A stretch of DNA of 49,273 nucleotides, from NCBI GenBank assembly GCA_017452165.1, contig JAFTMY010000035.1:1-49273 (forward strand), written 5' to 3'. Both the position numbers and the translations under genes were made by a program. The DNA is from Clostridia bacterium (GTDB taxonomy: Bacteria > Bacillota > Clostridia > Christensenellales > UBA1242). The notes beneath the pieces were generated by a model. The model had not been told where the DNA came from, ran no database searches, and was given only the letters and a program-made list of their open reading frames with translations. Positions 1 through 49,273 of the stretch are shown piece by piece; within the stretch, counting starts at the first letter, position 1, and the number at the start of each line of letters is the position of its first letter.

Positions 1-1828
1 CAAAAGATTTTTGAAAATTAAAGTATGGTGCAATTGTTTTTGCGATATGTGCATTTTCTTCGGTAACACCCTTAAATTTATCTTTTGCAAAATAATATTT
101 GAATTTTTCAATAGTTGCTTTTAATTGGCGTTGTTTACCATGGTTATTTGTGTTAGTCTTTTGAACTTCATCAAAATTATTGTAGCAACTAACAATAAAG
201 CCTGAACGTTTAGATTCTTCTACTAAAAGTTCATCATAGTTTTCCATAAAAAAGTCAGTGAAGTTTTTGTTGAAACCATTGCTTTTCATATTTTTAAAGT
301 TCTCAGCAAATTTGTAAATATTAATGTTTTCTTTTTTAAGTTTGTCTATTAAAAAGTTTACGGTTTTTTGAGCGTAGTTTACAATTTTGCCGTTTTCTTC
401 ATAAGGTGGCTGAAAAGCACCAATGTTATATAAGAAATTATATACATCTCCGTTGTATTCTTCAATATCTATACCCACTTGCTTAAACATAGAAAAATTA
501 TGTTTTTCAATAAAGTTTTTAGAATCTTCTTTTGGAAGAGTTACTAAAAAACTATTATAAAAATCAGCATATAAAGGATTGTTTTGTTCTCTAAGTAAAA
601 TGCTTTTAGAATTCCAATTATTTGATAAAAGAGCAAGGTTTAATGATAAATTGTTAAGTGGTATTGATTGTTCAGTTTGCTCATTTTCGATTACAAATCC
701 ATCAGTTGTTTTTCTAAAAAACTTAAGCGAATCACTGAATTGATTTGGCATACTTTTTACTGATGATGGTATTTTTAATGTTTTTAATGAATGACAATTA
801 GAAATTGCATCATAACCAATTAACCAAACAGATTCAGGAATAGTGAGAGATTCAAGATTTGTGCAATTAGCAAAAGTTTGATTTTCTATTACAGAAATAA
901 GAGGATTAACTTTGAAACTTTTTAGTGATGAGCAACCTTTAAAAGCAGAGTGATTAATAATTCTTAAAGAATTTGGTATATTTATATTTTCAAGTGCACT
1001 GCAATTAGAAAAAGCAAATGAACCAATACCATATAAATTGTTAGGTAGTGTGATTGATTTTAATGAAGCACAATTTTTAAATGCGTTAGAATCAATAACA
1101 CTAGTATTTCCCAAGAAAGTAAAATTTTCAAGAGAAGTGCAGTTTTCAAATGTTTCATTATAAACTTTTATAATTCCTCTAGGGAAAGAAAAACTTTTAA
1201 GAGAAGAGCAATCTTTAAATGCTCTATCGTGAAGTTCATTCATAAATTCAGGAAGTTTAATTTCTTCAAGACTTTTGCAACTAGAAAACGCATCTAATTC
1301 AATTTCTTTTATCTGCTCAGAACCTATAACATTTTTTAAAGAAGTGCAACCTTTAAAAGCAGAATTAGAAATACTTGTTACATTTTTAGGTAAATTAATA
1401 CTTTCTAAAGAATCGCAACCCATAAATGTATATGGTGGAATCTGCACTAAATTTTTAGGTAAATTAATATCTTTAAGTGAAGAACAGTTTTTAAAAACTG
1501 AAGCACCAAAATGTCTAACATTTTCAGGTAGTTCAACATCTTCAAGAGAAGAACAGTTTTCAAATAAATTCATTGGAATTGTATGAACGCTATTAGGAAT
1601 TTTAACACTTTTTAAGTTTTTGCAGTTAGCAAATGCACTGCTTTCAATAGACTCAACAGTTTCTGGAATAACAATAGTTGTTAATTCATCTGTTCCTTCA
1701 AAAGCATAAGGTTGAATTTGCTTTACTGATTTAGGAATTGTATAAGTTCCATTTACAATCTTCTTTGGATTAATTGCATACAAAGTTCCATTTTCAATAT
1801 AAATAGGTTCTTGCATTGGCGATAACAT
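1..1828 (-). CDS. P1: LRR (BspA/LRR_5-type) + conserved family C-terminal domain protein; 3' end runs off the window
   Basis: It is absent from the ORF track because there is no stop in the window. The minus-strand ATG at 1826-1828 is preceded by GAGGTAG (RBS). Translation starts MLSPMQEPIYIENGTLYAINPKKIVNGTYTIP, followed by ~23-aa LRR units. The family linker (TTDGFVIE) and the C-domain motifs HNFSMFKQ, NGKIVNYAQK and CYNNFDEVQKTNTNNHGKQRQLKAT (nt ~115-185) follow. The QKTNT motif is in the same frame as the start codon (codon phase checked by hand). Confidence 0.85.
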   Translation of the reverse strand, partial: MLSPMQEPIYIENGTLYAINPKKIVNGTYTIPKSVKQIQPYAFEGTDELTTIVIPETVESIESSAFANCKNLKSVKIPNSVHTIPMNLFENCSSLEDVELPENVRHFGASVFKNCSSLKDINLPKNLVQIPPYTFMGCDSLESINLPKNVTSISNSAFKGCTSLKNVIGSEQIKEIELDAFSSCKSLEEIKLPEFMNELHDRAFKDCSSLKSFSFPRGIIKVYNETFENCTSLENFTFLGNTSVIDSNAFKNCASLKSITLPNNLYGIGSFAFSNCSALENINIPNSLRIINHSAFKGCSSLKSFKVNPLISVIENQTFANCTNLESLTIPESVWLIGYDAISNCHSLKTLKIPSSVKSMPNQFSDSLKFFRKTTDGFVIENEQTEQSIPLNNLSLNLALLSNNWNSKSILLREQNNPLYADFYNSFLVTLPKEDSKNFIEKHNFSMFKQVGIDIEEYNGDVYNFLYNIGAFQPPYEENGKIVNYAQKTVNFLIDKLKKENINIYKFAENFKNMKSNGFNKNFTDFFMENYDELLVEESKRSGFIVSCYNNFDEVQKTNTNNHGKQRQLKATIEKFKYYFAKDKFKGVTEENAHIAKTIAPYFNFQKSF

Positions 1829-1862
1829 AAACTACCTCATTATAATTTTATTTATTATATAA

Positions 1863-1891
1863 ATTATATAATAAATTTATATAATTTACAA
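1863..1891 (-). promoter_or_regulatory. sigma-A-type promoter of P1 (TTGTAA-17-TATAAT)
   Basis: On the minus strand, TTGTAA lies at 1891-1886, followed by a 17-nt spacer and TATAAT at 1868-1863. This is ~35 nt upstream of the P1 start. The layout matches the other paralog promoters. Confidence 0.5.
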
Positions 1892-1926
1892 TAGAGAAAT
1901 AAAAAAAATAAAATATTTATATTCTA

Positions 1927-1955
1927 TTGAAATATGATTATTGCTGTGATATAAT
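1927..1955 (+). promoter_or_regulatory. sigma-A-type promoter (TTGAAA-17-TATAAT with TGn extension)
   Basis: TTGAAA lies at 1927-1932, followed by a 17-nt spacer ending in TGA, then TATAAT at 1950-1955. It sits upstream of the 1997 CDS and is divergent from P1. Confidence 0.5.
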
Positions 1956-1996
1956 AAACAAAAAGTGAATTATTATTTATGAAAGGAGAATAATAA

Positions 1997-2548
1997 ATGG
2001 CAAATATTAATAATGATAGATTTTTAACATTTGAGGTTCAAGATTATATAAAATCTAAAACAAATAATTTTCAAATGAATAGACCACTTGAAGTTGTTAA
2101 TGTGAATTCAACAGCATTTAATAATGGAACAGGAAGAGATTATAAGTTTTGTCATGATATTTTTCATCCAGAGACAGGTGAAAGATTAAAGCCTGTTAAA
2201 GGATATGTTGGTCATGATGAACTTGGAAGAGATAGATGCTACTATGCTGAATATCAAGATGTAAACGGAAAAACTTATTCTTATGCTTATCAATTTGCAA
2301 AATATGATGAAAAAACAGGTGAGAAAGTTTTATCAACAAAAAGCATTGAACAACAAATGAAAGAAGACTTAGAGATGTTAAAAGAAAAAGTAGCAAAAGA
2401 AGCAGAAGCAAAAGAAAAAGCAAATCAAGAAAATAAGGTTGATAAAGAAAGTTTAGATAAGCAACAAGCATTAAAAGAACAATTACTTGCTAAGCAAAAA
2501 GAAAAACAAAGAAAACAAGAAATTGAAGAATATGGTTTTGAACTTTAA
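1997..2548 (+). CDS. hypothetical protein with a charged coiled-coil-like C-terminus
   Basis: 183-aa ORF with an AAAGGAGAA RBS 7 nt upstream of the ATG. The C-terminal third is K/E/Q-rich (KEKVAKEAEAKEKANQENK...). A hairpin terminator follows. I recognise no family. Confidence 0.6.
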   Translation: MANINNDRFLTFEVQDYIKSKTNNFQMNRPLEVVNVNSTAFNNGTGRDYKFCHDIFHPETGERLKPVKGYVGHDELGRDRCYYAEYQDVNGKTYSYAYQFAKYDEKTGEKVLSTKSIEQQMKEDLEMLKEKVAKEAEAKEKANQENKVDKESLDKQQALKEQLLAKQKEKQRKQEIEEYGFEL

Positions 2549-2573
2549 TATTTTTATTAAATAAAGTATAATA

Positions 2574-2606
2574 AAAATCCCACGATTATTTCGTGGGATT
2601 TTTGTT
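2574..2606. terminator. bidirectional rho-independent terminator
   Basis: The stem AAAATCCCACGA (2574-2585) pairs with TCGTGGGATTTT (2591-2602). It is flanked by an A-run and a T-run and lies between the convergent CDSs 1997..2548 (+) and P2 (-). Confidence 0.7.
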
Positions 2607-2646
2607 GTTTAAAATAAATTTTAATATTATTAAGGTTATAAAAATT

Positions 2647-5592
2647 TTAAGAATTTTCATAAGGATTATAGTCAGGATTTGCAAAGGTGTTTTCTTTTTT
2701 AGGAGTCCAAATAATATGTTGTTCAAAGAAACTATCACCAGAATAGTTTTGTCCATGTTCTTTTATTCCATATTTTCCAAAATCAACAGGAACAAATAGG
2801 GTTAAAGACCTTCTATTTTTAGAACGAAGTTGTCCTGATAAATCATTAAAACCAATACCAACATTGATTTGTTTTAATGTTTTTGTAGGATTTTCTTTGT
2901 TGTATTCATCAGCAAATTTTTTAATTGCTTGCATAAATTTTTTATAAACATCGTGGTATTTATCGCTTGTAACTCTATCAGCAACTTGGAAACTATTAAC
3001 AATTCCGTATCTTTCATCTGGATTAATATAAAGGGTTGCTTTTGCGATAATATCATTACTAAGTTTATCTTTAACAATAACTGTTTGCATATTAGGGTGG
3101 ACGATACTTGCGTGAACAATACCATATCCCACGCCTTCAAGATGCGCACAGCAATTACAAAGTTTACCAAGTATTAAGTTTTTAGGGTCGTTTTTAGAAA
3201 CCCATTCAAAAGTAAATTGATTTTTAGACGACTCAACCAAGTTTGAAAGAGTATTTACTTGAAGTTTTGAAATTTCGTTTGAATATTCATCAATGGTTTT
3301 AAATGGTTCATCTACAACAGGAACTTCTAATATTTGGTCAGGTATATTATTTGCTTTTTTCTCTTCAAAAATGCTAACAGCATTGTCAAAACTAAATTGG
3401 TCAGAAAAGTATGGAGAAATTGTTTTTGCAATATCACGGGTTTCTTCAGTAATGTTGTCAAATTTATTTTCATTAAAATAATCTTTAAATTTTTGAACAG
3501 TCGCTTTAAGTTGTCTTTGAGAACCACGATTATTTGTGTTTGTTTTTTGAACTTCTTCAAAATTATTATAACATTTTGCAATAAAGCCATGATTGTTTCT
3601 TTCTTCAGCATTTAATTCATCAAAGTTTTCCATAAAAAAGTCGGTAAATTCTTTATTGAAACCTTTTGTTTCCATATGTAATCCAACACTTGAAAAAAGA
3701 CCAATACCACATTTTTTCTTATTAAATAAACCTCTTACAAACTCAACAGATTTTTGAGCATAGTCATAGGTTTTACCGTTTTCTTCAAATGGGGTAGATA
3801 CTCCACCAATGTTATAGATAAATTTGCAAAGACTATCTTTTTCAAATTTAACTCTTTTATTTAGTATTTTAAAGAAGGTAAAGTTATGATTTTTAATAAA
3901 GTTACTTGCTTCTTCATAAGGAAGAGTTGTTACAAAGTTGTTATAAAATTTGAGAACACTCTCGTTGTTTTGTTCTCTAAAAAGAGTTTCTCTATCTTCA
4001 AAGTGTGATGCTAAAAGAGACATATCAAGTGAAGTTTGTTGCATAGGTGCATATTCATCAAGTTCAATTCTTGAAAAAGCACAGCCATTTTCAAGTTCTT
4101 TAAAGTATGGATAAGAAATATCGTTAATTTTTTCGTATCTTTTCATAGAATTTGGAATTACGATTTTGTGAAAATCACAATCTATAAATGCATATTCACC
4201 GATATTTTCTAATGTGTTAGGCAAATTGATATTTCTAAGTTTTGTGCAATTAGAAAATGCTTTAGTTTCAATGTTTTTAAGACCTGAAGAAAATTCCACA
4301 TTTTCTAGTTCTGAACAATCACAAAATGCACTTTTTTTTATAGTTTCAACGCTTGATGGTATACTAATTTGACCAAGAGATTTGCATTCTTGGAAAGCAC
4401 TTTCGCCAATAACTTTAACACTATTTGGAATTTCTACATTTTCAAGTTTGTGGCAACCAATAAAAGCACTTTCGCCAATTTCAGTTACACCAAATGGGAT
4501 TGTAATAGTTTTTAGTTTTGCACAATCTCCAAATGCAGATTCATCAATAGTTTTAAGAGAGTTAGGTAAAGCAATAGTTTCAAGTCTATCACAAAGTGAA
4601 AAAGTATTCGCTTCAATATTATTAATTTTGCCGTTAATTTGAGCATTTTTAAGTCTTGGACAACTACTAAAAGCATATTGTTTAATTTCTTTAACAGTGC
4701 TTGGAATATTTAAGTTTTTAATGTATGTTTTTTCAAAAGCATTTTCACCAATAAACTCTAAACCTTCTTTTAAATCTAAGTTTGCTAAAAATGTGCAGTG
4801 AGAAAATGCGTGATCATCAATTATTTTTAGAGTGGTAGGGCAGTCAACAGTTGATAAAAATAGACAATTTGAAAAAGCATTTTTACCAATTCGCTCAACT
4901 CCTTCAGGAATAATAACTTTTTTAAGTGAAGAACATTGAGTAAATGCTGCATTATCAATAACTTTAAGTTTTTCAGGAAGTTTAATAGAAGAAAAATTAC
5001 AACCTGCAAGAGCATTTTCTGAAATAACTGATAAATTTTCAGGAAGTTTAATAGATTTTAAGTTAGAGCATTCACAAAATGCATTATTTTCTAATTTTGT
5101 AACATTTTCAGGAATTTCTATTTGAGTAAGCGCACGACAATTTTCAAATGCCTGAGCGCTGATTTTATCAATAGATTTTGGAAGTTTTACTTTTTTAAGT
5201 AAGATACAGCCTTGAAATGCTCCACTTCCCATATCTTTTACTGAATCAGGAATATTAACATTTACTACTGGGCATCTAGCAAAAGTATTTTCTCCAATTT
5301 TTTCAATGCCATCATCAAGAGTTATTTCTTTAAGAGACCTACAATTATAAAAAGCACTATCGCTGATTTCTTTAACAGATTTTGGTATATGAACTTTAGT
5401 TAAAAAATCGCAATGAGAAAAAGCGTGTTTACCAATGGCTTCAACACTCTCTGGAATTTCAACACTTTTAATATCTAAAATGCCTTTAAATGCATTATCA
5501 GCAATTGCTCTTACATTATTTGGTATAATAAGATTGCCGTTTTCAATATCATAGGCATCTATGCTATATAAAACACCATTATTAATAACCAT
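2647..5592 (-). CDS. P2: LRR + conserved family C-terminal domain protein (981 aa)
   Basis: Complete ORF. It has the N-cap MVINNGVLYSIDAYDIENGNLIIPNNV, then LRR units of the form IxIPxSVxxIGxxAFxxCxxL. C-domain motifs are HNFTFFK, NGKTYDYAQK, CYNNFEEVQKTNTNNRGSQRQLKAT, ISPYF, ILGKLCNCCAHLEGVGYGIVHASIVHP and AKATLYINP. It is the most divergent linker and C-domain of the set. Confidence 0.9.
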   Translation of the reverse strand: MVINNGVLYSIDAYDIENGNLIIPNNVRAIADNAFKGILDIKSVEIPESVEAIGKHAFSHCDFLTKVHIPKSVKEISDSAFYNCRSLKEITLDDGIEKIGENTFARCPVVNVNIPDSVKDMGSGAFQGCILLKKVKLPKSIDKISAQAFENCRALTQIEIPENVTKLENNAFCECSNLKSIKLPENLSVISENALAGCNFSSIKLPEKLKVIDNAAFTQCSSLKKVIIPEGVERIGKNAFSNCLFLSTVDCPTTLKIIDDHAFSHCTFLANLDLKEGLEFIGENAFEKTYIKNLNIPSTVKEIKQYAFSSCPRLKNAQINGKINNIEANTFSLCDRLETIALPNSLKTIDESAFGDCAKLKTITIPFGVTEIGESAFIGCHKLENVEIPNSVKVIGESAFQECKSLGQISIPSSVETIKKSAFCDCSELENVEFSSGLKNIETKAFSNCTKLRNINLPNTLENIGEYAFIDCDFHKIVIPNSMKRYEKINDISYPYFKELENGCAFSRIELDEYAPMQQTSLDMSLLASHFEDRETLFREQNNESVLKFYNNFVTTLPYEEASNFIKNHNFTFFKILNKRVKFEKDSLCKFIYNIGGVSTPFEENGKTYDYAQKSVEFVRGLFNKKKCGIGLFSSVGLHMETKGFNKEFTDFFMENFDELNAEERNNHGFIAKCYNNFEEVQKTNTNNRGSQRQLKATVQKFKDYFNENKFDNITEETRDIAKTISPYFSDQFSFDNAVSIFEEKKANNIPDQILEVPVVDEPFKTIDEYSNEISKLQVNTLSNLVESSKNQFTFEWVSKNDPKNLILGKLCNCCAHLEGVGYGIVHASIVHPNMQTVIVKDKLSNDIIAKATLYINPDERYGIVNSFQVADRVTSDKYHDVYKKFMQAIKKFADEYNKENPTKTLKQINVGIGFNDLSGQLRSKNRRSLTLFVPVDFGKYGIKEHGQNYSGDSFFEQHIIWTPKKENTFANPDYNPYENS

Positions 5593-5628
5593 AAAAATAG
5601 TCCTTTTATAATATTTATATTATATTTA

Positions 5629-5657
5629 ATTATAATACATTAATAAAAAAATAACAA
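5629..5657 (-). promoter_or_regulatory. sigma-A-type promoter of P2 (TTGTTA-17-TATAAT)
   Basis: On the minus strand, TTGTTA lies at 5657-5652, followed by a 17-nt spacer and TATAAT at 5634-5629. The context CTATTGTTATTTTTTT is shared with the P8 and P10 promoters. Confidence 0.55.
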
Positions 5658-5707
5658 TAGTAAAATTAAAATTAATAATGATTATTTATTACTAATAAAT
5701 TAAGTAA

Positions 5708-5748
5708 GAAAAAATCTATAAAGAAAATTTCGCATAATCTTTATAGAT
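5708..5748 (-). terminator. rho-independent terminator ending the P7-P3 operon
   Basis: The 10-bp stem ATCTATAAAG (5714-5723) pairs with CTTTATAGAT (5739-5748). On the minus strand it is followed by a T-run (the plus-strand A-run at 5709-5713). It lies 10 nt downstream of the P3 stop. Confidence 0.65.
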
Positions 5749-5757
5749 TTTATATAA

Positions 5758-8700
5758 TTATTCTTTTTCCCAAAGAGTGTATTGTTCTTCGTCGCTATCT
5801 CCTTGATAACCTTCGCCTGATTGTGTAAATTTTCCGTAGTCAATTGCCTCAAGAAGAGGCTCAGTTGGTTCATGATATTTAATAATTTCGTCTGTTAAGT
5901 CATTAAGATTCATACCCACAGAGATTTTTTTAAGTGGTTTATTAGGGTGTTGTTTATTATATTCTTCAGCAAATCTATTTATACCCAATATATATTTTTC
6001 ATATATTTCTTCAAAATAAACAGGATTAACACTATCGTTAATTTCAACATTATTAAATACACCATAGCCTTCATCAGGGTTAATGTAAAGGGTTGATTTT
6101 GCAATTATTTCATTGCCGTATTTAACAACTAAATTTTGAACATTAGGGTGGGTAATACTTGCGTGCATAATGCCTTCGCCAACGCCTTCAAGGTGGGCAC
6201 AACAAGAGCATAGTTTACCAAGTATATAGTTTTTAGGGTCATTTTTTTCAAGCCACTCAAAGTTAAACTGTTCAGTTGCAGTATCCACTAAATTTTCTAA
6301 TGTTTCAACTCTTAAGTTTTCAATTTCTTCACTATATTCATCAATATTTTCAAAAGGATTATTTTTTTCTTTTAAGTGGAAACCAAGAATACTACTAGGT
6401 GAATTTTTTTCTCTTCGTTCATCATCGATTTTAACTGCATAGTCAAATGTCATTTGGTCAGAAAAATAAGGTGAAATGGTATCTGAAATATGTTTATTTT
6501 CGTCAGTTATACCTAAGAACTTATTTTCAGCAAAATAATCTTTAAATTTTTGAATTGTAGGCTTAAGTTGTCTTTGAGAACCATGATTGTTTGTATTTGT
6601 CTTTTGAACTCTTTCAAATTCGTTGTAGCATCTAGCGAAAAATCCTGGGTTAGAAATATCTTCAAGCATAAGTTCATCGTAATTTTTCATAAAAAAGTCG
6701 GAAAAATCCTTCTTAAAACCATTATTTTGCATTTTTTCAGTCATATAATAAATGTCTGTAATATTCAAATGCCCTTGATTAAATTTTTGTAGTAAAAACC
6801 CACAAAGTTTTTGAGCATAGTCAACGGTCTTTCCATTTTTATCGATTATAGGTTTTTCTAAACCACCCATATTATATAAGAATTTATAAAATGCTGTATT
6901 TTCTGCAGGTGGATTTTCAGGGTCTAAGTTGAATTGTTTAAAAAATGTAAAGTTGTGTGAAGTTAAAAATTTTTCAATATCTTTTTGAGGTAATTCTCTT
7001 AAAAATGAATTATAAAATTTAGAGATAGATTCATTTTTTTGTTCTCTAATTAAAATGTCTTTATAATTCCAATTTTTAGATAAAAACGCTGGATTTATAT
7101 TTAAAGTTTCAAGAGGGATTGAATCTTTTGTTTCTTTAGATAAAAGTGAGAAGCCGTCATCAACTTTTCTAAAATATAATAAATTTTTATTTATGCTATT
7201 ATCAAAAAGTTCAATTGAATCTGGAACAAAAATTTCTTCAAGTGAAGAACAACCTGAAAAAGCATCTTTAACTTTTTTAATAGACTTAGGAAGTTTAACT
7301 TTTTTAAGTGAAGGGCAGAACTGAAAAGCAGAAGCATTTATATATTTAAGACCTTCATTAAAGTTTACTTCAACTAACTTTTCGCAGTTATAAAAAGCAT
7401 CAGTTCCAATAGTAATTAATGAATCAGGCAAAGTTATAGATTTAAGTGAAGTGCAGTTTGCAAAAGCACTAACTTTTATTTCTTGGAGATTTTTAGAAAA
7501 TTTAATATCAGTTAGTTTTTTACAACCAGTAAAGGCAGATTCTTCAATAAACTTAACACTATCAGGAATTTCAATAGATTTAAGGTTTACGCAGTGTTGA
7601 AAAGCATAATCATTAATTCTTTCTATACCATTTGGTAGTTTTATATCTTCAAGGTGAGCACAGCAATAAAAAGCATAAGTTCCAAGTCTTTTTACTGTAT
7701 CAGGGATTTCAATAGATTTTAAATTGTAGCAGTTTGCAAATGCTTGGTCAGAAATTTCAGTTAAATTTTTAGGAAGTTTGACCTTTTCAATTTTGTCATC
7801 ACAAAAGAAACAACTATCTCCAATTTTTTCAACACTATCAGGAATATCTACATATTTAAGAGCAAAGCAGTTAGAAAATGCCGAATGTCCTAAGGTTTTT
7901 GTTCCTTCTGGGATATTTATATTAATTAGGCTGTTACAATTACTAAATGCGTTGTCTTTTATTTCAGTTAAATTTTTAGGGAGTTCAATTTTTCTTAGTT
8001 TTTTGCAATCATTAAAAGTATTTTTCTCTATTGTTTTAACATTTTCAGGTATAATAATTTCTTCTAACTCCTTGCAACTAGCAAATGCATTTTCTCCAAT
8101 AGATTTTAAATTTTCAGGTAGTTTAATATATTTAATACCTGAACCATTAAAACCATTAGAAATAATAGATGTAACAGAACTAGGAATTTCTATGTGAGTA
8201 AGTGACTTACAGTTTTTAAACATTTCAACATTTATAAAAGGTATTCCTTCTGGAAGATTAATATATTTTAAATTTTCACAGTCAGAAAATACACTTCCAC
8301 CAATTGCAAGGTCAGGGTTATTTGGAAGAGAAACGCTTTCTAGTTCTTTGCAACCAGAAAAAGCAAAATGCTTAATATTTGTTACATTTTCAGGAATTGA
8401 GATATTTTTTAATTTAGAGCAACTAGAAAAAGCCCTTTGACCAATCATAGTAGCATTTTTTGGAAGATGAACTTCTGTAAGGGAAGAACAGTTTTCACAT
8501 AAATGACTAGGTATTTCTTCAATGTTATCAGGAAGGTTAAGAGATTGTAATGATTTGCAAGAATTAAAAGCACCTTCACCCATATAAATCATAGAACTAG
8601 GAATATTTATGCTTTTTAAGTTAGAGCATTCAGCAAAAGAATTTGTGCCAATACTTAAAATTCCGCTTGGTAAATCAATGCTTTCTAATTTTTTGCAGTT

Positions 8701-9108
8701 TGAAAAAGCATTTTTCTTAATTCTCTCTAATTTTTTAGGGAATTTAATTTCTTGAAGAGAAGTGCAGTCAGCAAATGTTTCTTCATAAATAGTGTCTAAC
8801 TTACTAGGAAGTTCAACATATTTAAGTCTTGAACAGCCTTCAAAAGCATTGTTACCAATATGCTCAACTTTTTTAGGAATTATAATTCGAGTTAAACTTG
8901 AGCAGTCTTTAAAAGCCTTATTACCAATAAATTCAAGTGATTTTGGTAATATAATTTCATTTACTTCTAACTCTTTACAAACACCAGGGTCAATTTCGAT
9001 AACACCTTCAGGAATATGAAGTATTGAAAAAATATTTCCATCACTGGTGTAATATTGTTCTAAGTCGTTAGGGTAAACTTCTTCAAGAACTCCTTGATTT
9101 ATTTTCAT
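5758..9108 (-). CDS. P3: LRR + conserved family C-terminal domain protein (1116 aa)
   Basis: Complete ORF with an AAGGAGA RBS. It has the N-cap MKINQGVLEEV, ~640 aa of LRRs, the linker FRKVDDGFSLLS and the full C-domain motif set (CYNEFERVQKTNTNNHGSQRQLKPT; ILGKLCSCCAHLEGVGEGIMHASITHP; AKSTLYINPDEGYGVFNNVEI). Confidence 0.92.
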   Translation of the reverse strand: MKINQGVLEEVYPNDLEQYYTSDGNIFSILHIPEGVIEIDPGVCKELEVNEIILPKSLEFIGNKAFKDCSSLTRIIIPKKVEHIGNNAFEGCSRLKYVELPSKLDTIYEETFADCTSLQEIKFPKKLERIKKNAFSNCKKLESIDLPSGILSIGTNSFAECSNLKSINIPSSMIYMGEGAFNSCKSLQSLNLPDNIEEIPSHLCENCSSLTEVHLPKNATMIGQRAFSSCSKLKNISIPENVTNIKHFAFSGCKELESVSLPNNPDLAIGGSVFSDCENLKYINLPEGIPFINVEMFKNCKSLTHIEIPSSVTSIISNGFNGSGIKYIKLPENLKSIGENAFASCKELEEIIIPENVKTIEKNTFNDCKKLRKIELPKNLTEIKDNAFSNCNSLININIPEGTKTLGHSAFSNCFALKYVDIPDSVEKIGDSCFFCDDKIEKVKLPKNLTEISDQAFANCYNLKSIEIPDTVKRLGTYAFYCCAHLEDIKLPNGIERINDYAFQHCVNLKSIEIPDSVKFIEESAFTGCKKLTDIKFSKNLQEIKVSAFANCTSLKSITLPDSLITIGTDAFYNCEKLVEVNFNEGLKYINASAFQFCPSLKKVKLPKSIKKVKDAFSGCSSLEEIFVPDSIELFDNSINKNLLYFRKVDDGFSLLSKETKDSIPLETLNINPAFLSKNWNYKDILIREQKNESISKFYNSFLRELPQKDIEKFLTSHNFTFFKQFNLDPENPPAENTAFYKFLYNMGGLEKPIIDKNGKTVDYAQKLCGFLLQKFNQGHLNITDIYYMTEKMQNNGFKKDFSDFFMKNYDELMLEDISNPGFFARCYNEFERVQKTNTNNHGSQRQLKPTIQKFKDYFAENKFLGITDENKHISDTISPYFSDQMTFDYAVKIDDERREKNSPSSILGFHLKEKNNPFENIDEYSEEIENLRVETLENLVDTATEQFNFEWLEKNDPKNYILGKLCSCCAHLEGVGEGIMHASITHPNVQNLVVKYGNEIIAKSTLYINPDEGYGVFNNVEINDSVNPVYFEEIYEKYILGINRFAEEYNKQHPNKPLKKISVGMNLNDLTDEIIKYHEPTEPLLEAIDYGKFTQSGEGYQGDSDEEQYTLWEKE

Positions 9109-9132
9109 AGTTTCTCCTTAATTGTTTATAGT

Positions 9133-11886
9133 TTATTTTTCAAAAGGATTTTCATTTTGAGTAGTGTTTTGATCTTTGCTAATATCCCAAAGTTTATATT
9201 GATGTCTTGCACTATCTCCAATGTGACCATCTCCACTTAGGTTAAATTTGCTATAATTTATAGCAGGGTAAAGAATAAAACTTTCATCATGGTGTTTTTG
9301 GATTTCTTCGGATAAGTCATTTAAGTGCATTCCAACAGTTAATATTTTGAGTGTTTTTTCAGGATTTTCTAAATTATATTGTTTAGCAAAATTATGAACA
9401 CCTAAGATGTATTTTTCATATATAGCAGGGTGTTGTGATTTTGGTGTATTTTCATAAATTTCAACATTATTAAAAACACCATAGCCATCATCAGGGTTGA
9501 TAAATAGTGTAGACTTAGCGATTATCTCACCATTATTATTTCTAATTACTAAATTTTGGATATTTGGGTGGATAATGCTTGCTCTCATAATACCTTGGCC
9601 ATTGCCTTCAATATGAGCACAGCAAGAGCAAAGTTTTCCTAATATATAATTTTCAGGGTCATTTTTTGCAAGCCAATCGTAAGTAAATTCATCTTTTGCA
9701 GATGATGACAAGTTCTTGGCAACTTCTATTTGACTATTTTCAATCATTTCACCAAGTTTATCAATTTTATCAAAGGGTTGTTCTTTTAAATGAAAACTTA
9801 AAATATGCGAAGGTGAGTTGCTATTTATTCTTTCTTCATTAATTTTTGTGGCTTTATCAAAAGTTTCTTGTGATGAGAAATATGGAGAGATTGCGTCAGC
9901 AATATCCCTTGTTTCTTCAGTTATATTAGAAAATTTGTTTTCATTAAAATATTCCACAAACTTTTTAAAAGTAGGTTTAAGTTGTCTTTGAGAGCCATGA
10001 TTGTTAGTGTTTGTTTTTTGAACTAAATTAAACTCATTATAACATCTTGAGAAAAATCCTGGTTTATAATATTCTTGCTCATGAATTTCATCAAAATATT
10101 TCATAAAATAGTCTGTAAATTCTTGATTAAATCCATTAACTTCCATATTTTCGCCAAAGTTTCCAAGTTCGGTAATATCTTCAAAATAACCTTGTTCAGT
10201 TTTTTGATTTAAAAACATACAAACTTTTTGTGCATAATTTATTGTTTTTCCGTTTTTATCAATAGTAGGAGGATTAAATGCACCTAAATTATAAAGTATT
10301 TTATAAAAATTTGAATCACGAGTTCTAATAACAGAATCATCATAATTAAATTGTTTAAAAAATGTAAAATTATGATTATCCATAAATTCTTGTGCTTTTT
10401 CTATATCTATTTTTGATAAGAACAAGTTATAAAATTCAGCGATTTTTTTATTATTTTGTTCTCTAAATAACTATTCTTTTCTATCCCAGTTACGAGATAA
10501 AAATGGAATATTAATTTTGATATAATCAGCAGGTAAAGAGTCAGATGTTCTTTCTTCAAGCATAGAAAAACCATCTTCATCTTTTCTAAAAAATTTTAAT
10601 TCTCCAATACCAAATTTAGGGAAAAATCCTACTAATTTATCATAAAATTTAATTGATTTAAGTGAGTCGCATTTATCAAATACTTGACTTCCAAGAGTGG
10701 ATAAAGCCTTTGGCATTACAATATTTTTTAACGACTCACAACCTTTAAAGCATTGCTCATTAATTGCAGTTATATTATCGGAGAGTTTAATATTTTCAAG
10801 AGCAGAACAATTAGAAAATGCTTGACCATAAATTTCTGTTACGCTATCAGGAATAGTGATAGATTTTAAACTTTTACAATTTGAAAAGGTAATAGGTCTA
10901 ATTTTTGTAATATTATTAGATAATTTAACATCTTCTAAGGCGTAGCAACAATTAAAAACAGATTCTCCAAGACTTGTAACAGTATCAGGTATTTCAATAC
11001 TTTTAAGTGATGTGCAAGCCCAAATTGCATCGTTTTCAATGGTTGTAAGATTTTTTGAAAGTTTAAGGTTAGTAAGTTTTTCGCATTTTCCAATAGATTC
11101 TTTTCCTAAATTTTTTACAGAGTCTGGAATAACTAAAGTATTAAGGGATCTGCACTCACAAAATGCTCCGTCAGGAATAATTTCTAATTTATTAGATAAT
11201 TTTATAAAGTCAAGTTTATGACAACTGTGAAAGCAGTTTTGACCAATTTTTTCAACACTATCAGGCATATTTACAGTTTTTAAGTTGTTACAACCATGAA
11301 AAACACTATCATCAATATATTTTAGTCCATTAGGTAAATTAATTTCTTCTAAATTTTTACAAGAAGAGAACGCATTATTTTTTATTTCTATTAAATTTTC
11401 TGGCATTGTTATAGACCTAAGTTGTCTACAAGAAGAAAACGCATTGCTACCAATTATTTTTACACTATTAGGAATTGTGAAGGTTTCAAGTGAACTACAA
11501 TCATAAAATGTATTTGATTCAATGCTAGTAATGCCATTAGGAAGATTAATACTTTTTAATGAAATACAATTCATAAATAAACTTTCATTTAAAATTTTAA
11601 CTGAGTCAGGAATAGTTATTTCAGTAAGTCTTCTACAACTGCAAAAAGCACCTTTTCCAATTTCATTGACAGAATTTGGAATATTAACTTCTTTTAACTC
11701 CGTGCAGTTCATAAAAGCATTTTCTCCGATAGATTTTAAAGTGCTCGGAAAAATAACTTTCTCGAGATTATCAAGTCTACGAAAAGCATAATCGTTAATT
11801 TTTATTATACCTTCAGGAATAGTAAAAGTTCCGTTTACTATATCTTCAGGAGATACACTAACTAATATTCCGTTTTCTATTTTCAT
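9133..11886 (-). pseudogene. P4: family member interrupted by one in-frame TAG (the ORF track shows it as 471-aa LRR and 430-aa C-domain pieces)
   Basis: ORFs 10471..11886 and 9133..10425 are in the same frame (both upper coordinates are 0 mod 3). Translation across the junction reads LSRNWDRKE-TAG-LFREQNNKKIAEFYNLFLSKIDIEK. This is collinear with the intact paralogs (e.g. LSKNWNYKDILIREQKNESISKFYNSF). The TAG lies at 10471-10473. The 'M' of the downstream ORF is a TTG Leu codon with no RBS. Confidence 0.8.
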
Positions 11887-11915
11887 AGTTACTCCTTTAA
11901 TTTTTTAGTAGAAAA

Positions 11916-14324
11916 TTATCTTTCTAATTCAACTTCCTTAGTTTCTTTCTTCTTTTTTGTTTCTTCATTTTTCCAAAGGATATATTGAGATTTGCTGCTA
12001 TCTCCAGGGTGTCCAAAGCCTTCTAAATCATAGGTAGAAAAGTCAATAGAATCATAAAGTTCTTTAGATTTTTTGTGGTGTCTTACAATTTCAGGTTCTA
12101 AGTCGTTTAAGTGCATACCAACTGTTATGACATTAATTGGTTTGTCAGGGTGCTGTTTATTGTAATGATTTACAAAATCCTTTATACCTAAGATGTATTT
12201 TTCATAAATATCAGATTTTAAGTCATTATAGAAATTAGATACTTCAACATTATTAAATACGCCATAGCCTTTTTCAGGGTTGATAAATAGGGTGGACTTA
12301 GTAATGATGAAATTATTTTTATCTCTAATAACAAGATTTTGAATATTAGGGTGAATAATACTTGCCCTCATTATACCTTGACCATGACCTTCAATGTGTG
12401 CACAGCAATTACAAAGTTTACCTAGTATAAAGTTCTTAGGGTCATTTTTTTCAAGCCACTCGTATGAAAACTCATTAATCGCAGCGCTAGTAAGGTTATG
12501 AGCAGTTGTTGTTTGTTCGTTTTTAATAGCATCACTAAATTCATCAATTTGAGCAAATGGATTTTCTTCTTTTAAATGAAAGCCTAAAATGTTATTAGGA
12601 ATATTTTTTTCTTTTCTTTCTTTATCAATTTTAACTGCAATATTAAAAGATTTTTGTTCTGAGAAGTATGGTGAAATTGTATCAGCAATTTCCTTAGTTT
12701 CTTCATTAATTCCTTTAAATTTATTTTCTGCAAAATAATCAACAAATTTTTTAAAAGTTGCTTTAAGTTGTCTTTGAGAACCATGATTATTAGTGTTTGT
12801 TTTTTGGACTTCTTCAAATTCGTTGTAGCATTTTGCAATAAAGTTTGGATTTGTTTTTTCATACGCAATGATTTCATCAAAGTATTTCATAAAAAATTCA
12901 GAAAATTCTTTTTTATAGCCAGTTAATTTCATTTTTCTAGCACAATCACCAAAGGAAAAATCATCAAAAACTCTTTGTTTTATTTTTGTATCAAGAAAAT
13001 TATAAACTTTTTGAGCGTGATTTATAGGTTTTCCGTTTTCATCAATTTCAGGGCTATCCATTGTGCCTAAGTTGTATAAGAATTTAAAAGAATTTGCAAT
13101 TTCAGAATAAACTGCATTAGGATTAATATTTAACTTTTTAATAAAAGTAAAATTATGTGAATCCATAAACTCTCTAAAGTGTTCAGGTTTAAATCTCCAA
13201 AGCAAACTATTGTAAACTAAAGCCACGTTTTCATTTTTCTGTTCATTTAAAATAATATCTTTTTTATCCCAGTATTTTGCTAAAGTTCCAACGTTAATAT
13301 TTAATTTTTCAGTAGGTAAAAATTCAGTTCCTTGCTCAGTTGAGAGGGTAAAGAATCCATCTTCCTTGTTTAAGTAAGGAAGAGGATTGTATAAATAATG
13401 TTGGTCTAAGTGTTTGAGTTCATCATAAAATTTAATACATTTTAGTCCACTACAATCTAAAAATGCACCATTTTCTACATTTTTAAGTGATTTAGGTAAC
13501 GATATATTTTTTAAAGAATTACAACTTTCAAAACATCTAGAGCCGATGTATGTTAGATTTTTTGAAAAATCAATAGATTCAAGTGAAGAGCAATTACTAA
13601 ATGCATTGGGCCCAAGAATTTTAATAGAATCAGGTAATGTAATGTGTTTTAAATTCACACATTGTGAAAATAAACCATAAGGAATATCTTCAAGACTATT
13701 AGATAATTTTGCTTCACTAAGTCTTGTGCAACTACAAAAAGCACCATTATCAATATATGTTACAGAATCAGGAATTTCAATTTGTTCAAGCGAGTCGCAA
13801 TATAAAAATGCGTTACCACCAATACTTTCTAAGCCATTATTAAGTTTAATGCTTTTTAAATTATTACAACTAACAAATGCTTCTTCTTCAATTTTTGTTA
13901 CTGTGTCAGGAAGTTCAATTTCAAGTAATGATTCACATTCGTTAAAAGTTCTAGCGCTTATAGTTCTAAGTTCATTAGGAAGTTTTATAGTTTCAAGTCT
14001 TTTACAACCTTGAAAACACTCATCACCAATAATCTTTACACTATCAGGAATTTTAACATTTGTTAAATTATAACAATTAGCAAATGCACCATTTTCTATA
14101 AGATTAATTCCCTCAGAAAATTCAACAGAGAGCAATTTTTTGCAATCCAAAAAAGCATTTTCACCAATAACTTCAAGAGAACTTGGTAAAATGACGTGTC
14201 TAAGATTTTTTAAATTATAAAAAGCATTAGCGCTAATTTCAGTTACGCCTTCTGGAACGATAAATGTTCCTCTTTGTATATCTTCTGGGTCTATGTTAGA
14301 TAAAATTCCTTTTTCTATTATCAT
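11916..14324 (-). CDS. P5: LRR + conserved family C-terminal domain protein (802 aa; shortest LRR array)
   Basis: Complete ORF with an AAGGAAA RBS. It has the N-cap MIIEKGILSNIDPEDIQRGTFIVPEGV, ~320 aa of LRRs and the C-domain motifs CYNEFEEVQKTNTNNHGSQRQLKAT and ILGKLCNCCAHIEGHGQGIMRASIIHPNIQNLVIR. It is closest to P4. Confidence 0.92.
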   Translation of the reverse strand: MIIEKGILSNIDPEDIQRGTFIVPEGVTEISANAFYNLKNLRHVILPSSLEVIGENAFLDCKKLLSVEFSEGINLIENGAFANCYNLTNVKIPDSVKIIGDECFQGCKRLETIKLPNELRTISARTFNECESLLEIELPDTVTKIEEEAFVSCNNLKSIKLNNGLESIGGNAFLYCDSLEQIEIPDSVTYIDNGAFCSCTRLSEAKLSNSLEDIPYGLFSQCVNLKHITLPDSIKILGPNAFSNCSSLESIDFSKNLTYIGSRCFESCNSLKNISLPKSLKNVENGAFLDCSGLKCIKFYDELKHLDQHYLYNPLPYLNKEDGFFTLSTEQGTEFLPTEKLNINVGTLAKYWDKKDIILNEQKNENVALVYNSLLWRFKPEHFREFMDSHNFTFIKKLNINPNAVYSEIANSFKFLYNLGTMDSPEIDENGKPINHAQKVYNFLDTKIKQRVFDDFSFGDCARKMKLTGYKKEFSEFFMKYFDEIIAYEKTNPNFIAKCYNEFEEVQKTNTNNHGSQRQLKATFKKFVDYFAENKFKGINEETKEIADTISPYFSEQKSFNIAVKIDKERKEKNIPNNILGFHLKEENPFAQIDEFSDAIKNEQTTTAHNLTSAAINEFSYEWLEKNDPKNFILGKLCNCCAHIEGHGQGIMRASIIHPNIQNLVIRDKNNFIITKSTLFINPEKGYGVFNNVEVSNFYNDLKSDIYEKYILGIKDFVNHYNKQHPDKPINVITVGMHLNDLEPEIVRHHKKSKELYDSIDFSTYDLEGFGHPGDSSKSQYILWKNEETKKKKETKEVELER

Positions 14325-14395
14325 AATTTTTTCCTTAATTAAAATTATTTTTATTTACCTAAAAAAGTTATCTTTTTCTTGTTCTTTTTTTGATT

Positions 14396-17300
14396 CTAGT
14401 TCTTTAATATTTTATCATCTAGTTTCCAAACTGTTCTTTGATGTTCGCTGCTATCTCCACTATAACCTGTGCCATCGGTGTCAAATAAACCATAATCAAT
14501 TGCTTCAAGAAGAGGGAAAGTTTGTTCATGATTTTTAGCAAACATTAGTTTTATATCATTTAAGTTCATACCAACTGATATGATTTTAAGAGGATTATCT
14601 TTATGAAGTTCATTATATTTTTTAGCGAAAGCATCAATACCACTTAGATATTTTTTGTAAATCTCGTCAAGATGCTTATTATCAATAAAGTCATAAACTT
14701 CAACATTGTTAAATACGCCATATCCCTCTTTTTCATTAATATAGAGAGTAGATTTTGCTACAATTTCACCTTTTTTATTTCTAATTACAAGGTTTTGAAT
14801 TGATGGGTGAATAATACTTGCACGCATAATTCCATAACCTTGACCTTCAATATGTGAACAGCAAGAGCAAAGTTTTCCAAGTATTAAATTGTTAGGGTCA
14901 TTTTTTTCAAGCCAATCATAAGTAAATTCACTATTTGCGCTATCAATCATTTTTTGAATAATAGAAGTTTGAGTTTGGTTAATCTCTTTTGAAAGTTCAT
15001 CAATTTCTTCAAAAGGACTTTCTTCTTTTAAGTGAAATCCTAAAATATTATCAGGAACTTGTCCTTCTTCCTTTTCTTCTAAAATTTTAACAGCATTTTC
15101 AAAAGTTGCTTGTTTTTTGAAATAAGGAGACAATGTGCTAGCAATAGGTCTAGTTTTTTCAGTGATACCTAAAAATTTATTTTCTTTAAAATAGTCAACA
15201 AATTTTTGAACGGTAGGTTTAAGTTGTCTTTGACTACCACGATTATTAGTGTTTGTTTTTTGAACCTCATCAAATTCGTTATAGCATCTAGCAATAAATC
15301 CTTGTTGGAATATTTCTCTATTCATAAGTTCGTCAAAATTATTAATAAAAAATTCAGTAAATTCTTTATTAAAACCATTATTTTGCATTTTTGATGTAAA
15401 ACTTGAGATATCTCTAAGTGTTAAAGAATTTGATTTAAATTTTTTAAGTATAAATTCACAAACTTTTTGTGAGTAGTCAATCTTTTTTCCATTTTCATCG
15501 GTATATGGTTTCTTAAAACCACCGAGGTTGTATAAAAGTTTAAAAAGGTCAACATTTTCTGGTTTATTTTCTTCTAAATCAAATTGTTTTAAAAATGTAA
15601 AGTTATGAGATTCTAAAAACTCTTCGATTTTTTCTTGAGGGAGGTTTCTTAGGAAACTTTCATAAAATTGTGCATATTTTGGATTTGATTGCTCTTTTAA
15701 AATTACATCTTTATAATTCCAGTTTTTAGATAAAAATGCTGGGTTTATGTTTAAGTTTTCAAGAGGAAGAGAACCAATTTCTTGCTTAGATAAAAGCGAA
15801 AAACCATCTTTTTCTTTTTTGAAAAATAGTAAATTTTCATTTTGGTTTTTTGAAAGATATTTTATAGTTTTTGGAACAAAAATTGATTCAAGTTTTTCAC
15901 AACCACTAAAAGCATTGTAACCAACTTCTTCAATAGATTCAGGAAGAGTAATTTCCTTTAAAGATTTGCAACCATAAAAGACTTCATTTCCAATTCGTTT
16001 TAAATTTTTAGGAAGTTTAATTTCTTCAAGTGATGCACAGTGCATAAAAGCATTTGTATTAATAGAAGTTATGCTATCAGGAAGATGAATAGATTTTAAG
16101 TTAGGGCAGTTTTCAAAAGTTCCTTCATGTATAATTTCTAAGTTATCAGAAAGTTTTACATTTTCAAGACCTTCGCAACTATAAAAGGCATAAGGACCTA
16201 AATGATTTAAACTATTAGGAAGAGTAATAGATTTTAATTTATTACATTCTTGAAATGCATATTCATCAACAAACTCAAGATTTTTTGGGAGTGTTAAATT
16301 TTCTAAATTTTTACAGTAATAAAATGCATAAAGTCCAATTTTTTGAATATCATCAGGAAGATTTATAGATTTTAAATTATAGCAAGAACTAAATGCTTGA
16401 GTTGGGATTTCTTTTAAATTATTAGATAGTTTTACTGTTTCAAGAGACTCGTTATTGGCAAAACAATTTTCCCCAATAGAGTTTACACTATCAGGTAACT
16501 CAATATTTTTAAGTGCATAACAACTTAAAAATGCTGATGATGCAATTCTTTTAACACCATTAGGGATTTCAATTTTTTCAAGTTTTTCACAATCAGAAAA
16601 AGCACTTGATTCAATACTTACTAAATTTTTTGGGAGTTTTACAGAGTGAAGGTTGATACAATTATTAAAAGTATTTCTAGAAAGAATTTCTACACCATCA
16701 GGAATTTCTATTTCTTCTAAATATTTACAATTATAAAAAGCAGACGCATCAAGTCTTATTAAACTTTTTGGAAGTTTAATTTTACTAATACCTGAACCAT
16801 TAAAAGCACTACTTAAAATTGATGTTACAGATTCAGGAATTTCAATTTCCTTAAGCGAAGTGCAGTTTTGGAAGGTTGACATATTAATATATTGAAGACC
16901 ATTAGGTAGAGTAACTCTTTTTAAATTTTTACAATCATTAAAAAGATTGCTTGCAAGTGAAATTTTTGGATTGTCAGGGAATTTTATTTCTTCAAGAGAA
17001 CTGCAACCTGAAAAAGCATCGTGATGAATAGTTGTAAGTGTATTAGGAATATCAATGTATTTTAAACTTAAACAATTACTAAAAGCGTTTGAACCAATTT
17101 CAATAGTTTTTGGTGCTAAAGTAACTTTTTTAAGAGAAGTGCAACCGTCAAAAGTGTTAGGATAGATAACATTTGCTTCCTTAGGCATTGTAATTTCTTT
17201 TAAACTTTCACAACCTGCAAAAGATGATTCTCCAAGAGCAATGATACTATCAGGCAATTCAATATTTTGCAAACTTTTACAATTTCTAAAAGCATTATCT

Positions 17301-17755
17301 TCAATACCTGTTAAATATTTTGGTAAAATTACATTTTCAAGAGATGTGCAGTTATAAAAAAGATTTTTTCTAATTTTATATAAAATTTCAGGAAGACGAA
17401 CAGTTTTTAAAGAAGAGCAACCACTAAACGCACCTGAGAAAAGGGAAGTAACAGAATTTGGAATAAAAATTTGGTTAAGACTTGAACAATTTAAAAAGGC
17501 TCTTGAGTTAATTGTGTCAACGCTAGCAGGAATATTAATACTTTTTAAACTTTCGCAATCAGAAAATGCATCAGTTCCAATTTCTGTAACTGTATTAGGT
17601 AAAACAACTTCTTCAAGATTTGCAACACCCATAAATGCATCATCATCAATTTTTGTTACGCCATTAGGCACAACAAAAACACCATTATATGGTATATCTT
17701 CACAGTATACATCTGATAATAAAACTCTGCCATCATCTAAATGTTTGTATTCCAT
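14396..17755 (-). CDS. P6: LRR + conserved family C-terminal domain protein (1119 aa)
   Basis: Complete ORF with a GAGGTAA RBS. It has ~640 aa of LRRs that are collinear with P3. C-domain motifs are CYNEFDEVQKTNTNNRGSQRQLKPT and ILGKLCSCCSHIEGQGYGIMRASIIHP. Confidence 0.92.
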   Translation of the reverse strand: MEYKHLDDGRVLLSDVYCEDIPYNGVFVVPNGVTKIDDDAFMGVANLEEVVLPNTVTEIGTDAFSDCESLKSINIPASVDTINSRAFLNCSSLNQIFIPNSVTSLFSGAFSGCSSLKTVRLPEILYKIRKNLFYNCTSLENVILPKYLTGIEDNAFRNCKSLQNIELPDSIIALGESSFAGCESLKEITMPKEANVIYPNTFDGCTSLKKVTLAPKTIEIGSNAFSNCLSLKYIDIPNTLTTIHHDAFSGCSSLEEIKFPDNPKISLASNLFNDCKNLKRVTLPNGLQYINMSTFQNCTSLKEIEIPESVTSILSSAFNGSGISKIKLPKSLIRLDASAFYNCKYLEEIEIPDGVEILSRNTFNNCINLHSVKLPKNLVSIESSAFSDCEKLEKIEIPNGVKRIASSAFLSCYALKNIELPDSVNSIGENCFANNESLETVKLSNNLKEIPTQAFSSCYNLKSINLPDDIQKIGLYAFYYCKNLENLTLPKNLEFVDEYAFQECNKLKSITLPNSLNHLGPYAFYSCEGLENVKLSDNLEIIHEGTFENCPNLKSIHLPDSITSINTNAFMHCASLEEIKLPKNLKRIGNEVFYGCKSLKEITLPESIEEVGYNAFSGCEKLESIFVPKTIKYLSKNQNENLLFFKKEKDGFSLLSKQEIGSLPLENLNINPAFLSKNWNYKDVILKEQSNPKYAQFYESFLRNLPQEKIEEFLESHNFTFLKQFDLEENKPENVDLFKLLYNLGGFKKPYTDENGKKIDYSQKVCEFILKKFKSNSLTLRDISSFTSKMQNNGFNKEFTEFFINNFDELMNREIFQQGFIARCYNEFDEVQKTNTNNRGSQRQLKPTVQKFVDYFKENKFLGITEKTRPIASTLSPYFKKQATFENAVKILEEKEEGQVPDNILGFHLKEESPFEEIDELSKEINQTQTSIIQKMIDSANSEFTYDWLEKNDPNNLILGKLCSCCSHIEGQGYGIMRASIIHPSIQNLVIRNKKGEIVAKSTLYINEKEGYGVFNNVEVYDFIDNKHLDEIYKKYLSGIDAFAKKYNELHKDNPLKIISVGMNLNDIKLMFAKNHEQTFPLLEAIDYGLFDTDGTGYSGDSSEHQRTVWKLDDKILKN

Positions 17756-17780
17756 TAGTTACCTCGCATAAATGTTATAT

Positions 17781-20429
17781 TTATTGTTTTTCTTGCACAG
17801 TTTGTTGATTTTTTGTCGTTGTTTTTGGAGAATTTTCTTTAAGTTTATCTGATTTCCAAATTATACATTGTTCATCTTCACTATCTCCTGAATGAGCAAG
17901 TGCTCCTGTGCCATATTCAGCATAATTAATTGCTTTAAGGTTTGGTTTTAATTCGTATTCGTGATTAAAAATAAGTTCTCTGCTTAAATCATTTAGATTC
18001 ATACCAACATTAACTTGCATAAGTGGATTGTCGGGATTTTCTTTGTTATATTCTTCAATAAATCTTTTTACACCTAAGATATATTTTTCATAAATTTTTT
18101 GTTTTTTATCAGGCAAAATATCAGCAGAAACTTCAACATTACTAAAAACACCATAACCTTTTTCTTTGTTTAAATAGAGTGTTGATTTTGCTATAATTTC
18201 ACCATTACTATCTTTTATTACTAAGTTTTGAATAGTTGGGTGAACAATACTTGCATGCATAATTCCAAATCCCATTCCCTCTAAATGCGCACAGCAAGAG
18301 CAAAGTTTACCTAAGATAAAGTTTTTTGGATCATTTTTCTCTAGCCACTCAAAAGTAAATTCGTTATTTGCTGTTTTGATGAGTTCATCTAAAGACCTTG
18401 TTGCTGAGTTCCCAATTTTTCTTGCCATTTTATCAATGCTTGCAAATGGTAAGTTTTTTGTATCTTCTAAAGTCTCTTTTAAAGGAGCACTTAAAATGTT
18501 ATTAGGAACATTTTCATCTTTTCTAATTTTATCAATTCCGATTGCAAGATTAAAAGTTCCTTGGTCATTAAAATATGGAGATATTGTTCTAGCAATTTCC
18601 ATATTTTCTGAAGTAACATTGTTAAACATACTTGTTTCAAAATAGTCTTTAAATTTTTGAACAGTAGGTTTAAGTTGTCTTTGACTTCCACGATTGCTAG
18701 TGTTTGTCTTTTGGACATCTTCAAACTCATTGTAACACTTAGCAATAAAACCTTTTCTTTTATTTTCTTGAGCCATAAGTTCATCAAAGTTTGAAAGGAA
18801 AAAGTCAGTAAAATCTTTTTTAAAACCAGTGAGACTCATATATCTAAAACTATCACAAAGTCCATTAATAGTAATTTGTTTTTTATTTAGTCTTTCAAGT
18901 AAAAATTCAGAAACTTTTTGTGCATAATCGTATTTTTTGCCATTAATTTCTTTTGGTGTGCTTAAAGCACCAAGGTTAAAAAGCATTAAATAAAAAGGTG
19001 TTTTATTATCCATACTGTTTGATAAATCAAACTTTTTAAGAAATGTAAAGTTATGAGATTTTAAAAGATTTTCTGCTAAAACAGAGCCTCTATCCAGTAA
19101 AAAAGTATTGTATAAATCACAAATATTTGGATTTTTTTGTTCTTTTAAAATAGTATCTTTGTATTCCCAGTGATTAGATAAAAATGCTAAATCAACTTTA
19201 ATTTCATCAAGAGGAATAGAATCTTTATTTGCGTAAGAAGTGAGAGAAAATCCATCACCATCTAAGTTTTTATTAAAAAATTTAAGAGATGAGTTTCCAA
19301 CTCCTTTGATGGATTTTGCTTTAACAGGGAAGTTTACTTCTTCAAGGTTATAGCAACCTTCAAAAATTTCTTTTCCGATAATTGTTATTTTTTCAGGAAT
19401 ATTAATCGACCTAAGAGATGAACAACCTTCAAAAGCTCTACCTTTAATAGCAGATACATTTTCAGGTAATACGATTGTTTCAAGAGATGTGCAGTTTTTG
19501 AAACATCTAGGGAAGATATTTTTTAAACTTTTAGAAAGTTTTATATTTTTTAAACTAGTGCAATTTTCAAAAGTGCTTTCACTAAGAACTTCGAGGGAGT
19601 TTGGAAGTGAAATATCTGTTAAACTTGTGCAGTTTGCAAATGCTCTAAGGTTAATATAAATTAGTCCGTTTGAAAATTTAACCTTTGTAAGGTTTGAACA
19701 GTTTTCAAAAGAACTTGCTTCAATAGTTTTTAAAGATTTTGGAATACTAACGCTTGCAAGGTTTGAGCAGTCCATAAAAGAACCTTTGCCAAGTCTAACT
19801 AAGTTTTTTGGTAAATTAATTTTTTCTAAAGAATCACAACCTTTAAATGATTCATCTAAAATTCTAATAGTTTTATTTGGAAAGTGAATATTTTTTAGTG
19901 ATTTGCAATTACTAAACGCAAGTTCATCAATATCTTTTACATTTCGAGATATTTTAATATTTTGTAAATTAGTGCAATCACTAAACGCACTATGATGAAT
20001 TCTTCTAACTGATGGTGGAAGGTTAACTTTTTTTAAAGAAGAACAACCAGCAAATGCTGAATCATTAATATCTTTTAGTCCAAAAGGAATAGAAATACTT
20101 TCAAGAGAGGAGCAACCTTCAAAAGCAGAAAAGTTTATATTATTTACAGTGCTTGGGATATTTACATTTTTAAGGTTAGAGCAGTTTTTAAATAAACTAT
20201 GAGCAATGAGTTTTAAGTTTTTGGGGAGTGTGACACTTTCAAGATTTTGGCAGTCATAAAAAGCCCCAACTCCAATACTGTAAACAGAGTCTGGGATTAT
20301 AATTGTTTTTAAATTAGGAAGGTGTTTAAAAGTTCCTTCATTAATAACTGAGGCTTTGCTTGGAATCGTAAAAGTTCCGTTTATAATTTCTTCATCTCTA
20401 ACTCTTTGTAATCTATTTCCATCAAGCAT
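17781..20429 (-). CDS. P7: LRR + conserved family C-terminal domain protein (first gene of the five-gene operon)
   Basis: The ORF-track start at 20438 is a GTG that lies inside the AAGGTG RBS. The ATG at 20427-20429 sits 6 nt after that RBS and gives MLDGNRLQRVRDEEIINGTFTIP. C-domain motifs are CYNEFEDVQKTNTSNRGSQRQLKPT and ILGKLCSCCAHLEGMGFGIMHASIVHP. Confidence 0.88.
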   Translation of the reverse strand: MLDGNRLQRVRDEEIINGTFTIPSKASVINEGTFKHLPNLKTIIIPDSVYSIGVGAFYDCQNLESVTLPKNLKLIAHSLFKNCSNLKNVNIPSTVNNINFSAFEGCSSLESISIPFGLKDINDSAFAGCSSLKKVNLPPSVRRIHHSAFSDCTNLQNIKISRNVKDIDELAFSNCKSLKNIHFPNKTIRILDESFKGCDSLEKINLPKNLVRLGKGSFMDCSNLASVSIPKSLKTIEASSFENCSNLTKVKFSNGLIYINLRAFANCTSLTDISLPNSLEVLSESTFENCTSLKNIKLSKSLKNIFPRCFKNCTSLETIVLPENVSAIKGRAFEGCSSLRSINIPEKITIIGKEIFEGCYNLEEVNFPVKAKSIKGVGNSSLKFFNKNLDGDGFSLTSYANKDSIPLDEIKVDLAFLSNHWEYKDTILKEQKNPNICDLYNTFLLDRGSVLAENLLKSHNFTFLKKFDLSNSMDNKTPFYLMLFNLGALSTPKEINGKKYDYAQKVSEFLLERLNKKQITINGLCDSFRYMSLTGFKKDFTDFFLSNFDELMAQENKRKGFIAKCYNEFEDVQKTNTSNRGSQRQLKPTVQKFKDYFETSMFNNVTSENMEIARTISPYFNDQGTFNLAIGIDKIRKDENVPNNILSAPLKETLEDTKNLPFASIDKMARKIGNSATRSLDELIKTANNEFTFEWLEKNDPKNFILGKLCSCCAHLEGMGFGIMHASIVHPTIQNLVIKDSNGEIIAKSTLYLNKEKGYGVFSNVEVSADILPDKKQKIYEKYILGVKRFIEEYNKENPDNPLMQVNVGMNLNDLSRELIFNHEYELKPNLKAINYAEYGTGALAHSGDSEDEQCIIWKSDKLKENSPKTTTKNQQTVQEKQ

Positions 20430-20458
20430 AATATTCACCTTAAAATTTTATTTATATT

Positions 20459-20487
20459 ATTATATAATATAAGAGAGTAAATTTCAA
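20459..20487 (-). promoter_or_regulatory. sigma-A-type promoter of the P7-P3 operon (TTGAAA-17-TATAAT)
   Basis: On the minus strand, TTGAAA lies at 20487-20482 (context GGGTATTGAAA), followed by a 17-nt spacer and TATAAT at 20464-20459. Confidence 0.55.
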
Positions 20488-20562
20488 TACCCAAAATAAG
20501 TTTTTTTAAGCAAAAAATGACAGTTATTTACAAAATAAGAATGTAAAGAATAATTTTTTGCA

Positions 20563-20608
20563 TAAGAAAAAGCACCAAAAAAGATTAAGGAACTCCTTTT
20601 TGGTGCTT
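20563..20608 (-). terminator. rho-independent terminator after the small ORF downstream of P8
   Basis: The 12-bp stem AAGCACCAAAAA (20570-20581) pairs with TTTTTGGTGCTT (20597-20608). On the minus strand it is followed by TTTTCTTAT. Confidence 0.65.
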
Positions 20609-20636
20609 TAATTTTTAATTAATAACTAAAAATTAA

Positions 20637-20897
20637 TTATTCTTCATCATCACTTTCAGCATCACTCGCTTCTTTAAGTTGTTTAGATTTTTCGTTAAGA
20701 GCAACGAATCTTTCATAAACTTCTTTATATTTTTGTTCGTGAATTTTTATTCTTTGTAAAAGGTCTTCATCATTAGGATTGTTAGCATATTCTTGCTTTA
20801 AAACAGCAGTTTCTGCTTGAAGATTGTCAAAAATCATAGATAACTCTTCAAGTTCATCAAGTGTTTTTATAAATTCATATTTAATAAGATCGCTCAT
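20637..20897 (-). CDS. small acidic coiled-coil-like protein (86 aa), overlapping the 3' end of P8
   Basis: The ATG at 20895-20897 is preceded by AGGAGA at a spacing of 8 nt. The first 17 nt overlap the P8 tail (P8 stop at 20881-20883). The sequence is helical and E/K/Q-rich and ends SDAESDDEE. A terminator follows directly. Confidence 0.6.
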   Translation of the reverse strand: MSDLIKYEFIKTLDELEELSMIFDNLQAETAVLKQEYANNPNDEDLLQRIKIHEQKYKEVYERFVALNEKSKQLKEASDAESDDEE

Positions 20898-23800
20898 TTT
20901 CTTCTTCTCCTATATCTAAAATTGTGAATTGAGATTCATCACTATCTCCATCATGACCATATTCTTGTGGACAATACTTTGAGTAGTTTACTGCATGGAG
21001 TAAGTCTTCTGCTCTTTTGTTGTGTTTTTCAATTTGGTTGGTTAAGTCGTTTAAGTGCATACCTACATTAATTTTTCTAATTGGGGAATCTGGATGTTGT
21101 CTGTTATATTCATCAACAAATGCTTTAGTTCCAAGCAAATATTTTTGATAAATTTTTTGCTTATCTTCTTCATAGACATCAATACTAACTTCAACATTAT
21201 TAAATACACCATAGCCTTTCTTTGGGTTAATGTAGAGTGTTGATTTTGCAACAATTTTGTCATTTTCATCACGAATAACTAGAGTTTGAATATTAGGGTG
21301 GGTAATGCTTGCACGCATAATTCCATATCCAGCACCATGAAGGTGAGCACAACAAGAGCAAAGTTTTCCAAGAATAAAGTTATCAGGGTCATTTTTCTCA
21401 AGCCAGTCAAAAGTGAATTGATTTGATGCTGAGTTTAAGTTTTCAAATGTTTCACTCTGATTATTATATATTTTTTCTGCGTAATTATCAATTAAAATAA
21501 ATGGGTCTTCGAGAGTTTTTTCAGTTAAATGCATTCCTAAGATATTTTCAGGTGTGCCTTTTAACTTTCTTTCTTTTTCAATTGAAACAGCAGTATCAAA
21601 AGAACTTTGTTCTTTAAAGTAAGGTGAAATTGCATCAGCAATTCCTTGAGTTTCTTCGGTTAAACCATAAAATTTCTTATCTGCAAAATATTCTTTAAAT
21701 TTTTCAACAGTAGGTTTAAGTTGTCTTTGACTTCCACGATTACTTGTGTTAGTTTTTTGGACTTCTTCAAACTCATTGTAGCATCTAACAATAAAGTCAG
21801 TTTTATATTTTTCTGCTTCCATTAGTGCGTCATAGTTTTTGATAAAGAACTCAGTAAATTCTTTATTGAAGCCTTTATTTTCCATATTTTTAAAAATTTG
21901 AGTAAATCTTTCTATGCAGACATCATTTTTTTCAAGTTTAAGTTTAATAAAACCAGTGATTTTTTGTGCATAGTCAATAGTTTTTCCATTTTCTTCCACA
22001 GGTTTTTCGAAGCAACCAAAGTTATATAGTGCTTTGTAAAAATCATATTTTTCGTTAAATCCATCTTTAACATTTAATTGTTTAAAGAAAGTAAAGTTAT
22101 GTGATTTTAAGAAATTATCAATATTCTCTTGTGGTAAATCAAGTAAAAATGTGTTATAAAAATCACAAACCTTAGGATTTAATTGTTCTTTTAAAAGAGA
22201 ATCTTTATAATCCCAACCCTTTGTTAAAAAGGCAGGGTCAAGTTTTAAATTATCCAATGAAATAGAATTTTCTTGTTTTTCATGAGAGAGTTTAAAGCCG
22301 TCATCAGTTTTAGTATAGAATTTAAATTCTCCAACATCTTTTGCAGAAATAACACTCTTTGGAATAGAGATAGATTCAAGCATATTACATTGTAAAAATG
22401 CATTTTTACCGATATAAGAAACACTTTCAGGTATTTTAACATTTGTTAAATTTTCACATCTTTCAAATGCACATGCACCTATAATATTTACACCATTTTC
22501 AATTTCAACATTTGTAAGATTTAAGCAATGTTTAAAAGAGTTATTTCCAATTTTTAAAACTCTGCTAGGTATTGTAACATTTTTTAAATTTTTACAAGAT
22601 TCAAAAGTTGATTCTTCAATAGTTGTTAGTTCCTTAGGGAGTTTAACAGTTTCAAGAGAATAGCAGTTTTTAAATGCACGTTGCTTAATTGTTTTTAAAT
22701 TATCAGGAAGCACAGCATTTTTAAGTGATTTGCAATTTTCAAACGCACTTTCATCAATGAGGTTTAAATTATCTTGAAACTCAACATTTGTAAGAGAGAT
22801 GCAATCTTCAAACGCACTCGCTTTAATTTGCTCTAAATTTTTAGGAAGTTTAATACGATTTAAACTTGTGCAAGAGTCAAATGCTCTTGTTTCAATATAA
22901 GTTACATTGTCGGAAATATTTATATTTTCAAGAGATTTACAATCTCTAAAAGCGTGTTCACCAATATATGAAGCATTTAAAATATTTACATCTTTTAGAC
23001 TATAACATTTATAAAATGCACTATCTGGAATATTTTTTAAATTCTTTGGTGTTTCAATAGATTTTAAAGAAGTGCAATAAGTGAAAGCATTTGATCCAAG
23101 TCGCTTAAGGGATTCAGGAAGGTGTATACTTTTTAAATTATCACATCTTTCAAAGGATTTTTTTCCAATATATTCAACAGAATTAGGAATATTAATTCTT
23201 TTTAAACTAGAACATATGGCAAAGGCGTTATCATCAATTGATTTAAGTGAACTAGGAAGTTCAACTTTTTTAAGTGAGTAACAACTATCAAAAGTATTTG
23301 CTTCGATTTTTTCTATACCTTCAGGGAGTTTAATAGAAGCAAGTGAGTCACAATTTTGAAAAGCATTTTCTTTAATAATTTTTACATTTGATGGAATTTT
23401 GATATGTCTTAAGTGATTACATTTTGTAAAGGCATAACTATCAATCTTTTTTAGTGATTCAGGTAACAAAATATGTTTTAAATTATAGCAATTTTGAAAG
23501 GTTGATTTTTTTATTTGTTTAATACCCTCAGGAATTTTGAGAGATGTAAGATTAGCGCAACCTTCAAATGCACTATCACCGATGTATGAAACAGTTTCAG
23601 GAATTTTTAAATTTTTAAGTTCATAGCATGCATTAAAAGCATTTTCTCCAATATGTGTAATTTTATCTGGTAAAATAATATTTTTAATTTTACCACAAAA
23701 ACTAAAAGATTTGTTACCAATATGAGTAACACTACTTGGAATAGAAACTTCTTCAAGATTTATGCAAGCCTCAAAAGCACTATCAGGTATTTCTTTAACA

Positions 23801-24639
23801 AAATGAGGAATATTCATTTTTGTAATACTAGCACAATTAAAAAATGCGTTATCGCCAATCTTTTTAAGATTTTTTGGTAGATTAATTTCTTTTAATTTTT
23901 CACAATTTGCAAAGGCAGATTCTCCAATATCAGTAACTTTTTCAGGAATTTCAATATTGTTTAAGTTTTTACAACCTTCAAAAGCAGATTGATAAATAGT
24001 TTTTACTTCATCAGGAATAACAACTGATTCAAGAGAGTGACAATTTTTAAATAAGCCGTGTGGTAAATATTTGCTACTGAGTGGGAGATTAATATTTTTA
24101 AGATTTGTGCATTTTGAGAATGCATACTCTCCAAGATGATATACGCTTTCAGGGATACGAATGCTAGTAAGTTTTGAGCAACTCTCAAAAGCATTTGTTC
24201 CAATATCTTCAAGTCCATTTGGAAGTGAAACTTCAGTAAGAGCAGTGCAGTTTTTAAAAGCATCTTCGGAGATGAGTTTTACATTATCAGGAATTTTAAT
24301 ACTTTTTAGACCAAAGCAATTTTCAAAAGCAGAAGGGTAAATACTTTCAAGTCCTTCAGGGAGTTTTACAGATTCTAGGTCAAAACAACCACTAAAAACA
24401 TTTTCATTTAAAACTTTTAAATTAGTTCCATTAATTGTAACAGTTCTAAGTCTAGTTAAATGTTTAAATGCTTCTGGCTCAATATTTTCAATATTTCCAG
24501 GAATTATAAGTTCTTTTATAAAATCGCAATTTACAAATGCTTTTTCGCTAATAGATGTAACATTTTCTGGCACGAAAAAAGAACCATTTATAAGGTCTTC
24601 ATTTGTTACACTAGTAAGTTCGCCATCATTTATAATCAT
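20881..24639 (-). CDS. P8: LRR + conserved family C-terminal domain protein (1252 aa; longest LRR array)
   Basis: Complete ORF. It has the N-cap MIINDGELTSVTNEDLINGSFFVPENV, ~770 aa of LRRs and the C-domain motifs CYNEFEEVQKTNTSNRGSQRQLKPT and ILGKLCSCCAHLHGAGYGIMRASITHP. Confidence 0.92.
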   Translation of the reverse strand: MIINDGELTSVTNEDLINGSFFVPENVTSISEKAFVNCDFIKELIIPGNIENIEPEAFKHLTRLRTVTINGTNLKVLNENVFSGCFDLESVKLPEGLESIYPSAFENCFGLKSIKIPDNVKLISEDAFKNCTALTEVSLPNGLEDIGTNAFESCSKLTSIRIPESVYHLGEYAFSKCTNLKNINLPLSSKYLPHGLFKNCHSLESVVIPDEVKTIYQSAFEGCKNLNNIEIPEKVTDIGESAFANCEKLKEINLPKNLKKIGDNAFFNCASITKMNIPHFVKEIPDSAFEACINLEEVSIPSSVTHIGNKSFSFCGKIKNIILPDKITHIGENAFNACYELKNLKIPETVSYIGDSAFEGCANLTSLKIPEGIKQIKKSTFQNCYNLKHILLPESLKKIDSYAFTKCNHLRHIKIPSNVKIIKENAFQNCDSLASIKLPEGIEKIEANTFDSCYSLKKVELPSSLKSIDDNAFAICSSLKRINIPNSVEYIGKKSFERCDNLKSIHLPESLKRLGSNAFTYCTSLKSIETPKNLKNIPDSAFYKCYSLKDVNILNASYIGEHAFRDCKSLENINISDNVTYIETRAFDSCTSLNRIKLPKNLEQIKASAFEDCISLTNVEFQDNLNLIDESAFENCKSLKNAVLPDNLKTIKQRAFKNCYSLETVKLPKELTTIEESTFESCKNLKNVTIPSRVLKIGNNSFKHCLNLTNVEIENGVNIIGACAFERCENLTNVKIPESVSYIGKNAFLQCNMLESISIPKSVISAKDVGEFKFYTKTDDGFKLSHEKQENSISLDNLKLDPAFLTKGWDYKDSLLKEQLNPKVCDFYNTFLLDLPQENIDNFLKSHNFTFFKQLNVKDGFNEKYDFYKALYNFGCFEKPVEENGKTIDYAQKITGFIKLKLEKNDVCIERFTQIFKNMENKGFNKEFTEFFIKNYDALMEAEKYKTDFIVRCYNEFEEVQKTNTSNRGSQRQLKPTVEKFKEYFADKKFYGLTEETQGIADAISPYFKEQSSFDTAVSIEKERKLKGTPENILGMHLTEKTLEDPFILIDNYAEKIYNNQSETFENLNSASNQFTFDWLEKNDPDNFILGKLCSCCAHLHGAGYGIMRASITHPNIQTLVIRDENDKIVAKSTLYINPKKGYGVFNNVEVSIDVYEEDKQKIYQKYLLGTKAFVDEYNRQHPDSPIRKINVGMHLNDLTNQIEKHNKRAEDLLHAVNYSKYCPQEYGHDGDSDESQFTILDIGEEENERSY

Positions 24640-24671
24640 AAAAATAGTTCCTTTAAGATTAATTTAAAAAT

Positions 24672-24700
24672 AGTATACAACATAAATAAAAAAATAACAA
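24672..24700 (-). promoter_or_regulatory. sigma-A-type promoter of P8 (TTGTTA-17-TATACT)
   Basis: On the minus strand, TTGTTA lies at 24700-24695 (context CTCTTGTTATTTTTTT), followed by a 17-nt spacer and TATACT at 24677-24672. Confidence 0.55.
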
Positions 24701-24973
24701 GAGCAAGTTTAAAAATATTATAAATAATTATTTATAAATACTAAAATAATGTAAAAATAAAGTTAGTAATCTTTTTATAAAAAACAAAACTTAGATTTGT
24801 TATGTAATAATAAAAATTAAAAATAATAATTTTTTTTACAAAATCCACTAAAAATATAAAATTTAAGAAATATATAGCATAAATTTTACAAAATAAATAA
24901 AAAAGGTGAAAAAATATTTGTAATTAATCTATAATTTATGACATAATATTTTTATAAAATAAGAGGTATAATT

Positions 24974-25807
24974 ATGAAAAAAACAGTTGTTGCTATTTGT
25001 TATGATTTTGATAATACGCTGTCAGTTAGTGATATGCAAAGTTTTTCTTTTATTCCTAACCTTGGTATGTCAGTTGGAGACTTTTGGAGTTATGTAAATA
25101 CCTATGCTAAAAATAACAAGATGGACGGAATACTTAGTTATATGTATTTTATGATTCAATTTTGTAAAGAAAAGGGAATAAAACTTACAAAAGAATATTT
25201 AAATTCGCTTGGAAAAGATATTGAATATTTTAAAGGTGTTACAACTTGGTTTGATAGAATTAATGCTTATGGTAATGAAAAAAATATAGAAGTTGAACAT
25301 TATATTATAACATCAGGTAATAGAGAAATTATTGAAGGAAGTGAGATTTTTGACAAGTGCAAAGAGGTTTTTGGTTGTGAGTATTTATATGGTGAAGATG
25401 GAGAGGCGATTTGGCCAAAACACATAGTAAACTATACTCAAAAAACTCAGTTTTTATTTAGAATTTGCAAAGGTGCTTATGATATTACTGATGAGAAAAC
25501 AGTTAACCAAAGAATAAAAAAACGCCATGTGGAATTTAGAAATATGATATATATGGGTGATGGTCTTACAGATGTTCCGTGCCTAACACTTATAAAAGAA
25601 AAGGGTGGAAATTCTATTTCAATTTATAAGCCAGAAACTAAAGAAGTGAGCGAAAGACTTATAAAAGAAAATAGAGTAAATTTTGCATGTGAAGGGGATT
25701 TTAGTGAAAATTCACAGGTTGAAAATCTTGTAAAACTTATTATCGACTCGGTATATTATCGTGAAAAACTTATTAAAAAAGAACAACAACTTAAAAAATT
25801 TAATTAA
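24974..25807 (+). CDS. HAD-superfamily hydrolase
   Basis: It has the motif I DxDxT (ICYDFDNTL) at the N-terminus and the motif IV GDGxxD (YMGDGLTDVP). An AAGAGG RBS precedes it and its own terminator follows. Confidence 0.75.
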   Translation: MKKTVVAICYDFDNTLSVSDMQSFSFIPNLGMSVGDFWSYVNTYAKNNKMDGILSYMYFMIQFCKEKGIKLTKEYLNSLGKDIEYFKGVTTWFDRINAYGNEKNIEVEHYIITSGNREIIEGSEIFDKCKEVFGCEYLYGEDGEAIWPKHIVNYTQKTQFLFRICKGAYDITDEKTVNQRIKKRHVEFRNMIYMGDGLTDVPCLTLIKEKGGNSISIYKPETKEVSERLIKENRVNFACEGDFSENSQVENLVKLIIDSVYYREKLIKKEQQLKKFN

Positions 25808-25904
25808 TAATTTAAATTATATAAAAATAACAATAATTTTTAAAAAATGAAAGTAAAATTATAAAAAATAATACTATTTAATGTTATAATAATAAAACAA
25901 AAAT

Positions 25905-25943
25905 ACACCACTTAGTTAAGTATAAAATTAAGTGGTGTTTTGT
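25905..25943 (+). terminator. rho-independent terminator after the HAD gene
   Basis: The 10-bp stem ACACCACTTA (25905-25914) pairs with TAAGTGGTGT (25929-25938), followed by TTTGTT. Confidence 0.6.
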
Positions 25944-26042
25944 TATGTAAAAAAAATTATTCTTATTACTAAATATGATTGCAAATTTATAATATTTTTA
26001 TAACTATTGGAAATAGAAAAAAATATTATTTTTAATTTAATA

Positions 26043-26071
26043 TTGACTTGATTAATGAAATATTGTAATAT
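26043..26071 (+). promoter_or_regulatory. sigma-A-type promoter of the Nudix-to-kinase operon (TTGACT-17-TAATAT)
   Basis: TTGACT lies at 26043-26048, followed by a 17-nt spacer and TAATAT at 26066-26071. It sits ~55 nt upstream of the 26125 start. Confidence 0.5.
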
Positions 26072-26124
26072 TATGTAAATGTAGTTTATTATATAAAATA
26101 TAATAAAGGTTTTTGGAGGATAAT

Positions 26125-26607
26125 ATGATTTCATTTAATGTGGGAACTTCTAAGTTTAATTATAGAGTTGCTGGTATTTTTATTGATGAAAAAAATAAAA
26201 GATTTTTAACAAATACTGCAAAAAATATTGATTTTGTAGTTCTCCCAGGTGGTAGAGTTGAGATTGGTGAAAGTTCTATTGAATCACTTAAAAGAGAAAT
26301 GGTTGAAGAACTTGGCGCTAATATTTCAATAGTATCTCTTAAAGCAATTATTGAAAACTTTTTTAACTTTGACGGTTATGATTATCACGAACTTCAATAT
26401 GTGTATGTTGCAAAATTTGAAGATGAGTCTATTCAAAATCATACAGGCGAATTTATTGGTATTGAAGCAAAGGATTACTATGAATGGTTTAGTTTTGAAG
26501 ACCTTGATAAAATAAACTATAAACCAATTATGCTTAAAAGTGCAATTAAAGAAGCACTTAGTGGTGATTTAACTTTTAGACATATTATTCATAAAGGTAA
26601 TGGTTAA
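26125..26607 (+). CDS. Nudix hydrolase
   Basis: It carries the Nudix box GGRVEIGESSIESLKREMVEELG (GX5EX7REUXEEXGU). The ORF-track start at 26113 is a TTG inside the GGAGG RBS. The ATG at 26125 follows GGAGGA by 4 nt. Confidence 0.85.
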   Translation: MISFNVGTSKFNYRVAGIFIDEKNKRFLTNTAKNIDFVVLPGGRVEIGESSIESLKREMVEELGANISIVSLKAIIENFFNFDGYDYHELQYVYVAKFEDESIQNHTGEFIGIEAKDYYEWFSFEDLDKINYKPIMLKSAIKEALSGDLTFRHIIHKGNG

Positions 26608-26634
26608 TTTAGAAATTTGTTTTAGCGAGGGAGT

Positions 26635-27972
26635 ATGATTTTTAAAATTTTAACAATAATAATTGTTTCATTTTATTTGTTTATAACAATTAGATATCTT
26701 AATAGACTTGCTGTTTTTGTTAAAAACTATAAAAAGGTCAAAAAATTGGGAAATGTTGAACTTGAAAAAGAAACACTTTTTATTATTCCAATGTATAAAG
26801 AAAAGAAAATGGCAAGAGATACATTTAATTTCTTTTTTAATATTGCAAGTCAAAATGAAAATGTAAAGGTTGCATTTGTTTGCACTGCAAAAGAAGATGA
26901 CGGCAAAAATGAGACAACTTATGATATTTTATGCGATGAAAAAGCAAAGTCAAAAAGTGAAAGTATGTTTGTCTATAAATATCCAAAAACTACTGGAATT
27001 ATGGCACATCAGGTAAATTATGGTGTGAAAAAATACTCAGAAGATACAAAAAATACTGATTTTTGGGTTGCAATTTATAACTGCGATTCAAGACTTGATA
27101 AAATATCACTTAATGAAATTTTTTATAGTATAAATAACGCAAAAGTGCAGACAGTTTTTCAACAATATAGTTATTATCATATACCAGGTGCAAGATTTAA
27201 GTCTATTCCACTAAGTAGTGCAGTTTGGCAAACAAGGTGGAGTGTATTTAAGGAAAATGCAATGGCTAGAAATAGGTGTTTATATAGAAGAAAAATTAAA
27301 AATTTTAATACTTTTTATGCACTTTTTGAACCATTTTCTTACTGCATTGGTCATGGAATTATAATAAATGCAGAAACCTTTATAAAAGTTGGTGGAATGC
27401 CTGAAGATTCTATTAACGAAGATACTTTTATGGGGTATATTATTTGTTCAGAAGGGCTTGAAATAGAGCCACTATACTCAATGGAAAAAGCAGAGTCTGT
27501 CAGTAGCACAAAAACTTTAATTAGACAGCAATCATCTTGGTTTAATGGGCCTGTTAGAAGTTTAGAGTATTATAAGCAATATTGCAGAGATAATGACTGC
27601 ACATTTAAAAGACCAATTTGCAAGGAAGAAAATAAAAAAACTGCTAAAATTAGAGCGTTTAAGAGTTTTGATTATGCGCTTGCTTGGATGTTTAGTCCAG
27701 TTATCATGCTTGTGATTTTGCCAATATGTTCAATACTTGGCTATGGACTTTTTGGAATACTTATAACACTTTTAACTGCTGAAATTTATCTATATTTTGT
27801 AAATTTAATGATGTTTTTAGCACTTAGAAAACATGGAATTAAAGTTTTAATGCCATCACTTATTTTTGATATATTATTTTATTTTTGCCACGGTCTTAGC
27901 ACTTTTATTTGGCTTGGTAAAAATATTACAGGAAAAAATAGAATTGATAATAAATACAAAACGGAGAGATAA
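26635..27972 (+). CDS. membrane-bound family-2 glycosyltransferase (processive-synthase-like)
   Basis: There is an N-terminal TM helix and several C-terminal TM helices. The sequence has IIPMYKE (GT2 IIPxYNE-like), NCDSRLD (DxD-like), INEDTFMGY (ED motif) and RQQSSWFNG in the position of QxxRW, with Arg replaced by Ser. Confidence 0.6.
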   Translation: MIFKILTIIIVSFYLFITIRYLNRLAVFVKNYKKVKKLGNVELEKETLFIIPMYKEKKMARDTFNFFFNIASQNENVKVAFVCTAKEDDGKNETTYDILCDEKAKSKSESMFVYKYPKTTGIMAHQVNYGVKKYSEDTKNTDFWVAIYNCDSRLDKISLNEIFYSINNAKVQTVFQQYSYYHIPGARFKSIPLSSAVWQTRWSVFKENAMARNRCLYRRKIKNFNTFYALFEPFSYCIGHGIIINAETFIKVGGMPEDSINEDTFMGYIICSEGLEIEPLYSMEKAESVSSTKTLIRQQSSWFNGPVRSLEYYKQYCRDNDCTFKRPICKEENKKTAKIRAFKSFDYALAWMFSPVIMLVILPICSILGYGLFGILITLLTAEIYLYFVNLMMFLALRKHGIKVLMPSLIFDILFYFCHGLSTFIWLGKNITGKNRIDNKYKTER

Positions 27973-27974
27973 CA

Positions 27975-28685
27975 ATGAAAGTTTGTTTAGTAACAGGTAT
28001 TACTGGAACACTCGGAAGTGAGTTAACTGAAACATTAAAATCAAATGATTATTTTGTTATCGGATTATCTCGCAAAATTTGGGTAAATGCTGACGCTTGT
28101 ATAACTTGTGATTTTACGAATCTTAGCACTAATGATTTAAAAGAAAGTATCAATAATGTTATAAGTAATTTAAAGGAAATTAATCAAATAGATTTTGTTC
28201 ACTGTGCAGGATATTATGAAAAGGAAAGGAAATTTGACAGTGAATTTAACGAGAGTCTTTGTGAGAAAACTTTTAGTATAAATGTGTTTTCTTTTTATAA
28301 GATTGTGAACATTTTAACTGAAATTTGTGAAAAATATAAGGTGAAAAGTTCAGTTGTTGCAGTTTCTTCTAATTTAACAATAAAGAAAAACACTTTAACT
28401 GCTCCATATATTTCAAGTAAAATTGCACTTGAGGGTATGGTTCAATCATTTGCTCAGACATACGGCTCACTTGATATGCGTTTTAATTGTGTTTGTCCAG
28501 GTATGTTTGCTAGTAATATGAACGAATACAATGTGCCAGAGCAGTTTATAAATAACACACCACTTAAAAGACTTGGAAAAGTAGATGATATTATTGATTC
28601 GATAATGTTTTTATTATCAGATAAATCAAATTGCATAACAGCAAATAAACTCGTGGTTGACGGAGGAGGAAGCAATGGATATTAA
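27975..28685 (+). CDS. short-chain dehydrogenase/reductase (SDR) family oxidoreductase
   Basis: It has the N-terminal TGITGTLG (TGxxGxxG) motif and the catalytic YISSKIALEG (YxxxK) motif preceded by VAVSSN. The start lies 2 nt after the GT2 stop. Confidence 0.8.
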   Translation: MKVCLVTGITGTLGSELTETLKSNDYFVIGLSRKIWVNADACITCDFTNLSTNDLKESINNVISNLKEINQIDFVHCAGYYEKERKFDSEFNESLCEKTFSINVFSFYKIVNILTEICEKYKVKSSVVAVSSNLTIKKNTLTAPYISSKIALEGMVQSFAQTYGSLDMRFNCVCPGMFASNMNEYNVPEQFINNTPLKRLGKVDDIIDSIMFLLSDKSNCITANKLVVDGGGSNGY

Positions 28686-29658
28686 TAATGATATTGACAA
28701 GGTTTCAAGTTTTCCTAAATATGTAGAACTTCAAACAACAAGCAAGTGTAATAGTTATTGTTCTATTTGTCCTTATGGATTAGTTGAAGGTAAGTTTGAG
28801 CATCAAAAAATGTCAGATGAACTCATTAACAAGGTTTTAGATGAGTGTGAAAAACATAAAGACGAAATTGAAAACATTGTGCCTTATGTAAATAACGAAC
28901 CTTTTTTAGATACTCGTATGGTAGATATACTTAGAAATATCAAAAGAAGGGGTCTTAAAGTTGAAATTTCAACAAATGGTTCATGTTTAACGGAAGAAAT
29001 AGCAAAGGCAATTGTTGACGAAAATCTTATTGATGATTTTAGAATCAGTTTTTTTGCAGCAGAAAAGGAAGATTATAATAAATTAATGCCAAGACTAAAC
29101 TATGACCATGTTGTTAAAAATGTTAAATTTTTTGCAGAGTATAATAAGTCAAAAGGTAATCCTGTTCATGCAAATATGATTATGATTTTAGTTGAAAATC
29201 TTGATATGCAAGAAAATATTGACAAAGTTGAAGCAATGTTTGGTATAAAGGTTAGACCTTTTGGTTATTTAGATAGAGCGGGAACTAACAAAAATAAAAA
29301 CAAACTTTTAGCAAAAGAAGAAATGCTTGAAAGTAGACTTGTTGGTTGCTCAACAAGAAGACCAAATGAGTGGCTTTCAATCCTTGCAAACGGTGATATT
29401 TATCTTTGCACTCAAGACTGGAATAGAGAAAATAAGATTGAGTCAGTTGCTGAAAAGTCAATAGAAGAAGTTTGGCACTCAGAAAGTTATAACCATTATA
29501 GAGATATGATTTTTGGAAGAAAGAATTATCCAAAAGACTTTATTTGCACAAAATGTAAAATTGCTATATATAAGAGCGAAGGAGAAAAGAAAAATAAACT
29601 CAACTTTGCAGGTGATAAATATGTAGATAGGGAGGGCAAGAAGAATGTCAAGTTCTAA
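28675..29658 (+). CDS. radical SAM protein with a Cys-rich SPASM/twitch-like C-terminus
   Basis: It has the CxxxCxxC motif CNSYCSICPY (nt ~28747-28776). Also present are NNEPFLD and ISTNG. The C-terminal cysteines are GCSTRRPNEWLSILANGDIYLC and FICTKCK. The ATG at 28675 follows GGAGGAGGAAGCA and overlaps the SDR stop by 11 nt. The ORF-track start at 28657 is a TTG. Confidence 0.8.
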   Translation: MDINNDIDKVSSFPKYVELQTTSKCNSYCSICPYGLVEGKFEHQKMSDELINKVLDECEKHKDEIENIVPYVNNEPFLDTRMVDILRNIKRRGLKVEISTNGSCLTEEIAKAIVDENLIDDFRISFFAAEKEDYNKLMPRLNYDHVVKNVKFFAEYNKSKGNPVHANMIMILVENLDMQENIDKVEAMFGIKVRPFGYLDRAGTNKNKNKLLAKEEMLESRLVGCSTRRPNEWLSILANGDIYLCTQDWNRENKIESVAEKSIEEVWHSESYNHYRDMIFGRKNYPKDFICTKCKIAIYKSEGEKKNKLNFAGDKYVDREGKKNVKF

Positions 29659-31696
29659 TAAGACCTATAATACAGGTAACTTTAATATAAGAGTTAGTTA
29701 TTATGGTATAAGTGAAGAAGAGCAAGCGAAACATAAGGAACATATTGATGCGTTTTTAGATACAGATGACGGCATAAATAAAGAAAATGAAACCATTGAT
29801 TTTAGAATTATAAAAGATGCAAATGCAATTAATATGATAAAAAATGAAATCTTGACAAGTGGAAATTATCAAACTGTTGATGGCTATTTCAAGACACCAT
29901 TTTTTAACTATGAAAATGATGAAGCAGTTTATAATTATTGTGAAAATGATAATATTTGTGTTGTAAAAAACAAAAAAGATGGTAGTGTAAGTTATTTTTA
30001 CGAAGATAATTCAAGAGTAAAAAGTGATACTGCTATGTGCTTTATAAGAGAACTTATTATCAAGAAAAATAAGGATATTGGAAACTATATTCTTCACTCA
30101 GCAAGTTTTGAAAAAGACGGCAAGGGTTTTGTTATGGTTGGAAGAGCAGGTGCGGGGAAAACTTCTCTTTTAATTGGTTATTTAAAGAGTGGAAATGGTG
30201 TAAAATACATTTCTAATGACATTAATTTTGTTGATAAAACAGGCTCGGTTATGTATCCATTTCAAATACCAATGCTTCTTTCTAGTGATACAGCAGAGAG
30301 TTATTTTGGTGATAAAGTGAAAGATTTTGACCCGTCTCAAACAATTTCTTACCAGCATAAAAATTTAGGTAAATGGGTTACAAAATATAAGTTTTCTAAT
30401 AAGGCAGTTGAAGAGTTATTTGGAGTAAAATCATCAAACTCCTCAAATATAAAAGCGATAATTATCCCTAATTTCAGTAAAGAAAATAGTGGAATAAATT
30501 ATGAAAAACTTGGAGAAAAAGAGGCTTACGAGATTATTTTAGATCAAGTTTTAGAAAATGATGACAGATTTGAAGTTGATTACTTAAAACTTGTTGAAAA
30601 TGAAAAGGCTTATGATAAAGAATCATTTGCTAAAAAACTTGCAAGTGAATACGAAGTTGTGAGAGTTGACTACGGTGTTGATATTTATAAGGAAGAAAAT
30701 ATCTCAAAATTATCTGAAATGCTTGATGAACTTGGAAAAGAACAAGAGGTTGTTTTAGAAGATAAAAAAACAGAAGAAAAACCTGCTGTTAATACAAAAA
30801 ATAGTGATACAACTAACTTGCAAAAAGCAGGGAAAAAGAAGTTTGAACTTCATTGCCACACAACTGCATCTGATGGATTAAAAAGTCCAACTGAACTAGT
30901 AGATTTTGCAGAAAAAGAAAATGTTGATACAATTGCTATTACTGACCACAATACTGTTGATGGCTCGCTTATGGCTCAAAAATACATTGCTGAAACAGGA
31001 AAAAAGATAAATATAATAAATGGTGTTGAAATTGATGCAAATGATTTTTCAATGTTCCATTTACTTGCTTATGGAGTAAAAGATATGCCAAAAATGAAAG
31101 CATACCTTGATAATCTTGAAGAGCAAAATCAAGAAGTATTTAGAAAGATTATAAAAAATCTCACTCAAGTTGGTGTTGATATATCAGAAGAAAAAGTTAG
31201 AGAAATGTTTGGTAGAGAAAAATTATCTAAAATTCAAATCATTAAATATTTGAGAAATAACGGATATGCAAAGGATAGATTCGAAGTTCAAGATAAGTAT
31301 CTTGGAAGACACTGCCCAAGTTATGTTGAAAGAGTTCAACCACCTGTTAGCGAGGTAATTAATTTTATTCATGAGTGTGGTGGAATTTGTGTATTTGCTC
31401 ACCCAATGGAACTTTCTAAAATGAACCCAGAAACTCTCCCTGATATGGAAACAATTAAAAAACTAATTATTGAACTTAAGAAAATTGGACTTGATGGTGT
31501 TGAATGTTATTCTCCTAAACATACAATGGAAGAGGCTAAAGAACTTTATGAATTCTGCGAAAGTAACGGACTTATTCAAACTTATGGAAACGATTATCAT
31601 GCAAAAGAAGGTCAATTATTTGGTGCAGATAAAACTCAGTTTAAAAATAAATTATTAAATGCTATAAATAAAGAATCATCACAACTAGGTAGTTAA
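29645..31696 (+). CDS. fusion protein: N-terminal HprK-like/PEPCK-like P-loop domain + C-terminal PHP-family phosphoesterase (TrpH/YciV-like)
   Basis: The N-terminal half contains LHSASFEKDGKGFVMVGRAGAGKTSLLIGYLKSGNGVKYISND (Walker A at nt ~30140), a pattern typical of HprK-related kinases. After a K/E-rich linker come the PHP motifs ELHCHTTASDG, AITDHNT, FAHP and GNDYHA. The start overlaps the radical SAM stop by 14 nt. Confidence 0.7.
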   Translation: MSSSNKTYNTGNFNIRVSYYGISEEEQAKHKEHIDAFLDTDDGINKENETIDFRIIKDANAINMIKNEILTSGNYQTVDGYFKTPFFNYENDEAVYNYCENDNICVVKNKKDGSVSYFYEDNSRVKSDTAMCFIRELIIKKNKDIGNYILHSASFEKDGKGFVMVGRAGAGKTSLLIGYLKSGNGVKYISNDINFVDKTGSVMYPFQIPMLLSSDTAESYFGDKVKDFDPSQTISYQHKNLGKWVTKYKFSNKAVEELFGVKSSNSSNIKAIIIPNFSKENSGINYEKLGEKEAYEIILDQVLENDDRFEVDYLKLVENEKAYDKESFAKKLASEYEVVRVDYGVDIYKEENISKLSEMLDELGKEQEVVLEDKKTEEKPAVNTKNSDTTNLQKAGKKKFELHCHTTASDGLKSPTELVDFAEKENVDTIAITDHNTVDGSLMAQKYIAETGKKINIINGVEIDANDFSMFHLLAYGVKDMPKMKAYLDNLEEQNQEVFRKIIKNLTQVGVDISEEKVREMFGREKLSKIQIIKYLRNNGYAKDRFEVQDKYLGRHCPSYVERVQPPVSEVINFIHECGGICVFAHPMELSKMNPETLPDMETIKKLIIELKKIGLDGVECYSPKHTMEEAKELYEFCESNGLIQTYGNDYHAKEGQLFGADKTQFKNKLLNAINKESSQLGS

Positions 31697-31698
31697 TT

Positions 31699-32952
31699 AT
31701 GAATAATTTATATGCAAATAAGTTATATAAAGATAAAGATTTTATTTATAAAATTTATAATAATTTAGATGAAAATGAACTTAAAAATTATTATAATAAA
31801 TTGTTGGAAAATAATATAAAAACTGCAAAAATTGTTGAAATTAGTCAAAAAAACGATGAAAATACTATAATTAAGCAAAAATTAGTGCGAAATTTAACTT
31901 TAGAAGAGTTTGTTTTTTTTGATTCAATAAAACAAAATAAATTATCAAAAAAGAGTATTAACTTATTTAAAAAATTTATAAAAATGTATTTTAAAAAAAT
32001 ATATAATTTAAGTGAAATTGCTGTTGATTGTAAACTCGGAAATTTTATGGTTAGTGGTTTAACACTTGTTGATATTGTGCCAGCACTTTTTTATAGCGAA
32101 TATAATCAAAATGAAAATAGTATAAAATATGTTTGCTTTAATAAAGATTTGCAGATAAAAAGTATTTTAGTATACTGGTTAAAATATTATATAAAATATT
32201 CATATAGTAAATGTGAAAATCCATTAGATATTTTAAAAAAAGATTTTAATAAACTAAAATATATTATAGAAAAATATTATAAATTAAAAGAAGAAAAAGA
32301 GCAAAATGACATTGAAAAAATGTATTCAAAAAGATTTGAAATGCTTAATAATTTATCAAAATATAATAACTACTTTGATTTTACGAATGATTTTTTTACT
32401 AATGGTTTTAATGTTGTATCAAAATTAAACTTAAATGAAGAGAAAAAAGAGGAAAATATCTATGTTTTAGGTGGAACAGGGGCAGGAAAAACTTATGCTA
32501 CATCTTTAATAAATAAACTAACTGATTACTTTGTAATTAATTTGGATAATATTTACTGGAAAGATAATTTTTTAACTCAAAATAGTGTTCAAGAAATAAA
32601 GGATACATTATCTAAAATAATGCAAGAAAATTCAAAGTTTATTGTCGAAGGTTCGTATTTAGATGATTGGATTTATGATGCTTTTGATAGATGTGATAAA
32701 ATATTTATTTTAAAAGTAGATTATAAACTTCAAAGAAAGAGAGTTCTTTTAAGGTTTATAAAACGAAAATTAAAAATAGAAAAATGCGATTATAAAGAAA
32801 GTTTAAAATCAATTAAAAGTTTACTTTCTTGGTTGAAAGGGTATTCAAAGAACTTAGATGAATTTGTTGAAAAATCAAAAGAAAAATATGGCGATAAAAT
32901 GATAATACTTGATAATTCTAATGATTTAATAAAAAACATTTTAATGAAATAG
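31699..32952 (+). CDS. two-domain protein: N-terminal protein-kinase-like region (tentative) + C-terminal adenylate-kinase/FlaR-like P-loop NTPase
   Basis: The C-terminal part reads IYVLGGTGAGKTYATSLINKLTDYFVINLDNIYWKDNF (Walker A, resembling small nucleotide-kinase/topology-modulation-type proteins). The N-terminal part has AVDCKLGNFMV...LVDIVP, which resembles a DxKxxN catalytic loop plus a DFG-like Asp. The start lies 2 nt after the upstream stop. Confidence 0.55.
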   Translation: MNNLYANKLYKDKDFIYKIYNNLDENELKNYYNKLLENNIKTAKIVEISQKNDENTIIKQKLVRNLTLEEFVFFDSIKQNKLSKKSINLFKKFIKMYFKKIYNLSEIAVDCKLGNFMVSGLTLVDIVPALFYSEYNQNENSIKYVCFNKDLQIKSILVYWLKYYIKYSYSKCENPLDILKKDFNKLKYIIEKYYKLKEEKEQNDIEKMYSKRFEMLNNLSKYNNYFDFTNDFFTNGFNVVSKLNLNEEKKEENIYVLGGTGAGKTYATSLINKLTDYFVINLDNIYWKDNFLTQNSVQEIKDTLSKIMQENSKFIVEGSYLDDWIYDAFDRCDKIFILKVDYKLQRKRVLLRFIKRKLKIEKCDYKESLKSIKSLLSWLKGYSKNLDEFVEKSKEKYGDKMIILDNSNDLIKNILMK

Positions 32953-32957
32953 AATAT

Positions 32958-32992
32958 AAAAAATTGCAAAGAAATTTGCAATTTTTTATATT
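32958..32992 (+). terminator. rho-independent terminator ending the six-gene operon
   Basis: The stem AAATTGCAAA (32961-32970) pairs with TTTGCAATTT (32975-32984) around a GAAA loop, followed by a T-rich run. Confidence 0.7.
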
Positions 32993-33139
32993 TTTTATTC
33001 TTTTTATGTAAAAATTATAGTATTTTGCACTTTTTTTATTAAAATAATAAAAACCTTACTTGTAATAATTCTTTAAAAATATTATATAAAATGATAAAAA
33101 ATGAAAAACAATATTAAATTATCTATTTTTAAAAAAATA

Positions 33140-33168
33140 TGGACTTAATAATAATTTTATGTTATAAT
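33140..33168 (+). promoter_or_regulatory. sigma-A-type promoter (TGGACT-17-TATAAT with TGn extension)
   Basis: TGGACT lies at 33140-33145, followed by a 17-nt spacer ending in TGT, then TATAAT at 33163-33168. It sits ~25 nt upstream of the 33193 start. Confidence 0.5.
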
Positions 33169-33192
33169 TATAAATGGCGAGGTGGGGGAATT

Positions 33193-34317
33193 ATGTTTAA
33201 TGATGGGAATTATGGTTCTTCACAAATTAAGGTAACACAAAAATTTAATCAACAACTTAGATATAGATTTTCGGAAAAAGCACAAGTTTTGGAAGTTGTA
33301 ACTGGTATTAGATTTACTAAGTATATTTTAAATTTAGGTAAAAAATATTTAGATGAAATTAATAAATACAAATCTGAATTTGCTGTTTTAACAGAAAAAT
33401 GTTCTAATGTTGAATTTTGTATTGAAAATGAACAAATTTGTATTTATGTTCAAAATGAAAATTTTAATGACAAAAACATTTCTTTTAGTGATTTGTCAAA
33501 GTGTCCTGAGTTTTTAAACTATAATACAGGTCTTCCTTTTGCAATAGGTAAAGATTTTGAGGGTAATAATATTATTGCTGATTTGAGAAAATTATCGCAT
33601 TTACTTTGCGTTGGTTTTGTTGGTTCAAGCATCTTTGATGTTATGGCTAATATGATACTTAGTTTTTCTTCTAAGTATTCACCAAGTGAGTTAAAGTTTA
33701 TGCTTATTGAACCAAAAAATTATACATTAAAAAAACTTGATGCTTTTGAAAATTTGCCACATTTACTTGGCTCAACAGTTTTTAAAGAAGATAATGAAAT
33801 ACTTGATGCTTTTAGTGATGTTATTGCAGAGATTAATAGAAGGGCAGATTATTTGTCAGAAATGGGTGCGCCAACTATTGAATCTTATAATAATTGCGAG
33901 GCTGTTTTAAAAGGTAAGTTGTCAAAAATGCCTTATGTTGTAATTATAGTAAATAAATTTGAAAATGTTATTTCAATCAATAAATCAAAGATTGAACGTT
34001 TTGTTCAAATTTTAACAAGTAAAGCAAAATCTTGTGGATTTAACTTAGTTATTGGAACAGAAAAGGCAACAGAAGATGTTTTAACAAATATTGTGATAAA
34101 ACACATTCATTCAAAACTATTCTTTAAAACTAAACATGTTTCTCCTAAATATGTAACAATTTTACCAGAGGCTGATTTGTTATTCTCTCAAGGAGATATG
34201 TATCTTCTACCTTTTGGGGAAAAGATACCACAACGTATTCAATGTGCCCATATAAATTATGGAAGTTGTCAGTCTTATGTTGATAATTTAATTTCAAAAT
34301 ACCAAAGAAAAAAATAA
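33193..34317 (+). CDS. stand-alone FtsK/SpoIIIE-family domain protein with degenerate ATPase motifs (predicted pseudo-ATPase)
   Basis: It aligns by eye with the FtsK motor domain: LPFAIGKDFEGNNIIADLRKLSHLL..., LKFMLIEPK, ENLPHLLG, MPYVVIIV, GFNLVIGT and LFSQGDMYLL. Walker A GTTGSGKS is replaced by GFVGSSIF. Walker B DEF is replaced by NKF. ATQRPS is replaced by GTEKAT. There is no TM region or gamma domain. The ATG at 33193 follows the GGTGGGGG RBS. The ORF-track start at 33139 lies inside the promoter. Confidence 0.75.
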   Translation: MFNDGNYGSSQIKVTQKFNQQLRYRFSEKAQVLEVVTGIRFTKYILNLGKKYLDEINKYKSEFAVLTEKCSNVEFCIENEQICIYVQNENFNDKNISFSDLSKCPEFLNYNTGLPFAIGKDFEGNNIIADLRKLSHLLCVGFVGSSIFDVMANMILSFSSKYSPSELKFMLIEPKNYTLKKLDAFENLPHLLGSTVFKEDNEILDAFSDVIAEINRRADYLSEMGAPTIESYNNCEAVLKGKLSKMPYVVIIVNKFENVISINKSKIERFVQILTSKAKSCGFNLVIGTEKATEDVLTNIVIKHIHSKLFFKTKHVSPKYVTILPEADLLFSQGDMYLLPFGEKIPQRIQCAHINYGSCQSYVDNLISKYQRKK

Positions 34318-34329
34318 GGAGTATATTAA

Positions 34330-34905
34330 ATGGAAATAGCAATACAGATTGCTGATATATTAACCGTGGTTATTGCTGGTCTTCAAAAGCATAAGCCACT
34401 TGCTCAACTTTTTTATTTAATAAATAACATTGTCCTTACAATAATGTTTTTTATATTCGGTAGATACTCAACAGCACTTATTTGTATTGTTGCTATGATA
34501 AGGTCGTTAGTATTTTACGTTTTTTCAATAAAGAAAATAAAACCAAATATTTTTGTTTTAATATTATTTGAAGTAGCATATATCACTATTACAATTGTAA
34601 CTTGGCAAGATGCTTTAGATTTATTACCTCTTTGTGGAACACTTGTTTCAACATATACATCTTGGCAAGATAGGGTATCAATTATGAGAATAGGTTATAT
34701 TATTAATCCAATATTCTATATAATTTATAAACTTATTATTGGTGCATATATTTCACTTATTACAGAAGCTCTCCTTCTTATAGCAAATTTATTTTCACTT
34801 ATCTACTATGATATGCTAAAAAAGGAAAAACCAATTCTTTCATACTTTAAGTTTTATAAAAAAGATAAAGTTAAAACAGAAATTCAACCTGAAGTAAATA
34901 ATTAA
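34330..34905 (+). CDS. multi-pass membrane protein (YgjV-like, tentative)
   Basis: 191 aa with ~5-6 hydrophobic helices. The N-terminal pattern EIAIQIADILTVVIAGLQKHK...MIRSLVFY resembles the YgjV inner-membrane family. An AAGGAG RBS precedes it, 12 nt after the FtsK-like stop. Confidence 0.45.
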   Translation: MEIAIQIADILTVVIAGLQKHKPLAQLFYLINNIVLTIMFFIFGRYSTALICIVAMIRSLVFYVFSIKKIKPNIFVLILFEVAYITITIVTWQDALDLLPLCGTLVSTYTSWQDRVSIMRIGYIINPIFYIIYKLIIGAYISLITEALLLIANLFSLIYYDMLKKEKPILSYFKFYKKDKVKTEIQPEVNN

Positions 34906-34923
34906 AAATTTAATATAATATAA

Positions 34924-34960
34924 AAAAACACCGGTTTTTTACTTAAAAACAGGTGTTTTT
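34924..34960. terminator. bidirectional rho-independent terminator
   Basis: This is a long near-perfect hairpin, AAAAACACCGGTTTTTT-ACTT-AAAAACAGGTGTTTTT, flanked by A and T runs. It lies between the convergent CDSs ending at 34905 (+) and 34991 (-). Confidence 0.7.
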
Positions 34961-34990
34961 TGCGTTTTTTATTTATAAAATGACAAATTA

Positions 34991-35812
34991 TTAACTAAAA
35001 TAACCGGTTATTGTAACAATAGTTGTTCCGTTTGAGGGAACTGTTATAATAGGTCCTGAAGCAGATGGAATTTGTAATAAATTAGAAGATGAGAGTGTGT
35101 AGTCTGTTCCATTTAAGGTTATTTCCATATTATTTCCAATTTTTAGTTTTACTGATATTACATTAAAACTACTAGGTAATTGGTCAGTTAATGCAGATAC
35201 ATTTGCTGTATTTAATGTGTTATTTGTAAGTGTTAAATAATAATTAAAAGTTTGATTTGGTCTAACATTTGTAACATTAGATGTTTTTGTTAATGAGAAC
35301 TCAACACTGTTTTTTTTTTGAATAGTATGGTTGGCAAAACCTGTTATAGTTCCTGTGCTTGTATATCCAATTCCTTGAACAGTATTTGTTATAAGTGATA
35401 CATTACTTGGAAGGTTAAAGATAACTTGGCATCTATAAGTAAGGGTTATTGTTGCACCAACTGGTAGTTGTTGAAGAGTAAATGTAAGTGGATTAGTTGC
35501 TATTGGTGTTACAGGGTAAGTTTGGGTGCTTGTAGTGAGAGATGCACTAGATAAAACATATGCAAGGTTTCCACCTCCAAGATTATCTATAATTCTAACA
35601 CCTGTTAAATAGTGTGAACTGTTATTGGTAATTGTAATAGTATAGGTAATAATGCTACCTGTTAAAAATTCGTTTGTATTAGATGATTTTGTAATAACAA
35701 GTCCTTGTGATGTTTCGTAGTTAAGCGGAAGCACATTTGAACTCGCTAAATTACTTGTTGTGCCATCAAGTGAATAAATTGCACTAGCACTATTATTGAT
35801 AGTTTCTGACAT
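34991..35812 (-). CDS. DUF11 / 'conserved repeat domain' protein (two repeats), no signal peptide
   Basis: There are two DUF11-like units: IITYTITITNNSSHYLTGVRIIDNLGGG and FNYYLTLTNNTLNTANVSALTDQLPSSF. The protein is T/S/N-rich and all-beta in character. An AGGAGG RBS precedes it. The N-terminus MSETINNSAS has no hydrophobic h-region. Confidence 0.65.
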   Translation of the reverse strand: MSETINNSASAIYSLDGTTSNLASSNVLPLNYETSQGLVITKSSNTNEFLTGSIITYTITITNNSSHYLTGVRIIDNLGGGNLAYVLSSASLTTSTQTYPVTPIATNPLTFTLQQLPVGATITLTYRCQVIFNLPSNVSLITNTVQGIGYTSTGTITGFANHTIQKKNSVEFSLTKTSNVTNVRPNQTFNYYLTLTNNTLNTANVSALTDQLPSSFNVISVKLKIGNNMEITLNGTDYTLSSSNLLQIPSASGPIITVPSNGTTIVTITGYFS

Positions 35813-36021
35813 ATTTTTTCCTCCTGTTTAGTCTAATCTATACTATGAAATATTGATACTTAGTGTTACAATAAATTAATAATATAGAACAAAAATAGTT
35901 TATTAGCAAATATAAATAGTATGTTAAATATATTATTAATATAATTGTTATAAGATAATATTAATAATAATAAAAACGCAAAATTATATAAAATAATTGA
36001 AAAATTATATTAAAAATAAAT

Positions 36022-36056
36022 AAAAACCCCTTATTTTTGTAAAAAAAGGGGTTTTT
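36022..36056 (-). terminator. rho-independent terminator of P9
   Basis: The stem AAAAACCCCTT (36022-36032) pairs with AAGGGGTTTTT (36046-36056). It lies immediately downstream of the P9 stop, with a T-run on the minus strand. Confidence 0.7.
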
Positions 36057-36058
36057 AT

Positions 36059-39000
36059 TTAATTCATTTCATTTTCTTTATTTATGTTTTGTGAATCTTC
36101 ATTTGTCCAAACAATAAATTGTTCAAGGTCACTGTCACCTGAATACATTTGATTTTCTCTTCCGTATTTTGAGTAATCCAATGCTTTAAATAATGTTTTA
36201 GATTCTTTATTGTGTCTATGAAGTTCGGCAGTTAAATCATTTAAGTTCATACCAACATTAATTTGTTTTAATGGACGTTCAGGATGTTTTTTGTTATATG
36301 CTTCAGCAAATGCTTTAGCACCTGCTATAAATTTTTTGTAAATTTCTTTTTTATCATTAACTGATAATTCATCACTAACTTCAACATTATTAAACACACC
36401 AAACTTTTCAATAGGATTAATATAAAGAGTTGATTTAGCAACAATTCTGCCATTATTATTTTTAATAACTAAGTTTTGAACATAAGGGTCAACGATACTT
36501 GCGTGCATAATTCCGTAGCCACCACCTTCAATGTGTGCACAGCAAGAACAAAGTTTTCCAAGTATTAGGTTTTGTGGATCGTTTTTTGCAAGCCACTCAT
36601 AAGAGAATTGATTAAAAGACATTTGAAGTAAGTTTTCAATAGTATCAATTCTTGTTTGAGAGATTGCCTCTACCATTTCATCAATTTTTTCAAATGGGGT
36701 ATCTGTTAATGGTTCGTTTAAAATATGGTCAGGTGTATTATTTCTAATTCTTTCTTGTTCAATTTGAAGTGCTAAATCAAAAGTTTTTTGGTCATGGAAA
36801 TATGGAGAAAGTGCGTCTGCAATATGTTTATTACTTTCATTTACGCCAGCAAATTTGTTATCCATAAAGTAATATAAAAATTTTGAAATAGTTGGTTTTA
36901 GTTGTCTTTGACTTCCACGATTGCTTGTGTTAGTCCTTTGCACATCTTCAAATTCATTGTAGCATCTTGACATAAAACCTTTGCTGAGTCCATCTTCGTT
37001 TAGTAGTTCATCAAATGCATTTAAGAAAAAGTCTGTAAATTCAGGTTTAAAACCATCAGTATTCATATAGATAAAACTATCTCTAAGTTCTGGGAGTGTA
37101 ATCTCTTTTTTTCTAATTTTTTCTAATATTAATCCTACAACTTTTTGTGCATAGTCAACATTTTTGCCATTAACTTGGATAGGTGTAGATACAGCACCAA
37201 GATTGTAGAGCATATTATACATTTCAAATTGTTTTTCTGGAACGTTAGGAATTGGAAGTTGTTTAAAAAATGTAAAGTTATGATTATATAGAAATTCTTG
37301 TATACGAGTTTCAGGTTGCTTGGTAAGGTAAATGTTATAAAAATTACAAATATTAGGATTTTTTTGTTCTTTGAAAAACATTTCTCTTTTGTCATAGTGA
37401 CGAGAAAGAAGAGGTAAATCAATTTTTAATGTGTTAGTAGGGATTGATTTTTGAGTTTGATTACTTGAAAGTTTAAAACCACTTTCACATTTTTCAAAGA
37501 AATTAAAATCATTTCTTGAATATCCAAGTTCTTTTACAGATTCAGGGAAATAAATTTCAGTTAGGCTTGGACAAGAGTCAAAAGCATTTGTTTTCACAGA
37601 TTCAACAGTTTCTGGGATATTGATATCATTTAAACTTGGGCATTTATAAAATGCACCATAACTTATGGTTTTTAATCCTGTATGTAAATCAATTTTTTCG
37701 AGTGAATAACAATTAGAAAAAGCATAGTTTCCAATACTTTTAACTGACTTTGGAATGTTTATTTCTTTAAGTTCTACGCAACCTTGCATCATACCTTTAT
37801 TAATATTTTCAAGAGTTGAAGGAAGTTTGATGTCCTTAAGATAAGAGCAATCAAAAAATGTATAATTTCCACCATCTTTAACTCCTTCAGGGATTTCAAT
37901 TGAAGAAAGAGCAGTTTTTGAAAAAGTATATTCTCCAAACTTTTTTAAATTAGCAGGTAGTTTAACTTTTTCAAGAGATAAGCAAGTATCAAAGCAGTGG
38001 TCTTTGATTTCTTCAATGTTATCTGGAAGAGAAATTTCTTTAAGTTCTATGCATTTTGAAAAGGCATTTTTTCCAATCTCAGTAACAGTTTTTGGAATAT
38101 TAATTGATTTTAAATTTTGACAATTTTCAAATGCGTTATCTCCTATATAAGTAAGAGTTTCAGGTAAAATAAGATTTTCTAAAAATAAGCAATTATTAAA
38201 GGTATAATCTTTTATATATTCCAAGTTTTCTGGGAGTTTAATTTCTTTTAAACTATTACAATTTTTAAAAGCATATTCACCTAAATTATCTAAATTTTTA
38301 GGAAAAACAACTTTTTTAATAGATTCGCACATATTAAATGCAGAATTTTGCACTTTTTTAATGTTTTCAGGTATATCAATAAATTTGGAATTCTTACCAT
38401 TAACACTCAGTTCTTCAAGGCTAAAGCATGAGTCAAAGGCATATTCAGGAATTGTTGTTAAATTTTTTGAAAGAGTAATTTTTTCAAGGTTAGTGCAATC
38501 GCTAAATATGTAACCACCAATTTCAGTAACGCTGTCAGGAATTGTAAATTCTTTAAATGTGCAACCAAAAAATGCACTATCTCCAATAGTTTTTATATTT
38601 TCAGGAATATTAATGGCAGGTAATTTTTTGCAGTTATGAAATATTCTTTTACTTAAACTATTAATCTTTGATGGAATATTGACTGAAACTAATTTTTTGC
38701 AATCAGCAAAAATGCTTTCTCCTAAACTTTCAAGAGTGTCAGGAAGTTTTATGCTTTCAAGGTTTCTACATTCTTCAAAAGCACCTTTTTCAATTGCTTT
38801 TACACTATCAGGAACTATAATATTTTTGAGTTCATAACATCTATAAAAAGCATGGCTTCCAATTGTTTTTATAGTATTAGGTATTTCAATATTTTTAAGT
38901 GATGCACATCTTGAAAAAGTATGCATATTTAATTCAGTTAAACTACTAGGAATATTAACACTTTCAAGACTATGACAATTAAAAAAGGCATTTGCTCCTA

Positions 39001-39295
39001 AGTAATTTAAGTTTTCAGGAAGTTTGATGTTAGTAAGTGATGAGCAGGCAGTAAATGCACTATCTCCAATAAATTCAAGAGACTCAGGAAGATTTATAAC
39101 CGATAAATTTGAACAAGAAGTAAATGCACCTTGTTCAATATATTTAAGTGACTTAGGTAGTTTAATTTCTTTAAGTGAGTGGTTTTGCAAAAATACTCTT
39201 GGGCCAATAGAAACCACACCTTCAGGCACAGTAAAAACACCATTTATTATATCTTTTTCTTCAATTTCAGTTAAGACACCATTTTCAATAACCAT
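36059..39295 (-). CDS. P9: LRR + conserved family C-terminal domain protein (1078 aa)
   Basis: Complete ORF with an AAGGTGA RBS. It has the N-cap MVIENGVLTEIEEKDIINGVFTVPEGV, ~600 aa of LRRs and the C-domain motifs CYNEFEDVQRTNTSNRGSQRQLKPT and ILGKLCSCCAHIEGGGYGIMHASIVDP. Confidence 0.92.
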   Translation of the reverse strand: MVIENGVLTEIEEKDIINGVFTVPEGVVSIGPRVFLQNHSLKEIKLPKSLKYIEQGAFTSCSNLSVINLPESLEFIGDSAFTACSSLTNIKLPENLNYLGANAFFNCHSLESVNIPSSLTELNMHTFSRCASLKNIEIPNTIKTIGSHAFYRCYELKNIIVPDSVKAIEKGAFEECRNLESIKLPDTLESLGESIFADCKKLVSVNIPSKINSLSKRIFHNCKKLPAINIPENIKTIGDSAFFGCTFKEFTIPDSVTEIGGYIFSDCTNLEKITLSKNLTTIPEYAFDSCFSLEELSVNGKNSKFIDIPENIKKVQNSAFNMCESIKKVVFPKNLDNLGEYAFKNCNSLKEIKLPENLEYIKDYTFNNCLFLENLILPETLTYIGDNAFENCQNLKSINIPKTVTEIGKNAFSKCIELKEISLPDNIEEIKDHCFDTCLSLEKVKLPANLKKFGEYTFSKTALSSIEIPEGVKDGGNYTFFDCSYLKDIKLPSTLENINKGMMQGCVELKEINIPKSVKSIGNYAFSNCYSLEKIDLHTGLKTISYGAFYKCPSLNDINIPETVESVKTNAFDSCPSLTEIYFPESVKELGYSRNDFNFFEKCESGFKLSSNQTQKSIPTNTLKIDLPLLSRHYDKREMFFKEQKNPNICNFYNIYLTKQPETRIQEFLYNHNFTFFKQLPIPNVPEKQFEMYNMLYNLGAVSTPIQVNGKNVDYAQKVVGLILEKIRKKEITLPELRDSFIYMNTDGFKPEFTDFFLNAFDELLNEDGLSKGFMSRCYNEFEDVQRTNTSNRGSQRQLKPTISKFLYYFMDNKFAGVNESNKHIADALSPYFHDQKTFDLALQIEQERIRNNTPDHILNEPLTDTPFEKIDEMVEAISQTRIDTIENLLQMSFNQFSYEWLAKNDPQNLILGKLCSCCAHIEGGGYGIMHASIVDPYVQNLVIKNNNGRIVAKSTLYINPIEKFGVFNNVEVSDELSVNDKKEIYKKFIAGAKAFAEAYNKKHPERPLKQINVGMNLNDLTAELHRHNKESKTLFKALDYSKYGRENQMYSGDSDLEQFIVWTNEDSQNINKENEMN

Positions 39296-39325
39296 AAAGT
39301 ATCACCTTAAATTTATAATAAGTAT

Positions 39326-39354
39326 ATTATAAAGTAAATAGTTGAAAATTACAA
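39326..39354 (-). promoter_or_regulatory. sigma-A-type promoter of P9 (TTGTAA-17-TATAAT)
   Basis: On the minus strand, TTGTAA lies at 39354-39349 (context AGTATTGTAA), followed by a 17-nt spacer and TATAAT at 39331-39326. Confidence 0.55.
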
Positions 39355-39415
39355 TACTATTTAGATACAAAAAATAATATAAATATTGATTTGACTCAAT
39401 AACTATGAATTTATT

Positions 39416-39444
39416 TTGACAAAAATTATTAAAATATTTATACT
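39416..39444 (+). promoter_or_regulatory. sigma-A-type promoter (TTGACA-17-TATACT)
   Basis: TTGACA lies at 39416-39421, followed by a 17-nt spacer and TATACT at 39439-39444. It sits upstream of the 39514 CDS. Confidence 0.55.
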
Positions 39445-39513
39445 TAAAAAATAAAACTATGGTTGTATAAGTTTTATAATAATAAAATAAATAAAATAGG
39501 AGGAAAAAAGAAA

Positions 39514-40869
39514 ATGACAAATGCAAAAAGTTTAAAGAAAGCATTACTTGCAAGTGTTATGTCTTTTGTAGTATGTTTTACAATGCTTGTTGGAACAACA
39601 TTTGCTTGGTTTACTGATAGTGTAACTAATAATGTAAACAAAATTGTTTCTGGTAACTTAGATGTTGAACTTCATCATACTAAAAACTATAATGATGATT
39701 CTACTATATATGAAGTTGTTGAAAGTGATACAGAACTTTATGATGAACTTGTTTGGGTTCATGGATTAGATTCGCAAACTGTTACTGCTTGGCAACCAAA
39801 TGCTATGTCAACTGAAGGTTTCAAGATTGAAAACAAGGGAACTTTACCACTTAAGTATAAATTCTCTCTCAATTTTGAAAATGCAACAAAAACTTCAGCA
39901 GGTAAAACTCTTGCTGATATATTAGTAATGTCAGTTGAAGATGTAAACGGCGAAGTAAGTGGTTTAGTAGGAGATACAGTTCTTAAGAACTTTGTATTCG
40001 AAGGAACACTTGATGCTGGTGAAGTTTATGAATTTACAACAAATATTACATGGACACAAAGTGCAAATGACAATGAGTTTAATGTTAATGGTGGCTTATC
40101 AATTGACCTTGGTGTAACACTTGTTGCTACTCAACTTAATGATGCTGCTGAATTTGTTGAAACTGTAAATACAGTAGATGAATTTACAACTGCTATTGCT
40201 AATGGTAAATCAGTTCTTTTAAATAATGATATTGAAATTGATACAATTAACTTAACAAATGTAAATAATGATGTATTTATTGATGCTAATGGTCATACAA
40301 TTACAACAACAAAACCTTACGGAATTGAAATTTCTGCTGGTAAAAATGTTACATTATTAAATGCTAAAATTGAAATGACTTGTGAAGGTAATTATATTAC
40401 CTATGCAAGTGGTTTAAAAATTGCTAATGGTGATTATTCTAATAATACTGTTACATTAAAAGAATGCTCAATTACAATGGCTAATAATGACTGGGCTTAT
40501 GCAGTTAATATGCCAGCTAGTGTATTTAATTTAAATTTAGTTATTGATAATTGTACACTTGAAGGTGCTATTGCTGTTCAATGTTGGGGTGATAATAATA
40601 ATATTAGTATCACAAATAGTAATTTAATTTGCAATTACAATACATCAGCTTACTATACATCATATTGTGTTGTATTACAAAAAGATGGTTCTTTAGTTTC
40701 AGAAAATAACACTTTAACAATTGACAATTGTTCATTTGTGCATACAGGTACAGATAGTATTGGTAATGGTATTATTTCAGTAACTGATCTTGGCGTTAAT
40801 AATAAAGTAACTGTTACAAATTGTGTTTATGGCAATAGTGTTGTGCTTCCAGATGATTCTTGGTTGTAG
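39514..40869 (+). CDS. secreted protein: SipW-dependent-type signal peptide + TasA/camelysin-like N-domain + right-handed beta-helix C-domain
   Basis: The ATG at 39514 follows the AGGAGGAAAAAAG RBS; the ORF-track start at 39463 is upstream of it. The N-terminus MTNAKSLKKALLASVMSFVVCFTMLVGTTFAWFTDSVTNN..SGNLDVEL matches the TasA/CalY-class signal (GGTFAxFxD). The C-terminus has repetitive N/T/I-rich turns (NCTLEGAIAV..ISITNSNLICN..LTIDNCSFVH) typical of PbH1 beta-helices. Confidence 0.75.
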   Translation: MTNAKSLKKALLASVMSFVVCFTMLVGTTFAWFTDSVTNNVNKIVSGNLDVELHHTKNYNDDSTIYEVVESDTELYDELVWVHGLDSQTVTAWQPNAMSTEGFKIENKGTLPLKYKFSLNFENATKTSAGKTLADILVMSVEDVNGEVSGLVGDTVLKNFVFEGTLDAGEVYEFTTNITWTQSANDNEFNVNGGLSIDLGVTLVATQLNDAAEFVETVNTVDEFTTAIANGKSVLLNNDIEIDTINLTNVNNDVFIDANGHTITTTKPYGIEISAGKNVTLLNAKIEMTCEGNYITYASGLKIANGDYSNNTVTLKECSITMANNDWAYAVNMPASVFNLNLVIDNCTLEGAIAVQCWGDNNNISITNSNLICNYNTSAYYTSYCVVLQKDGSLVSENNTLTIDNCSFVHTGTDSIGNGIISVTDLGVNNKVTVTNCVYGNSVVLPDDSWL

Positions 40870-40904
40870 TTTATAAAATATTTATTATTGCAATAATTAT
40901 AAAA

Positions 40905-40936
40905 AAATGAATGCTAATAAGCATTCATTTTTTTGT
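40905..40936. terminator. bidirectional rho-independent terminator
   Basis: The stem AAATGAATGC (40905-40914) pairs with GCATTCATTT (40921-40930). An A-run precedes it and a T-run follows. It lies between the convergent 39514..40869 (+) and P10 (-). Confidence 0.7.
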
Positions 40937-41031
40937 TTGTAAAAATTTAAAAATTACATAATATATACAATAAATATAGAAATTTATATAATAATTGATA
41001 TTTTTATAATAAATTTTGCGTTTTTTATGTA

Positions 41032-44013
41032 TTAAGGCTGTTTTTCAGTATCGTTGGTAGAAATTTGTATACTCTTTTTGTTTTTAGTATTTTTATTATC
41101 TACTTTATAAAGAATATATTGTTCAATAAAACAATCACCTTCATAGAAATTGCCATTTGCTCCATATCTTGAATAATTTATTGATTGTAACAAGTTTTTT
41201 GATACATCATGATTTTCTTCAATATAATCTTTAAGGTCATTAAGTGTCATACCTACATTGATTTGAGTGAGTGGAGTTTCAGGGTGTTCTTTATTATATT
41301 GTTCAACAAATTTTTCAATACCAAGCATATATTTTTCATAAACTTGTTTTTTATATTTTTTTGGTAAATCATTAGAAATTTGAACAGTATTAAACACACC
41401 ATAACCTTCTTGACGATTAATGAATAATGTTGATTTTGCTATAATTTCATTTTTTTCATCTCTAATAACTAAATTTTGGACATTAGGGTCAATAATGCTA
41501 GCACGCATAATTCCATATCCCATACCATCTACATGAGCACAGCAAGAACAAAGTTTTCCCAAAATTAAGTTTTGAGGGTCATTTTTAGCAAGCCACTCAA
41601 AAGTAAATTCATTTTCAGCAGTTTTTGATAAATTATCAAGTGTTTGAGTTTGTATATTTTGAATTTCGCTTGATGATTTGTCTATTGTGCCAAATGGATT
41701 ATCTATAGATGTTACTCTTTCTTCTTTAAGTGGAATGCTTAAAATGTTATCAGGAGAGTTTTTCATTTTACGTTCTTCCATAACACCTACGGCTCTGTCA
41801 AAAATTGTTTGAGCACCAAAAAATGGGGAAACAGTGTTTGCAATTGGTCTAGTTTCTTCTGTTATTCCATCATATCTATTTTCTTCTAAATATTCTTTAA
41901 ATTTTTTAATTGTTGGTTTGAGTTGTCTTTGACTTCCACGATTACTCGTATTTGTCTTTTGAATTTCTTCAAACTTTGCATAACTTCTAGCGATAAAACC
42001 ATATCTGTTTTTTTCTTCTACAATAAAATCATCAAAATTTTCCAAGAAAAAGTCTGTGAACTCTTTTTTAAATCCAAGGACACTCATAGATGAGCCTATG
42101 CTATAAAGGGTATCAAGTCTAACTTTATGTTTATCCAATTTCTCAAGCATTAAACCTGTTACTTTTTGTGCATAATCAATTTTCTTTCCGTTATGCTCAA
42201 TTGGTTTATCAAGCATACCAAGATTGTAGAAAAGTTTAAATGTGTTTAGGTTTTGAATACGATATTTGCCTGCAATTTGCTTAAAGAAAGTAAAGTTATG
42301 TGATTTTAAAAATTCATCTGCTCTTTGTTTTGGTAGTCTACTAAAAAACTCATTGTAAAAAGATGCAACAAATTGATTCTTTTGTTCAGAAAGAAGCATA
42401 TCAACGTTATCCCAATTAGAAGAAAGAACAGATAAGTTGAGATTGATGGAATCCATTTCTTTGCCATTAATCTCTTCTTTTGTTTTAGAAAAAATTAATC
42501 CATCAGATCTTTTTGTAAAATAAGGAAGTGTTACACCATTGTAACAGCCCATAGTTTTAACTGACTTTGGAATAAAAAGGGTAGAGATTGAATAACAATT
42601 TCTAAAAGCATTATCTCCAATTTTTTCAACGGTTTCAGGAAGAATCATTGTTTTTAATTTTACACAGTGGAAAAATGCATCTTCATTAATAGATTTTAAG
42701 CCACTATTGAGTTTTATATTCTCAAGATTTTCACAATTTGAAAATGTTTTAGTATGAATAGTGTCAACACCTTTAGGTATTGTAATATTTTTTATAGTTC
42801 TACAATCCTCAAAAGCGTAACTTCCAATTGCGTTAACTGTGTTTGGAATATTTATATTATCTAAACGATAGCATTTTGAAAAAGCATTACTGCCAATTGA
42901 AGTTAAGCCTTCGATAAGATTAATGTCTTTAAGTTTATTACAGCCACTAAAAGCATATAAATCAATAGACTTGATTGTGTCAGGTAAATGCACACTTTCA
43001 AGAGAATAACAATCCATAAATGTGTAATTTCCAATATTACTTATTGGTCCTTGAATATCAACGATTTTAAGGGCAGGGCAGTCAGTAAAAGCGGAATCTC
43101 GCATAGTTTTTACAGATTTTGGAATTATAACTTTTTTTGCGTTACATTGTTTAAATGCGCCTTTACCAATAAATGATACACCTTCTTCTATTTGTAAATT
43201 TTTAAGATTTAAGCATTTTTGGAAAGCATAGTTGTCAATTGTTTTTACACTTTTTGGTATAGTAATGCCTTTAAGACCAGTTTCTTCAAAAGAGTTTTTA
43301 CCAATCAAAGTAAGGGTTTCAGGGAGTTTTATAACTTTAAGCATTGGGCAATGACCGAATGCTCCATCACTAATAGTTGTTAGGTTTGCAGGAAGTGAGA
43401 CATTTGAAAGATTAGGGCATTTGTAGAAAGTGCAGACATCGATATTTTTTATATTTTTAGGAATTTTTATAGATTTAAGTCCAGTGCATTCCATAAAAGC
43501 GTTTCTACCAATACTTTCAAGAGAGTCGGGTAATGTAATTGTTGCTAAAGACTCACAAGTCTCAAACGTAAAAGGGCTAATTGATTTTAAATTGCTTGGA
43601 AGTTTAACTTTTTTAAGTCCTTCACATCTTGCAAAAGCACGAATACCAATAGATTCTACGCTTTCAGGAATGGATACATTTGCAAGTGAAGAGCAGTTAT
43701 AAAAAACACTACTACCAAGAGATTTTAAACCTTCAGAAAGTTTTAAATTGTATAGATTTGAACAGTTTATAAATGCTTCGGAATCAATTTCTTGAACATT
43801 TGAAGGAATTGTAATTGAATAAATTAAATTACAATTTGCAAACGCTTCTCTTTCAATTTTTTTTACAGAATTTGGAATATTTACACTTTTTAAGCCTTCT
43901 AGACCTTTAAAAACACTATCACCAATAGTGTGCACATTTTCAGGAATATCAAAATGACCATTTACTAGGTCATCTACGCTAACTTTAGTTAAAACACCAT
44001 CAACAATTCTCAT
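41032..44013 (-). CDS. P10: LRR + conserved family C-terminal domain protein
   Basis: The ATG at 44011-44013 gives MRIVDGVLTKVSVDDLVNGHFDIPENV, which matches the family N-cap. The 20-aa ORF-track extension lies in the promoter region. C-domain motifs are YAKFEEIQKTNTSNRGSQRQLKPT and ILGKLCSCCAHVDGMGYGIMRASIIDP. Confidence 0.9.
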   Translation of the reverse strand: MRIVDGVLTKVSVDDLVNGHFDIPENVHTIGDSVFKGLEGLKSVNIPNSVKKIEREAFANCNLIYSITIPSNVQEIDSEAFINCSNLYNLKLSEGLKSLGSSVFYNCSSLANVSIPESVESIGIRAFARCEGLKKVKLPSNLKSISPFTFETCESLATITLPDSLESIGRNAFMECTGLKSIKIPKNIKNIDVCTFYKCPNLSNVSLPANLTTISDGAFGHCPMLKVIKLPETLTLIGKNSFEETGLKGITIPKSVKTIDNYAFQKCLNLKNLQIEEGVSFIGKGAFKQCNAKKVIIPKSVKTMRDSAFTDCPALKIVDIQGPISNIGNYTFMDCYSLESVHLPDTIKSIDLYAFSGCNKLKDINLIEGLTSIGSNAFSKCYRLDNINIPNTVNAIGSYAFEDCRTIKNITIPKGVDTIHTKTFSNCENLENIKLNSGLKSINEDAFFHCVKLKTMILPETVEKIGDNAFRNCYSISTLFIPKSVKTMGCYNGVTLPYFTKRSDGLIFSKTKEEINGKEMDSINLNLSVLSSNWDNVDMLLSEQKNQFVASFYNEFFSRLPKQRADEFLKSHNFTFFKQIAGKYRIQNLNTFKLFYNLGMLDKPIEHNGKKIDYAQKVTGLMLEKLDKHKVRLDTLYSIGSSMSVLGFKKEFTDFFLENFDDFIVEEKNRYGFIARSYAKFEEIQKTNTSNRGSQRQLKPTIKKFKEYLEENRYDGITEETRPIANTVSPFFGAQTIFDRAVGVMEERKMKNSPDNILSIPLKEERVTSIDNPFGTIDKSSSEIQNIQTQTLDNLSKTAENEFTFEWLAKNDPQNLILGKLCSCCAHVDGMGYGIMRASIIDPNVQNLVIRDEKNEIIAKSTLFINRQEGYGVFNTVQISNDLPKKYKKQVYEKYMLGIEKFVEQYNKEHPETPLTQINVGMTLNDLKDYIEENHDVSKNLLQSINYSRYGANGNFYEGDCFIEQYILYKVDNKNTKNKKSIQISTNDTEKQP

Positions 44014-44054
44014 AACTTCGACCCTTTCATAGATATAATATAAAATATAATTAT

Positions 44055-44083
44055 AGTATAATATAATTAACAAAAAATAACAA
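44055..44083 (-). promoter_or_regulatory. sigma-A-type promoter of P10 (TTGTTA-17-TATACT)
   Basis: On the minus strand, TTGTTA lies at 44083-44078 (context GGGTATTGTTATTTTTTG), followed by a 17-nt spacer and TATACT at 44060-44055. Confidence 0.55.
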
Positions 44084-44127
44084 TACCCAATTTTAAATAA
44101 AATTATTTAATTTTAAAAATAATGATA

Positions 44128-44156
44128 TTGACACATGTTTTTATATATGATAATAT
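44128..44156 (+). promoter_or_regulatory. sigma-A-type promoter (TTGACA-17-TAATAT with TGn extension)
   Basis: TTGACA lies at 44128-44133, followed by a 17-nt spacer ending in TGA, then TAATAT at 44151-44156. Confidence 0.55.
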
Positions 44157-44190
44157 GTAAATAATTAATAATATCTTGGAGGATAGTATT

Positions 44191-44802
44191 ATGAGCGAAT
44201 TAAAAAATATTTTCCCAGCAAATTTTAAACTTATTGTTGATAGTGGTAAAGGATACAAATATAATTTTGGAAGAATTAATGATTTTAGTGCAAAAACAGT
44301 TCAAGGCGACAAGGTTATTGCTGAAACAGTTGAACCACTTGATTATAAAAAGAGTCAATTTATTCAAAATGATTATGGTGGTGTCAATGAATATGAATCA
44401 CTAGGTGATTTAGTTTGTGTAGATTTAAATGTGGCAGAGTATGACGATTTTGTTGGTAGTGATTACTTTGATAAAGAAGGTTTTGTAATTTTAGATAAAG
44501 ACTTAAACGTTGCATATAAAAGTAATGAAAATGATTATAGAAGGGCAAATAAAGTTAATAATAAAACAGCAATGCTTAAACTTGTTTATAACTATGGTCC
44601 TTGTGCGCTTGCACATCTTCATTATTCAGTTATGGAAGATGCAAAGTTTAAAGAACTTCTTGGTGCAATTCTTGATAGAAGAGCAGAGAAGATTCAAGAT
44701 AATCCAGAACAAATAAAAGCAGAAGTAGAACAAGTAAAACAAATATTAAAACATTTTGAAAATGAAAAAACTTCACATGAAGCATTTTATAGAGGTTTAT
44801 AA
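44191..44802 (+). CDS. hypothetical protein (203 aa)
   Basis: The ATG at 44191 lies 7 nt after GGAGGA; the ORF-track start at 44176 is a TTG inside the RBS. It has its own promoter and terminator. I recognise no family. Confidence 0.6.
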   Translation: MSELKNIFPANFKLIVDSGKGYKYNFGRINDFSAKTVQGDKVIAETVEPLDYKKSQFIQNDYGGVNEYESLGDLVCVDLNVAEYDDFVGSDYFDKEGFVILDKDLNVAYKSNENDYRRANKVNNKTAMLKLVYNYGPCALAHLHYSVMEDAKFKELLGAILDRRAEKIQDNPEQIKAEVEQVKQILKHFENEKTSHEAFYRGL

Positions 44803-44810
44803 TAAAAGAA

Positions 44811-44840
44811 AAAACACACTAAAATTTAGTGTGTTTTTTG
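44811..44840. terminator. bidirectional rho-independent terminator
   Basis: CACACTAAA (44815-44823) pairs with TTTAGTGTG (44825-44833). An A-run precedes it and a T-run follows. It lies between the convergent 44191..44802 (+) and 44869..45453 (-). Confidence 0.65.
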
Positions 44841-44868
44841 TTGCAAAATAAATAATAATATTAAAAGT

Positions 44869-49273: not shown

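Follow-up and report, generated by a model that had tools for sequence, protein, structure and literature searches.

The window examined here, a stretch of 49,273 nucleotides from a Clostridia bacterium (contig JAFTMY010000035.1), carries eleven genes of a single family, P1 to P11, all on the minus strand and together spanning 31,884 nt, i.e., 64.7% of the window. The initial annotation had reported eleven co-oriented paralogs over about 65% of it, and each of them was recovered as an ORF. Every gene encodes an array of leucine-rich repeats (LRRs) of the LRR_5 type followed by a C-terminal module, hereafter the C-module. P3 was the paralog taken for structure models, and its parts are listed with the genes and associated features:

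1–1828, minus strand: P1, known from its translation; 15 LRR units, ATG start codon ending at 1828, C-module truncated after about 242 aa at the end of the window and contig
2573–2603, minus strand: terminator-like hairpin found by a consensus scan only; 13-bp stem and T-rich tail, just 3' of the P2 stop codon
2647–5592, minus strand: P2, 981 aa; 21 LRR units and C-module
5758–9108, minus strand: P3, 1116 aa; about 27 LRR units and C-module
5761–6267, minus strand: second part of the P3 C-module, aa 948–1116; predicted GNAT-like fold
6268–7182, minus strand: first part of the P3 C-module, aa 643–947; 'DGF' linker β-hairpin, then an all-α domain of about 290 aa
7183–9108, minus strand: LRR_5 solenoid of P3, aa 1–642
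9133–11886, minus strand: P4, 917 codons; 18 LRR units, in-frame TAG at 10471–10473
11916–14324, minus strand: P5, 802 aa; 12 LRR units, the shortest paralog
14396–17755, minus strand: P6, 1119 aa; about 27 LRR units
17781–20429, minus strand: P7, 882 aa (885 aa if a GTG start at 20438 is used); 16 LRR units
20637–20897, minus strand: ORF for an acidic helical hairpin of 86 aa, overlapping the P8 stop codon by 17 nt
20881–24639, minus strand: P8, 1252 aa; 33 LRR units, opening a seven-gene run from P8 to P2
36059–39295, minus strand: P9, 1078 aa; 25 LRR units
41032–44013, minus strand: P10, 993 aa; 21 LRR units, alternative upstream TTG start at 44073
46665–49273, minus strand: P11, 868 aa visible; 15 LRR units, N terminus truncated by the end of the window

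Since the ORFs are intact under translation table 11 with the exception of the single TAG in P4, an alternative genetic code is not needed. This TAG reflects a recent nonsense mutation or else an error in sequencing; the P4 ortholog has a Leu codon at this position and is intact with 916 aa. The full length of P11, read from its parent contig and from a sister contig, is 871–875 aa, and the gene found beyond it in the parent contig encodes 975 aa and lies outside the LRR_5 and C-module family. P5 is also present on ENA scaffold_907, while an exact look-up of P2 returned no record. No tRNA or Rfam RNA gene was found in the window. That the array might be an artefact of assembly or annotation, through the collapse or duplication of contigs or through spurious ORFs, had been considered unlikely from the outset and now has next to no probability: the longest exact DNA word common to any pair of paralogs is 36 nt (median 21), the genes are all long intact ORFs preceded by ribosome-binding sites, and the same array was found in independent assemblies and in a related species. 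These data rule it out, and nothing was found in its favor.

An AGGAG/AGGTG-like ribosome-binding site precedes all ten visible starts, and the intergenic gaps measure 24–71 bp. A consensus scan of the minus strand detected no terminator-like site in the intergenic gaps from P7 to P2, and the hairpin at 2573–2603 is likely to mark the end of a transcription unit running from P8 or P7 to P2; a second, weaker terminator-like site lies inside P5 (13383–13360). The 86-aa ORF is a conserved companion of the family genes, lying inside their arrays in four genomes or more, and matches no Pfam family.

The N-terminal part of these proteins matches Pfam LRR_5 (PF13306) with E-values of 4e-157 to 7e-240 (cut-off 27.7 bits), and a repeat HMM counts 12–33 BspA-type units per protein with a 23-residue spacing and the consensus LKSIKLPESLKxIGxNAFxNCxS. 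The LRR part extends over 314–771 aa, in keeping with the range of about 320–770 aa estimated beforehand, while the accompanying figure of 14–33 units has to be lowered at its lower end. The C-module follows the repeats and was found to be somewhat longer than the 450 aa first proposed (474–499 aa with the boundary used here); its many invariant blocks were borne out by 91 invariant columns. Paralogs are 33–44% identical in their LRR part (mean 38%), a level close to that expected from the conserved scaffold positions by themselves, and 41–60% identical in their C-module (mean 48%), consistent with the claim of a variable LRR arm joined to a constant C-terminal module. P3 and P6 are the nearest paralogs, with 60% identity in the C-module and 44% in the LRR part.

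The family comprises at least 917 representative clusters at 50% identity; roughly 300 hits of the representative search are weak (E-values of 1e-3 to 1e-10). Every member checked associates LRR_5 repeats with the C-module at the extreme C terminus, followed by a tail of median length 2 aa, and the genes mostly occur in tandem pairs or arrays. All the named members come from metagenome-assembled genomes of uncultured Clostridia. In a related species the gene order is preserved and orthology is one-to-one, at about 70% identity; P0011 is the ortholog of P1 (66–69% identity), P0121 that of P2 (977 aa; 77% identity in the C-module and 67% in the LRR part), and P0005 that of P11. In seven ortholog pairs the number of repeats is nearly unchanged (1116 versus 1116 aa, 802 versus 803 aa, 917 versus 916 aa), the most unequal pair being of 1119 and 1134 aa, and the LRR positions outside the scaffold are 44–68% identical. 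Between orthologs, dN/dS was 0.10 for scaffold positions, 0.39 for variable LRR positions and 0.15 for the C-module, values that are below 1 and indicate that the orthologs are under purifying selection. Given this conservation and a dN/dS below 1, each paralog keeps an LRR surface of its own. In every paralog, the LRR part and the C-module identify one and the same ortholog, and a shuffling of domains among paralogs after speciation was therefore rejected. In a distant clade, the conserved neighbors of family genes encode an ankyrin-repeat protein and an AAA_5 ATPase.

Searches of Pfam, NCBIfam, PADLOC (queried with two family members and four neighbors), PHROGs and PDB sequences yielded no significant match to the C-module. 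A PDB sequence-profile search with the whole module or with its GNAT-like part alone gave chance matches only, the Pfam Acetyltransf_* families did not match up to E-values of 10 or 0.1, and an hhalign comparison of the GNAT-like alignment with a canonical 151-aa GNAT encoded nearby (L011 18805-19260) returned a probability of 0.2. Matches to DUF6933 (PF22016) remained below threshold (gathering score 27 bits) and were obtained for five of nine window paralogs and six of 36 wider members, with a best E-value of 3.5e-4; the weak match of P8 spans approximately residues 140–216 of the C-module. No literature was found on DUF6933/PF22016, and searches on LRR_5/PF13306 and on BspA together with acetyltransferase retrieved no description of the LRR_5 and C-module architecture.

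The AF2 models have high confidence (pLDDT 88.3 and 91.2) and predict that the C-module is made of two domains, a helical one of about 305 aa followed by one of about 170 aa with GNAT topology. The helical domain (model m277ea45eef98, pLDDT 91.2) has no fold match in the PDB when submitted alone to Foldseek (best E-value 0.83) and holds a conserved HNFTF motif and a VQKTNTxNxGSQRQLKPT loop. In residues 306–474, the modeled order of elements, β1-α1-α2-β2-β3-β4-α3-β5-α4-β6, is that of GNATs. Indeed, the top 50 Foldseek PDB matches of the full model are all GNAT acyltransferases (NatD, RimL, PaiA, SpeG, Gcn5, RimI), with probabilities of 0.97–1.0, E-values of 1.5e-3 to 1.3e-2 and target TM-scores of 0.12–0.60, mostly 0.4–0.6; a viral structure library likewise yields GNATs. 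The view that the C-domain fits no recognized family is thus upheld by sequence searches, but it is not wholly unrecognizable since its last ~170 aa adopt a GNAT-type fold in the models. As this resemblance is confined to the fold and the motif for acetyl-CoA is missing, it does not amount to a characterized domain with an established function.

In GNATs, the Q/R-x-x-G-x-G/A motif at the β4-α3 junction binds the pyrophosphate of acetyl-CoA. This motif is absent from the C-module, in which the β4-α3 loop (residues ~382–392) varies in length and sequence among the paralogs and across the family, and the donor may not be an acyl-CoA, or the GNAT-like domain may be a pseudo-enzyme. A near-invariant LGKLCxCCxHxxGxGxG loop is found between α1 and α2. 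The residues invariant or near-invariant throughout the family, C325, C327, C328, H330, S342, Q349, K362, T364, N368, Y408, N409, N427, D462 and Q467, are largely of polar or catalytic types and sit on the α1-α2 loop, β2-β3, the end of β5 and β6, segments among which are those lining the substrate cleft of GNATs.

The only structure aligning over the whole C-module is the predicted one of an uncharacterized 656-aa protein assigned to 'Bacteriophage sp.' (BFVD A0A7G9A3X2; 546 columns, Foldseek E-value 6.8e-12, identity 13%). It cannot carry a long LRR array because only about 180 residues are left over. Two pattern scans of IMG/VR detected no phage relative of the C-module, and a tblastn search of GenBank phages with three family members hit the LRR region only, apart from one weak match to the C-module region in a Microcystis phage (E-value 1e-2), which was disregarded.

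Regarding localization, no signal peptide, lipobox, transmembrane segment, sortase/SLH/CWB anchor or LXG/WXG domain was detected in the 11 copies of the window or in 114 relatives of full length, none of which has a hydrophobic N terminus; the Kyte-Doolittle maximum over 19 residues does not exceed 1.22 in any of the 11 copies. Given that neither a Sec signal nor a transmembrane segment or anchor is present, a cytoplasmic site of action or a non-classical release from the cell is most likely for these proteins. The window contains no secretion-system genes; its sole FtsK/SpoIIIE-type protein is a single-domain one of 392 aa. Scattered through the window are proteins of secreted type (DUF11/CLIPPER, camelysin-like).

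These features set the family apart from known systems with which it shares some traits. The classical BspA-type LRR_5 protein lies at the surface or interacts with a host, and the prototypes from bacteria are either secreted or anchored to the surface, with Ig-like, T9SS or anchor domains. The 23-residue repeat type is common to P1–P11 and to Tannerella forsythia BspA, Treponema denticola LrrA and the BspA-like expansions of Trichomonas and Entamoeba, and on both sides multi-copy families occur in gut- or host-associated organisms. However, P1–P11 begin directly at the LRR cap, show neither the export signal nor the surface attachment of a BspA-like adhesin, and end in a helical and GNAT-like module of about 480 aa that described BspA proteins lack. 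With IpaH/SspH/SlrP, to which the family had been compared, it shares the design logic of a variable N-terminal LRR arm and a constant C-terminal enzyme-like module, the conserved cysteine(s) in this module and the many paralogs per genome. The comparison does not extend to homology: the repeats are of the LRR_5 rather than the LPX subtype, the hosts are Gram-positive-type Clostridia devoid of type III secretion, and the terminal domain is GNAT-like. NEL is an all-α C-terminal domain with a catalytic Cys in a CxD motif; it was found neither by Pfam nor among the entries returned by the Foldseek PDB search of the helical domain. As for the GNATs, with which the predicted topology is shared and which are the exclusive PDB matches, they differ from the C-module in that the latter lacks sequence-profile similarity and the Q/RxxGxG/A CoA loop, is obligatorily preceded by the ~300-aa helical domain and carries at α1-α2 a CxCCxH/GxGxG loop that is no GNAT hallmark. 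T7SS polymorphic toxins have an N-terminal LXG or WXG100 domain and a variable C-terminal toxin; in P1–P11, the N terminus is an LRR cap without LXG/WXG match, variability is N-terminal and the C-module constant, so that the layout is, as had been stated, the reverse of theirs.

Taken together, P1–P11 may be LRR-targeted modular enzymes whose shared module carries out one acyl-transfer-like reaction, the leading reading here, which we put forward tentatively. The LRR solenoid surface, specific to each paralog yet kept in its orthologs, would bind one macromolecular target, and the shared C-module would then perform the same reaction on each target, most likely a transfer of acyl or aminoacyl type. 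The active center of the new helical and divergent GNAT-fold module would probably include the CxCCxH/GxGxG loop, and, as the genes lie in operon-like arrays, all members of the battery would be produced together. Counting against an enzyme are the absence of sequence similarity between the C-module and any GNAT and the modest Foldseek E-values, which moreover rest on a predicted model; furthermore, a dozen target-specific modifiers inside a bacterium with a small genome would be unusual, and the classical location of LRR_5 proteins at the surface also counts against it. It is possible, with more doubt, that the family forms a class of LRR-guided modifying enzymes not described so far, with a two-domain module lacking the CoA motif and built around a Cys3-His center, a chemistry new to LRR proteins, and with batteries of a dozen paralogs directed at different targets in a host or protist, a neighboring cell or a phage, in the last case as an innate-immune repertoire free of NTPases.

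The two readings suggested by the initial annotation have both lost ground. Export of the proteins as effectors or adhesins by a non-classical or unrecognized route (T7-like, vesicles, lysis), the LRRs binding molecules of a host, protist or neighbor and the C-module modifying them or mediating attachment, is now unlikely, as no export signal, anchor or LXG/WXG domain is visible in the 11 copies and 114 relatives and the window offers only a single-domain FtsK/SpoIIIE-type protein and no secretion-system genes. It is nonetheless consistent with the classical role of BspA-type proteins, with the confinement of the family to gut-derived, low-GC uncultured Clostridia and with the secreted-type proteins nearby; the helical-hairpin companion could serve as a chaperone or targeting factor, and the ankyrin and AAA_5 neighbors of the distant clade also speak for export but may reflect only the ancestry common to that clade. 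A repertoire of intracellular immune receptors, in which the LRRs would sense a protein of phage or other foreign origin and the GNAT-like module act as a toxic output, e.g., by acylating aminoacyl-tRNA or another essential component and thereby aborting infection, is the least probable of the functional alternatives. TacT and AtaT are GNAT-fold toxins that acetylate charged tRNA, the family is predicted to be cytoplasmic, its sole whole-module structural relative is a phage protein, and it shares with STAND/NLR-like sensors such as Avs and bNACHT a repeat-based variable sensor and a constant effector, here in multi-copy arrays. However, Pfam reveals no STAND, NACHT, NB-ARC or other NTPase switch, PADLOC finds no defense model for the two family members or the four neighbors queried, and there is no cognate antitoxin or immunity gene beside each copy. 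Turnover by presence/absence and the signatures of an arms race are typical of defense islands, whereas this array is syntenic, with one-to-one orthologs and purifying selection even at the variable LRR positions.

A non-catalytic scaffold also has a low probability, slightly above that of immune receptors. In such a scaffold, the GNAT-like domain would be a pseudo-enzyme and the C-module a docking, oligomerization or ligand-binding unit that may assemble the LRR arms, its Cys/His residues binding a structural metal. The missing acetyl-CoA motif and the apparent resemblance of CxCCxH to a metal-binding cluster speak for it, and co-transcribed paralogs could form hetero-complexes with the small coiled-coil companion. 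However, the invariant polar residues K362, T364, N368, Y408, N409, N427, D462 and Q467 and the QKTNTxNxGSQRQL loop appear more like an active site than a docking surface.

If the C-module is indeed an enzyme, the family would be a convergent Gram-positive counterpart of the IpaH design, joining a variable LRR arm to a constant enzyme, and would offer a way to learn what these abundant, uncultured Clostridia of the gut aim at with their dozen distinct binding arms. Its conserved half brings a confidently modeled domain of about 300 aa without PDB match and, according to the models, a GNAT-like domain in which the usual cofactor motif is gone and a Cys/His-rich loop has been acquired. Even if it is no enzyme, a family of this scale, which fills two thirds of a 49-kb stretch here and numbers at least 917 clusters, is a large, stable and strongly selected investment missed by current annotation; public records label its members only "leucine-rich repeat domain-containing protein".

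The LRR proteins of the window belong to a large, real, strongly conserved and unannotated family, whose chemistry, targets and location we infer. Under the bacterial code, eleven minus-strand ORFs are present where the initial annotation had put its co-oriented paralogs (P1, 1-1828; P2, 2647-5592; P3, 5758-9108; P4, 9133-11886; P5, 11916-14324; P6, 14396-17755; P7, 17781-20429; P8, 20881-24639; P9, 36059-39295; P10, 41032-44013; P11, 46665-49273), and they total 31,884 nt, i.e., 64.7% of the window, in agreement with the estimate of about 65%. An AGGAG/AGGTG-type ribosome-binding site accompanies all visible starts. The window begins where the parent contig ends and so cuts off the C-terminus of P1; the window end removes the N-terminus of P11, which measures 871-875 aa where complete (parent scaffold, sister contig). 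P4 is divided by a single in-frame TAG (10471-10473) into ORFs of 471 and 430 aa. Since its ortholog in a related species is intact (916 aa) with a CTA (Leu) codon at this position, and since P4 has the same purifying-selection pattern as neighbouring paralogs, this TAG either arose very recently by nonsense mutation or reflects an error in sequencing. Assembly duplication, considered unlikely from the outset, is excluded because the same genes occur in independent assemblies; furthermore, no two paralogs share an exact DNA word of more than 36 nt (median of the longest, 21). The whole window is contained in ENA ERZ28654584 scaffold_907 (69,006 bp).

The N-terminal arms score E 4e-157 to 7e-240 against Pfam LRR_5 (BspA type), and a repeat HMM built from the window counts 12-33 units per protein, nearly all at 23-residue spacing. 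The repeat consensus, LKSIKLPESLKxIGxNAFxNCxS, comprises nine scaffold and fourteen high-entropy positions. This arm is, as initially described, variable in length (314-771 aa) and strongly divergent (33-44% identity between paralogs, mean 38%). Because 38% identity is about what the scaffold positions alone account for, the exposed positions appear essentially unrelated among paralogs. The C-module, the constant C-terminal part, measures 474-499 aa, with 41-60% paralog identity (mean 48%) and 91 invariant columns, and terminates every protein (median tail of 2 residues in 114 full-length relatives). It gave no significant curated match in Pfam, NCBIfam, PADLOC, PHROGs or PDB profile searches; the sole recurring signal, below threshold, is DUF6933, a family without assigned function, which turns up in 5 of 9 window paralogs and in 6 of 36 members of the wider family, at E 3.5e-4 in the best case.

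The C-module, not recognised initially, is recognisable in part by its predicted structure. The AlphaFold2 model, computed with confidence from a 36-sequence alignment (pLDDT 88.3, pTM 0.62), has two parts: residues 1-305 form a short beta-hairpin, formerly called a "DGF linker", followed by an all-alpha domain, and residues 306-474 show the topology of GNAT acyltransferases, with elements ordered b-a-a-b-b-b-a-b-a-b. The best 50 Foldseek matches of the full model in the PDB are exclusively GNATs (NatD, RimL, PaiA, SpeG, Gcn5/PCAF and RimI; probability 0.97-1.0, E 1.5e-3 to 1.3e-2, 130-200 aligned columns). GNATs are again among the matches in a viral structure library, where a 656-aa uncharacterised "Bacteriophage sp." protein (BFVD entry A0A7G9A3X2; E 6.8e-12, 546 columns, 13% identity) is the sole structure aligning across the whole helical and GNAT-like module. 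Modelled alone (pLDDT 91.2), the helical domain has no fold match in the PDB (Foldseek best E 0.83, probability 0.08).

Evidence that the GNAT-like domain is a working acyltransferase is mixed. In its predicted model the domain is a GNAT by fold, but it is not one by cofactor motif or by sequence, and, against such activity, no profile-level similarity to any GNAT was detected. The Q/RxxGxG/A acetyl-CoA loop normally sits at the GNAT b4-a3 junction; here this junction varies in sequence and length even across the eleven paralogs. In favour of activity, family-wide conservation is strongest in segments among which are those that line the GNAT substrate cleft: near-invariant LGKLCxCCxHxxGxGxG in the a1-a2 loop, Q349, K362, T364 and N368 in b2-b3, VGxxxND at the end of b5, and GD...Q in b6. 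The helical domain contributes an invariant loop, VQKTNTxNxGSQRQLKPT, which is flexible in the model. We read the C-module as a divergent, probably active module of transferase type whose Cys/His centre is unusual; the GNAT-like domain may also be a pseudo-enzyme.

A related species (JGI 3300018475, ENA ERZ27248370) keeps the gene order (1252 - 87 - 885 - 1134 - 803 - 916 - 1116 - 977 aa), the sole difference being an opposite-strand insertion of a small gene for a canonical GNAT. This 151-aa acetyltransferase (18805-19260, minus strand, in L011, the syntenic locus) lies between the P3 and P2 orthologs and is absent from the window. Ortholog pairs have a nearly constant repeat number, and their identity is 58-78% for the LRR and 68-85% for the C-module. 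Nei-Gojobori dN/dS is 0.10 for the LRR scaffold, 0.39 for variable LRR positions and 0.15 for the C-module, rough values as dS is about 1 and near saturation. Domain shuffling since speciation is ruled out because, for every paralog, LRR and C-module identify one and the same ortholog. The paralogs are therefore old, and each has been maintained individually with a conserved surface of its own, a pattern that does not resemble a contingency locus of fast turnover or one shaped by an arms race.

When 1.84 billion representative proteins were scanned in full with HMMER, 917 family clusters had E values of 1e-3 or below, and 430 had 1e-30 or below. A word-indexed database yielded 178 family proteins, the named ones being annotated solely as "leucine-rich repeat (domain-containing) protein"; their MAGs bear the labels Clostridia bacterium or Candidatus Onthoplasma faecigallinarum (Christensenellaceae). 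All members checked have the LRR_5 and C-module architecture, apart from one apparent AIRS_C chimera, and none was found in phages (IMG/VR, GenBank phages). Related loci, genomic and metagenomic, are all low in GC (24-34% where measured) and carry co-oriented tandem arrays of 2-4 family genes. In a more distant clade (metagenome loci L015 and L017-L025; GC 24-28%), a conserved tandem pair of about 1240-1300 and about 995 aa has overlapping stop and start codons. Among the opposite-strand genes flanking this pair are those for an AAA_5 ATPase, for an ankyrin-repeat protein and for large proteins that lack annotation, and some members of the clade have a second partial match to the C-module helices within their N-terminal half.

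The best-supported model, which we favour tentatively, is a battery of modular enzymes co-expressed from operon-like arrays, in which the paralog-specific LRR solenoid would choose the target and the common helical and GNAT-like module would perform one acyl-transfer-like reaction. As they lack export signals, the proteins probably act in the cytoplasm or exit non-classically. Exported effectors or adhesins, an unlikely alternative, would be consistent with LRR_5 biology and a gut setting, but neither export signal nor machinery was detected: a hydrophobic N-terminus is missing from all family members checked, and no window copy has a segment of membrane-helix-grade hydrophobicity. By their repeats the proteins belong to the LRR_5 family, yet they fall outside the BspA class of surface adhesins, and the proposed analogy with IpaH/SspH effectors holds for design alone, as no NEL domain was found in the window proteins (Pfam, Foldseek). 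A non-catalytic scaffold with a structural metal site is rather improbable. NTPase-less immune sensors with a GNAT toxin as output are more doubtful still, being weakened by synteny, by purifying selection and by the lack of any defence-system match. No description of the LRR_5 and C-module architecture was found in the searchable literature; among LRR-targeted constant-module proteins, what sets these apart is a new helical domain together with an atypical GNAT-like domain.

Spacing is 24-150 bp from P7 to P2 and 24-71 bp within P7-P3, and the sole strong terminator-like hairpin on the minus strand, from a consensus scan alone, lies directly after P2 (2603-2573). An unannotated 183-aa ORF (1997-2548, plus strand) is located downstream of P2, between P2 and P1. 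The other features are:

20637-20897, minus strand: 86-aa acidic helical-hairpin ORF, overlapping the P8 stop codon
L003 10072-10323, L005 1162-1425 and L011 3419-3682: homologs of the 86-aa ORF
24974-32952, plus strand: co-oriented HAD-like, NUDIX, family-2 glycosyltransferase (GT2), short-chain dehydrogenase (SDR), radical SAM/SPASM, 683-aa PHP-domain and 417-aa P-loop proteins, divergent from P8
33139-34905, plus strand: 392-aa protein with a single FtsK/SpoIIIE ATPase domain, adjoining a YgjV-like membrane protein
34991-35812, minus strand, and 39463-40869, plus strand: DUF11/CLIPPER repeat protein and camelysin/TasA-like protein with an N-terminal signal-type segment
45537-46193, minus strand: 218-aa ORF with a weak sub-threshold transglutaminase-core match (E 0.0026)

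Two unrelated MAG contigs have homologs of the 86-aa ORF (42-43% identity, common motif LKxxYAxNPxDE...VYxxFVxLN) flanked by family genes on both sides, and the syntenic species has one in the corresponding position. The ORF has no match in curated families, including Pfam, is missing from several other family arrays, and could work together with the LRR proteins as, e.g., a chaperone, adaptor or regulator. No functional link of other window genes to the LRR family is evident. The 24974-32952 cluster looks like one for small-molecule or glycan modification, and the FtsK/SpoIIIE protein was rejected as a T7SS EssC-type ATPase, being too small. The DUF11/CLIPPER and camelysin/TasA-like proteins, reported as lying between P9 and P10, are of secreted or surface type, in contrast to the LRR family. 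The 218-aa ORF is kept beside P11 in three assemblies.

Follow-up and report, generated by a model that had tools for sequence, protein, structure and literature searches.

A carboxy-terminal module with a predicted GNAT-like fold and a conserved C-x-C-C-x-H loop in BspA-type leucine-rich repeat proteins of gut Firmicutes

The IpaH/SspH/SlrP effectors combine an amino-terminal leucine-rich repeat (LRR) recognition array with a constant carboxy-terminal domain, NEL, that contains an essential Cys. The NEL domain is all-helical, carries a CxD catalytic motif and reaches its destination by type III secretion in Gram-negative pathogens. In MYST and Eco1/ESCO proteins an acetyltransferase core is accompanied by a Cys/His zinc module, and for Esa1 an active-site Cys has reportedly been proposed as acetyl carrier. 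Within the GNAT superfamily, the α1–α2 loop lines the acceptor site in the solved structures. The arginyl-tRNA-protein transferase ATE1 (cf. L/F-transferase, FemX type) is a GNAT-fold transferase without a CoA loop. It holds a cluster of conserved Cys (CxxC and a neighbouring CC) that binds Fe–S or Zn; long taken for catalytic residues, these Cys were then found to be Fe–S ligands (PMC9884297).

Here, we describe a family of tandem LRR proteins with a common carboxy-terminal domain (C-domain). The family is alike in logic to the NEL effectors, but its Cys lies in a predicted α/β GNAT-like fold, its repeats are of the BspA/LRR_5 type and its hosts are gut commensals of Gram-positive lineage; the exemplar protein P3 gave no NEL match in Pfam. 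The predicted order of strands and helices matches the GNAT superfamily (e.g. PDB 3lod, GCN5/PCAF, SpeG, RimL and PseH), whereas the α1–α2 loop with its inserted Cys3His and GxGxG, the lack of both the Q/RxxGxG/A loop and any profile similarity, an obligatory helical subdomain of about 245 residues in front and the BspA-type LRR fusion set the domain apart. MYST and Eco1/ESCO differ by their spaced classic ligands (C2HC or C2H2) and by keeping the CoA-binding loop. ATE1 shares the GNAT fold without a CoA loop, and its Cys cluster can be likened to the motif described here, but that cluster is located in a separate amino-terminal domain instead of the α1–α2 loop, the enzyme is eukaryotic and there is no sequence similarity.

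Tandem paralogs and their repeat arrays

The window, meaning the whole stretch of 49,273 nucleotides that was analysed, contains ten complete tandem genes (P2–P11), all on the minus strand, that end in the common C-domain. This module comprises the last ~415–440 residues of each paralog and is built of two parts. The called ORF of P3 (5758..9108, minus strand; 1116 aa) encodes a BspA-type LRR region (about residues 1–640; 7189..9108), defined by six stretches of Pfam LRR_5 plus LRR_8, followed by a linker, a helical subdomain (residues 702–944; 6277..7005) and a GNAT-like subdomain (residues 945–1116; 5761..6276), all on the same strand. The helical subdomain was delineated from both AlphaFold2 models of the paralog P4, where it is all-helical, and the GNAT-like subdomain from DSSP topology and Foldseek on the P4 model, with the translation checked. 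The remaining C-domains are located on the minus strand at 2650..3936 (P2), 9136..10422 (P4, the modelled sequence), 11919..13205 (P5), 14399..15655 (P6), 17784..19103 (P7), 20884..22149 (P8), 36062..37330 (P9), 41035..42348 (P10) and 46668..47960 (P11), with the P11 ORF running on in frame up to the window end. In P4, one in-frame TAG separates the C-domain from the LRR part (10471-11886). An eleventh copy, P1 (1..1850, minus strand; frame-1 translation, 615-aa gene call on the source contig), breaks off at the window and contig edge directly after the [IL][SA]PYF block, ahead of the Cys motif. No immunity-like small ORFs were found between the copies in the window.

All ten complete copies contain the motif GKLC[SN]CC[AS]H, one per minus-strand ORF, at 3142-3168 (P2, CNCCAH), 6193-6219 (P3), 9613-9639 (P4), 12396-12422 (P5, CNCCAH), 14852-14878 (P6, CSCCSH), 18285-18311 (P7), 21343-21369 (P8), 36533-36559 (P9), 41533-41559 (P10) and 47166-47192 (P11), each inside the approximate range given for it by the first-pass annotation and off its stated coordinates by no more than about 10 nt. 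In P3 the C-x-C-C-x-H residues are C967, C969, C970 and H972 (6193..6210, minus strand), the codon of the universal Cys970 being 6199-6201. A six-frame scan of the window for C.CC.H returned only these ten places. The further sequence blocks that had been described as common to all copies are roughly right, though not literally universal, as four of the eleven patterns match ten copies, three match nine and four match seven; P1, credited with only three blocks in variant form, contains five by our count. The blocks HNFTFFK, NGK..DYAQK, GF.K.F..FF and TNT.N.GSQRQLKPT all fall within the P3 helical subdomain.

The ten paralogs are 46–60% identical, and 90 of the 401 ungapped C-domain columns (22%) are invariant, so that invariance within the window alone is weak evidence. 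The invariant columns include three Cys and two His, however, and all of these Cys together with one His are packed into six consecutive residues; it is this clustering, together with the persistence of the motif in 363 homologs (see below), that gives weight to a motif beyond chance.

On P3, LRR_5 (PF13306) matched with E=9e-183 and covered the amino-terminal part only. In the ten copies the LRR part is between 144 and 771 aa long and 34–44% identical between paralogs, whereas the length of the C-domain is fixed. LRR_5 at the amino-terminus and no other domain was likewise obtained for 8/8 longer or locus-encoded members scanned, as well as for most homolog-search matches. The repeat type is thus the one known from the BspA-type LRR surface proteins (PF13306), but the family differs from these by the extra C-domain in all members and by the lack of any amino-terminal or internal hydrophobic, signal-like or membrane-like segment in 241 full-length members (0/241; crude Kyte–Doolittle scan), which makes a cytoplasmic location likely.

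Predicted structure of the C-terminal module

Profile searches did not connect the C-domain to any described family. The carboxy-terminal region yielded no family match in Pfam (E<=10), NCBIfam, PHROGs, PADLOC or the PDB sequences; the GNAT family profiles (Acetyltransf_1 and related) gave no match in Pfam/NCBIfam at E<=10, and the PADLOC anti-phage models none at E<=1 for P3 or the P4 C-domain. With the subdomain profile no GNAT was retrieved from the PDB sequences, the profile searches giving either LRR matches or none, and a search with the profile of the GNAT part for homologs beyond the family at E<=1 returned only fragments of the same family. Likewise, tblastn and pattern scans against phages, plasmids and IMG/VR gave no match. 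Two apparent similarities were discarded: DUF6933, the sole weak match to recur, was seen in 8 of 28 members (best E=3.5e-4), below the cutoff of DUF6933, and was missing from the PcfJ proteins; and a neighbouring ORF in phage contig MT840058, which reads "SCHCLEGGGY" and looks alike by eye, reached an hhalign probability of 0.2%.

The fold assignment is carried by one AlphaFold2 prediction, built on the P4 C-domain with an alignment of 30 sequences. This model (pLDDT 84.7, pTM 0.73) consists of a helical subdomain and a subdomain of GNAT topology. Modelled separately, the helical subdomain of P4 was again all-helical (pLDDT 87.4), and no fold match for it was found in the PDB (all E>1). For the second subdomain, DSSP gave the order β1-α1-[Cys loop]-α2-β2-β3-β4-α3-β5-α4-β6, with the elements E248-252, H257-265, H277-285, E289-295 and E301-310 in the first half and E315-323, H329-353, E361-365, H372-378 and E409-414 in the second. 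The two strands and a helix that had been predicted to follow the motif are about right, the model having three strands and a 25-residue helix.

The best 50 Foldseek matches in the PDB were all GNAT acetyltransferases with a probability of 1.00, yet with E about 1e-3, target-normalised TM of 0.40-0.64 and rmsd of 5-7 Å; ATE1, LFTR, FemX, MYST and Eco1 were absent from these 50. GNATs also dominated the short-alignment matches in BFVD. Fold comparison of the C-domain hence returned GNAT matches, if weak ones, whereas sequence-profile matches were absent. Motif A, the Q/RxxGxG/A CoA pyrophosphate loop between β4 and α3, is missing: in 212 sequences the corresponding columns 324-329 are variable (N/S, N/E/D, N/D/K, I/V, S/K/P, E/D), without Gly among the most frequent residues. 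Judged from the model, the C-terminal module is a previously undescribed one, predicted to consist of a divergent GNAT-fold part without the canonical CoA pyrophosphate loop and a helical part that has no fold match in the PDB. The domain would accordingly be a new variant on the known GNAT-like fold, with no function assigned.

The motif is located in the 266–276 loop of the P4 model, between the end of α1 (H262-265) and α2 (H277-285), which places it on the predicted acceptor side of the β4/β5 cleft. Within a GNAT-like core of otherwise >=90 pLDDT, the Cys loop is the element of lowest confidence, as would fit a loop that becomes ordered only upon ligand binding.

Conservation of the Cys loop across the family

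Outside the window, the motif is retained in a set of 363 homologs, with identities as low as about 29%, all from genomes of uncultured gut Clostridia and Bacilli. The third Cys is found in 363/363 sequences (100%), with no A, S or V substitutions, whereas the first Cys is kept in 351 (96.7%; 12 losses), the second in 352 (97.0%; 11 losses) and the His in 341 (93.9%; 22 losses). Variants from several lineages comprise TSSCAH, CSSCAH, VSCCAH, IQKGCAH and CxCCA[N/E/D/T/F]; in TSSCAH and IQKGCAH only the third Cys and the His are left of the four motif residues. Altogether, at least seven apparently separate losses of the first or second Cys and several of the His stand against zero of the third Cys. 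Where the His is replaced, in about 6% of members, the substitutes are T, N, E, D, Q, S or F and the three Cys remain intact. A loss of the first or second Cys coupled with D370R occurs in one clade of 5-7 sequences only and was not counted as independent evidence. No other Cys or His of the C-domain exceeds 60% conservation in the 363 aligned homologs, so that a four-ligand site would have to draw all its ligands from the hexapeptide, or include Asp/Glu.

The motif is followed by GxGxG. Near-invariant residues of the helical subdomain are G48, F132 and G144. Those of the GNAT-like subdomain (K304, T306, N310, N319, E322, G365, N369 and Q409) reside on β3, the end of β4, the end of β5 and β6, which are the elements framing the GNAT cleft and those on which conserved residues concentrate. 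In total, about 25 near-invariant polar residues (N, Q, K, T, E, D) surround the cleft-forming strands.

Its conservation far beyond the window and its place within the predicted GNAT-like fold, between α1 and α2, make the Cys cluster well supported as a functional site. The first-pass annotation had offered a Zn/Fe site and a Cys–His catalytic centre as alternatives; a functional site is borne out, but the four residues are not equivalent, since only the third Cys is universal. In our best reading the Cys loop serves a cofactor or the active site, and the third Cys is its key residue; judging from the model, the loop is probably where a so far undescribed enzyme family does its chemistry.

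Possible roles of the loop and of the family

What the loop does can be read in several ways. We tentatively, and by a small margin, prefer a compact metal- or cluster-binding loop, holding Zn2+ or Fe–S, with an enzymatic activity that would be directed by the LRR part, over a thiol nucleophile. In such a site, Cys3-His would form the ligand set for Zn2+ or an Fe–S cluster, possibly a [2Fe-2S] whose two Fe are held by CxC and CxH, respectively. The third Cys would be the one essential ligand, and the loop would organise the active site or contribute to it directly. The variable BspA-type LRR array may bind a target, probably a protein, on which the constant C-module would then act in the cytoplasm. 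The replacements of the His, several of which (N, E, D, Q) are other possible ligands and occur with all three Cys kept, would be compatible with metal binding; T and F at the same position are poor metal ligands and speak against it. The constant layout, with an LRR part of variable length and a C-domain of fixed length, is in line with this assignment, and ATE1 offers a precedent by analogy. Four ligands within six residues, including the adjacent CC, would however be sterically unusual for mononuclear Zn, and the unequal losses, with none of the third Cys, fit a function centred on this residue better than a symmetric four-ligand site. The marginal Foldseek values, the single fold prediction and the lack of any sequence method linking the domain to GNATs also weigh against the metal loop as formulated. 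Its full extension, a new class of cytoplasmic LRR-guided enzymes that modify proteins or nucleic acids with a CoA-independent GNAT-fold module and an unprecedented C-x-C-C-x-H metal/thiol centre, appears improbable at present.

Slightly less likely, in our estimate, is a thiol catalytic centre. Its nucleophile would be the third Cys (P4 C269, P3 C970), which would form a thioester with an acyl, aminoacyl or similar group for ping-pong transfer, or would serve a Cys hydrolase or transferase. The His at position +2 would take the usual part of general base, with the two flanking Cys in accessory roles, e.g. as resolving or relay thiols, and the Gly-rich loop and the α2 amino-terminus might reduce the pKa of the thiol or interact with a donor phosphate. 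Such a centre would account well for the third Cys alone never being lost and for C-A-H being kept where both other Cys are gone; the position of the loop at the acceptor site, as given by the model and the established GNAT structures, agrees with it, and the missing CoA P-loop calls for a non-canonical donor or mechanism if the domain has any enzymatic activity. Beside a nucleophile, however, two further Cys with about 97% conservation would be unusual, and the replacement of the His with the Cys triad intact is hard to square with an essential Cys–His dyad. Moreover, neither sequence nor fold searches revealed a likeness to Cys-dependent enzyme families.

It seems improbable that the module is a non-enzymatic pseudo-GNAT serving binding or scaffolding, with Cys that serve neither a cofactor nor catalysis but a structural purpose, either in packing or as a redox-sensitive switch (disulfide or thiol). 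The lack of motif A and of a sequence relation to active GNATs would suit it, many expanded LRR families are pure binders, and degenerate or broken paralogs exist (the P4 stop codon, the truncated P1, the TSSCAH variants). A Cys that is universal in the family at about 30% overall identity nevertheless exceeds the usual packing constraint, the near-invariant polar residues around the cleft strands form an active-site-like pattern, and stable disulfides would be unlikely in the cytoplasm of strict anaerobes.

The PcfJ-like proteins (PF14284), which occur on Firmicutes plasmids and in Herelleviridae phages, are similar in size and layout, helical then α/β, with an invariant Cys in G...L..C, but have H-C instead of C-x-C-C-x-H and no LRR, and show no detectable sequence or profile relationship. 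We regard it as very doubtful that the C-domain is a divergent PcfJ-like domain, with the PcfJ H-C (EG..L.HCV) equivalent to the second and third Cys and a common Cys-based function, because the suggestive evidence from BFVD and from inspection did not withstand direct comparison. The longest BFVD alignments (360-430 columns, both subdomains) are with uncharacterised phage proteins, several named PcfJ-like, the best being A0A7G9A3X2 (E=2e-10, 368 columns), itself an uncharacterised phage protein, and by eye G-x-x-L-x-H-C-V resembles G-K-L-C-S-C-C-A, with the downstream I..R and T.E/T.Y strands offset by one 5-residue indel. The Pfam PcfJ model, however, matched no member even at E<=10, hhalign against an alignment of seven PcfJ sequences (pCF10 and six phages) stayed below 1% probability in three set-ups, and in a profile-profile Smith–Waterman comparison 88 of 300 column shuffles scored at or above the observed value. 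The Foldseek matches named PcfJ-like reached E of 6e-3 to 4e-2 with TM of 0.15-0.21 (query-normalised) and 0.08-0.40 (target-normalised), the PDB holds no PcfJ structure, and tblastn against phages, plasmids and IMG/VR retrieved nothing. The failed hhalign and column-shuffle tests rule out PcfJ kinship as a demonstrated relationship, leaving a lead only.

In the improbable extended reading as LRR-guided modifying enzymes, the proteins would be functionally analogous to IpaH-type effectors or LRR immune sensors, and one chemistry would be applied to many targets, be it phage, partner-cell or host proteins. A catalytic site would represent a new chemistry or donor type for the GNAT fold and open a first way into the function of intracellular BspA-type LRR proteins. 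With a single invariant Cys and three near-invariant residues (two Cys and a His), the candidate site makes experimentally approachable a family that is annotated no further than "leucine-rich repeat protein".

With at least eleven copies, the family occupies about 35 kb of the 49-kb window, which would correspond to a few per cent of the genome, provided that this genome matches the small ones of related UBA1242 bacteria in size. In public metagenomes the family forms >1000 clusters at 50% identity. Its hosts are uncultured gut Firmicutes only, many of them labelled as reduced-genome (Christensenellales including Candidatus Onthoplasma, and RF39-like Bacilli), and carry either numerous copies of the family or a pair of genes in conserved synteny. 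For bacteria with most of their metabolism lost, keeping these genes is a heavy investment. In 16-18 Bacilli loci, two flanking genes without assigned function recur; as they are encoded on the opposite strand, they probably reflect synteny among related species.

Conservation of the cysteine motif

Ten copies have their C-terminus in the window (P2–P11 of the LRR paralogs P1–P11), and each of them contains GKLC[SN]CC[AS]H a single time, ~10 nt or less from the positions in the first-pass annotation, and a scan of all frames found C.CC.H at no other place. For P3, the exemplar gene (5758–9108, minus strand, 1116 aa), the motif residues C967, C969, C970 and H972 map to 6193–6210. This single hexapeptide holds all three invariant cysteines and one of the two invariant histidines of the ten copies; with 90 of 401 columns (22%) fully conserved among them, its invariance within this set is weak evidence by itself. 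The other conserved blocks proposed earlier proved approximately right, 4 of the 11 regular expressions matching only 7 of the 10 copies.

Searching with the LRR-free P4 C-fragment retrieved 88 proteins with identities down to 29%, an exhaustive profile search yielded 1083 cluster representatives at E<1e-3 (462 of them at E<1e-30), and 78 loci came from scanning a single genome for each species. All 78 lie in genomes of uncultured organisms, for the most part from the gut, that carry the labels Clostridia (Christensenella and Candidatus Onthoplasma among them), Bacilli or "Tenericutes", and family members occur in multiple copies per genome. Onthoplasma is placed within family UBA1242, where most genomes are <1 Mb (PMC12306168). 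Among the Bacilli-labelled gut genomes (loci L052–L079) we observed a conserved syntenic pair of ~1200–1300 aa followed by ~960–1010 aa, with intact motifs in both (for example L074, 1355–4954 and 4967–7969); across one set of Bacilli genomes its sizes are ~1280 and ~1000 aa. Beside family genes, two opposite-strand genes without Pfam match recur, one of ~262 aa (16 loci) and one of ~240 aa (18 loci).

Across 363 aligned sequences (P4 numbering), the third cysteine, C269, was retained in 363, the first (C266) in 351, the second (C268) in 352 and the histidine (H271) in 341, and no further Cys or His of the C-domain exceeded 60% conservation. The variants CSSCAH, CSGCGH, VSCCAH, TSSCAH and IQKGCAH indicate that the first and second cysteines can be lost while C-A-H stays; substitutions of the histidine (T, N, E, D, Q, S, F) left the three cysteines intact each time. 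Since these variants lose the first or second cysteine or the histidine and never the third cysteine, the four residues are, judging by the alignment, not equivalent, with the third cysteine as the constrained one.

Predicted fold of the C-terminal domain

Pfam and NCBIfam searches returned no match for the ~415–440-residue C-terminal region. The P4 C-fragment, modelled by AlphaFold2 with 30 aligned homologs (pLDDT 84.7, pTM 0.73), was entirely helical over residues 1–245; modelled alone (pLDDT 87.4), this part had no solved-structure match, with all Foldseek hits at E>1. Residues 248–414 were modelled in the order β1, α1, loop, α2, β2, β3, β4, α3, β5, α4, β6, corresponding to GNAT topology. 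The best 50 PDB matches in Foldseek were all GNAT acetyltransferases, such as 3lod, GCN5/PCAF, SpeG, RimL and PseH, at marginal statistical significance (E ~1e-3, TM 0.40–0.64 normalised to target).

Helix α1 runs to 265 and α2 starts at 277; the loop joining them comprises the Cys motif (266–271) followed by G274-x-G276-x-G278, and is the lowest-confidence stretch in a core otherwise at pLDDT ≥90. In solved GNATs this loop lines the acceptor site. Further near-invariant residues (K304, T306, N310, N319, E322, G365, N369, D404 and Q409) are placed by the model on β3, the ends of β4 and β5, and β6. The Q/RxxGxG/A loop binding the CoA pyrophosphate is absent, the β4–α3 segment expected to hold it being variable and without glycine, and no method used gave a sequence-based link to GNATs. 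Because of these two features, we describe the C-domain as GNAT-like and divergent, a fold assigned from predictions and from Foldseek matches of marginal significance, and not as a member of any acetyltransferase family. It is a new, unnamed family with, as predicted, a known fold class and an unusual site.

Possible chemistry of the site

Taken together, the data support a functional site and, in part, the Cys/His reading of the first-pass annotation, sharpened here to one essential cysteine in a GNAT-like context with a missing CoA loop; its chemistry may be that of a Zn/Fe site or of a Cys-His catalytic centre. Our tentative preference is a metal or cofactor loop with the third cysteine as putative key ligand. 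Multi-cysteine clusters bind metals as a general prior, which we counted for a metal or Fe-S site, and this reading is favoured by the Cys3His ligand set and by several histidine substitutions being other possible ligands. In ATE1, the conserved cysteines of CxxC and CC were for a long time taken to be catalytic and then turned out to ligate an Fe-S cluster (PMC9884297); this precedent from a GNAT-fold transferase without CoA loop was counted likewise. Only slightly less probable is thiol catalysis with the third cysteine as nucleophile, for which speak its absolute conservation, unique in the motif, despite at least seven apparently separate losses of the first or second cysteine, and the retention of C-A-H where both are gone. 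A non-enzymatic pseudo-GNAT appears unlikely. For the whole protein, the architecture suggests that the LRR part would pick a target on which the C-module would act.

Still more improbable is that the C-domain belongs to the PcfJ superfamily; this would suit metal as well as thiol chemistry and is kept as a lead only: the longest alignments in a viral structure library span both subdomains (partners uncharacterised phage proteins, best E=2e-10), several further viral matches are named PcfJ-like (E 6e-3 to 4e-2) and the invariant EG..L.HCV of PcfJ domains lines up with LGKLCSCCA when compared by eye, but homology found no support in the Pfam PcfJ model, in hhalign under several configurations or in a column-shuffle test. 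On pCF10 (L001, 15874–17984), pcfJ comes directly after a gene whose annotation is AcrIIA9-family Cas9 inhibitor, within a block of small genes of unknown function, a context suggestive of an anti-defence setting for proteins with a PcfJ domain. On phage contig MT840058, a PcfJ-domain gene has downstream of it an ORF of 463 aa (L087, 2961–4352). This ORF carries SIHPCDFLEMS…WSSCHCLEGGGY and a C-terminal run of CxxC motifs and showed no Pfam match and no profile similarity to the LRR/C-domain family.

Protein architecture and genomic context

Each paralog carries a BspA-type LRR array (Pfam LRR_5; P3 E=9e-183), and LRR_5 was the only domain preceding the C-domain in every longer member tested. 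The LRR part varies from 144 to 771 aa at 34–44% identity between paralogs, against a constant length and 46–60% identity for the C-terminal region. BspA-type proteins are usually read as surface adhesins. This reading does not fit the family, as a crude scan found an N-terminal or internal hydrophobic segment in 0 of 241 full-length members; on the same sequence criterion the proteins are probably cytoplasmic. No window paralog starts with a hydrophobic leader. PADLOC (P3 and the P4 C-domain, E≤1) and PHROGs searches returned no match.

The window (27% G+C), which lies on a 69-kb scaffold from a metagenome assembly in ENA, encodes all eleven paralogs on the minus strand. P1–P8 form an unbroken head-to-tail array from the window start to 24639, and P9 (36059–39295), P10 (41032–44073) and P11 (46665 to window end) lie outside it; no small immunity-like genes were found between the copies in the window. 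P1 (1–1850) shows variant forms of five conserved blocks (HNFSMFK, NGKIVNYAQK, GFNKNFTDFF, CYNNFDEVQKTNTNNHGKQRQLKAT, IAPYF), not the three described before, and its 615-aa gene call on the source scaffold (L086, 18598–20445) ends 17 nt before the scaffold end, indicating a copy truncated at the contig edge. The P11 frame stays open through 48570–49273 to the window end with a typical family N-terminus (…INGCLTRVESSDLVDGKFIFPPEV…), indicating that the real protein has ~870 aa; the listed length of 634 aa counts from an internal Met. P4 is split by one in-frame TAG at 10471–10473 (…NWDRKE*LFREQNNKK…) into ORFs 9133–10425 and 10471–11886 of one common frame; a recent pseudogene, a read-through site or an error in sequencing could each account for this.

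The plus strand between the paralog arrays holds a compact cluster (24974–34905). It comprises genes for an unassigned 277-aa protein, a membrane glycosyltransferase of GT2 type, a radical-SAM/SPASM enzyme, a PHP-domain protein of 683 aa and an FtsK/SpoIIIE-like ATPase, as well as several ORFs without assignment; the presence of the radical-SAM/SPASM enzyme points to modification of peptides or sugars. Reading of the sequences adds three putative assignments there, namely NUDIX-like and SDR-like proteins and a small membrane protein. Two proteins encoded among the paralogs look, unlike the LRR family, like genuine exported or surface proteins: one with DUF11 repeats (34991–35812, minus strand) and one whose N-terminal signal region is of camelysin/TasA type (39463–40869, plus strand; Peptidase_M73 N-terminus).
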